From contig NIVC01001794.1 of the NCBI GenBank assembly GCA_002269645.1, forward strand, positions 124,001 through 188,000: a stretch of 64,000 nucleotides of DNA, given 5' to 3'. The DNA comes from Macrostomum lignano. Taxonomy: Eukaryota. Position 1 is the first letter of the stretch, and every line of letters begins with the position of its first letter. The position numbers were made by a program, and so were the translations under genes. Below are positions 1 through 64,000 of the stretch, one piece after another. Below the pieces are notes generated by a model. The model saw only the letters and a program-made list of their open reading frames with translations, made no database searches and had not been told where the DNA came from.

Positions 1-3000
1 TAATCAACACTTACTATCTAGCTCGTATTAAGACTAAAAAACTGAGGCAAGCTGGGATTAAACCAAAGAAAATTTTTTACTATACTTTTTTACCATGTAC
101 TTTTACTATACTTCTATAGTATAGTAGAGAGGTACTCTATTTAAATGCAGTAAGAAGTGAAACAAATTTATATATTTAATTATTAAAATTAAATTAATTC
201 AAGGTAAATAACTAATTTAACCAATTTATTAGAAGTATTTAATATTTTAATAAATTGATTTTTATACCTTACACGAAATAAGCTCTACATTCATTTCTTA
301 GCTTGGGGCCCATCTGTATAAGGTCAGTTTCTTCAAAATGCTGATTAATTAATTAAGGCCTGTTGTCTTTACTTAAATTTATAAGGGCATCTTAGAAGTT
401 AATATTACTATATAATACATGTATAATATTATTACTATATTATAATAATATAGTTGCAATTTTAATGACTATTGAATAAGTCTAAATGCTTCCCCTATTG
501 ACTCTAAATATATGGTATCTTTACCTTCAGAAAAAATTAGCATAGAATGACTTGATGAAAACAAAAAAAATCATTTCGAGATACACATTTGCTGATCATT
601 CAGGTCAAATTTCAAGGTCCAGTTTTGCACATGTTTCTCTGTAGCTTGGTTACAAGGATTTTAATAAAAATATAATAAATATGTCCAATGTACTAACTGA
701 TACATAGCCAAATTGAAGTATTTTCAAAAACAAAAAAAATCATTTGCTCAGTTTACTTTACTGGATATCTGTGTAAAATTTCAGCTCAAAAGGTGCTCCA
801 TGGAGAATGCTAGTGTGGTTACAGGATATTTATTTTGTGCTTCAAAGTAGGAGTTTATTGCGATGCATGGTTGCTTTTAATTATTTTTATCAACAATAGT
901 GCTCTATTTCATAACAATTTTTTACAAAAAGATAAAAAGACATGTTTTTCTAATTATCTGCATCAAAATGTATCATTTTAAGCGCACATTCTAGACGTCA
1001 GCTGAAAAAATACATTTTGTGAGACGCAAAGAGGCTATCCCACCGGAAATGCTAGGCGTACAGTTAAGCGTCTATAAAATCATTTATAGTGCAGTTTATT
1101 GAGCTTTAAAAAAATCTTAAATTAAATTTATATAAGCTTTAATTTTAAATGTAATATAGCAAGGTTTCAACACAACAACAACTTTTTTTTAGCTACAGAC
1201 ATCTTGTAGTACCAAAAATTAACATCGGTGAAATGATTGAATTTGAATTTTTTCATCGCTAATTATCGCTTAATACCGCCAGATGATTAAAAAACACTTT
1301 TGCATGATAAAGTTTAACCCAAAAATTATCTTTATTCACAGATAAAAGTGTCCTATTATTTTCAATATGGCAGTAACAATAGTAAATGTTCGGAAAATTG
1401 TTAAAATTTTTGCTCCTCCTAGAATTTGCGAACGACCCAGGTAGGTAGGTAGGACCTGTTTTAACGCCTCGGATTTGCCAATTTAAATTGGACACGAATT
1501 ATTGTACTTTGCGACATAACAAAAAGTGGAAACAACTGGTCCGTTGATGTGAAATACAATACATAGTCTCAACAGAAGCTGAGGGCAGAGGTGGATTTAG
1601 AAATATAAACTAAAATGAGGGAGATGGATTTTAACTTCGAGATTGGGAGGGGGTGCCATAATATACACTAGAGGGGGCCGCCATAATGTTCACTAGATCG
1701 GGGCGCCATACTGAGCAAACTGAGGGTTGTGGTGAGGACCTTTTTTCTTTTTGATGAGGACCTGAGCTTATAGTATGAAGTTACAGAGGGGCAACTTCTA
1801 TGCTTGTGTTTTCTGGCAGTCCTGTCTTTTTTCTGTTTGTTTTGGATATATAATAGTTCAGAATATTGATAATATTTGGGACTGCTACCCCAAAGGAAAA
1901 TTAAGGGGCGCCATCATCGCCAGACACAATGGGCCCCCCAGCTGAGCAGGGCCCCAAAAGAAAAAAAAAATTCAGGTTTTCATTGAATCATTGGCATATA
2001 TTATTGTGGTTATATATCTGCATCGTACCCATTTTGATCGAGACGGTATACTCGTACTTTTTGACTACCATTTGTGGCATATCCTTGTGCTAAATAACAA
2101 AAGGACTGTAACTACATGTACATGTACGCAAGGACTACTACACTAGGAACGAAGTGTTCCTAGTGGTCCGTTTCGGCCAATATCACATTATATCTAGACA
2201 GCGGGCCAAAAAAGTTGTTTGAAGGTACACGCCAGAGGCGCGGCCACCGCCGCGGCCACCATGCAGTCACCTGTGCAGGTCAGTACACCGCGGTAGTGAC
2301 TCCCTCTCTAACGAGACGCGCGGGACTCCCGCGGTTTGTAACAGACGTAAGTTCTTGACCCCAAACTGTGATAGAAATGGCCGATTAGGGACTCTATATG
2401 CGAGGCCTGCAAAGGACAGTCTATTCAGTGCTGGAAACGAGGACTTTTGCATAGGAGGATCGAAAGGTACAGCTCAGAGCGAGGGGAAAGTTCAGGACCA
2501 GCAAAGGGGTGGCACAGGAAACCCGGCCGACTTGCCGATATCCTGAATCGCCGAATTTTCTGATTTGCCGAATCCGTTTACCGTTTTGTATTTTAATAAT
2601 CCGTTATACGCTCGTATTTTGCGATTCCGTTTGTAATACTTATACTTTATAATTAGTTTGTCACTAAGTTTGTTTTGCATTTCACTAGAGCGATTTGTAT
2701 TTTGCTAAGTTCTGCATTTTGCATTTTCCTGGTGTGCTTTGCGTTCTACATAATACCAGTCGTACATATGCGTTGCGCGTTGGTGCGCGAGTATTGGAGT
2801 GAGAGTAAGGCCAAGTAGGCCGAGTGTTGATGAGTCATAGTGTAAACGTACAGCTGTCATTATCAGTGCAGTCAATTAAGAGTAATCGATGTACAAGCTC
2901 GGCGCTGCTTTTAAAGGTACGTTCGTTACATAAATTTATTAATTAATTCAGTCCTGAATTGTACTTTAATATCTCCGAATTTTTTAATTTTCAATGTAAA

Positions 3001-3023
3001 TTAATTAGGAAAATATCGCATAA

Positions 3024-3832
3024 ATGCTCGCGACTATCAATATCTATAAAGAGGGTAGACGTCTTTTGACTGGCGCTGTCAAGTCTGTGACCCACAGTTT
3101 TAAGTCCGCGGTCGACCTGCAATCTGCTATCGAGCCACCATATTGCTGCAGAAGTAGCACAGCTTCAGAAGCTTTACGATTATGTACCCGCCCCCATGCA
3201 CGTTCATTTGATCGCAAGCAGCTCGGAACGAAAAAGGGATGTTCCGGTGGTCGAAAAAACAGTACAGTTTTGTGGTGAGCATGCGTCGAAATCAAACAGT
3301 GTACAGGCGATGTTTCGTTTAGAAGCAGGCGACTTGTCTGCAACGCTACAGAAATACAGCGGGGCGACAACTACGGAGAAAGGGTCGCAGCCTCACAATC
3401 ACGCCCCACAAGACAGACCTGCAGAGCGACTGCAGCTGAAACAGATTGTCCTTCAGCGGGTCCACAACGAGCTCTTCATTTCTGCAGCGCCAATTGCACG
3501 AGAGGAACGTTTGAGAGCAGAAGATAACTATTTGGTGAGTGGCAAATAGATCATAGACCAGAAAAACTTACCCTTGGAGCAAACAGGTACAGAAGACTGA
3601 TGCGTCGTCCAGAGCCAGAACAACCTGACTTTGAGTTGCAGTAGAATGCTTTACCATGCAGATGGATTCTTGCAGGCCCATTTAAGTTCACCAGGATGCC
3701 GCCACATCGTTTTTGTTACAGGAGCACAGCTGTCACTTCTTGCAGAGTCTGACAGGTGGTTTGTCGACGGGACCTTCAAAGTCGTTCGACGACCATTCGT
3801 GCAACTATTTAACATTCACGCCTTCTGGTGTG
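3024..3832 (+). pseudogene. Mutator-like (MULE) transposase, 5' part (FLYWCH-like remnant plus start of the DDE domain), degenerate
   Basis: Translated pieces include LW*ACVEIKQC...HNH (FLYWCH-like) and LAESDRWFVDGTFKVVRRPFVQLFNIHAF, which matches the MULE first-Asp motif W(F/Y)xDGTFK. Stops and frameshifts are present. The sequence breaks at ~3832 and resumes at ~6884. Confidence 0.8.
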
Positions 3833-4237
3833 TTCCTTAATACCAGACTTTCTCTGTAATCAAGGAACAATAACTTCTAGCTACTTTGTTAGACAACCCA
3901 GTAATCAATTGAAGGTACTGCTTACCTTGATTCCGGTTTGAGAGATCTCTTCTTGTAGTTCTTGTCCAATGAGTTTTTCTCGCAATCTGTTGCTTTCCTG
4001 TCCTTCAGGAAGTGTAGACGTCTAGAATCGGTTTATCTGGTCCTGTATCTTCTTCTACTTCCGATGAAGTCGTTTCCGGCCGGTATCTGCAGTCAGGACC
4101 AATCAGAGGCCTCGTATCAACAATGGGATCCCTGCGCCGAACTGCGATTTCGCTTAATCCTTCTCCTTCTAGCAGTGCCTCGATGCACTCTAGGTATTGC
4201 TCCGGTAATCTCTAATAGATCCTCTAAGATCTATTAG

Positions 4238-6418
4238 GGTAGTCCTTCTGGAGACTACGACCAATGGAGTCACAAGGACAGCCTCCGGCCAAAACTGGGC
4301 CTCATCACGTTCTCAGTCCTGTGCCATCTTATCAACAAGAAGACTCGCCAGTGTGTCAACACAGAAAGGATCAAACTCGAGAAGAAGCTCCAAGACCTTT
4401 GGCTGGAGAAGCAGCATCATGCAAGCATTCCACAAGCTATTACCAACATCTCAAGCCGGAAACTGAGTCCATCTGAACAACATGCCCTTCAATATGGCCT
4501 CCGACATCCGATCCTCCCGACTAGGCTCAACAAAACGCACATCGCCGCCGACATTGAAGCCCTTGTGTGTAAGTGCCTCTCTCACAATAACACGGGGAGT
4601 CATGAGCCGCGCCAACTTCCTGACAATTTCAAAAGAAAGATCATGTTTGAATTTGAACAATTCTCTGCCAAGACCACTAACTGTTTATCCAACAAGAGAA
4701 ATAAGCTGCTCCACCGTACCCTCAAACAGCTCAACAAGTCTGACGACATAAAAATTGTCAATTATGACAAGGGCTATGGGGTTGCTATCCTCAACACCGT
4801 TGACTACATCAATAAACTTAACAACATCCTTCTGGACCAGACCAAATTCCAATGTCTGGGATCGCATGACGACATCACGATGTCCCACCCCATCCTCAAA
4901 TCCGAACGCTCTCTTCAAAACTTTCTGCGCACCCACGTCAAACAACACATTGATGAAAAAATCTTTAAACGCATCATCCCCAGTGGCAGCCAACCTGGTC
5001 AGCTTTATGGGGTCTGCAAGGTCCACAAACCTGACAAACCCCTCAGACCAATTGTCTCCATGATTCATACTGCTGAATATGAACTCGCCAAGTACTTGGA
5101 TTCCCTCATCAAGCCTTGCCTCTCGTCCAATTTCTCTACGAAATCTAACAGTGAATTTCTCCATGATCTTCAACAATTTAGTGCCGATACTCCTTGTTCT
5201 GACACGCTCTGTAGCTTTGATGTTGTTTCTCTTTTCACCAACATCCCCCTTGATCTTGCTGTCGACCTGGCTACTGAACTGGTTTATAAAGCCAACCCTC
5301 CCTCCATGACCAAGACCTCCTTCAAAAAACTCCTCCGCTTCGCGACCTCTGGCATCTTTCTGTTTGATAATAAATACTACCGGCAAATTGATGGATGTGC
5401 CATGGGCAGCCCCCTAGCCCCCACTCTGGCCGAGGTCTGTTTGTCCCACTGGGAAACCAACAACTGGATGTCTCTCGATTGTGCCCCCAAATTCTACAGG
5501 CGGTATGCTGACGACACTTTCGCCATTTTCGACAACAGCACCAAAATCGAGTCCTTCCTTCAAGCTCTCAATTCTACTCATCCTAACATCAAATTCACCC
5601 TTGAAAAGGCTACTGACCAAAAGCTTCCATTCTTAGACCTAGACATTGACCTTAGCAGTGGAACTCTTTCCACTAAAGTCTTTCGCAAAAAAACGTTCAC
5701 CAACCTGATCCTTAACTTCCACGCTTTGTGCCCTAAAAATTGGAAATCTGGCCTCATCAGATGCATGCTCCATAGAGCTTTCATTGTCTGCAACACCTGG
5801 GCCAACTTTGACCAGGAATTAAGATCTCTCACCAAACTGTTTCGTCAAAACGGCTATCCGCAAGATTTCATCTATAGCATCACTCACAAGTTCATCTCTG
5901 AAAAGGTTACCAAACAGCAAATCGCCAAAAATGACCACAAAGATCCCATTCTTGTCCTTCCTTTCTTTGGACATCCTTCTCTTCACTTCAAAAGCAAAAT
6001 CAAGAAACTGTTTCACCAATCGCTTAACTGTAACATCATAGTTGTTTTTCGGACTGCCAAAGTCGGTGATTTCGTTGGCCGGTTAAAATCGCGTGTCCCC
6101 CGTGCTCTGCGTGCTGGTGTCGTCTATCAATTCAACTGCTCTGTTGACCAGAGCGTCTCCTACGTGGGGAAAACTAAAAGACACCTACACACCAGAACCA
6201 GGGAGCACTGGCTTAAACCGTCTGCTATACAAGATTACTTACTGCATTGTAGTAGCTGCTCTAACTGCAACCCAAACGAGCACTTTAAAATCATTGACCA
6301 ATGTCAGTCGGACTTCAAACTTAGAATTCTTGAGGCCATGCACATAAAAGCCCAGTCACCCAGCCTAAACACACAACTCCAACATAGTGGCGCGGGTCAC
6401 CTACTCCGTGTCTTTTGA
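4238..6418 (+). CDS. PLE polyprotein: reverse transcriptase + GIY-YIG endonuclease (frame open from 4238, 726 codons, no 5' ATG)
   Basis: ITNISSRKLSP..LQYGL (PLE N-terminal motif), YDKGYGVAIL, LYGVCKVHKPDKPLRPIVS, SFDVVSLFTNIP, GCAMGSPLAP, YRRYADDTF, KLPFLD, and GVVYQFNCSVDQSVSYVGKTKRHLHTRTREH (GIY-YIG). I read the frame open upstream of the track's GTG back to the TAG at 4235-4237. Confidence 0.92.
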   Translation, partial: GSPSGDYDQWSHKDSLRPKLGLITFSVLCHLINKKTRQCVNTERIKLEKKLQDLWLEKQHHASIPQAITNISSRKLSPSEQHALQYGLRHPILPTRLNKTHIAADIEALVCKCLSHNNTGSHEPRQLPDNFKRKIMFEFEQFSAKTTNCLSNKRNKLLHRTLKQLNKSDDIKIVNYDKGYGVAILNTVDYINKLNNILLDQTKFQCLGSHDDITMSHPILKSERSLQNFLRTHVKQHIDEKIFKRIIPSGSQPGQLYGVCKVHKPDKPLRPIVSMIHTAEYELAKYLDSLIKPCLSSNFSTKSNSEFLHDLQQFSADTPCSDTLCSFDVVSLFTNIPLDLAVDLATELVYKANPPSMTKTSFKKLLRFATSGIFLFDNKYYRQIDGCAMGSPLAPTLAEVCLSHWETNNWMSLDCAPKFYRRYADDTFAIFDNSTKIESFLQALNSTHPNIKFTLEKATDQKLPFLDLDIDLSSGTLSTKVFRKKTFTNLILNFHALCPKNWKSGLIRCMLHRAFIVCNTWANFDQELRSLTKLFRQNGYPQDFIYSITHKFISEKVTKQQIAKNDHKDPILVLPFFGHPSLHFKSKIKKLFHQSLNCNIIVVFRTAKVGDFVGRLKSRVPRALRAGVVYQFNCSVDQSVSYVGKTKRHLHTRTREHWLKPSAIQDYLLHCSSCSNCNPNEHFKIIDQCQSDFKLRILEAMHIKAQSPSLNTQLQHSGAGHLLRVF

Positions 6419-6595
6419 TGAGAGAGAGTACTGGGTGTACATTCTTTCCGCCCCCGGAGTTCACTCTGCCGTACGGACTAACTCATGTGTTCTCCAATAT
6501 CGATTTGTTCAATAATTTTTCTAATTTTTCTTGTTTACCTACAACCAACTCCACATATTTATTCGCAAAACCTGTTTAATTTCGTTGTTGAAAAA

Positions 6596-6640
6596 ATAAA
6601 CCTGAAGATGCACCTAGGAGTGCGAAACGCGTCGTTACTT
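6596..6640 (+). ncRNA. Minimal type I hammerhead ribozyme of the PLE pseudo-LTR
   Basis: CTGAAGA (6602-6608), then t-GCAC-ctagga-GTGC (stem II), GAAA (6624-6627) and CGC-GTC (short palindromic stem III plus GUC cleavage triplet). Stem I is only about 3 bp (aac/gtt). It lies 5 nt upstream of the ATG of the next PLE unit. Confidence 0.7.
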
Positions 6641-6645
6641 ACATT

Positions 6646-6885
6646 ATGTTGATTTTCGGATTCATTTTCCTTTTACTAGCCAAGCGAGCTACACTACCCG
6701 ATTTCTACTTCGACATCAACAATCGCTACAAGGATGTGACCGTCCCTACTCTTCGTAAGCTTGAGCGTGTGACACACTCGTTCCAAAAATGTACCATCGA
6801 CAACCGGTTTCTGGAAGGATGCCTTGAACTACAGCTCTCGCCACGCTTCACAAGGTTCAAGACACCCTCCAACCCAGCCTTTTGA
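6646..6885 (+). pseudogene. N-terminal fragment of the PLE ORF (second, 3'-truncated tandem copy)
   Basis: MLIFGFIFLLL...LRKLERVTHSFQKCTIDNRFLEGCLELQLSPRFTRFK matches the PLE N-terminal pattern R.LE....K...D..FL..C.....P.F..FK. It is truncated where the MULE sequence resumes. Confidence 0.7.
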
Positions 6886-7400
6886 AGCAGGTCCCACTTC
6901 TATTTGCATTGATGACGGGGAAGAGCCGTAGGGACTACATGTACATAGACCTATTTCAAGCAGTGCGCGACCTCATTCCACATGCAAGGCAAGCCTAGAT
7001 CAGTATACCATTGTTTAAAATTGAAAATTTAACAATAAATAACATTTAACCCAGCTTCAGTAAATTTACTTGCATGAACCGATTTTTGTAGGCCTAAGGG
7101 ATTTTTCCTCGACTTTGAAACTGCAGCATGGAGTGCGATTCGTTCGGCCGTCTTCCCTGGTGTCCAGCTGCGCGGCTGCCTTTTTCATTTTACGCAACCT
7201 GCGAGGCGCCACGTCCAGCAGCTTGGCCTCCAGCGAGCTTACGTCGATAATGACAGAGTGCAAGACTTTTTTCGACAGCTAATGGTCTTGCCGCTTTTAC
7301 ATGTACCAGCCGAAATCATCGAGCGAGCCTTTTACACGCTTCGAGTGCGCATCAGCCAGCCAGCCTGCAGTGAGCTAAATGCCCCCAGCATGATCTAATC
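6884..7400 (+). pseudogene. Mutator-like transposase, 3' part
   Basis: KQVPLLFALMTGKSRRDY (6885 onward) and PKGFFLDFETAAWSAIRSAVFPGVQLRGCLFHFTQ (~7095-7197) contain the second Asp and the CxFH motif of MULE DDE domains, continuing the motif order from 3631-3832. Confidence 0.8.
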
Positions 7401-7420
7401 ACTGCCACAGTTTTACCTTA

Positions 7421-7733
7421 GGGGTTGTAGCCCAGTGGTCAGAGCGTCGGACTCACGACTTGAAGATCGGGGGTTCAATTCCCGATCCCACTGGAACAAT
7501 TTGTGTCCTTGAGCAAGACACTTAACTCTGCATTGTTTCAGTTCACCCAGCTGTAAAATGGGTGCCAGCATTAGCTGGGGTAATTGAGGGTGAGTGTGGC
7601 GACCCCCCTAGTCCTTGGACTGAACAGCCGTACGCAGCCTTCAGATGCGCCGCGCAATAGCTGCGGCTGAGCTGTCGGTTGCACACTTGCCCATTGGACA
7701 GGTGTAATCAATTATTATTATATTATTATTATT
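7421..7733 (+). mobile_element. tRNA-derived SINE with a CORE-like central domain and (TTA)n tail
   Basis: Head GGGGTTGTAGCCCAGTGG (A box) ... GGTTCAATTCC (B box); central tgtgtccttgagcaagacacttaactc...cacccagctgtaaaatggg resembles the CORE-SINE domain; ttattatta tail at ~7711-7733. Confidence 0.75.
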
Positions 7734-10303
7734 TACCTTCTACAAATTTACAATTTAAAACTTTTAGTTTTACCATTTTATTATTTAATTCACTTTGCGG
7801 GCCTCGTGAAATGAACGAATTTAAGCTTTGGTCACTTTTGCTTTTTTTCTGCAGTTTAATTAACATTTTAGAATGTTTTTCGCTGCGAAGGAAGTGCATT
7901 GATTTTATGCTAAATATTGAAATAAATTAGACATCGCGGGTCTAGACAATGAACAAAAATTTCTTGAAAAGCTCATTTGAAAAGCCCAATATAAATAATT
8001 GGGCTTCTTTGGGGTATGAGTAAGCCTGCGTGCTTGGCTGGGCCTAACCCCTCCCTCGCGCCATTTGGAGGGGGGGGTTGGTCTCTCTTAGCCGTGTGGC
8101 CGCCCTCTGCACCACCCCGCTCCACCTGTTTATTTAAGTAGGACCCCTGCTAAGGTTTTTTTTTACTTTCGTGCCCCTCTTCGACTTGCGGCCACACCCG
8201 GTCATTGCTCTCTATGTGTCCACCTGCTCTCTGTGAATCTGCGCTATGGTCCCAATTGCGTCTACCTGTTCTTTGCGATTCTGCCTGCGTTCCCATTGCG
8301 ACTGCGCCGCGCCGGAAACCGTGAACTGTGAACCATCACCCGAAACCGTGAGACCCTTCTAGCCTGCCGTGTTGTTCTTTGGGGTTGGTTGCTTAGGGCC
8401 TAGGCGGGATTAGAGCGTCGTACGCAGCTGTCTCAAAACCACCCCGATCGGCACCGCGTCGTACGCGTGCTGGAGGCAGTCGAGCCGCTCGAACTGCCCT
8501 ATCCCCTGACTCTGCGTCGTACATGTACGCGAGTGGGTTGGCGACCACAGCGAAGGTCCGAACACGAGCCCGAACTCCGGGAGAAAATACCGGGATTTCC
8601 CTCTGTCACCACAATGCTACATATATATCTGACAGTATCTGATCAATTGAATATTGCTGCCGATTAGATCTGATCTACTGGGTGCTGATGAAAGATAGTA
8701 ATAATGTGGAAATTTGACGGCGTTTGAAAAACTACTTTTTTATATTTACCGAAGTGTGACACCATATGGCGGCAGCAATTTATTACTGAAATAGAAAATA
8801 AAGAAGGCGTATACTGCGATCAACTTCAATGCAACAACAATAAGGGGTTCAAATAGCTAGAAAGAATCTGCTAATAAAAATAAGAGAGCTTTATATTTTT
8901 TTCATCCGGGTTTAGTCATTAGCTTTCGAAAAAAAAATTGTAGTTATAAAACTGCGAAAAAACAGGATAAATATGAGATAGAAAAATATTACTTTTACTT
9001 TGCAGGCGTCAAATACTCTATCAGTTTACTTTGGCAAGGTAAAATCTATCCAATAATTTTGGGGCAAAGCAGCATTTAGCTAAAAGAAAATTTTTGGATT
9101 CGGGATGCAATAAAAACTTTTAAAGCACAGAAAGCAAAATACAAATTACGATTCTGCCCATTTAACAACAGAAAATGTACCAAATTAATCTCAAAACTTG
9201 AAAAAATATCACGGGTCCCCTGCATTAACCTGTAACCTGTTATGTATGGATTTTAATAACCTATCATTCTGGTTAAAGCATGAATAGATACTTTGGGGTC
9301 GCATGATAAAGCTGTCGTAGCGTAAGTTCGGTCGTACGTCGGATCTTTTACACTACGAAGATAGGAGCTAGGAACGATCTTATCTTACGATGGCTTTATA
9401 GAACGGGAAATTTGAGTCTTCTGAAAGGTCATAGCAATCTGTGGGCTGCATGCATGTGATGCTGATGCCATATTTAAAGCTGCGGGCAGCTGCAGGGAAC
9501 CCTAGTATCAGCATTAATATAATCTACGAGTATTATACATTAAATAGTTGAATACATTAAAGATACAAAAAGATAAAAATATCCAAAGCCGGTAAATTTA
9601 ACTTTTTTGAAACACTTGAAATAATAGTAGCAATGTAGTTTTACTATATTGCTGGACAGAAACTAGGCAAGATGGGTTATAGTGTGGTATACATGCGTTT
9701 TAAATACGAATCAGCTATATATGTGGGATAATATTAAACAACGCACATAGTTACTAAAAAATTTTCCATAACACACTTTATCATTCTAAACAGTTCAACA
9801 ACGTCTATCTATAATCTCGTATTTTAAAAAATAGCCAAACATGCCCAGCTCATCTACTGCAATTTTTATTTTACTACTCAGTTTCTACTGAAGTACAATT
9901 AAATGTCAACAATTATTCTCAGCTTACCTTTGTCATACAGAGTATTATTTGTGCAGTAATCGGTAAAAATAGACAGAACACACTAAATATGAAGACTTAA
10001 AACGATTTACTATAAAAACAATCATTCACCATTAACGGCTTATTCGCACTTCTATCAAATGAGCCATCAACTATATGTTTTTTTCCATCAACTAGCAAGA
10101 CAAATAAATCAAATTTGATTCTCAGACAGTGAGATGAAAGGAAATTTGGACTCATTTGATGGAGGCTTGAACAACCCTTAGTCGGCACTCCCTAACTTCG
10201 TAAAACTATAACGTCACATTAAGTAAAATATATAGTTCCATCATCCTTTAATTGCTGGTTTGTAGCAACAAACTCTCTCCGGTGTGCCGCTTCACTCAGT
10301 CGC

Positions 10304-13300
10304 TCAGTTCTCGACTCTGGACATTTCGATAGATCCGCCTCCCTGTGTATTGCCTGGTGTTGGAAAGAAAAGGTGACTGTAACTTACAACTGGCAAATTT
10401 GACAATGAGTCCTGTTTGTGATAAAATTTTATAAGCTCTTCTACTTTTGACAATAAGACCCGAATCAAAGCTACTTACTTCTAGCCAGCAGGCTGGCACG
10501 GGAGTTGCCGTTGCCGCGTTCACCGCCCACATCGACTCGGCTGCCGCTACGGCCTTGGCCGGCGCTGGCCCTGCTGCCGCTCCTAACGTTGCTCTGCGAT
10601 TCATCGGCGACTTTTGACGTTTGGGAGCTCTTCTTCATCAGCAGAACGATGACCACAATAGCCACAATTAGGCCAATACCTCCTAGCGAGGCTCCAACAG
10701 CTATGGCGACGATGTTGCTGCCATCGCCATCGACAATCACAGCATCTGTCTTCACGTCCAGCACCTGCAGATAGTCCCAGGACACGCTCAGGCTGCTGTT
10801 GCTCAGGTCTAGAAGAACTAACTGGCGGTTGTTCATGAGCTGCACCAGCAGTTGGGTAGCGGATGAGGCGCTAGTATTAGCACCAGACTGGCTGTTGATG
10901 GTAAAACTGATCAAGACGCTACCACTCGTGAACTGCATGTTAGTAATTTGCGACTCGCTGAGCCTGAGCTGACGTGCGATCTGACTCGTTAGGTGACCTC
11001 GAAGACTGGTTTCACTTGTAACAACGCTGGAAAACGACTCTGTGACCTTGATCTGCAGCGTCACAGCTGAGGTCTGTGTCTCCGAGAGGGTCGGAGCAGT
11101 TACGCTGGGAGCCACGGTTGTTGACGTTGTTGCCGTTGTTGGGCCTGTGGTACTTTCAGAGGTAGATGGAGCGATGGTTGTCTCCGGTTGGAAGCCTGGT
11201 GGTCCCTCAAAAACGCCAATGAATGAGGATATGTCATGGCACACACACGTTACGTGCCAGATGCCATCGTCGGTCTGGAATGGCGCGCGAGTTGTGCAGT
11301 TATCCGGGGTCCAGTCGGCTCCGCTCCAGCTGCGGCAGATGAGACTGATGCTACTAAGATTCACAGAGCCACTGATGTTGGTGGTGATAGTCACGCCATC
11401 ACCAAGGCGTGAAACATTCTGGTTCGCGCCGTCGCTCGGGTGAAATATTCCTACGTAGGCCAGAGGACTGCGTCGCGGAGAAATCGTCGGAGAAGCCACT
11501 TTGGCCTGTGGAGTGAGCAGATCCTTGTCCAGCAGGATGGTTCCGATGCAGGCACCGTCCTGGAAGCAGTCAGTCTGGCCACATGACCAGTTATAGTAGC
11601 GCTGCTCGAGATCGTCTCCAAGTGCAACCTGTTGACGGACTGTGAAATTGGATAGACAGTCGGTGCTTCCTGAGTCGCATCCCATCTCCAGATTGGCTGA
11701 ACCGACTGAGTTGAAAGACGTCTTGTACACGCGTACAACAGCCATTGTAGACGCTGCCGCCTGAGCTAGCGAGTTCGGATTTTGACTGTTGCAGAAGGCA
11801 GGAACGGTGTTAAGAATTGTAGCCTGGATATCAGCAGCTGTCGTCGAATCGAGTGTGGAGTGATAGTTTCCAGATGCGATGTCGAGGACGGACTTCACTT
11901 CAGTGGAGGTCATTTTGCTTGTTGTTCCACCCTGAGATCCCGACGTGTCGCGCCTTCGCCTTCGCTTACCAAGCACGCCATTTGAAAAAACTTGTGAGAC
12001 TTGAGAATTGAAAGCATCTAGACATTTTTTCAGAGCATTCAGTACCAAGTTAGTTATATACTGGCTGTTGGCTTTCGTTTTCCGAAACAGTTGACAGCTT
12101 GTTGCAGTCCTCAGACAGGAGACCGATGGCACACTGAAAGAATATATGTAGATATAGATATGCACTACGTATACAATTAACGCTTTTGCGTGACACAAAA
12201 AGAATTCATTAAAAAGAAGTAGAAAAGTGGCGAATTCGTTATATTCTAGACAAATTCAAATTCCACAGAATTCTTACTTGATGTCTAGAGTCATAACGTC
12301 CCGAATCGCCAGTCCCTGCACCAGCTCATTCTTCTTGTTCTTTTCCTCAGTTGACAGGCCAGTATCCGGCTCATTCAGAATCATACCGCCCAAAGCTGGA
12401 GCGTCAACTATAATTTAGGATATGAAATCGATGCAAGTTATTATTTAATTTTGATGAAATTGAACTAAAAAATGAAAATAATTTGATCACGCTCACAGCT
12501 GTTTGAAATATTGTTCAAGTTGTTTAGTAAATCGTCGAGCTTGGCAAGCGTTAGCTGCTTCGCTTGCACCTGAATTACAGTAGTAAATGAGAACCAATCG
12601 GAGCCTGCTCCGTTAGAGTCGATGGCTGAAGCTTTGCAGATCCAGTTTCCTCCAGGTAAACGAGTGGTGAGCAGTCTAGCGGGTGTTGGTTCACTAGTTA
12701 CGCTGACGCACTGGCTTGATGAATCTTGGCGACAGCACATGGCGCTGTAACTGAAGGACACGTCGGAATCGTCAGTGATATTCGGCCATATGGTGAGCGT
12801 GAAGGAGGTCTCCAGAGCGGCTCCTTGGCTGGGAGTCACAGACAGTGCTCCACCACTTGGTGGCGCATTCACGCGGAAGTCGAACTGGGCCTGAGCGGTC
12901 CCGGAACTGGCGCTGGCGATCAAAAGCAGTCGGTAGGAGACACCGGCAGCAAATCTGCAGCTCCGTCCTGGCTTGAGAACCAAAGTGATGAAGCAGCGTC
13001 GATTGGGTACGCATGTATCGGCCAGCGGCGGTCCTACTGAGCACTGCTGAAGCGACAGCGAGCCAAAGCCAGTCTCTTGAGTATCCACAGACCATTGAAT
13101 CTGGGTTATCTCACTGGCAATCACTAAAGCTGTCACCGGGACAGCAGCGTTTGGATTGATTGGTTTGTTGCTCGGCTCGGTCAAGATCCGGACTGATGGA
13201 GGTGGACGAGGCAAAATCTGCACAAGCTTTGTACGACTGGACCTTCGCTGACCCCGCTGACAACTGACGGTGAGGTTCATGAAGCCTGAGGGTAGCTCGT

Positions 13301-16300
13301 ATACGCTGGGGTCCGGCCAAGGAACTTGGATACTGTTCGATGATGTCTGAGTTCCATCCGAACCGAAGAAGCTGAATGAGGACAGCATGGTCCCAGTGTG
13401 TACGTTGCGCATGTAGACTGCCTCACCGTTGGCCCATTTGGTCAGATAAAAGGTGCATAATGTCGTCTCAGTCGAGTAGTCCGGATCGATGATGTACACG
13501 GATTCCTGCAGTGCATCGCTGACGCCGAGATCAGAGCGACCTCCGCGGACGAACATGAGAAACAGAGGGCGGCTGATCGTCTCCAGAAGCAAAAAGCCGC
13601 ACGCCACGTTGGGCCAAGTCGGCATGGAAGCGCAGACACTCAGGTTGTAGGTCTGGCCTCCTTGCAGGACTCCAGATCTCAGTCGGAAGAATTTACCTGT
13701 GATCGCCTGTTGGTCCACATTGATGGCTTTGGTGCCACCGACGATCTTCCACTTGTACTGCAAAAATAAAGTGTGGAGAATCACGTTGATGGCAGTGTAG
13801 GTATTTTATTGTATAGCAGACAACAGGTGTACTTTATAATTGATAGAAAGACAATTTAGGGATATGCTCATCAAGATTTTGATGCAAATTTTGCTTCTAT
13901 TATAACATTTTGCTGCATGATTTATTCTATAAGCGTTCTCAGAGTACTGTTACTTACACTCAGAGTGTCGATAGCCTTGGTATAGCAAAATGAAGGTCGG
14001 ACAATAAGCACAGCGCTGTACCACAGATCGGGCTTCACATACTTTTGCGGTCCGTAGATACTAATGCTGAATGGCGTTCGTTCAACGAGTCGTTTTACTA
14101 CGATGCTCGCCGTATTTGACTGTGTTCCGCATTCGTTCTGGGCAGAAGCCGTGATGTTGTATGACTCGCCAGGCGGAATCTGAAGAAGAAAGCAAAGATT
14201 TGAGACTGTGAGCTTTATGATTTTTTGAGTAATATCTTCTGACTTAAGCGCTTGAGATCACTAACATCCTTTCCGGCGTAGAAAGTGGTTTCTGTGGAAA
14301 ACTTCGACTGGAATGCAGCCAGCTCAGTTGCTTGACAGGTTGAGCCTGCAGCACACCGGATGTCCCAAGTGATCTGCTGCACCATCGATCCACTGATGAT
14401 GGCATACAGGGTGAACGAGTCACAGAGTCCGACGTTGGTCACCTGGTTGGCATCTGATTGGACTCCGGCCAAAAAGATGACAGGTGGCTTTCGACCGTTT
14501 GCATTCACAACAGCGGTGCTGACACTGGAACTGGTGGCCAGACTGATGTCGCTGCCACCCGCATAAATGATATTCGAATTGATGCTGATCCGCGAGCCAG
14601 AGCAGATTGTTGCGCCACGACCTTTCCACACGATGAGAGCGTTTGCCCTCGCGTAGCACTTTGGGCCTGAACCCATCAGCGCAAAAGTCGACGCATCAAA
14701 AATGGCCGAGCACGCCGTCTGTCGCAGCTGGATGTTTGTGTCAAACTCGAGACGCAGGTAGTAGCCAATGGCGTCATCAGTTGCTGAGAGCAGCACTGGA
14801 CCCTTACTCGAGCGGATCGAGAACGGCAGAGAGTTGTGCCTGGTTGGTGATTACAAGAAGTGTAATCGATGTGTCACTTGGTGTAAATCATTGCATTCAT
14901 ACTTGCAGCAATAAAAACAAACCACTCACTTGAACACCGCATATGCATCGTAGCTGATTGTTTGCGGCTTGCAGTTCATGACGCTGAGCTTCCATTGTAG
15001 CGGCTGTCGGACTTCGGCCAGCGCAGAGATATTGCAGGTGACGCTTGTCGCGCTGTCGAATCTGGCCGGCACAGTGAGAAAGCCAGTGCGCGGGTCGCAT
15101 CGGGTGTGGCGGCTAAGATCGTCGCAGTAGAGAAGGCAGACGAGATCGGGCGTGTTGACGAATCCCTGTCCGCTCACTGGCAGAGAGTAAACGGGATTTT
15201 CTAGCGTGAGTCCGGTCCCGACACTCAAGCTGGACAAGTTGGGAGGTCCAAAAACAGTCAAGTTTCCACCGGAAACGTCCTCGATGACTGTAGCACCGGA
15301 AGCGGTCAAGTATTTCACCTGTAGAGCGTACTCGCGAGCAACGAGACCCGAGGGCACAGAAAAGCGGAACAGACCAGAAGATACATCGATGGATATTGCT
15401 TGAAGCTCCGTGTAGAGCGACTGTCAATGTGAGAGCGGAGAAATTAGTTTGTATTTTATCAACGTAAATTGCACACTTAGAAACTGAAGCTTTAAAATGT
15501 TGAGTAATTCTGGAGTTTTGGTCTATTTTGCTTATATTCACCTACATCTACAATCAGTGTTAGTAAACCTTTAGGCGCGTTGCCACTAAATTAGGCCATT
15601 ATTCGTCACTATTAGGATAAACGTCTTGTACTATTTGTCTCGCCGCGTTTTACATCGTCGTGTAATTTACATTCGTGCAATTTGATAGCGGTGTACGTAA
15701 AAGAGCCTTTAGTTTTATTGTTGCAAAAATGGAATTGATGTCTTACCCGATCGGTCACTTTCAGCAGGCGCAGAGTGATTGAGCTGATTGTGAGGTTGAT
15801 GCTGCTGCTGCTGATTGTCACTTGCTGATAAGTATCGTATGACCCCACGCAAGCGTTTCGGGTAATCGTGAAGTGGATCCGAGCACAGATATCTCTCTGC
15901 GGGTCGCTGGGCAGCAGACAACGACCGCATTTGTCAAGAGTCTTTCGAGACGACACCGATGGCTCAGCGACACCGTCACAGCCTGTGATACAGGAAGTGT
16001 CGTTGCTGCAGCCGCAGGGTCCTACGCCGAAGTTGGCCGCTCTTCCGGTGCTTCCCTCGGTGCAGAAGCCGCACTTATTGATGCGCGCAGTGCTGTTCAC
16101 TTTACCATCGCACCACACCGATCGAATGTACTCATCAGCAGTCGCAAATCGACTGGAATTGTAGCACAGGCCAGGCATTGGCGAGACAAAGGATCCGTTG
16201 CATCGACCAGCGCAGTCCTTTCCATAACGCATGGCTTTGCCAGTTCTTCCACCAACGCAGTTGCCACAGTCGTTCCAGATCGCTGTGCCATTTGCATCAC

Positions 16301-19300
16301 CGTTGCAGTCGATGCATGAGCGACCATTTCCACCACAGATATTACAGACATCAGTCTGGAGACCTGACCACGGCTGATTGTCGCAGCCAACCGTCACTGG
16401 ACGGACAACTGCCCATCCAGCAGCTGCACTTTTGTTGACCACGCTACTGACAACGAGTGGATTGATGTAGACTTGTTGTTGGGCGACCAGCTTCTCTGCG
16501 GCTGTAAAAGCAAGGATGGCGCGACTGCGGGACCAGGACGCCGGGACGGTTGGCCGAAATCGGATCGTAGCGTTGGCCGGGAGGAACATCGCTGTGACAG
16601 GCCCCGTACCGTTGACGCCATTTGCTAGGAAGTCAGAGAGCTGCAGTGTGGAGGAAGATGTAGATGAGATGCTTCCCAAACACTGGATGGTTGAAAAGGC
16701 ATCCGAAGTTTTTGCTGAGTCCTTAAAACGCGAGAGCATGCGATACTGCTCAAACGCAGGCTTGTCAGCGGATACATTCAGAGTCTGCCAGGACATGGAG
16801 TTCGGCAGCTGGTACTCCAGAACACCACTTGCATCGTCGCCGAGGCCTTGTAGAACGAGAGCGCCCAACTCGAATGTATTATCGTCACAAAAGAACAGTG
16901 AAACCATGTCGCCGACCCGAATCTGAGTGACGTAGTTTTCTCCATGCCGTTGCAGCATGAAGCCTCGCTCTCGCTGTAATTTCTGACTCACGTACTCGTT
17001 CTCCCTGTCCTTGAGAACACCAAAAGAGAAGAAATCTTTATTCACAACAGGAGGCTGCTCCTTGTGCAGCACGCTGATTGTGACTTTGACTATCCCACCC
17101 ATGGCTGTAAAAGGAAGGACGGATGGAACAAGGGAACCAGAGCTGGTGTAGCTGAAGCGAGGTGGCAGTCCACTCCAAGCCACGCACATCAGAACGAAGG
17201 TCTTGGTAGCGGCATTGCGATTTGGTTCGAATCGGATGTGGGCTTGGCTTGGACTCGGAACGAGAAAGCCTCTCATGTACTCGATGATACCGCTTGTCGT
17301 GACTCCACTTCGAAACGTCAGGTTTCCGTAGATGTCAGGCCTGGAAGTTACACAAATTACGTTTACACTATATTTATGTATATACTGAAGTATAATACTG
17401 GAACCACAAACATTCACATGAGATATTTTTCATTCTCCTTTTATTCCATTATTTCAAGTATTAAATCGAAAAATCTATTTATGTTTCGGTTCTTTTTACA
17501 TTTCTTACATAGTTATGGCAGCGATGTGCCGTCTCTACGTTAGTAGCAGTAGTAACTTACCACACCGGCTCCACCATGTACTTGCAGAACACGCCACCGA
17601 CAGTCGAGGACTCAACCCTTGAGCGCATGTTGCAGAGACTTCGCTCAGAGTGCAGATCAATTACGTTGTCAAGTCTTAGATCGCACACGCTGCTGCTCGG
17701 GAACCGGTTTGGACTCAACACCAGCACTGTAGAGAGAGACTCATCCAGCACAGAGGTGTCCATGACGCTGAGGCTGGATTTAATCAGTGTCACATTGGGA
17801 GGTAGAGCTCTCGGATGTAGGAGCACAAAGCTTCTCATAACGCATTCCGATCCGTCCGGAAGCAGCAGCGAGTACGTGAGATTGATGAGTACATTTTGAG
17901 CGCCGTGTAAGAGAAGCTGGAAGCAACTGTCGGGTCTGATCGGCTCTGGACTTCCGCTGACGTTGATTTTGCGACCATCCAGCTCCATCTCGACACCGGA
18001 ATCTGGGCTGACAAAAAGCACTCTGATGCGTGCGGCAGACGCAGCGCCAAGAAGGTGACCTGTGCGACAGACACCGAGGTCCGGAGCATCCCTGTACAAG
18101 CCCTTGAAGCCAGAAACGAGCTGAGCAGCTGGCAACAGCCGATGAAAGCGAGGACACATTTGGCGGCAGTTGGCGAAGTCTAAGCAGGCACCGAATGCGT
18201 GAGGACAGGCAGTCTAAGGGTGAACAGTTTGAATGAAACAACCTCGTCACCGCTAATTAGACATAGTACGTACGAAAAATGAGCATTTATAGCTGCTACG
18301 AATTTTGAAATTTAGTTTATAGTAAGCATTCAGTCGAATACTGTCGCTCACCTCGTTGGCGCCCTCGCATATCGTGAAATTGTGAGGCAGAGATGCACAG
18401 AAGCTTGGCTCAGCTGTAGCATTCTCGCAAACACCGTTGGATGGGCAGAATCGCTGAAACGAGCAGCATTTTGCTATATTTTTTGTTAACAAGAGAATCC
18501 TAAGAATCAAGAATGCAGCACTTGGCGGCTAGACTCGCATTTGGCAATTGTAGCAGACAACAAATCAAAAGGGTATAGCGCGTATATAGAGCTCGTTATA
18601 CTTATTATCAATTTTTAAAAAGGCGAGGTTGACACAGGCTTTAGCGGGGGGTTATTAATGTGCATGAATTGCTATGTACTCGTACGTTAACCAATCAGAA
18701 TGGAAGGGGTGAGAAAAGGTGGCGTGAGGCGCGGAGGGGGGTGCAATAGACAAATCATGAGTGTGAGTAATTGTACAGATACAGACGTACATTGAAATAA
18801 AAAATTCTTTACTCTTCAAACCATTTTCTGCAACACCAATATTATTATATTATTATTATATAGTTTGAGACTTACCTTGCCTTCTGCGTTGCACCGTGCA
18901 CCCTGCTCGACAAGAGACAACACACAAGCAGCCTTGCAAAGCAGTAGACCGCTGGGTGGGCAGGAAACCTGCGCAAAAAGATAGCAATTGGTTTCATGTA
19001 GTTGGAACAACGATAAAAAATCTGTCGCTTATACTCACTTTGAATCGGCAATCCCTAGGCTTATCTGTAGTCAGTTGATCGGTTGTAGTTTTTTGATCGA
19101 TTGTAGTAAGAGGATCAGCTGTAGTACGTTTATCGGTTACTGCGGATGTCTGTGACTCAAGGGTAGACACGGATGGCGGGACTGTTGAGTCCATACTCCA
19201 CGTTGTGCTTGGACAGGATCCAACAGGGACGCACCTCTTGACGGCCTCACAGTAAGTCTCAGCCTAAAAAAAAGAATTTTAACGATTACAGAGCAACAGA

Positions 19301-22300
19301 GAACTCAAATGCACAAAAGAGTGACTGACGAAAACTTACAGAGCTGCAGTTCATCGACGCTTCGCACAAATCCCCAGAACGAATACAAGTCTTTAATGCC
19401 AAACAGGGAACATATCCAGGATAGCAGCTGAATGAATACTCAATTCGAAGAATCTCGTCTCCGAAGTAGTTTTCGTCAGTCGGAGGCGCGTCCTGCTCCG
19501 GCAGCAGTCCGTTCCACAGTCTGCATGTTAAATTGACACTGCCCGGCTGTCTGAGTTGCACATAAAAGTATGAGCTCTCAACCGATAGCAGTAGGTATCC
19601 TGAGCCGAACTTTCTGACAGAAGCGCCGCCATAGTAGGTGTAGGCGTAGAGCGAATATTCGGTGTAGAGCGACGACGCCTCAATGTAGCAGTAGGCAGCC
19701 TTGCTCGGCGCCTCTCGACACAGCTGACGAACGTGGTCGTTGGGTGCGGAGTCGGGAAACTCGAACCGACCGAGACTGTCGCACCAAGGCGCAGATGCTG
19801 TCGACTGGTTCAATACTGGGCCTAAAATATTCCTTGGGTAGACATTGTCATACATGTATCCAGTGCCGTTCTTTTTCAGCACGACTGTCGGGAATCCAGC
19901 TGGTGGCGGTCGCGACTTCGGCGGAAGCAGGAATCCGTAGGTAGGCTGACACTCCGCGACTACTTGGCTGTCATTGTTAAAGTAGCGAACCCTCAGCTTT
20001 ACCCACGATAGACTCGCATTGGAGCCGGCGTAGTTGGACATTCCCAGAGCATCTGCGCTCACGCAGCTGTTGTTATCGAGAAGCCTGTTGAGTGTAATTT
20101 CCTGTCCGATGCGGCTGTTGTCGAGCTTGTTGGATCCGAGTCTCATCACGGAAGGACCCACTTGCTGCACAACGGTGAAACGAACATTCAGACCCGAAGG
20201 AATGAAGCAGGAGTTTGTAGGCGACACGGACGTGATAATGGTCTTGTTGTTGGGACACGACCTCTTCGCCACCACTTCATCGCACTGTGTCTGTTCGATA
20301 CACATATTGTAACCGGAATAGCATCGGATCAGAGGCTCAGTGCTGGTGCTGGTGGCATTGTCACACGGGCTGCTCATGTAACTGCAGGTGTCCCAGGGCA
20401 TGTAAACAGTTCTGTTGTAGCAGATTCCTTGCTTTGGGCAGAAATTCTGAATATTGGAGAGGTGAAGGATGGAAATATTTTATACAAAGATCAAATCTGA
20501 GGAAGAAGCACGACGGAATGTCATGAGTGTGTCATTTCGAAAGAAGTCGAAAGTCTACACGTTCTGTCAATGCTGTTCTGACTGTAAGTCTTCAATTGTT
20601 TTTTTGCATTTGGTGTACATATTACAAGCTTTTATTACAAGGCTAGAGGAGAGAGCGAGTTCACATTACCGCTACGCTCGTACTCGTAATAGCTTTGCGA
20701 GTTTAATACTGACGAAATCATTGACATATTTTATAACTGGCTTGAGCAATCCTGGGCTAGCAAGGCTATGAGTAGTAGATATTGTAAACGGGCCCTAAAC
20801 TTTTAAGATAGCAATTTATTAATCATGAGGGTTTGACTATCGATTTGTATACAAAGTTTTTGAAAGTTTGAGTCCTTGAGTTTTCGAATTTAAGTACAAG
20901 CGTTTATGACAGGTAAAGGCGCAAGTTTTCGTGTCGAGTGTCAAACAGTTTATTCCCAGGACGGAAAATTTCGTCTGTTACGAGCGTAACATTTTATACT
21001 CAAAGAGGTTGTTCGATTGCATGATATTTCCCGCTTCAACTTATTTGACAACATGGTGAAAAACTTCCAAGAAATATGGAACGAATTCAGCACTGGCGTG
21101 TACTCTTCCTACGTTAAAAGTGCAAAAAACTGATAATAAAGCGCAATGTTTTCACTAAATTCTCCATAGCGTTGCTCCACTTAAACATTCCTATTCATAT
21201 TTGACACGAACAATCTTCAACTGTTTTAACGCAGTCTTGTAAAATTTCGAGTCTTAAAGTAAATTGTGAGCGGCGCTATGAACTTTCAAATTCAGTCTGA
21301 TTTTTCAGCAATGCAAATACCCCAACCTCTGCCTGCCTCTCTTTCCTTTCCGATCTAGGCCACAGGGTGTAAATTGTTTTTAGAATTGACTAATTTTCGA
21401 CTATCATAAGTTTGCTGTGCAATATGCAATAAATGGAGCACGAATAGAAAAATTAATTCTTACAGATACCTGGTAAAACAAATATAAAACAGTCAGCATG
21501 ACAGTGATTGACTTTAAACTAGAGCCAATTCTTGATTGACTTATTTTGTGTCAAAATATGATGTATCAACTTTTGAACTCAATCAGGTGAGAAACTGTAA
21601 TCATGTGAAGTTTGTCACTGCTTTTTTTTTGGTGTTGGGCCGCTCACCCACTCATTCCCTTCAAAACAGGGAGGGGGTAAACTACTGTACATAGCAATGT
21701 ACAGTGTAAAATTACTTTATCTATAGCTTTCTGTTCCCCAATTGCAGAGGCTACGGGTTATCGATGACAGTTTAGTGAGAGGTTCGGCCTAACTGCAGTT
21801 TTAACAGTGGATGAGAAAGGAAATAAACAAAACTGGCAATGCGGCATAGCTCATACTAGCAATCTACGCCCCCCGTTGGGGAGCCAAAGAAATGCAATAC
21901 ACGTTTTTTTAATAAGCTACATGTATCCTTGAAATCTTAAAAAATCTCCTGTCAAACCTTGTAAGCCTTGACATGTCAGTAATTCCCCCCCCCCACAAGC
22001 TTTAACATATCAACTTCCCCCCTTGACATCTCAGCAATGCCCCAATAAGCCTTGGAAATCTAAAAATATCTGTCAACCTTCTAACCCTAACCCTAGCCTA
22101 ACCCTAAAGCATTGAAATTTCAGTAATTCTCTCTAAGAGTCATTATAGCACTACTACAGCATTATAGCAATTCCCTGCAAGCCTCGACATCGTAGGGATT
22201 CCCAAATGAATCTCTTAACTTCGACATGAAGCTTCTTTTATTTTTTACATTACGCTTTTTTATCAGCAATCCCTCCTCTGAGGAGGCATAAAATAATGTA

Positions 22301-25300
22301 ATAAAAAGTTTTCAATAAACTACATGTAGCTTCTGACTTTAGCCTTGAAATCTCATTTATACCCCCGTGAGCCTTGACATCTCAGCTATTCCCCCCGTAA
22401 GCCTTGACATGTCAGCAATGGCCCCCATAAACCTTGAAATCTAAAAAATCCCCTGCTATTCTGCTAACCTTGAAACCCGATAAAATATAACCCTCAACCC
22501 ACACCTGACCTAAACCTAACTTTAACCCAACCTAAAGCCTTGAAATCTCAGCAATTCTTCTCCCCTAAGCCTTGACATTTTAGTGATTCCTTCTTTAAGA
22601 ATCACCGCACTATAACGATTTCCACCAAGCTTTGACATCGTAGCAATTCCCAAATGAATCTTTTAACTTCGACATGACTTTTCTTTTATGTATACATAGT
22701 GCTACTTTTATTTTTTACATGACTCTGCTTCTATCAGCGCCCCCCGTGGTGAGCCAACAAAGAATGCAATAAAAATATTGAGTAAAGTACATGAAGTTTG
22801 AAGTAGCTTCTGACTTTTGCTTTGACATCTCAGAAACCCCCCGTAATCTCAGTTATTCTCTGAGAACCTTGACGTCTCAGTTTTTCTCCCCAGCACAGCA
22901 TTATAGCTTTATTTAATTTTTACATGACACCCTTCATGTCTGACATGACGCTTCTTTTATTCTACCATGATGCTTCTTAATTTTTTAAATGACACTTTCA
23001 TTGGTTTTTAAATGAGGCTTCTATGATTTTTTAAATGACGTTTTTTTGATTTTTATAAGACGCTTCTATGATTTTTTCATGACGCTTCTATGATTTTTTC
23101 ATGACACTCCTATCATTTTATCATGACGCTTCTATGATTGTTTACATGACGCTTCTATGACTTTTTAGATGACGCTTCGATGATTGTTTACATGACGCTT
23201 CTATGATTTTTTACATAAAGCTTCTATGATTGTTTACATGACGCTTCTATGATTGTTTACATGACGCTTCTATGATTTTTTACATGGCGTTTCTATGATT
23301 TTTTACATGACGCTTCTATGATTTTTTACATGACGCTTCTATGATTTCTATATGACGCTTTTACGATTTTTAACATGACGCTTCTACGATTGTTTACATG
23401 ACGCTTCTATGATTTTTTACATAAAGCTTCTATGATTTTTACATGACGCTTCTATGATTTTACATGACGCTTTTATGATTTTTTCATGACGCTTCTATGA
23501 TTGTTTACATGACGCTTCTATGACTTTTTAGATGACGCTTCTACGATTGTTTACATGACGCTTCTATGATTTTTTACATAAAGCTTCTATGATTTTTACA
23601 TGACGCTTCTATGATTTTACATGACGCTTTTATGATTTTTTCATGACGCTTCTATGATTGTTTACATGACGCTTCTATGACTTTTTAGATGACGCTTCGA
23701 TGATTGTTTACATGACGCTTCTATGATTGTTTACATGACGCTTCTATGATTTTTTACATGGCGCTTCTATGATTTTTTACATGACGCTTCTATGATTTTT
23801 TACATGACGCTTCTATGATTTCTATATGACGCTTTTACGATTTTTTACATGACGCTTCTACGATTGTTTACATGACGCTTCTATGACTTTTTAGATGACG
23901 CTTCGATGATTGTTTACATGACGCTTCTATGATTGTTTACATGACGCTTCTATGATTGTTTACATGACGCTTCTATGATTTTTTACATGGCGCTTCTATG
24001 ATTTTTTACATGACGCTTCTATGATTTTTTACATGACGCTTCTATGATTTCTATATGACGCTTTTACGATTTTTTACATGACGCTTCTACGATTGTTTAC
24101 ATGACGCTTCTATGATTTTTTACATGATGCTTCTATGATTTTTACATGACGCTTGTATGATTTTACATGACGCTTTTATGATTTTTTCATGACGCTTCAA
24201 TGATTTTTTACATGACGCTTCTATGACTTTTTAGATGACGCTTCTATGATTTCTACATGACGCTTCTATGATTTTTTGAATGACGCTTCTTTAAATGATT
24301 GTTTACATGTCGCTTCTATGATTTTTTACATGACGCTTCTATGAATTTTTACATGACGCTTCTATGATTGTTTACATGACGCTTCTATGATTTTTTACAT
24401 GGCGCTTCTATGATTTTTCATGACGCTTCAATGATTTTTTACATGACGCTTCTATGACTTTTTAGATGACGCTTCTATGATTTCTACATGACGCTTCTAT
24501 GATTTTTTGAATGACGCTTCTTTAAATGATTGTTTACATGTCGCTTCTATGATTTTTTACATGACGCTTCTATGAATTTTTACATGACGCTTCTATGATT
24601 TTTACATGACGCTTATTTTTAAAAAGTCTTTTAGTTTTCCTGACGTTGAAAAGCTTTAATTAAAAAAATTATACTCTATGAAAATTCGAACCATCGTCGC
24701 TGCATTTGGCAGTTCAGTTTGTTCACCTCTAGGCTAGCTCTCATCTTTTTAGTTAAACATCAAATTTCATTTTGCACTTATATAATTCAACACTTTAAAA
24801 TCCAAGCATAGAGTAAATCACACGAGGCAGTTATGACATAATCAGTTTCTCAGTCAGTCAGTATCAGTTAACAATATGGTTACGCAATTTAAATCAAGTC
24901 TGGTGCTACGCTTCCACACTGCATTTTCAATTCAAGTCGGAGTTACAATTCAGTTATGATGCAATCTATTTCAGAATCAGAATTCAACCAGTCAGTTTTT
25001 TCTCTAGCATTCTTACAATGCATTTCAAGTCGAAAAGTTTGCTTGACCTTTGCAAAAAAGCATGTTTTTCGAATATTTAATGCCTTTAACATCGAGCAAT
25101 TTCTTATCCACGATGCATGTACCGTCACGGGAAAATTTCTGATCGAACAGTGCAAGTTCGAACAAAATCGGTCCAGCCATTTTTCTCTAATCTATCACAT
25201 TAGAAAAAAATCACATTTTTAGTATATTGGAATGGAGGATGGAGGAAGTATAAAGGTAAAAATTTATGAAAAAGCGATACGATACAATCCCACTAAATTA

Positions 25301-28300
25301 GTCAAACCATGAAAATTTCAACACTAGAAGATCCAAAGAGCAAAACGATCTGCGCCGCAACAGCCAGGGTAATGGGTATCACCCTGTTACTCTCTGGAGA
25401 CTTTAGACTTGGGAATAGCAAACCTTTTCAGCTCGAGGGCCAAATAGAGAATCCAGCTCTTGGCTATTGGCCGGATGAGAGAGGAAAGCAGAGGGAATAG
25501 CGGAGAGAGAAGAGGAAGGAGGAGATGAAAGATGAGAAGCTAAGAGCAGAGAAGAAGAGAGAAAGAAGATAATGAAAAAAAGAAAATACAGGAGAGAGAA
25601 GAGGTGAGAGAAAAAAAAGAAGACAGAGAGGAGATGAGAACAGAGAGAGCAGAGAGGAGCGAGAAGAGAGAAGAGATCAGATATCAGAGAGAATAGAGAA
25701 GAGAGAAGAGATCGAGAGTAGAGAAAGTATATAGAGGAGAGGGGATTAGAAAAAAGAGAGATAGCTCGTAAAAGAGGTGAATTGAAAGATGAAAGAGTGA
25801 AGAGTATCGAGAAGAGAAGAAGTATCAGAGAGTGAGAGGAGATTAGAGATGAGAGAGAAGAGGGGAGCGAGAAGAGAGAGAGATGGAAGAAGAGAGGAGA
25901 AAAAGAAAGGAGAGGAGAGAGAAGGAAGGAGAGATGAGAGAGAAGATGAGAGAAGATGATGGGATGATAAAAGAGAAAGGAGAGGATCGCAGAGAGAATA
26001 GAAGACAGAGGAGACAGAAGAGAAGAGTGAGGAGAGAGGAGAGAGAAGAGAAGAGAGAGAAGAGAAGAGAGAAGCTTCGAAGACCTGAGGGACAGAGAGA
26101 GGCAGGCCAGAGTTTGCCAACGCATGTTTTAGACAGGCGTTGCCTGTCATTCCATGCTGCACCCTAGCCGATAATATCAATGCTTGTCTCAAATCTTCGC
26201 ATCTGTAGCCATCAGTTAAAAAGCCACACTTGTTCCAGTTTAAGGGAATGAAGCGGTTTATCTATTTTCTACTAAATTCTTGCGAATTGGTGACGGCCAA
26301 CTGGAGGACAGTCCTTAGGATAAGCCGTCACCAACTGCTGCATTCGGTACAACTGTAATTTTTGTGCAGGAGCTCAAGGCTACAGTTTACCTAAACCTGT
26401 TGCAAAGCTTTCCGACATTGACTGGCATTCTGAAAGAGTCATTTTTTGTCCTAACGATGACATGAGTCTGTCTGACTTTAGACTTAAAAAGTCTATGCAA
26501 AAATAGTTCTGGGGGTTCAAATTCAGCGGGTTTAAACAGCTTTTCCACTCTAAAAGACATTATATAGGCTGCAAAGCTATAAAAACGGTACAGTCACACT
26601 ATAAAGGAAGCTTTTCAGACACTTTCAAAACTTTTTAGAATACCAAATTGAGACACATGCTCATACGAGCTACTTGCACCTTGAAACTAGCAAAGAATAA
26701 GGATCACCTGGTTATTCGAAGCACACTGCTGCTCCAACGCCATGATGCGTTCTAAACAGGCGCTCGTGTTTGCGCAGCCGTTTGCAGCAGGGCAGTCGAA
26801 CTCTCCCTGTAGTGTAAAACAAAACGTTATGAGTTCAACCGAATGATAAAATGTTATAAATTTTACTGCGAATTGACTCCAAAACAGAAAGGGCGACTAG
26901 TTACCCTGGTGCAGTTCAGGCGCTCTCGACACCAGGTATCGGCTGGAAGACAGGCTTTAGCTGGCAAGCACGGGTACAAGCCTGAGGAACAACCTACGCT
27001 GTATTTCACTTGAAGAATCTCGTCTCCAAAGTAGTTTCCGTCAGTCGGAGGCGTGTCCTGCTCCGGCAGCAGTCCGTTCCACAGTCTGCATGTTAAATTT
27101 ACACTACCCGGCTGTCTGAGTTGCACATAAAAGTATGAACTCTCAACCGATAGCAGTAGGTATCCTGAGCTGAACTTTCTGACAGAAGCGCCGCCATAGT
27201 AGGTGTAGGCGTAGAGCGAATATTCGGTGTAGAGCGACGACGCCTCAATGTAGCAGTAGGCAGCCTTGCTCGGCGCCTCTCGACACAGCTGACGAACGTG
27301 GTCGTTGGGTGCGGAGTCGGGAAACTCGAACCGACCGAGACTGTCGCACCAAGGCGCAGATGCTGTCGACTGGTTCAATACTGGGCCTAAAATATTCCTT
27401 GGGTAGACATTGTCATACATGTATCCAGTGCCGTTCTTTTTCAGCACGACTGTCGGGAATCCAGCTGGTGGCGGTCGCGACTTCGGCGGAAGCAGGAATC
27501 CGTAGGTAGGCTGACACTCCGCGACTACTTGGCTGTCATTGTTAAAGTAGCGAACCCTCAGCTTTACCCACGATAGACTCGCATTGGAGCCGGCGTAGTT
27601 GGACATTCCCAGAGCATCTGCGCTCACGCAGCTGTTGTTATCGAGAAGCCTGTTGAGTGTAATTTCCTGTCCGATGCGGCTGTTGTCGAGCTTGTTGGAT
27701 CCGAGTCTCATCACAGGAGGACCCACTTGCTGCACAACGGTGAAACGAACATTCAGACCCGGAGGAATGAAGCAGGAGTTTGTAGGCGACACGGACGTGA
27801 TAATGGTCTTGTTGTTGGGACACGACCTCTTCGCCACCGCTTCGTTGCACTGATCAGACTCGAGACACAAGTTGTATCCAGCATAACAACGAACCATGGA
27901 AGGTGAGCCTGTCGTGGTCGAGTTTGTGGAGTAGTAGCTTGTCGAACTGCAGGTAACGCTTGCGTAGTTGCATGTGGACCATGACAAATACTGCGTCCTA
28001 TTGTAGCACATGCCTTGCTTCGGACAAAAGTTCTGAAAGAACGCAATTTAGAAAACATTTTAATTTTTTATCCGGGGGAAAAAATTGAACCAATTGTCTA
28101 AAGATAAAGTAAGGCAATAACTATCCTATCCTGAGCATCATCACGATTTAGAAGAAAAAACTGCGATGAGCACGTAACGGAAATGCTTAAATGCTTAAAT
28201 CCAATCAACGAGTATTTGAAGAAGCCGCTTGAGCTTCGATCTTGTGTGTGTCCTACATTTTGAAACCCGACATTTTAAGGCTTCGGCATAGAAGTGAAAA

Positions 28301-31300
28301 AAGCGTCAATCGGAAATGCAGTCATTGTTTTACTGATTTGGAATGTAGAACGGCTCTAAATTGTCTTACTTACGAAATATTTACCGCAAATTTTTAGAAT
28401 ACTGAAATGGATATTTTGTAGCTGTCGATGGACGCTCGCTACGGCTAGCCCAGAAGACCCGCCGTCGCCACAGCCCGCAACCCGACCCGCCGCTAGTCTG
28501 CTCGACGACAGCAACGAAATTCGTCTGCAATGGGCATACCTTCTAAACTGCTACTTTGCAGACCTGTTGACCGTGGTGTATCTGTGATAGATGGCAGCGG
28601 GATCCACGCCGTCGAACGGGCTTTGCCAAGGCCAACCAACTTCGATCCTTGTCGCCGTCCCCAAACAAATAAGTCATGTGCAACGGCCGGGGCCATGACA
28701 GCAATCATATGGCCACACCCCACTTGTTTTCGCCCAAAAATGTGGGCTTGACTGTTCAGTTCATCGTTGACAGCGGCGCAGAGATATCGCTACTTACTGA
28801 AAGTGTTATTTCTTTCAATATCACGAGTTCATGCAAAGTATACTCCCCGGTGTCAGCAGCCATAATGTACGGACCTACGGCCAACTTTGCCACTTCTTAA
28901 TTGGTAAAATGCATTCGTCGTACCTTGCACGCTAACTACATCGTTGCATACGATACGGCCTGTTCCATGGGCCTCAGTGTAATGTGTGTTAACCTCACCC
29001 ACCCCCTTCCTGTAGGGTTTTGACACCTCCTCTTTTAAGCTTCATCTTGGCGCTGCTAGGAATTGATCAGATTTCATTTTTTTCTTTTGTCAATACATAT
29101 TGCAAATGGAAAGACATGGAAAGTTTATCACCAATGTCGATATGAAGCAAACATACAGCTTCGTCGGCATTTAACCGGACGATCAGGCGCAAACGGGCCT
29201 CAATTTGGCGTTTCGTGGCTGGAACAGAATTATCGGTGCTCATCGCTGCTTTTGGTGCCCTAGCCTCTTGCGAGATCTTTCACCGTCTTTCAGCGGCGCC
29301 GCGCTTGTCGAGCTATCATGAGCGCGGCTCCCTCTACGCCCTTCGCTGCCGTGAACTCCTTCCTGGACATTCCCCTTCTTGACCTCTTTGTCAGAGGGGA
29401 GGCAATGAAGACCACCCGCCGTCTGCTTGACGCGGGTGTCCAAATCCAGAAGCCGTTCGCCTTCAGAAAGCGGAACCTCCGGCCGCACGGCGACCTCAGC
29501 CTGCGAGACCTGGAAGCAGCGGGAGGCCTGCTGACCCTCTCGGACGGAATTCTGTCCACGCTCTGCCCTCCGCTCAAATTCAAAACCAGCATTCCACCAC
29601 GTCATGAAGCAAGGGACAACTGAAAATCCCGTGCAATCTACTGCTTCACTGACGGGTACCAAATCAACTCTGTCTCTGGCTACGGCTACTGCATCGTGTC
29701 TGGATGGAGAACTGTGGTGACCTTCTCCCAGTACACCGGCACCCGCTCCACCGTCTTCCAGAACGAAGTTCTCGCCATCAGCTCCTGCGCCATGGAGCTG
29801 TACAATCAGCGCGTCTGGGGGAAGGAGATTACCCTCCACTCGGACAGTCAAGCGGCGTTCCACGCCCTTGAGCGCACCACCACCTGCTCGCGTACAGTCC
29901 TTGACTGCATCGGGCAGCTCAACCGCTTAGGCGCCTCGAACAAGGTGTCCCTAAGGTGGATCTCCGGGCACTCGGGCCACCCTGGCAAAGAGTTGGCCGA
30001 TCGCCTGGCCAAGGCTGGCTCGACCGGTTTTTTTACTGGTCCCCTGCCTGTGGCCCCCACCCCCACCGCCGTTGTCACCATTCGGATCAACCAGTGGGTG
30101 GCTTCAAAGCACAGAGAGAGGTGGGCTAACGCCCCCGACTGCCTGCAATCCCGCGCGGCTGTCCCCTGTCCTTCTCCGCCTTGCGCAAGGCCCTGCTTGG
30201 ACTCAACCGCAGGGAAAACAGGACGGTGACCATGGCCCTCTCGGGTCATGGCTATTTTGCCAGGCATCGTTATCTCCAGGGAAAAATCCGCAGTGAGGAA
30301 TGCCCATTCTGCCTCTCCGGTGTCGAGAATGAAGAGCACTTCATCTGTGAATGCCCCGCCTTTACTCAGGTCAGGCTCACCTACCTCGGCCCAAACCCGG
30401 ACCTCTCCGACGTTTTCAGGCCCGAGAATCTCTGCCAGCTCGTCCGCTACCTAAGGGCTACCGGGCGAGCGAAAATCCACCTCCTGGACTCTCCGGAGGG
30501 GGACCGTACTGCGGACACCGCCAACACCGGAACTCCCTGCGCGACACAGCAGCACTAGCCACAGAACTTACACAGAATGCTCAATCAGCGATTTAATGAA
30601 ATTAAACTGCGTAGAAATAGATATGCGTACAAACTACTAATCCGGTGAAGAAACATAAGTAGCCATAGACTAATACTCAAGTGTGTAGCACAAGACCGCC
30701 TGATTTATTAAGTCAGTAACCAGAAACCATGCAGCAATCGAAACGTGAAACGTAGAAACCAGTTAAACTGGAGCACAAAAAGTTTTGAAGTGATGCAACT
30801 CAAAAAGTTGGATAAAAAACGGAAAAGTGTCATTAAAGCACTGCCATTAGTTGCCAACGTTCATTCGCAAAAATTTCTTGCTCACTGCGTCTGCGCCGAA
30901 CACTTGCTTCCTCTTCCTTTGCCTTTGAGTTTCCCGTCGCTGATTGCTGCACCAATGGTGCAGCCGTAGGCGGCAATACAGCGCTGCAAAGCTGATTGCA
31001 CAACTTACCGAATGGGACTCAATGTGCAGATTGAGAGCGGGCTGAATCGCTGCAGCAAATTTTCGCTGAAGGTCTTTGCCAACGCCTTTCTGTTGGAAAT
31101 AGGATTTGTCACTGCCAAGAAAGATTTGCTCCATGATCCTGACGGCAGATACCAATTTGTCACTTGGATAAGTCAGACTGGACTCTGCGATGCTCTTCAA
31201 ATTGATGAAGAGTCTGCAGGAATTATCAGCAGTCTGCAATTCTGACGTGCATTCGCCGCATGGAGCATTCAAACAGCAAGTCAGATGTCTGCGTAGCGTT

Positions 31301-34300
31301 CTGGTGGACAACGATAGGAATAATTTGGACAGCCATAGGCAGCACACTGTTTTCGCGATTTTGCAGAAGGCATACTTCACTGCAGCAAACCAAACATCCA
31401 AATTCTTTGTGAAAAGACAATGCTGCTGCAAGTAATTCTATTAAATGAATATATCTTGTGCTACACACTTGAGTATTAGTCTATGGCTACTTATGTTTCT
31501 TCACCGGATTAGTAGTTTGTACGCATATCTATTTCTACGCAGCTTAATTTTATTAAATCGCTGATTGAGCATTCTGTGTAAGTTCTGTGGCACTAGCTGC
31601 CCGTGGTCGCCAGGGGTTCAGTTGACACGTTGGTATTGTTGGTTCTTATTTATTTCATCTCCTCCTCTTTTCTTGCTCTTTATTTCGGCTAGACAACGCA
31701 TACACACAAGCGGTCTGTTGCAGCTTTTTGAGCCATAGACATATGGCGCAGCTTGCGGACTTTAGCCGCTGCCCACAGCCAACACTCCTCCACGCTTAAT
31801 TGACAAATAAATTCGCAATACAGTACGCGCATAAAGCACATAAAACACCATATAAAAATAAACAAGGATGAGTCCACAGCAATAGCAAAGTGTCACGACT
31901 GTCGACCAAGTTTTCGGTAGTTAAGCCGATCAGGTGGCTTTCGGTCTCTCTTTGGGCGGACGCCATGCTGTAGCTCTTCCTTCTTGTTCGCGCCAGCTTC
32001 GTTCAGCTGGCTCTGCTCCACCCTTGGCTTGTACTGTTCATTGTGCATTAATCTGCGGGCTCCGTCGCTGGTCTCGACTTCACCTGTCACCTCACCTTGC
32101 CCACTATTACAGCGGGCTTCCACTTCATGACGTTATTGTACTGTCGAATCCAGACTGGGTCGTTTAGGTTCGCAGACTTCCTGAGATTAGTCACTTTGTT
32201 TCTCAAGAGTTGCCCTCTCATGAGCTCAGAGGGAGCTTTCCCAGTGCTGGAATGACAAGCGTTTCGGTACTGCATGAGAAATCGATCTACAGTAGCTTGG
32301 ACGTCTTTGTAACCGGCTGCTCGCAAATGGTTTTTTAAATCTCTTACGAATCGCTCAGCACAGCCGTTGGATCTAGGGTGGTAAGGTGGTGTGAGCACGT
32401 GGTTGCATCCGATGCATCTTAACCACATCTTGAATTCGTCGGACGTAAATTGTGGTCCATTGTCCGAAACAAGTGTAACTGGCACCCCTTCCTGGGCAAA
32501 ATTACGTCGAAGACGCCTAATAGTTTCTTCAGATGTCGTACTCCTGGTGATGTGCACTTCGGCCCATTTGCTAAAAGCGTCAATGATGACCAGTGCATAT
32601 GCACCATTTGGGAATGGTCCAGCATAGTCGACATGGACACGCATCCACTTTTTAGTCTCTTCTGGCCACGAGCTCCATTGTTTGGTGGTGTGATCCTTCC
32701 CTTGCTGACAGCCTTCGCAGGCCTTTACCTTAAGCGTGAGATCCTTGTCAATGCCAGGCCACCAAACACACTCTCTGGCCAGCGACTTCATTCGCTCAAC
32801 ACCAATATGTCCTTCATGCAGTATCTCAGTCACCTTTTCTCTTAACATTTGTGGAATGATTATTCGATTCCCTGGGTAGATGATGCTGTCGTCTAGGCTG
32901 AGTTCGTCTGTCATTTTACGGAAGTGCGGCAGCTTTACTCTTCCTTCCTCAGTCCATCCAAACTTTAGCTGCTTGAACAAAAGGCGCATCTCCTGATCCT
33001 GCTTAGAGACTTCCCGGATTTCTTTCTTGGAAATTGGCAGCTCTACTGAAGTGTACTGAATCTTATTCACTTCAAAATATTGTGCCTCGGCTGCTTCGCT
33101 TTCGCACCGTGAAAGTGCGTCTGCAACCGGGATCTCCTCAGATCGCAGACATTGAATGTCGTAGTCATACGCCATTAGGATGATTGACCATCTTTTTATC
33201 CTTGCTGCTGCAACTGCCGAAATTCCTCTTCCTGGGTTAAAGATGAACTTGAGAGGTTGATGATCCGTCACTAACGTGAAGCGCCGACCAAAAAGGTACT
33301 TATGCAGGCGTTTGACAGCCCACGTAATACCCAGCGCCTCTCTCTCGATCTGTGCATACTTTCTCTCTGCTGACGTAAGCGTCTTGGATGCGAACAGCAC
33401 CGGGCCCTCAGACTGTTCCAGAACGGCACCAACACCGTGCGGGGAAGCATCACATGTCTAGCGTAATAGCCTGTCGCTCGGGTTAAATGGCTTCAAGATG
33501 TTACTTCTGGCTAGCATTTGCTTCAGCTTTTAAAAAGCTTGCTTCTGACTTGCTTGCCATGACCAACGTGTGTTCTGCCTGAGTAGCTCACTCAGTGGTT
33601 CCTTCACTTCCGAGAGGTTTGGCAGAAACTTAGAATAAAACTCCATCATGCCAATGAACGATCGCAATTGAGCTGCATTTGTTGGCTTCTTGAATTGCAA
33701 AATGACATCAAGTTTCTTCGGGTTGGGTCGAATTCCTTGCTGGTTAATCAGAAATCCCAGAAACTCCACCACCAGTTGTCCAATTTTGCTCTTCTCCATG
33801 TTCACTTCCAGACTGTGCTCTTTCAGTCTGTTCAGAACGGCCTTTAGCTGCTGATCGTGACTCTGCTGATCCTTTCCATGCACTAGTATGTCATCCTGAT
33901 AGGAATGCACATTCTTCATGCCAAACAGAATTCGATCCATAAAACTTTGAAAGATGGCAGAACTCTGCTTGATTCCGAACGGAAGGAAGTTGTATCGGAA
34001 GAGTCCAAACGGTGTTGAAATTGTTGTCAACTTGGAGGACTCATACTGAAGTGGTAACTGCAAATATGCATTTGTCAAGTCCAAAGTAGAAAATATCTTT
34101 GAGCCATGCAGCTCAGCGAAAATGTCATCTGCTGCCGGAGTAGTTGTGACCATCCTGTTCAGATGCTCATTCAGAGTGACTTTGTAATCGCCACAAATTC
34201 GGATTTTACCATTTGGCTTGCGGACACACACAATCGGTGTTGCCCAGTCACTGTCGTCCACTTTGGTTATCTTGCCTTCTTTCTCCAGATTCTCGAGTTC

Positions 34301-37300
34301 TTCCTTCACTTGGTCCCTTATGGCAAATGGAATAGCTCGTGGTTTGAGAAAATTGGCTTAGTGTCTTCAGCCAATGTGATTGACACTTTAGTTGATGATG
34401 ATGCCACTCTCACCAGTTGCTCGGTATCTGCAGCATCGAGCCCCTCAACACCAAAAACACTGCTGCCAGATTTCACGATATACAGTGGAAGCTCTCCTCT
34501 GAATCCTACATACACTACACTGACGTGTGAGACACCTAGCAGTCCAATATCATTACCGTTGTAATCCTTGAACCTGCGAGTTGTGGTCTCTATTGGCGTG
34601 TGCTCTTTCAGCTGATTGAATTCAGCAAGTGACATAAGTGAAACATCAGACCCTGTGTCCAACAACATTTAAACGTGAGTACCATTTATGACCCCCTGTC
34701 TTTTGAAACGTTCGCCGCCAAGGCTAAGAACATTATCACAGTCATCAGGTTCAGGTGTCTTACCGGTAACTGCACTGATAGTAGCACTCTTTGTCAGAGA
34801 ATTTCCACCGCTTCTGCACACGGCCGTCTTCAGATGCCCAACCTTTCCGCAGAGTCTACACTTGAAGTTTTTAAACTTGCACTGTGCCTTGGAGTGGTTT
34901 GGCTTACCACAACAATAGCAGGCTCTTGCTTCATGCTTCTGCGCAGATTTGCTTCTGAGCTGAGTAGGCTTCGGTGTCCACTTGCTTGATGCACTCGAAG
35001 ATAAGAAATTCTTCTTCATCTGGACTTTAAAAACTTCTTCCTTTGACATGTCTTGTTCTCCTCTGCCGACAGCCTCACATGCTGACGCTACTGTGGTGAC
35101 CTTTTCCAAAGTTAGGTCTTCCAGCTTCTCTGTCAGCAGTTTCCTCAAGATGTCTCTATTCTCCAATCCGAAAATAAATTGATCACAAAGTCGCTCGTTG
35201 ATGTCTGTAAACTGGCATCCTTCAGCACCCAGTCTCAGTCTTCTTGCGTAAGATGCAGTGTCTTCGTCTTTCTTTTGCTTCATTTGATGAAATTCATAGC
35301 GCAATGCAATCGCTAACTTATCCGGCTTGATCTGGCTCTTCAATACTCCAACCAGTTGCTCGTACGACTTAGAAGTTGGCTCATCAGGGGAAACCGCATC
35401 CGCGATTATATCAAATCCTTTCGGACCGATGGACGCTAAGAATGCGTTCCTTTTCGTATCATCCTTCCAACCTTCAGGTGAAGCGATGATCTCGAACCTT
35501 TGGATCCAGCGCTTTCGGCACTCGTCGAAATTCAGTATCTCCAGTTGCCTTGCACCGATCCTCGTCGCCATTGTTAGTCTGTCGTTGGTCTCCTGGTTGA
35601 GTCACTAAGGCAGTTGACACGTTGGTACACCATTTTACCCTCGATTTTGAACAAGGAGAACTTCGAAACTGACAAACTCCTCTTCAATATTGACACTCTA
35701 TGGTCGGGCACTCAAAATCTACAATCAATATTGACAAGTACCAATATTGGGTACTTGCTATTTGGGAGAAGGGGTACTGGCTGCATGTATCTACGAGTAC
35801 ATGTATGGGAATATTTTTATCCAGGGATGCTTGCTATCTGGGTGGATGTTTGCTACCTGGATGATGCTTGCTATCTGCAAGATGCTTGCTATCTGGGGGA
35901 TGCTTGCTATCTGGGTGGATGTTTGCTACCTGGATGATGCTTGCTATCTGGGTGGATGTTTGCTATCTGGGTGGATGCTTGCTATCTGGGGGATGCTTGC
36001 TATCTGGGTGGATGCTTGCTATCTGGGTGGATGCTTGCTATCTGGGTGGATGCTTGCTGTCTTGGGATGTTAAATGACCGGCCTTTTGCTAGAGTCCCTT
36101 GAGAGAGCAGGGACTCTAGCAAGCATCCCTAAATAGAAATATTCCCATACATGTACTCGTAGATACATGCAGCCAGTACCCCTTATCCCAAATAGCAAGT
36201 ACCCCCCCCCCTCAAGAGAGAAATCTTAGTAAAAATTGTCAAAATCTATTTCAAAAAATGTCTTAGTCAAAATTGATTGTTAACTGTTCAATATTGATTC
36301 GGAGTTGTCAAAAATGAAGCGGACTTTTTGGGTACACAAACCATAGAGTGTCAGTTTTGAAGCAACTCTGTCAAAATAGAATCAGACTTTGCAGCCCAAC
36401 CAGTCAGGCTATTTTAGTCTGTGTGTCTAAAGGATAGAGAAAAATAAATTTTATCAATACTTGTAGATCCAAAAAGCAAAGTCAGAATAAGCTGATTTTG
36501 CACAGCTCACTTCAGCCCCGTTCAGGCTTTCATTGGATTACTTTGTTACCGAATTCTCCCAGGAGAAGTTGACTAAACGTGCATTGTCAAAATTGAACCA
36601 GAGTTTGTCAAAATTGAAGCTTGATCTGTCAATATTGATTGTAGATTTTGAATGCCCGACCATAGAGTGTCAATATTGAAGAGGAGTTTGTCAGTTTCGA
36701 AGTTCTCCTTGTTCAAAATCGAGGGTAAAATGGTGTATTGTTGGTTGATGTTGGCTCTTATTTATTTCATCTCTCCAACGCTCCTCCTCTTTTCTTGCTC
36801 TTTATTTCGGCTAGACAACGCATACACACAAGCGGTCTGTAGCAGCTTTTTGAGCCATAGACATATGGCGCAGCTTGCGGACTTTAGCCGCTGCCCACAG
36901 CCAACACTTACGACTACCTGGGGCATCTTCTGCAACACGTGAGCTTCACCATAAAATAGAGCAAGTCCACGACCCCAGGACAGCACATAGTCTTTCTCGG
37001 CGTTCAAAATATCACAACTGACGGCGCGCTGTGGCTGCCCATGGATAATGCGGTCAGGGATTTGCTGAAAGACTGCCTCTCCAGCAACAATGTCAAACTC
37101 AAACAACTTGAGAGGCTGGCCGGGAAGCTGTGCTTCTTGGGCCAGATCAACAAGCTGCTGCATCCGTTTCTTCGCCCGCTTTTTGACTTCATGGACGGTC
37201 GAGATCTCCGGCTGCCTCAAGAAGGTCGCGAGACGTGCTTCAATTGTGGCTGCAGGCAGTGGATTCTGACAGCACGGCTGCAGTCGGCAAGATCAACAAG

Positions 37301-40300
37301 CTGTTCTGCAGGCATCCGGCATTGTCCTGAGTCTAGGATTCAGCTGCATGCGTTTCATCTCCCTGGTCACATGAAGCTCAATAGCGAATCTGCTTCTCGA
37401 GTGTTCAGCCCAAAGCATGAGCTCGTGAGCTTTGCTGGCGCCACTATGGCTCTCTGTGTGTCTGTCTTACTAAGTTTGTCTCGCACACCATTTCTGCCGC
37501 GTCCTGCATCACCCTCCTTTCACAGATCAGAGCCGCGTTCCGCACGAACCTCTTACTCTAGCGTTCAAAACAGCCTCTTTGAGTGCAGTCTCTTTCATCC
37601 ACAGGCGTCGCCAGCACCTGACCCCACCCAGGATAACACTCGACTGGCTTTCGTCTTCCGCGGAGACCGACAACTTCTGAGCAGGCAGCCACACAGCACA
37701 GCCGCTGTGCCCTATGTAGCACAGCACATCTTCTCCTTCTGCCCTGCAACAGCCCTCTGCTTCCATCTTCCGCTGTGGCCGCTCATTGCTGTCTGCCTGC
37801 CCTGGTGGCCTCCGCCTGACCATCGGCAAGTCTAAGACCAACCAGTTCAAGATCGCCAGCAGCTGCTAGCCTTCCTTATTTAATGCCCACCGATCTGTCA
37901 TGTTGCTGCTCTCTAGACAGTCATCCGGGTCGAGCCGCAGCAGTCTCTGTTGTCTGTTCTGGGTGTCCACAGAGTCCCTTTGGCTGCCTCGGCCTTCATG
38001 CGTCTGATTAAGCGGGGCCTGTCGATTCGCGACATCCCAGGGGGCAACTTCTCAGGCAACAGTCTCCGCAGAAGCAGAGCCAGCCAGCGACGTCTTCCAC
38101 GTGCCTTGGTGACTGGCGCTCCGAATTCACCTTCCGCAATTGCTCGAACGATGCAGCTATTGCTCGTATGCGTTCTGCCGTCCAGCGGATTGTTACTTCT
38201 GTTAACTAACTTTGGTTCCTCTACTTCCCTCGCTTTTTTTCTTTCGGGGTTGGGGTCGTCTCTTTTTCGTTGCCTTTTGCTCGCTGCCACCCCGCCGAAT
38301 TTGTGTTTGTTTCTCTGCTGTGGGTTTGCGAGTCAAAGAAATTTTTCGTGAATTCCCTGGGCTAACATATGCTTCAGATTACTCGATCTATTCTACCACC
38401 CCAGTGAAACACTGCATCATCACTTCCGGCGACCCAGTTTTCTGCAACCCACGTCCTCTCTCTCCGGCAAAGTACACAGAAGCCAAGTCGGAATTTGAAA
38501 AGCTCCTTGAAAATGGGCATCCTTTGCCCGTCCTGCAGCCCTTTGGCTTTGCCCCTCAACATAGTCAAGAAAGCTGACGGACCGAGAAGACCCTGCGGCG
38601 ACTGCCGCGCCCTAAATAGCGCTACAATTCCCGACAGGTATCCACTTGCGCTTATCCAATATTTTCACCACTTACTCCACGGCAGCCAAATCTTTAGCAA
38701 ACTCAATTTGATCAAAGCTTACCACTTCATACCAGTCGCCGACAAGGACATCACTAAAACAGCAAGCTGTACACCGTTTGGCTCCTTCGAGTATGCCCGA
38801 ATGCTATTTGGGATGCACAACTTCATTTGTACTTTCCAAAGTTTCAACGACTCACTATTTGGCAAACCTGCTTAGCGTCATAACTTGCGTCTGCAATATT
38901 CTAATTCATACCGAATCAGAGAACGACCACCATCGAGATGTTAAGATTGTTTTTCTACAACGCCTTCACAAGGAGGGCCTTCGAGTTCAGTAGACCGAAT
39001 ACCACTTCTTCTAAAGTAGCATCGAGTTCCTTGGTCACCTAGCAGCCGGAATCCAGCCACTTTCGTTCCGTGTGGCAGCGCAGCGCAAAACCTCGCCTCC
39101 AGAGATTTTAAGAGCCTCACGAGTACATGGAATGTCTGCGTTCAAACAAAGCCGGGTTCTATCCCGATTTTTCGACTTATCCGTTTCTATATTTCTAGAA
39201 AGTTCTACTAAAAGATTAGATTAGGAGCCCACGTGAATGATAGGCGATTGCAAAGCCCGGATTTTAGCCGCTAATGCGCCCAATAGAAAAAAGTGAGCAG
39301 CTCTCTCGTTTTAACGCTCACCAGTAAGTCTGCGCTGAAATCAAAGAATATAAATCTCAAAAACATTTTCACAAAAGATTTCTAACTTCTTTGATATTTG
39401 ACCATAAAACCCTAATGAATATATTCGTAAAATGAGCTATTTCCATTTCCTACACAAATAACTTTAATTTCAAATACAACCTGTAACTTACCTGGCCATT
39501 CGCAGCGCACTGCTGCTCCAACTGAGACAAACGGTCCAAGCAAGTGCTCGCGTTCACGCATCCATTGGCTGCAGCGCAGTCGATCTCTCCCTGCATTTTA
39601 TTGAAAACAAGCACATACGAGCGTACGAGTTGCACTGTGCCTTTGCTTTTACATTTCTAACCACAAATAGAAATGTACGTGTAAACATCAGCTCCTCACC
39701 ATGCTGCAATTTATGCTTTGTCGACAAGGCGAACCGATCGGAACGCAACTCTTTGTTTCCAGACATGGCTCATATCCATACTGGCAGCCTCGACTGTACT
39801 CGACTCGGAGAATCTCGTCTCCGAAGTAGTTTCCGTCAGTCGGAGGCGCGTCCTGCTCCGGCAGCAGTCCGTTCCACAGTCTGCATGTTAAATTGACACT
39901 GCCCGGCTGTCTGAGTTGCACATAAAAGTATGAGCTCTCAACCGATAGCAGTAGGTATCCTGAGCCGAACTTTCTGACAGAAGCGCCGCCATAGTAGGTG
40001 TAGGCGTAGAGCGAATATTCGGTGTAGAGCGACGACGCCTCAATGTAGCAGTAGGCAGCCTTGCTCGGCGCCTCTCGACACAGCTGACGAACGTGGTCGT
40101 TGGGTGCGGAGTCGGGAAACTCGAACCGACCGAGACTGTCGCACCAAGGCGCAGATGCTGTCGACTGGTTCAATACTAAGCCTAAAATATTCCTTGGGTA
40201 GACATTGTCATACATGTATCCAGTGCCGTTCTTTTTCAGCACGACTGTCGGGAATCCAGCTGGTGGCGGTCGCGACTTCGGCGGAAGCAGGAATCCGTAG

Positions 40301-43300
40301 GTAGGCTGACACTCCGCGACTACTTGGCTGTCATTGTTAAAGTAGCGAACCCTCAGCTTTACCCACGATAGACTCGCATTGGAGCCGGCGTAGTTGGACA
40401 TTCCCAGAGCATCTGCGCTCACGCAGCTGTTATTATCGAGAAGCCTGTTGAGTGTAATTTCCTGTCCGATGCGGCTGTTGTCGAGCTTGTTGGATCCGAG
40501 TCTCATCACAGGAGGACCCACTTGCTGCACAACGGTGAAACGAACACTCAGATCCGCAGGAATGAAGCAGGAGTTTGTAGGCGACACGGACGTGATGATG
40601 GTCTTGTTGTTGGGACACGACCTCTTTGCCACCGCTTCATCGCACTGATCAGACTCGAGACACAAGTTGTATCCAGCATAACAGCGAACCATGGAAGGTG
40701 AGCCTGTCGTGGTCGAGTTTGTGGAGTAGTAGCTTGTCGAACTGCAGGTAACGCTTGCGTAGTCGCATGTGGACCATGACAAATACTGCGTCCTATTGTA
40801 GCACATGCCTTGCTTCGGACAAAAGTTCTGAAAGAACGCAATTAAGAAAACATTTTTATTTTTTATCCTGGGAAAAAATTGAACCAATTGTCTAAAGATC
40901 TTAGTAAGGCAATAACTATCCTATCCTAAGCATCATCACGATTTAAAAGAAAAACTGCGATGCGCACGTAACGAAAATGCTTAAATCCTTAAAATAGCAG
41001 AGCACATCTTCTCCTTCTGCCCTGCAACAGCCCTCTGCTTCCATCTTCCGCTGTGGCCGCTCATCGCTGTCTGCCTGCCCTGGTGGCCTCCGCCTGACCA
41101 TCGGCAAGTCTAAGACCAACCAGTTCAAGATCGCCAGCTGCTAGCCTTCTTTCCTTATGTAATGCCCACCGATCTGTCATGTTGCTGCTCTCTAGACAGT
41201 CATCCGGGTCGTGGTCAAAGCCTACCACTTCATACCAGTCGCCGACAAGGACATCACTAAAACAGCAAGCTGTACACCGTTTGGCTCCTTCGAGTATGCC
41301 CGAATGCTATTTGGGATGCACAACTTCATTTGTACTTTCCAAAGTTTCAACGACTCACTATTTGGCAAACCTGCTTAGCGTCATAACTTGCGTCTGCAAT
41401 ATTCTAATTCATACCGAATCAGAGAACGACCACCATCGAGATGTTAAGATTGTTTTTCTACAACGCCTTCACAAGGAGGGCCTTCGAGTTCAGTAGACCG
41501 AATACCACTTCTTCTAAAGTAGCATCGAGTTCCTTGGTCACCTAGCAGCCGGAATCCAGCCACTTTCGTTCCGTGTGGCAGCGCAGCGCAAAACCTCGCC
41601 TCCAGAGATTTTAAGAGCCTCACGAGTACATGGAATGTCTGCGTTCAAACAAAGCCGGGTTCTATCCCGATTTTTCGACTTATCCGTTTCTATATTTCTA
41701 GAAAGTTCTACTAAAAGATTAGATTAGGAGCCCACGTGAATGATAGGCGATTGCAAAGCCCGGATTTTAGCCGCTAATGCGCCCAATAGAAAAAAGTGAG
41801 CAGCTCTCTCGTTTTAACGCTCACCAGTAAGTCTGCGCTGAAATCAAAGAATATAAATCTCAAAAACATTTTCACAAAAGATTTCTAACTTCTTTGATAT
41901 TTGACCATAAAACCCTAATGAATATATTCGTAAAATGAGCTATTTCCATTTCCTACACAAATAACTTTAATTTCAAATACAACCTGTAACTTACCTGGCC
42001 ATTCGCAGCGCACTGCTGCTCCAACTGAGACAAACGGTCCAAGCAAGTGCTCGCGTTCACGCATCCATTGGCTGCAGCGCAGTCGATCTCTCCCTGCATT
42101 TTATTGAAAACAAGCACATACGAGCGTACGAGTTGCACTGTGCCTTTGCTTTTACATTTCTAACCACAAATAGAAATGTACGTGTAAACATCAGCTCCTC
42201 ACCATGCTGCAATTTATGCTTTGTCGACAAGGCGAACCGATCGGAACGCAACTCTTTGTTTCCAGACATGGCTCATATCCATACTGGCAGCCTCGACTGT
42301 ACTCGACTCGGAGAATCTCGTCTCCGAAGTAGTTTCCGTCAGTCGGAGGCGCGTCCTGCTCCGGCAGCAGTCCGTTCCACAGTCTGCATGTTAAATTGAC
42401 ACTGCCCGGCTGTCTGAGTTGCACATAAAAGTATGAGCTCTCAACCGATAGCAGTAGGTATCCTGAGCCGAACTTTCTGACAGAAGCGCCGCCATAGTAG
42501 GTGTAGGCGTAGAGCGAATATTCGGTGTAGAGCGACGACGCCTCAATGTAGCAGTAGGCAGCCTTGCTCGGCGCCTCTCGACACAGCTGACGAACGTGGT
42601 CGTTGGGTGCGGAGTCGGGAAACTCGAACCGACCGAGACTGTCGCACCAAGGCGCAGATGCTGTCGACTGGTTCAATACTAAGCCTAAAATATTCCTTGG
42701 GTAGACATTGTCATACATGTATCCAGTGCCGTTCTTTTTCAGCACGACTGTCGGGAATCCAGCTGGTGGCGGTCGCGACTTCGGCGGAAGCAGGAATCCG
42801 TAGGTAGGCTGACACTCCGCGACTACTTGGCTGTCATTGTTAAAGTAGCGAACCCTCAGCTTTACCCACGATAGACTCGCATTGGAGCCGGCGTAGTTGG
42901 ACATTCCCAGAGCATCTGCGCTCACGCAGCTGTTATTATCGAGAAGCCTGTTGAGTGTAATTTCCTGTCCGATGCGGCTGTTGTCGAGCTTGTTGGATCC
43001 GAGTCTCATCACAGGAGGACCCACTTGCTGCACAACGGTGAAACGAACACTCAGATCCGCAGGAATGAAGCAGGAGTTTGTAGGCGACACGGACGTGATG
43101 ATGGTCTTGTTGTTGGGACACGACCTCTTTGCCACCGCTTCATCGCACTGATCAGACTCGAGACACAAGTTGTATCCAGCATAACAGCGAACCATGGAAG
43201 GTGAGCCTGTCGTGGTCGAGTTTGTGGAGTAGTAGCTTGTCGAACTGCAGGTAACGCTTGCGTAGTCGCATGTGGACCATGACAAATACTGCGTCCTATT

Positions 43301-46300
43301 GTAGCACATGCCTTGCTTCGGACAAAAGTTCTGAAAGAACGCAATTAAGAAAACATTTTTATTTTTTATCCTGGGAAAAAATTGAACCAATTGTCTAAAG
43401 ATCTTAGTAAGGCAATAACTATCCTATCCTAAGCATCATCACGATTTAAAAGAAAAACTGCGATGCGCACGTAACGAAAATGCTTAAATCCTTAAAATAG
43501 CAGAGCACATCTTCTCCTTCTGCCCTGCAACAGCCCTCTGCTTCCATCTTCCGCTGTGGCCGCTCATCGCTGTCTGCCTGCCCTGGTGGCCTCCGCCTGA
43601 CCATCGGCAAGTCTAAGACCAACCAGTTCAAGATCGCCAGCTGCTAGCCTTCTTTCCTTATGTAATGCCCACCGATCTGTCATATGTTGCTGCTCTCTAG
43701 ACAGTCATCCGGGTCGTGGTCAAAGCCTACCACTTCATACCAGTCGCCGACAAGGACATCACTAAAACAGCAAGCTGTACACCGTTTGGCTCCTTCGAGT
43801 ATGCCCGAATGCTATTTGGGATGCACAACTTCATTTGTACTTTCCAAAGTTTCAACGACTCACTATTTGGCAAACCTGCTTAGCGTCATAACTTGCGTCT
43901 GCAATATTCTAATTCATACCGAATCAGAGAACGACCACCATCGAGATGTTAAGATTGTTTTTCTACAACGCCTTCACAAGGAGGGCCTTCGAGTTCAGTA
44001 GACCGAATACCACTTCTTCTAAAGTAGCATCGAGTTCCTTGGTCACCTAGCAGCCGGAATCCAGCCACTTTCGTTCCGTGTGGCAGCGCAGCGCAAAACC
44101 TCGCCTCCAGAGATTTTAAGAGCCTCACGAGTACATGGAATGTCTGCGTTCAAACAAAGCCGGGTTCTATCCCGATTTTTCGACTTATCCGTTTCTATAT
44201 TTCTAGAAAGTTCTACTAAAAGATTAGATTAGGAGCCCACGTGAATGATAGGCGATTGCAAAGCCCGGATTTTAGCCGCTAATGCGCCCAATAGAAAAAA
44301 GTGAGCAGCTCTCTCGTTTTAACGCTCACCAGTAAGTCTGCGCTGAAATCAAAGAATATAAATCTCAAAAACATTTTCACAAAAGATTTCTAACTTCTTT
44401 GATATTTGACCATAAAACCCTAATGAATATATTCGTAAAATGAGCTATTTCCATTTCCTACACAAATAACTTTAATTTCAAATACAACCTGTAACTTACC
44501 TGGCCATTCGCAGCGCACTGCTGCTCCAACTGAGACAAACGGTCCAAGCAAGTGCTCGCGTTCACGCATCCATTGGCTGCAGCGCAGTCGATCTCTCCCT
44601 GCATTTTATTGAAAACAAGCACATACGAGCGTACGAGTTGCACTGTGCCTTTGCTTTTACATTTCTAACCACAAATAGAAATGTACGTGTAAACATCAGC
44701 TCCTCACCATGCTGCAATTTATGCTTTGTCGACAAGGCGAACCGATCGGAACGCAACTCTTTGTTTCCAGACATGGCTCATATCCATACTGGCAGCCTCG
44801 ACTGTACTCGACTCGGAGAATCTCGTCTCCGAAGTAGTTTCCGTCAGTCGGAGGCGCGTCCTGCTCCGGCAGCAGTCCGTTCCACAGTCTGCATGTTAAA
44901 TTGACACTGCCCGGCTGTCTGAGTTGCACATAAAAGTATGAGCTCTCAACCGATAGCAGTAGGTATCCTGAGCCGAACTTTCTGACAGAAGCGCCGCCAT
45001 AGTAGGTGTAGGCGTAGAGCGAATATTCGGTGTAGAGCGACGACGCCTCAATGTAGCAGTAGGCAGCCTTGCTCGGCGCCTCTCGACACAGCTGACGAAC
45101 GTGGTCGTTGGGTGCGGAGTCGGGAAACTCGAACCGACCGAGACTGTCGCACCAAGGCGCAGATGCTGTCGACTGGTTCAATACTGGGCCTAAAATATTC
45201 CTTGGGTAGACATTGTCATACATGTATCCAGTGCCGTTCTTTTTCAGCACGACTGTCGGGAATCCAGCTGGTGGCGGTCGCGACTTCGGCGGAAGCAGGA
45301 ATCCGTAGGTAGGCTGACACTCCGCGACTACTTGGCTGTCATTGTTAAAGTAGCGAACCCTCAGCTTTACCCACGATAGACTCGCATTGGAGCCGGCGTA
45401 GTTGGACATTCCCAGAGCATCTGCGCTCACGCAGCTGTTATTATCGAGAAGCCTGTTGAGTGTAATTTCCTGTCCGATGCGGCTGTTGTCGAGCTTGTTG
45501 GATCCGAGTCTCATCACAGGAGGACCCACTTGCTGCACAACGGTGAAACGAACACTCAGATCCGCAGGAATGAAGCAGGAGTTTGTAGGCGACACGGACG
45601 TGATGATGGTCTTGTTGTTGGGACACGACCTCTTCGCCACTGCTTCATCGCACTGTGTCTGTCTTAGACACATATTGTAACCGGAATAGCATCGGATCAG
45701 AGGCTCAGTGCTGGTGCTGGTGGCATTGTCGCACGGGCTGCTCATGTAACTGCAGGTGTCCCAGGGCATGTAAACAGTTCTGTTGTAGCAGATTCCTTGT
45801 TTAGGGCAGAAGTTCTAAAAAATATTTGTTAGATTATTATCTTTTTCACTTGGAAAGAAGTACGTAGTTGAAGGTAAAATTTTAGAGTTTCCATGCGTGT
45901 CAATGTGTGTACTATTGTTTTCTTGCAAGTCGGTGAATTTCGGGTGGACGGTGTACATTGGAGATCCTCGTACATATGCTTTGTATTGTTGTCTGCCATC
46001 CCAGAAGGCAAAGTGAATCTGCCCTTGTAGCTGCGAATGTTTTTTCGAAGATATAAGAATATGAGTCAAATTAAATTAAGTGACTCAAGAGCTGTTAAAC
46101 TGACGTAAATGCTCGTAGATTTTTATGCGACTCATAACTGTGCATGAGAATTTGTTTTCTGATAAGTAGAACGAACAGAATGCAGCGCGTATACCAGTCA
46201 AATTTGGAAAATTTGTGATACGCAAATTTTTATTTGCTATTCCACCAGGGTGTATTAGAGACCGTCTACTGAAGAGAAGCAGGAAAAGAATTTGAAGCGA

Positions 46301-48455
46301 ATCTCTTAGTCTTATATAGAGTTAGCAAAAAAATTGCGCGCTGGCTTTTGAATAAAAATTAGACTGTTAAAACCGTCTGACAAAGTGATGACCAGAAACC
46401 AGTCCTGGACTATAACGAGTTAATAAGAACAAACACGATTCTTTCTTTGTCAAAAATTCCAGTGAATGATTTTTTTGAGAAAAACTGGACCTTGAAGATT
46501 TCCACCCATTTGGATTCAAACTTATGCGAACTGGCACTAGATGTCAAAAGTCCTTATGACAGGGGCAGATTTTTATGCAAGCTAGAATAAGAAACGAGGT
46601 GCAATTCAGGATGGACAATTATATATCAATATGTACTTTTGTAAAGTATTTTTACAGTAATTGTATTCTTCATGAAATAAGAATATTAAGACATTTCTAT
46701 CCATGCGATGGGACAGAAAGAATGGCATAACCTACTTGGTTGTTCGTGGCACACTGCTGCTCCAAGTCAATAATGCTGCCCAAGCAGGCACTCGCGTTGG
46801 CACAACCGTTAGCGGCAGGGCAGTCAAACTCTCCCTGTAAATTTATTTTGTACGCTTCGTCAGGTACAGAAAATAGTTACTACTGAGCAGTTAAGTCCCT
46901 ATGTTAGTACATACCGCGGTACAGTTCAGTCGCTCCCGACACAAAGTGTCTGCTGGAAGGCAGTTTTTTGCTGGCAAGCACGGGTTCAGGCCCGATGGAC
47001 AGTGTATACTGTATTTGATTTGGAGAATCTCGTCTCCAAAGTAGTTTCCATCAGTCGGGGGAGTGCCTTTCATCGGCAGCAGTCCGTTCCACAATCTGCA
47101 TGTCAGATTCACACTTCCTGGCTGTCTCAAATATGTATTCATATACATTTTCTTTATATCGAGGATCAGATATCCAGATCCATAGTGCATTACTGGAGCA
47201 CCACTGGAGTAGGAGTAGGCATAGATAGAATACTCTGTGTAGTGAGACGACGCCTCGATGTAGCAGTAGGCAGCCTTCCTTGGTATATCTCGGCACAGTT
47301 CGCGCTTTCGCTTATTTGCTCCCCGTCCGGGAAACTCAGCGATACCGAGGCCATCGCACCATGGAGCTGATGCATTTGACTGGTTCAATGCTGAGCTTAA
47401 AATATTTCCCGGGTAGACATAGTCATGCATGCTTGCAGTGCCGTTCTTTTCTAACTCGACTGTCGGGAAACCAGCTGGTGGTGGTCGCGACTTCGGCGGA
47501 AGCAGGAATCCGTAGGTAGGCTGACACTCCGCGACTACCTTGTTGTCCTTGTTAAAGTAGCGAACCCTCAGCTTTACCCACGATAGACTCGCATTGGAGC
47601 CGGCGTAGTTGGACATTCCCAGTGCGTCTGCGCTCACGCAGCTGTTGTTATCGAGAAGCCTGTTGAGTGTAATTTCCTGTCCGATGCGGCTGTTGTCGAG
47701 CTTGTTGGATCCGAGTCTCATCACAGGAGGACCCACTTGCTGCACAACGGTGAAACGAACATTCAGATCCGCAGGAATGAAGCAGGAGTTTGTAGGCGAC
47801 ACGGACGTGATAATGGTCTTGTTGTTGGGACACGACCTTTTCGCAATCGCTTCTTCGCATTGACTAGATTTTAGGCATAAGCCGTATCCAGCATAGCATC
47901 GAGCCTTTGAACTGATGTTGTAACCCGAATAGCTGGTGCAAGATTCGCTGGAGTAATCGCAAGTGCCCCAGAAGTTGTACTCTGTTTGATTCCAACAGCG
48001 GCCTTGCTTCGGGCAGATTGCCTAGGTGGGAATTAAAAAAATTGCATTAATTGTCTTATGTGTTGTTCATTTACGAGTACTATTAGAGACTTTTGAGCGC
48101 ATTGTGAATGCTCAAACTTCAAATACTCGAACGTCCATCGAGCGTTCACGACTAAGACTCTCACCAAGTCATTTGCGGCGCAATCCTCCTCCATCGATGT
48201 AATTTCGTCCATGCAGACGGAGAAGTTTTTGCAGCTACTCGTTGTTGGACAGAACATCTCAGTCTAAAATTGGAGTTTGCACATTGAATGATTCCTATCA
48301 TCTGGACTCTATTATTGGGCCCGTACATATCTGATCTCTTCAAAAACGACCGAATGACTTACTTCATCGGAACAGTTTCCAGGAGAGGCGGTTTGACTGG
48401 CCACACCGTGTGCCAGCAGCAGTGCCAACCACAGTTGAAGCAGGGCGCCTGCCAT
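10304..48455 (-). CDS. Giant single-pass cell-surface protein (~4,813 aa): signal peptide, 6x unrecognised Cys-rich module, DCxG repeats, REJ, GAIN/GPS, SEA, 1 TM (polycystin-1/REJ-like ectodomain)
   Basis: Hand-built 25-exon model, all GT-AG and phase-consistent: 48455-48363, 48263-48165, 48021-46915, 46834-46736, 45814-44708, 44598-44500, 43330-42203, 42093-41995, 40827-39700, 39590-39492, 28032-26905, 26806-26708, 20446-19340, 19263-19039, 18968-18876, 18453-18352, 18213-17561, 17340-15747, 15420-14930, 14839-14266, 14179-13958, 13757-12497, 12407-12278, 12133-10479, 10353-10304. Total 14,442 nt, divisible by 3. Starts [21 protein letters not shown] and ends [12 protein letters not shown]. 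There is no transcript evidence. Confidence 0.8.
10479..12133 (-). CDS. Exon 24: GAIN/GPS, S/T stalk, SEA-like domain, TM helix, cytoplasmic tail
   Basis: [16 protein letters not shown]...[13 protein letters not shown] (GPS-like), T-rich stalk, VTLQIKV...[29 protein letters not shown] (SEA-like), [28 protein letters not shown] (TM plus stop-transfer). Confidence 0.82.
12497..13757 (-). CDS. Exon 22: REJ domain
   Basis: YKWKIV...[11 protein letters not shown]...[26 protein letters not shown] matches the REJ signature NxPPxGGxxxVxPxxGxALxTxF. Confidence 0.8.
15747..17340 (-). CDS. Exon 18: beta-rich region followed by tandem (D/G)CxG...CGxC cysteine repeats
   Basis: [83 protein letters not shown]. 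Confidence 0.75.
19340..20446 (-). CDS. Large module exon A6 (369 codons, phase 0-0)
   Basis: Acceptor attcag|AATTTC, donor AGCTCT|gtaagt; shares the near-identical core SCFIP...GDEIL with the other five copies. Confidence 0.85.
21950..22900. repeat. Degenerate duplicated repeat block with ccttgacat/ccttgaaat subrepeats and short CCCTAA-like tracts
   Basis: Two related ~400-bp units (~21950-22340 and ~22370-22820), each with many (g)ccttga(c/a)at(c/g)tcag motifs and a ctaaccctaaccctagcctaacccta-like tract (22081, 22505). Confidence 0.55.
22930..24615. repeat. 22-23 bp minisatellite (tttttacatgacgcttctatga)n, roughly 70-75 units, intronic
   Basis: Directly visible tandem array with variant units and higher-order blocks. 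Confidence 0.95.
25500..26075. repeat. Purine-rich (GA/AAG) low-complexity tract
   Basis: Almost entirely A/G; explains the spurious S/L-rich and E/R-rich ORFs at 25403-26192. Confidence 0.9.
26905..28032 (-). CDS. Large module exon A5 (376 codons, phase 0-0)
   Basis: Acceptor tttcag|AACTTT, donor ACCAGG|gtaact; followed by 99-nt exon 26806-26708 ([33 protein letters not shown]). Confidence 0.85.
28430..28960 (+). pseudogene. Ty3/Gypsy (CsRN1-like) gag-protease remnant
   Basis: [14 protein letters not shown] (retropepsin active site) and a downstream [13 protein letters not shown] flap-like motif; stops and frameshifts. Confidence 0.65.
29250..30559 (+). mobile_element. 5'-truncated non-LTR retrotransposon 3' end with RNase H and CCHC finger (I superfamily, LOA/Lian-like)
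   Basis: YCFTDG...[11 protein letters not shown]...[10 protein letters not shown]...[21 protein letters not shown] (RNase H); LSGHGYF..H...CPFC...[11 protein letters not shown] (CCHC). Frameshifted. A short 3' tail continues at 31598-31618 after the P-like insertion. Confidence 0.85.
30560..31589 (-). mobile_element. Non-autonomous P-element-like DNA transposon (1,030 bp), 136-bp TIRs, 8-bp TSD
   Basis: TIRs 30560-30695 and 31454-31589 (CACAGAACTTACACAGAAT...) with about 2 mismatches; TSD GCACTAGC at 30552-30559 and 31590-31597. The internal minus [22 protein letters not shown]...YCRLRLHHW resembles the C-terminus of P/THAP9 transposases. Confidence 0.88.
32087..34668 (-). pseudogene. pol of the Mag-like element (PR-RT-RH-IN) in three frameshifted pieces
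   Basis: ORFs 34318-34668 (protease), 33530-34309 (RT) and 32087-33400 (RNase H C-terminus plus integrase); the RNase H start is disrupted. Confidence 0.88.
34669..35571 (-). CDS. Gag of the Mag-like element
   Basis: MATRIG...RYEFHQMKQ...[10 protein letters not shown]...[35 protein letters not shown]. It ends in an in-frame TAA directly before MLLDTGS. Confidence 0.85.
   Translation of the reverse strand: MATRIGARQLEILNFDECRKRWIQRFEIIASPEGWKDDTKRNAFLASIGPKGFDIIADAVSPDEPTSKSYEQLVGVLKSQIKPDKLAIALRYEFHQMKQKKDEDTASYARRLRLGAEGCQFTDINERLCDQFIFGLENRDILRKLLTEKLEDLTLEKVTTVASACEAVGRGEQDMSKEEVFKVQMKKNFLSSSASSKWTPKPTQLRSKSAQKHEARACYCCGKPNHSKAQCKFKNFKCRLCGKVGHLKTAVCRSGGNSLTKSATISAVTGKTPEPDDCDNVLSLGGERFKRQGVINGTHV
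35628..36735. mobile_element. Non-autonomous TIR element (CAC...GTG ends, ~108-bp TIRs, TA target duplication) inserted in the Gypsy 5' LTR
   Basis: CACCATTTTACCCTCGA... / ...TCGAGGGTAAAATGGTG, flanked by TA on both sides. The other LTR shows the empty site ttggTAttgttgg (31630-31642). Many internal (t)tgtcaaaat subterminal repeats. Confidence 0.9.
35749..36204. mobile_element. MITE nested in the previous element, carrying ~12 copies of a 19-bp repeat (gatgcttgctatctgggtg)
   Basis: ~85-bp TIRs gggtacttgctatttggga... / ...tcccaaatagcaagtaccc; the 19-bp array at ~35826-36062 is an amplified piece of the TIR. No clear TSD. Confidence 0.75.
36912..37215 (+). pseudogene. DIRS/Ngaro-like reverse transcriptase C-terminal fragment
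   Basis: [30 protein letters not shown]...LWLPMDN...[12 protein letters not shown] matches the DIRS pattern LGF.IN..KS...P.Q...FLG....L.LP....L..L.GKL.F. Confidence 0.65.
38345..39130 (+). pseudogene. Ty3/Gypsy (CsRN1-like) reverse transcriptase remnant, continuation of 28430-28960
   Basis: FPGLT...[21 protein letters not shown]...[27 protein letters not shown]...[16 protein letters not shown]...[13 protein letters not shown]; stops and frameshifts. Confidence 0.8.
39700..40827 (-). CDS. Large module exon A4 (376 codons)
   Basis: Same translation as A3; followed by 99-nt exon 39590-39492 ([33 protein letters not shown]). Confidence 0.8.
42203..43330 (-). CDS. Large module exon A3 (376 codons)
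   Basis: Same translation as A4; 2,503 bp offset. Confidence 0.8.
44708..45814 (-). CDS. Large module exon A2 (369 codons)
   Basis: N-flank like A6 ([13 protein letters not shown]), C-flank like A3/A4 ([15 protein letters not shown]). Confidence 0.85.
46915..48021 (-). CDS. Large module exon A1 (369 codons, most diverged copy)
   Basis: Acceptor cctag|GCAATC, donor ACCGCG|gtatgt; unique N-flank [21 protein letters not shown]; the distal half of the core is diverged. Confidence 0.85.
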
Positions 48456-49349
48456 TTGTGGCGCTGGGTTGGGCGGGCGGGTTTTTTTATGCTTGCAAAT
48501 TGTACAACTCAACTTTGAGTTGGCATAGCCACAATCAGGCGGAGCAAAAATGGGCCCTGCCACCCCCTCCCCCCCAACAATTAGGCTGGTAAAAGTCAAA
48601 AGTGTCCACTTTGCAGCAGTTTTAGTGCCCCGAAGCTGGCGCCCTATACAAAGGATACACTAATATGGTGCCCCGATCCGTGATCCTGGCTACCCCCGTG
48701 TACCTGTAAACACGTCTTTGGCTTTGTTTAGACAATGTTAAAGTTAAAAAATTCTAGTAAGTAGAATATTTCAAGTCAACTTCAGCAAACAAAAAATTCT
48801 TTGTCTTATTTTTATCGGGGTACTAACTTATTATATTCGGAATAAAAGCGTAATAGCTGTCAGCTGCAATAATCTGATTTAAAAAGACAAAAATAGTAGG
48901 TCCACGCCAAGACTTTCTCACCGCGGTTCATCCCGGCAGGCTGCAGGTTGGTCCAAATTTTAACACCGGAAAATCGAGTTGATGCAAAAAGACAGGACTA
49001 CGGGATTCTATAAGCAATGCAGATGCGCTTCTCTGTTGAATGCAGAACAGAGACCGGCGGTAAAGTAGCTATTTTGTTTTCCGCTCCAGCTTTATCCCCA
49101 ATGCCCGCATGATGGATTGGGGTGGAAGCGGCGAGAGGAAGGGGCTGCTAAACCGATCGATGAGGGAAGAATGGGAAGAATGGCTGGGATTGTTCAATCC
49201 TGCAGAGCCTCCAGTCTTGGGGGACGTGGGTCGCGCAATGCGCATCCATATTTACTTGTCCCAAAAAAACTCAGCGCTCAAACCCTCCGTGCAATCGAGG
49301 GGCCATGGTGGATGAAAATGCAATTACTCACGGATGCAATTGCCGAGTG

Positions 49350-49692
<343 letters not shown>

Positions 49693-50332
49693 AGAGAATG
49701 GACCCAGGGGAGCAATAAAAGCAGACTGGGGGATGGCAGCCAGCTCCATGGATACGAATAGCAACAGAAATTTTCGTCTCTCCCACCAAGCTCGCATTCC
49801 AACCCTAACGACTAATTTTGTTTAAAGGGGGGTTGGCAGAGTGCGCGTCTAAAAAACGAACTGACTATAGGTATTGTTTTATAGAGCTGCAGGCAGACCA
49901 TGTGGCGTGACTTTACCTGGCCTAGAGTGCGCAGATGCATGGTGGGATGATTCTGTCAAGCGCACAAATATTTATCCATCCAATTATCTCGATTAAATAT
50001 CTTTGCTCAAGAGACGGGCTGAATTTTAAATCACGCAGTAATAATTTTGTGTTTATTGACGACAGTCGCTAACGCATTTTATTGATGCTACATCTGCGTG
50101 GGGATAGATAATTTTAGAAAATATTCACTGAATAGAATGAGAATATCCTAGAGGTTTTTTGTAGTGAATTTTGTCGAGGTTTAATGAATGGTCGAAATCA
50201 ATGAGATATTCCTTGCATAAAAAACATATTTTTAAGCCTCTGAAAAGTACGATAAAAAGTAAATTTGCCTTTTTTACATTTCTTAATCGTGATACAGGTC
50301 CGTCGATAAGCGTTAAGATTTATTAAAGGACT

Positions 50333-50583
50333 CAGTGGCGTACACAGAGGGGCCTAATTACCCCATAAAAATAGCGCTTCTTCCAAAGACTGAAAGAAGG
50401 AGGACACAAGGCCCTATAAATGACATAAGCTTAACTTTTGCCACCTCTTGGACATGGCATGATAATTTCTTATGGGGGCCGCCCACAATAAGAGACCCAG
50501 AGACAGGGCGCCCCACAACACCAAATATTTGCGCTACTAGGATTTTGGGCCCCCTCGAATTAAAATTCCTGCGCACGCTACTT
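50333..50583. mobile_element. Possible hAT-like MITE
   Basis: Imperfect TIR cagtggcgtacacag / ctgcgcacgctactt; candidate 8-bp TSD aaaggact / aacggacc (6 of 8 match). Confidence 0.4.
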
Positions 50584-51931
50584 AACGGACCGTCGTTACG
50601 ACATTTATTAATTAACGGATTGACGAATGATTGACGAATGATTGACGAAAGTTTTTATGGCTTGTTTCTTTTTTTTGTAGGGATTTTTGTAATTCTCGTA
50701 GAGCATTAGAAGGCCAAAAGTAAAAATTCTTTAAATATAACAACTAGCGGCTTTTTTATGTACTTTATTAAAAAGCATGTTACGACAGTTTTGTTTTAAC
50801 CCGCTGTTGCTAAGCAATCTATGAAAAAAATATTTTAACTACTCGACACTATTATATTTTATATCTATAGATCACATCATCTTTTAAAGTTGGTTAAAAA
50901 GGTTTTTGCCATTCACTGCTAATATCTCGAAACATCCGCTAATTTTCTGGATTATTTATGGAAAGCTTTTAGTTAAACTAGAACCATATCTTTTTCTTGT
51001 ATAACTACTTTCAAGCTAAGCTTTTTAACTTTCATTTAGCTTGCACTGCTTTATTTTTGGTTTAAATATGCGAGGATTTGACCCCCAACTAGCAAAGATG
51101 AGAAGTGCATACCCCTTCTGTATTATTTTAGTTTTCATGTACTTCTAAAAAGTACAGTAGTCCTCAAATATTATTTTTTTATTCAGCATGAATATGTATT
51201 AGCTGCAAATAAATGCTAACACGATTTATACTCTGCTTATGAAATTTTGGAAACCTGTTTTAATAGTTTTACTCACGACTTTATATTCTTCTAATACATC
51301 CAAGGTTAATCAACATTCTTGCTTCTATTTGAAAAGGTACCGCTTCTGAATCAGCTCAATTTAAATATATTTAAAGTCATTCTCGCGTGGTGCAGATTTT
51401 TGCTCACTTTATCTAAGCACAATATTATATCAAACAGGACTGGTTAATCAAATAGAGTACCATATGGCCAAATTCAATTTTTATGAACGATCTTAATTCT
51501 ACACTTTATATTGATACAAAGTTTTTTTGTAAATTGCAAGTATCTTTATGCTTTTAAAAGACAGAAATGCTACTAGTTCTATGCAAATTCAATAATGAAT
51601 TTGCAATTTATTCATTGCATAATATGGTGCCATTATAAAATTTTAAGCACAATTTACATGATGTGCCCTAGGCTTTGATATAAAATATACTATTGTAGTG
51701 CTATTTTTAACGCTTAATAATTTTTTTATAATTTTTAATGTCTTTAGACTAACAATCTATAGTTTAAATTAAGTATTTTGTCAGCACATTTCGATCGAAA
51801 CATATTGCGGATTTAAGAAGAAATCATATTTACAATAATTTATATACTTTAAGATGCCTGGTATTTTTTAAGTAGTCATGAAAAGCAGTTTACAGCAGAA
51901 AATTTGATTCCTGCCTATTTCAGACAGTAAA

Positions 51932-53383
51932 ATGGCTACTTCAGTTATCTCGGCCAATCTGCCACCCAACATTGATCCTACCAAGGCCACGATGGCCTAC
52001 GGAAATGGAGCTCTGCGACGTCTGGTAAGCTGAAATTCCAAGCTAATCTCCTTCTCGTGTCATTGTGCCAAGCAATTTCATTTTTTACTACACACTCAAA
52101 AACTCTTCAGAATCGAGAGCTGCAGGACACCGAGAACATGCTGACCCGTCAGAAAGCAGTAAAAGCCCTGTGTGATTACCTGCATGACCACGAGCACGTA
52201 GCCGCTGCTATTCACGAAGGTAGACCTCTGTTTGCCATTATCTTTCTGACTAATAAATAAAAATGAAAAGGGATGCTACTGCATAAGCGATTCGATTCCT
52301 TTTCAGGCATTGTCGTCTCACTAAAATCTCTTCTGCGGGACACCGATGTCACTTGTCGCCAGCTGTCTACAATGTGCTTCTACGTGATCTCCCGTAAGTG
52401 CAAGGTGGCTTCTAGAGGCGCAGCAAGTAGTTATTTATTGCTGAGGTCTGCAACCTATCGGAATTATCCAATTTTCAGAGCACTCCGTTGGCAGAGAGGC
52501 GATCTTGGACACCGGCACCATTGAGCCGCTGTCAGCCCTCTTTGAAGACGCCGAAGACATCTGCCGACGCAATGCTCACATGGCCATCGAGATGCTCTCC
52601 GAGGTGCCGTTCGGCGCCGATGGCATCGTCCAGGCCGCCCTGGTGCCGAAGCTCATCGAGAAGGTCAAATCAGAGCATGACGAGATCAAAGAGTACATCC
52701 TGGACACGCTGCACTTCTGCCTCATTGTCAACACGCAGGATGCACTGAAGGCCCACGGAATGGAAGTGTTCACCTCTCTGCTGGCCAGCAACCTCGCCAC
52801 TATCCGAGCCAAGGCTGCCAGGGATATCATGGATCTGAGGTGAGCTGGGATGCTGCTAATTATTTAGTTCGCTTTTTGGACTTATTAAGCCATTACCAAA
52901 CAAGCAGTCCTAAATCATTGTTTCAACTTCCACAGCGTGCCTCTCGACGGCAAGGACAAGGCGGTGGAAGTTGGCACAGTGCCAGCTCTAATTGGCCTGC
53001 TAGGAGACAATGCTAGCGCTGTGAGGGCCAATGCTGCTGGAGCTTTGTCCTTGTAAGTTCAATGCGGTATTTTTGGTCATTGGAACTGAATATTCACTCC
53101 AACTTGTCTCAACTGCCGCCTCAGCATCGCGGTGACAACGCAGGGCAAGTACACCGCTCTGAACGCCGATTGCGTCAACCCGCTTCTACCGCTGGTGAAT
53201 GATCCCAACAGTGAGGTCCGCGTCAACGCTCTGAAGGTGGTCACTTGCTTAGCCGAGGCCCCCGAGGGTCGCAAAATTCTCACCGGCCACGTGGAGCAGA
53301 TTCGCCAGCTCGAGTCGGACGAGATCACGAATGTTCGCAAGCACGCGGAGATTGCCGTGCGAGTCATCACCTGGAGGCCATGA
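51932..53383 (+). CDS. RSPH14: Radial spoke head protein 14 homolog (RTDR1), ARM-repeat axonemal protein, ~340 aa
   Basis: Exons 51932-52024, 52111-52219, 52307-52393, 52479-52839, 52936-53052, 53125-53383 (GT-AG). Motifs PPNIDPTKATMAYGNGAL, TRQKAVKALCDYLHD, HSVGR, ILDTLHFC, IRAKAAR, ANAAGAL, TTQGKYTAL, LAEAPEGRKIL and AEIAVRVITWRP* are colinear with vertebrate RSPH14 as I recall it. Confidence 0.93.
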
Positions 53384-53780
53384 GATGCTAGAGGTGAAGC
53401 TAAATCAACAGATACAGCCTCGCAGATTTTTCTTTTAAAAACTCGAATCCTTTCTTCTTTGCGACTTTGTTTAAACGCGTTGGTTATTTATTGTAACACA
53501 AGCAGATGCAGATGCTGTTCTTGTGAACGTGGGTTGCACTTGTTTATCCTGCCTTAATTTAATATATTTTCCTTTTATTATGTAATAATTGCAGCACACA
53601 TGGTTTAGAATTTAGCCTTTCTATTTATTGGATTTAGTTCATTCAAAACTGAAGAAAGAGTTGGCGATTCACAAGCCTTCGGTACGGCTTGATTACCGAC
53701 TGGGACGTTCTTGTCCCCTCATCTCAGCATAAGCCGACATGTAGAAAAACAATAAGCTGTCAAGGGGATACGGTAATTTG

Positions 53781-54305
53781 TCTGCCAGTGACACTTGACT
53801 ACCAGTGACACTTGACTGGCAGTGATATTTGACTGGCAGTGACATTTGACTGGCAGTGACATTAGACTGCCAGTGACGTTTGACTGGCAGTGACATTTGA
53901 CTGCCAGTGACACTTGACTGCCAGTGACACTTAACTGCCAGTGACACTTGACTGCCAGTGACATTTGACTGGCAGTGACATTTAACTGGCAGTGACATTT
54001 GACTGGCAGTGACACTTGACTGCCAGTGACACTTGACTGCCAGTGACACTTGACTGTCAGTGACACTTGACTGCCAGTGACACTTGACTGCCAGTGACAT
54101 TTGACTGGCAGTGACATTTGACTGCCAGTGACGTTTGACTGCCAGTGACGTTTGACTGCCAGTGACATTTGACTGCCAGTGACATTTGACTGCCAGCTAG
54201 TGACATTTGACTGCCAGTGACATTTGACTGCCAGCTAGTGACATTTGACTGCCAGTGACATTTGACTGCCAGCTAGTGACATTTGACTGCCAGTGACATT
54301 TGACT
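53781..54305. repeat. 17-bp minisatellite tgactg(g/c)cagtgaca(c/t)t, ~30 units
   Basis: Directly visible; explains ORFs 53693-54168. Confidence 0.95.
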
Positions 54306-54679
54306 ATTTAGATTGTTTGGGTTTTCGTCAGCAGTGAATTTATGGTTCTCAGCGGCAAAACTTCGAGCTTTAAGGCTTCTAATTCTCCTGTTTCAGCTCG
54401 GCTGAGTTGACACTCAGAGCCTGGAAATGACAACGCAGAAAAGTCCCGCTTCTCTGTATGGCAGTTATAAAAACAATTTTGCGTGTTACTCAGAAATGTA
54501 TTTTAGGAATATTATTGTTGGATCAATTCTTACAAAAATAAAAATCTTGTGCAGTTCTTAACAAAATGTAAAAATATTTATGAAACAATGTTGTCAGACA
54601 AAAAACAGACTGCATGATATTTTGGGAAAGCAAAAAAATTATCCAAAAATCTGTCATCGTAGGTTTATATAGCATCTCT

Positions 54680-55020
54680 TTGATGGGCTTAATGATTCAA
54701 ATCTATAAATCTTTCAGAGTTAGTAAAAATGTCAGTAAAAAACAGGAATATGAGCACCTCATTGATGCGCTCAGTGATTCAAATCTATAAATCTTTCAGA
54801 GTTGGTAAAATGTCAGTAAAAAACAGGAATATGAGCACCTCATTGATGCGCTCAGTGATTCAAATCTATTAATCTTTCAGAGTTAGTAACATTTCAGTAA
54901 AAAACAGGAATATGAGCATCTTTGATGCGCTCAGTGATTCAAATCTATTAATCTTTCAGAGTTAGTAACATTTCAGTAAAAAACAGGAATATGAGCATCT
55001 CATTAATGCGCTCAACGGTT
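54680..55020. repeat. ~80-bp tandem repeat, ~4 copies
   Basis: tgatgcgctcagtgattcaaatctat...aaaaaacaggaatatgagca recurs at about 54681, 54764, 54844, 54922 and 55004. Confidence 0.9.
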
Positions 55021-55346
55021 CACATCTCATCAATTCAGTTCAATTCTCATCTAAAAAATCTAAAAATCTAGTATTGGTAAAAAACATCTGAATATAGCAA
55101 AACTGGTGCACTAATGGGGAACTAACTTGGCAATAAAGCTTACGACCTAAGAAAATATAAATCTAATGGAACTCTGAAACAGTCTGAACAAACAAAACTT
55201 TAATCTGAAAAAAATTCACTTTGAAAACCGACAAACTGTCAGTGTAACTTTCAACTGAGTAATGGTCAACTTTTGAAATCAAACACAAAACGAAAAATAA
55301 TTTCTCCAGTTGTGCCTTAGTGACATTTCCAGTGACGGCTTCATCC

Positions 55347-61767
<6,421 letters not shown>

Positions 61768-62836
61768 GAATGGAAGAGGCACAGCGGTGTATCAGATCCT
61801 CAGACAGATGGAAAACTTTGGGAAACTCCTGTGGCTTTAGCCAAGGGAACTCAGCATGGCCTTTTAGGGGGCTGAACTCTGCTCATATTTATAGAGAAAA
61901 ATTCAGTCGTTATTCACAGGGATGTGAAAATTCATTTTGTTGAAAAATATGTTTTTAATTAACTATGAAAATGCCTTGTTTTCTTTCACAAAGTGCTCAA
62001 AACATATTATAGCTTCTAGAATATTATAGTAAATAGTATTTTTTGGACAAGTCCTTTTCGCCAAATATTTTCGTGTTTTCATTGGATATTAAAACTCGAA
62101 AAACATGGGCGATTGTTTCGATTGTTGCAGCCGAGTTTCTTATACGAGCTACAATAGGCACAGTTGCATCCTTTTTGTATAATTTTCGGCCTATTTCATA
62201 GCAGATAGTTCACTGGTGAACAGTAAATCAAACTACTGTTTGAAATGAATGCATGAAGTCATCAAAACCATCTGCTTTTTTAATTTTTGCAGCATCCTAA
62301 GCATTTTTAAGAATGACGCGTGCGTTTCTTCCAAATGAGTATTTTTAGACGCGAGCCACACTTACTTGCACTCGTGACAAAACATTCACTGCTAGAGCCG
62401 GTACAGCGAGTTCGGCACTGCTACATTGTTGATACTGAATACACATTGCAGACTGCTGCCCCTGCAGTTCTTGCCTGTTTATGACAACAAACAGCTAGTC
62501 AACATTTTGATATTCACATTCGGTACCAACGCAGTTTCTATGCAGTATTCAGCAGTGTACAAAAGGGGCTTCACATTTTGATGCTATGAATGTTAGCTAG
62601 CCAACAAATTTAAACAAACCTAAGCTGTAGAAAACCTAAATCGGATTAGCCACTGGGTCAGTTTCAACAAGCGCGACTCCTTTCATTCACTCTTAGCCGA
62701 TGTTGACTATCCTATGGGTCAAAATCGCATGCACGAAACTGGCAGAGTTGGCAAACTGTGAGAAAGATGAATAAAGGAGTGAGTGGGCAGAAGGCTGGTG
62801 GCAGAATTATTTTGCAGTCTTTTCTTGATGGTATCT

Positions 62837-64000
62837 GTTGACATCAATCTAAAAGTCTAATCATGAGAATATTAATCATGCAAAATACATGTAAACTGTA
62901 CATGTGCCAATGGAGTAGCACGGACGACATGGAGGTACAAGAAGATAGCAATAGCGACGAAGTTCTTCTTCTCCCCGATGCAGCGTTAGGGGTCGCCGCG
63001 GTCGCCGTGCTGCCGTCGATGATGCTGTCCGCAACTGGTTGATAAGGACCTTCCGCTCTGCGGCTACGGCGCTCTGCGGCTACGGCGCTCTGCCGCTTCA
63101 GCGGCGCTGAGGGTCGTCGGGACGTCGACCTGGTCGAGGCAGACGGCGCTGGCGGAACTTGGTCCGCGCGTTCATTCCCGGCGACTCCAAAGTGCGCAGC
63201 GACCCAGATAAACCTGGGTGGGCGCCAGGTGGATAGGGGATGGCGCTCAGACAATGGCGAAGGGCCCGGTGTTGTGTTGAGAAAGTCAGACTGACGTGAA
63301 AGACACGAGCTTAATCTCAATTTGGCATTCAGACTTGCATATTTATACTCCAGCCAGTGACAAATCGATATTGACAAACATATGCACATAACTGTGTGTG
63401 TATGTACGCATGCAAACGCATAACGCAAGCCATCTACACAACATTCATTCTCCAACTTACAAGGAAAAATTGAAAACGAAAGGCTTGAAATTCGAAAGTC
63501 CTTTGCAGTCATTACAATCCTTAAGTCACCACATTCCCATATCACTGCGGCGGAGCCCGACTCCTCGCATTCCCTCGAATCGCCGTGGGTGCTCGTTGAT
63601 CCGGCAGCAGCTCTTCAGCCGACATCTGAAGGGGGGCCGGCGCGGGCCGCTGCACCCGCACGCAGCTGTCGACGTGCACCCGAAAGTCGTTGCTGAGGAT
63701 CACTGTGGTGGCGCTCGCGATTCTCGAGATCTCCAGCGGCTCGGACAGCTAGCTACTCAGCTTGCCACGCGCGAACGGCCGCCTCAAGCGCACCCAGTCG
63801 CCGACCTTGAACGTCAGCGGTGACCTCCTGGTCGAGTTGAGCTTGCTCAAGACTCGCTGCTGCTTCTGCTAGTTTGTGCTGCGATGGCGTCCTTGGTTGC
63901 AGTGCCGTCAGTGGGGTACTGATTTTCCGGCCTGTCATCAGCTCCGCCGGTGACACCCCTGTCAGTGCGTGTGGGGTGGCCCAGCACAGCAGTGCCCTCA
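62837..64000 (-). mobile_element. 3' end of a decayed Ty3/Gypsy element (integrase C-terminus, possible PPT/LTR remnant); runs off the window
   Basis: TPHALTGVSPAELMTGRKISTPL and FKVGDWVRLRRP (integrase C-terminal motifs); purine run ggggagaagaag (minus, ~62963-62975) as a candidate PPT; ...tgtcaaca end at 62837. Confidence 0.65.

Follow-up and report, generated by a model that had tools for sequence, protein, structure and literature searches.

A 64,000-nucleotide stretch of the Macrostomum lignano assembly (contig NIVC01001794.1; hereafter the window) carries on its minus strand an intact gene for a surface glycoprotein that spans the membrane once and belongs to the polycystin-1/REJ family; its outer half is an array of six modules without a match to any described domain. 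Taken as a whole, our data are probably best explained by a type I REJ-family protein, rich in disulfides and N-glycans and of the truncated, SpREJ1-like kind, that bears a homogenised array of orphan modules. The predicted gene runs from an ATG at position 48455 of the window to a stop codon ending at 10304 and comprises 25 exons (Table 1). Its predicted coding sequence of 14,442 nt encodes 4,813 amino acids with zero internal stops, all 24 introns begin with GT and end with AG, and the exon phases are consistent throughout. This rebuild, made computationally and independently from the sequence, arrived at exactly the coordinates of the 25-exon, ~4,800-aa reading frame that an earlier sequence-only reading had described. 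For exon 18, an acceptor at 17397 was dropped for 17340; over this junction, two paralogue predictions read ...VQPVW followed by (S/P)DIYGN. Public predictions cover the gene only as fragments and contain obvious mis-splices. One of them, P0011 (NCBI BOX15_Mlig013328g1), aligns ungapped with residues 3418-4813 of our model at 99.1% identity, and the stop codon of the model is common to the public models. Collinearity with the Mlig_3_7 contig NIVC01001490.1 extends over window positions 20734-8004 (98.4%). An exact-protein look-up found no transcript record for a spliced fragment of the model, and we found nothing relevant in the literature on this locus or on Macrostomum REJ/polycystin.

Table 1. 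Predicted exons, modules and other features of the gene, in window coordinates.
Feature	Position	Strand	Remarks
Exons 1-5	48455-48363; 48263-48165; 48021-46915; 46834-46736; 45814-44708	minus	
Exons 6-10	44598-44500; 43330-42203; 42093-41995; 40827-39700; 39590-39492	minus	
Exons 11-15	28032-26905; 26806-26708; 20446-19340; 19263-19039; 18968-18876	minus	
Exons 16-20	18453-18352; 18213-17561; 17340-15747; 15420-14930; 14839-14266	minus	
Exons 21-25	14179-13958; 13757-12497; 12407-12278; 12133-10479; 10353-10304	minus	
Start codon and signal-peptide-like segment (20 residues)	48396..48455	minus	Kyte-Doolittle score 1.75
Module 1	46915..48263	minus	A1 48263-48165, B1 48021-46915; most divergent copy, 70-75% identity to others
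Module 2	44708..46834	minus	A2 46834-46736, B2 45814-44708
Module 3	42203..44598	minus	A3 44598-44500, B3 43330-42203
Module 4	39700..42093	minus	A4 42093-41995, B4 40827-39700; protein identical to module 3
Module 5	26905..39590	minus	A5 39590-39492, B5 28032-26905; split by 11,459-bp intron 10
Module 6	19340..26806	minus	A6 26806-26708, B6 20446-19340; split by 6,261-bp intron 12
Three tandem 2,503-bp genomic units (exons and introns)	38709..45655	minus	99.7-99.8% identity
Post-array exons	17561..19263	minus	Thr-rich linker, three small exons/exon starts with module-flank-type Cys motifs, then Cys-poor region
Cys-rich block, repeated D-x-CG-x-C motifs	15891..16397	minus	first repeat weakly like ADAMTS5 cysteine-rich region, E = 0.021
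REJ domain	12501..13760	minus	PF02010, E = 1e-19, profile positions 15-432 of 452
Polybasic furin-type site KRRRRRD	11947..11967	minus	between REJ and GPS; read from sequence
GPS-type motif, 14 residues ... CVCHDISSF	11221..11337	minus	aa 4512-4550
Ser/Thr/Pro-rich linker (about 50% S/T/P), then ~110-aa SEA-like piece	10726..11220	minus	
Single TM helix	10713-10633	minus	aa 4720-4746, Kyte-Doolittle score 2.82
TM and 67-aa Ser/Gly/Arg-rich cytoplasmic tail	10307..10713	minus	last 16 codons in exon 25

The array is built from exon pairs. Six A exons of exactly 33 amino acids, each with the pattern C-x5-C-x5-C-x10-C, alternate with six B exons of 369, 369, 376, 376, 376 and 369 amino acids, every one of which encodes 20 cysteines and 10 N-x-S/T sequons. 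A module comprises one such pair in phase 0-0, the 4-Cys exon preceding the 369/376-aa exon, and within the latter Cys-rich N- and C-flanks enclose a mainly beta core of ~280 amino acids (mostly beta in both AlphaFold models, at low confidence). The sixfold alternation with a sequon-rich, beta-like core, as originally proposed, was thereby recovered, with units 3 and 4 identical. Comparison of the module with itself in hhalign found no internal duplication in the core. The exon-pair arrangement recurs in a relative with 53% identity, found on an SRA contig, where a B exon with identical boundaries precedes an A exon.

Searches for a known domain in the module were negative throughout. At E ≤ 10, Pfam returned no match for 11 module relatives apart from one chance hit to F-box_5 (E = 0.12), and none for the isolated Cys linker, the core or other sub-pieces of the module. 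Matches to Glyco_hydro_99, FAZ1_cons and F-box_5 among the exon-scale pieces and the 11 relatives were sub-threshold and were rejected as chance. None of the ZP, GON, disintegrin or EGF-like Pfam models was matched by the module; as a control, the ADAM-like gene alongside has a genuine disintegrin exon, and this scored 2e-15 in the same library. A PDB profile search with the module found no ZP, EGF or disintegrin chain, and gave one marginal LDLa-type match on the C-flank (E = 0.4). We rejected LDL-receptor class A as an assignment: the match rests on cysteine spacing, no acidic D-x-S-D-E cage is visible, and Pfam gives no match. Across the module, the GPS region, the SEA-like piece, the mid-region, REJ and the Cys repeats, PDB sequence and profile searches produced only this match and the ADAMTS5 resemblance of Table 1, also marginal. 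A HMMER profile of the module had seven matches among 1.84 billion (1.84e9) representatives, five of them named M. lignano entries or Macrostomum-type fragments and the other two a garbled 166-aa module-like fragment (P0009) and a chance bacterial repeat protein; a repeat word-index search with the profile and a metagenome scan added no new relatives. AlphaFold2 modelled the whole B module with a pLDDT of 56 and the core alone with a pLDDT of 62 and a pTM of 0.52, both at low confidence, and Foldseek comparison of the two models with the PDB gave no TM-score above 0.25, the weak matches being generic, with no ZP structure among the top 50. Because the models are weak and the matches generic, we leave the fold without assignment and make no claim of a new one. 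By the methods used, then, the module family is restricted to Macrostomum-type sequences and has no counterpart among described domains, in line with the lineage specificity that had been inferred for the receptor. The further suggestion of a possibly undescribed domain was not established: no Pfam, PDB or confident Foldseek match emerged, but most of the protein likewise misses Pfam, the structural models carry little confidence and UniProt names the sequences after known domains.

These last points also bear on a reading that we regard as a serious possibility, if not a probable one: the core could be a highly diverged known extracellular domain (a ZP module, GON or tandem Ig-like/FN3-type domains) between flanks that are diverged EGF-, disintegrin- or LDLa-type knots, looking orphan as a result of fast-evolving flatworm sequences and a family too shallow for profile methods. 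Module alignments stayed at a Neff of about 2 after attempts to deepen them. UniProt automatically names module-only fragments EGF-like, disintegrin and GON, and a paralogue ZP domain-containing, names that point to PROSITE profile matches. With the exception of REJ, practically the entire 4,813-aa protein lacks a Pfam match, so that failure to match is the norm here; the C-flank has LDLa-like cysteine spacing, and the weak Foldseek matches are all two-domain beta-sandwich proteins. The negative Pfam, PDB and Foldseek results above argue against this reading, as does the fact that UniProt gives one and the same repeat four conflicting names, suggestive of low-specificity matches to cysteine patterns.

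The orphan array that we favour has grown recently. The tandem 2,503-bp units are, as judged from their near-identity, its recently duplicated or homogenised part. The cores of B2-B6 are identical at the DNA level, B1 is partly diverged and the flanks are mosaic; we read this as ongoing homogenisation by unequal crossing-over and gene conversion. Symmetric exon phases allow units to be gained or lost with the reading frame kept, and UniProt A0A1I8J2W3, from another assembly, has four units of the 3/4 type where our model has two. Together, the near-identical units, the homogenised cores and the differing unit count bear out the expanding array of the sequence-only reading, with instability as an alternative description. 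It is rather doubtful that the module count, or the lack of differences between units 3 and 4, merely reflects misassembly of a difficult repeat. The 99.8% identity of the three units, introns included, the four-unit public model and the break of the Mlig_3_7 contig at the array edge would all fit such an artefact, but copy-number variation or homeologues in a partly duplicated genome explain the differing counts equally well, and, however many identical units there are, an array of no fewer than five modules is real, since B1, B2, B3, B5 and B6 all differ in sequence and have mosaic flanks.

In abalone VERL and further gamete-recognition proteins of the tandem-repeat type, concerted evolution likewise keeps arrays of long extracellular repeats near-identical, and in VERL the first repeat or repeats escape homogenisation, as B1 does in part relative to B2-B6. 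Each VERL repeat is a ZP-N domain of about 150 aa, and the parallel concerns the evolutionary pattern only, implying neither a relationship in sequence or structure nor a role in fertilisation. A stronger version, in which the core is a new Macrostomum-confined extracellular fold in a fast-evolving, copy-number-variable REJ-family receptor for partner or gamete recognition, with repeats 2-6 concerted and the first escaping as in VERL, strikes us as improbable.

Beyond the array, the post-array exons contain the motifs VSCPPSG.., RFCPSNG.. and TACPHAF... With hhalign, we detected no homology of the module to this region or to any other part of the protein; a resemblance between 12-residue stretches of the module and the GPS region was insignificant (probability 4.6%). 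The D-x-CG-x-C block has no Pfam match. REJ, by contrast with the rest, scores 70.9 bits against a cut-off of 25, was seen again on the spliced protein, and is the only significant Pfam match in the protein when every exon-scale piece is searched. About 310 aa after REJ and about 170 aa before the membrane lies a GPS-type motif, whose pattern C-x2-W..W..C..C-x-C-H..S-x-F occurs once in the protein and in 0 of 5000 shuffles. The canonical GPS cleavage region reads C-x-C-x-H-L-T-x-F; here, in C-V-C-H-D-I-S-S-F, the His is displaced by one position and the cleavage triad reads H-D-I/S, not H-L/T. The GPS model PF01825 scores 8.4 bits against a cut-off of 22.5 (E = 4.1), and the region matches no GAIN chain in the PDB. 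The REJ/GAIN assignment made earlier therefore holds firmly for REJ, but the GAIN part rests on a sub-threshold motif with a displaced His at a non-juxtamembrane position, and the GAIN domain is at most putative. The SEA-like piece carries a 10-residue motif at aa 4650 and matches neither the Pfam SEA model nor PDB chains. Its F-x-x-G-S-V-hydrophobic motif within ~110 aa, the preceding Ser/Thr/Pro linker, the single TM and the short tail recall MUC1-type membrane mucins, a resemblance at the motif level only given the missing Pfam and PDB SEA matches.

A Kyte-Doolittle scan of the whole protein found just two segments, a signal-like one at the N-terminus and one strong TM, and no PLAT/LH2 or 11-TM region follows the latter, the tail being without a Pfam match; with the stop codon shared by public models, this agrees with the predicted signal peptide and single pass. 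The claim of a single gene is also upheld by the lone predicted signal peptide at the N-terminus, the lone TM near the C-terminus and a REJ half that has no signal peptide of its own. A split into two genes, the first for a secreted protein made up of the array as far as B6 and the second, downstream, for the REJ/TM part, is very unlikely: the exon chain is a computational prediction, the NCBI annotation on its contig comprises the last 1,396 aa only and a retained intron after B6 would lead to a stop within about 17 codons, yet that annotation is truncated because the NCBI contig ends just upstream of B6, the downstream part lacks a start codon with signal peptide although it is clearly extracellular (Cys-rich, with sequons and REJ), every junction is in phase with canonical splice sites, and UniProt models P0012 (this locus), P0008 and P0014 (paralogues) and the NCBI paralogue model P0013 run from B modules into REJ.

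Features of the PKD1/REJ family are REJ, GPS, PLAT and 1-11 TM, and sea urchin SpREJ1, 8 and 9 have one TM each, SpREJ1 being a 210 kDa glycoprotein (PMC1934368); the single-pass precedent that had been invoked is thus a sound one. The Macrostomum protein shares with SpREJ1, 8 and 9 the large glycosylated type I form, REJ, a candidate GPS-type motif N-terminal to the single TM, a variable lineage-specific N-terminal recognition region, and the absence of PLAT/LH2 and of an 11-TM channel-like part, an absence which therefore places it in a truncated subgroup and not outside the family. SpREJ1, at about 1,450 aa, is much smaller than the 4,813-aa protein, and its distal part consists of C-type lectin and EGF domains, whereas six orphan ~400-aa modules take this place in Macrostomum, with no Lectin_C or EGF Pfam match anywhere in the protein; in the latter, moreover, a mucin-like linker and the SEA-like piece separate the non-canonical GPS from the TM. 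PKD1, PKDREJ and PKD1L resemble it in the spacing of REJ and a GPS-type motif about 300 aa later, and in a giant modular ectodomain composed of repeats, of which human PKD1 has 16 of the PKD type. Unlike this group, it lacks PLAT, the 11 TM and the coiled coil at the C-terminus, and Pfam detects in it none of the PKD, LRR, WSC or lectin domains.

A role as a recognition or adhesion receptor may be envisaged, in which the array would project from the membrane as a glycosylated stalk, both long and rigid, or as a recognition surface. Since the tail has no recognisable signalling domain, any signal would go through partner proteins. Alternatively, the ectodomain might be shed at one of three candidate membrane-near points, namely the polybasic site, the GPS-like motif and the G/SV motif of the SEA-like piece. 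In situ hybridisation, RNAi and transgenesis are established in M. lignano, itself a model species for sexual conflict, and expression and function are therefore directly testable.

Orphan lineage-specific repeats are common in giant invertebrate surface proteins and the sequences were already public as uncharacterised fragments; we regard the protein as a lineage-specific curiosity that opens no long-standing question, not as a new kind of system. Should the model hold, the few single-pass REJ proteins on record would be joined by one from a flatworm; the protein would further indicate that the distal recognition region of the REJ family can be wholly replaced by a lineage-specific module, and its exon-pair array would be a clear-cut instance of evolution through unequal crossing-over and gene conversion.

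Scanning the minus strand for stop-free stretches, we found six coding blocks of ~1.1 kb, each opening with ...cag/AAC TTY TGY CC (N-F-C-P-K-Q-G) and closing with N-C-[ST]-x/gt, interleaved with six 99-nt exons of the pattern C-x5-C-x5-C-x10-C. Chaining to the downstream blocks relied on canonical splice sites and phase, and three junctions were set with public predictions. The resulting model comprises 25 exons with GT-AG introns throughout and a CDS of 14,442 nt, encoding 4,813 aa without internal stops. Its start and stop match exactly those of the sequence-only reading, as do the sizes of the A exons (33 aa each) and of B1 to B6 (369, 369, 376, 376, 376 and 369 aa), so that this independent rebuild bears out the anatomy claimed for the gene as a whole. 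Each B exon, consisting of a core between two Cys-rich flanks, holds 20 Cys and 10 N-glycosylation sequons. A 14.4-kb open frame over 25 phase-compatible exons cannot have arisen by chance. Moreover, residues 3418–4813 align without gaps, at 99.1% identity, with the NCBI model BOX15_Mlig013328g1 (P0011; 1,396 aa), which confirms the nine 3'-most junctions and with them the short terminal exon.

In order from the N terminus, the predicted protein has a signal peptide, six A+B modules (aa 32–2464), a Thr-rich linker, three small exons or exon starts whose Cys motifs are of the kind seen in the module flanks, a Cys-poor region of ~530 aa without matches anywhere, and a Cys-rich block with repeated D-x-CG-x-C motifs, whose first repeat shows a weak similarity (E=0.021) to the cysteine-rich region of ADAMTS5. 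There follow ~370 aa without Pfam matches, which we suspect by eye to be Ig- or IPT-like, the REJ domain (PF02010, E=1e-19), ~310 aa that contain the polybasic site KRRRRRD and close with a GPS-type motif (...CVCHDISSF), a ~55-aa linker (50% Ser/Thr/Pro), a SEA-like piece of ~110 aa, a TM helix and a Ser/Gly/Arg-rich tail of 67 aa. The polybasic site is partly present in paralogue predictions.

Coordinates of the gene, its repeats and its neighbours in the window
Feature	Position (strand)	Details
Gene, ATG to stop codon end	48455–10304 (-)	
Six ~1.1-kb coding blocks	48021, 45814, 43330, 40827, 28032, 20446 (-)	
Three 2,503-bp units	38709–45655	99.7–99.8% identical, introns included
KRRRRRD, furin-type	11967–11947	model aa 4302–4308; inside presumed GAIN-A region, between REJ and GPS-like motif
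Ty3/gypsy-type LTR retrotransposon	31659–36908 (-)	inside intron 10, host-gene orientation; gag-like, protease-like, RT, RNase H and integrase open frames over two reading frames
LTR terminal repeats	31659–31786, 36781–36908	128 nt, 99% identical
Long stop-free stretches	36765–38664, 29243–30450 (-)	intron 10, outside LTR element; no Pfam matches
Ser/Leu-coding low-complexity stretch	25406–26261	adjoins intron-12 satellite
AT-rich satellite, 1.7 kb	22906–24618	intron 12; self-alignment offsets step in ~23-bp multiples, copies 81–90% identical
Collinear part of NIVC01001490.1 (Mlig_3_7)	20734–8004	98.4% identity; contig end (~20734) about 2 kb downstream of satellite
Penelope-like retroelement, intact 617-aa ORF	4565–6418 (+)	downstream of gene; reverse transcriptase PF00078, C-terminal GIY-YIG-like motif
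AG/CT-type dinucleotide microsatellite, ~500 bp	49327–49821	~0.9 kb upstream of start codon
Tandem minisatellite	53693–54168 (-)	repetitive ORFs (...SLAVKCHWQSSVTGSQ...), unit ~16 codons by eye; probably non-coding
(GTCT)n-type microsatellite	~56305–56820	abuts ADAM-like gene
ADAM-like gene	56672–57115, 57650–57979 (-)	upstream neighbour, same strand; exon with genuine disintegrin domain (PF00200, 2e-15), domain start CGNG...EQCDCG in upstream exon

The modules and the REJ part very probably belong to one gene, as originally read. B modules are joined to the REJ part in the prediction for this locus (P0012) and in those of three paralogues (P0008, P0013 and P0014). The model holds only one signal-peptide-like segment (aa 1–19) and only one TM (aa 4720–4746), and its REJ half is plainly extracellular, yet has neither a start codon nor a signal peptide of its own. 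A look-up of a spliced fragment returned no transcript evidence for the exon chain.

The gene is already in databases as uncharacterised fragments, and no single public entry contains the complete protein. Contig NIVC01001490.1 of the same assembly (GCA_002269645.1), from which BOX15_Mlig013328g1 is annotated, ends just upstream of B6, which explains the truncated public annotation. In UniProt, A0A1I8FW02 and A0A1I8J2W3 (signal peptide plus modules) are named 'EGF-like domain-containing', A0A1I8J2V7 (a B-A-B fragment) 'Disintegrin domain-containing', A0A1I8J1P4 (a fragment) 'GON domain-containing' and A0A1I8G009 (a B module through REJ to TM) 'REJ domain-containing'; the paralogues are A0A1I8FVC6 ('ZP domain-containing'), A0A1I8I1B9 and the NCBI-only P0013 (BOX15_Mlig010875g1). 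This last, a partial, 95%-identical paralogue, lies in convergent orientation at the other end of the 56-kb NIVC01001490.1 (loci L004 and L005). M. lignano, a free-living flatworm, has several paralogues at 80–95% identity, which fits its partly duplicated genome. Several public models show obvious mis-splices or read-through into intronic transposon sequence. Since A0A1I8J2W3 and A0A1I8J1P4 read into the stop-free stretches of intron 10 as exons, these stretches probably represent further repeats that confuse gene prediction.

By sequence, the module is an orphan on every test run. Pfam at E<=10 gave no match in any of 11 module relatives (50–100% identical), nor in the isolated core or Cys linker, and a PDB sequence profile search gave only a marginal LDLa-type match on the C-flank. 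Scanning 1.84 billion cluster representatives with a HMMER profile yielded seven proteins: five that are either named entries of M. lignano or short Macrostomum-type fragments without a name, a garbled module-like fragment (P0009) and a bacterial repeat protein judged a chance match. Word-index searches gave four single-exon relatives (50–58% identity) on short SRA, ENA and JGI contigs. On the one contig inspected (L001, 53% identity), the B exon boundaries are unchanged and an A exon follows, and a further ORF (P0004) likewise reads through matching exon ends, so the exon pair is conserved as a unit in related species. Nearly all the rest of the protein also lacks Pfam matches, so that such failure is normal for this fast-evolving lineage. 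The automatic UniProt names imply PROSITE profile matches on the repeat (EGF, disintegrin, GON, ZP); the corresponding Pfam models do not match it, and the names are mutually contradictory. The lack of a Pfam or PDB family stands; the proposal of an undescribed domain is tempered by these names and the protein-wide Pfam failure.

Structure modelling, suggested in the sequence-only reading, used AlphaFold2 with alignments of 8 and 9 sequences (Neff about 2) and reached a pLDDT of 56 on the entire B module; the core scored 62, with pTM 0.52. Both models are mainly beta with three or four helices. Searched against the PDB with Foldseek, these low-confidence models matched only proteins of a generic two-sandwich type (PAD N-terminal domains, NF-kB RHD, cadherins, integrin hybrid domain; TM-scores <=0.25), a result that speaks neither for nor against a new fold.

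Self-comparison revealed the three near-identical genomic units, in line with the expanding repeat proposed earlier. B3 and B4 are identical, and at codon level the B2–B6 cores share the same DNA sequence without a single synonymous difference; the Cys-rich flanks differ strongly in a mosaic pattern. In the N-flank, B2 resembles B6, and B3 equals B4, both resembling B5; in the C-flank, B1 resembles B5. B1 shares a converted tract at codons ~60–180 and is diverged outside it. Such a pattern is characteristic of unequal crossing-over and gene conversion in an array with phase 0-0 exon pairs as units. Six A/B pairs are present in the window. Upstream of the intron that contains the transposon, however, A0A1I8J2W3, from another assembly, has four units of the B3 type and the window two, so the count either varies between haplotypes or homeologues or is insecurely assembled.

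Placement as a single-pass REJ protein without PLAT held: the 4,813-aa model contains no PLAT domain or further TM, and it shares its single TM with sea urchin SpREJ1, 8 and 9 (PMC1934368). The GAIN part of the claim fared less well. A GPS-type pattern occurs once, at the expected distance after REJ, and in none of 5,000 shuffles. Since it scores 8.4 bits with Pfam GPS (cut-off 22.5), its His is shifted from the position it has in the canonical H-L/T, and it lies 170 aa from the membrane rather than adjacent, a GAIN domain is only plausible and autoproteolysis doubtful.

We consider the general interest of the gene moderate-to-low. Its ~4,700-aa ectodomain would be membrane-anchored, glycosylated and disulfide-stiffened, and its distal array would repeatedly display identical cores with variable Cys knots on either side. 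The cytoplasmic tail has no recognisable signalling domain; any signalling would depend on partner proteins, an idea proposed for single-TM SpREJs and applied here. Alternatively, shedding might release the ectodomain at the polybasic site, the GPS-like motif or the SEA-like piece. This receptor may serve in recognition between gametes or partners, in adhesion or barrier function of the epidermis, or in mechanosensation.
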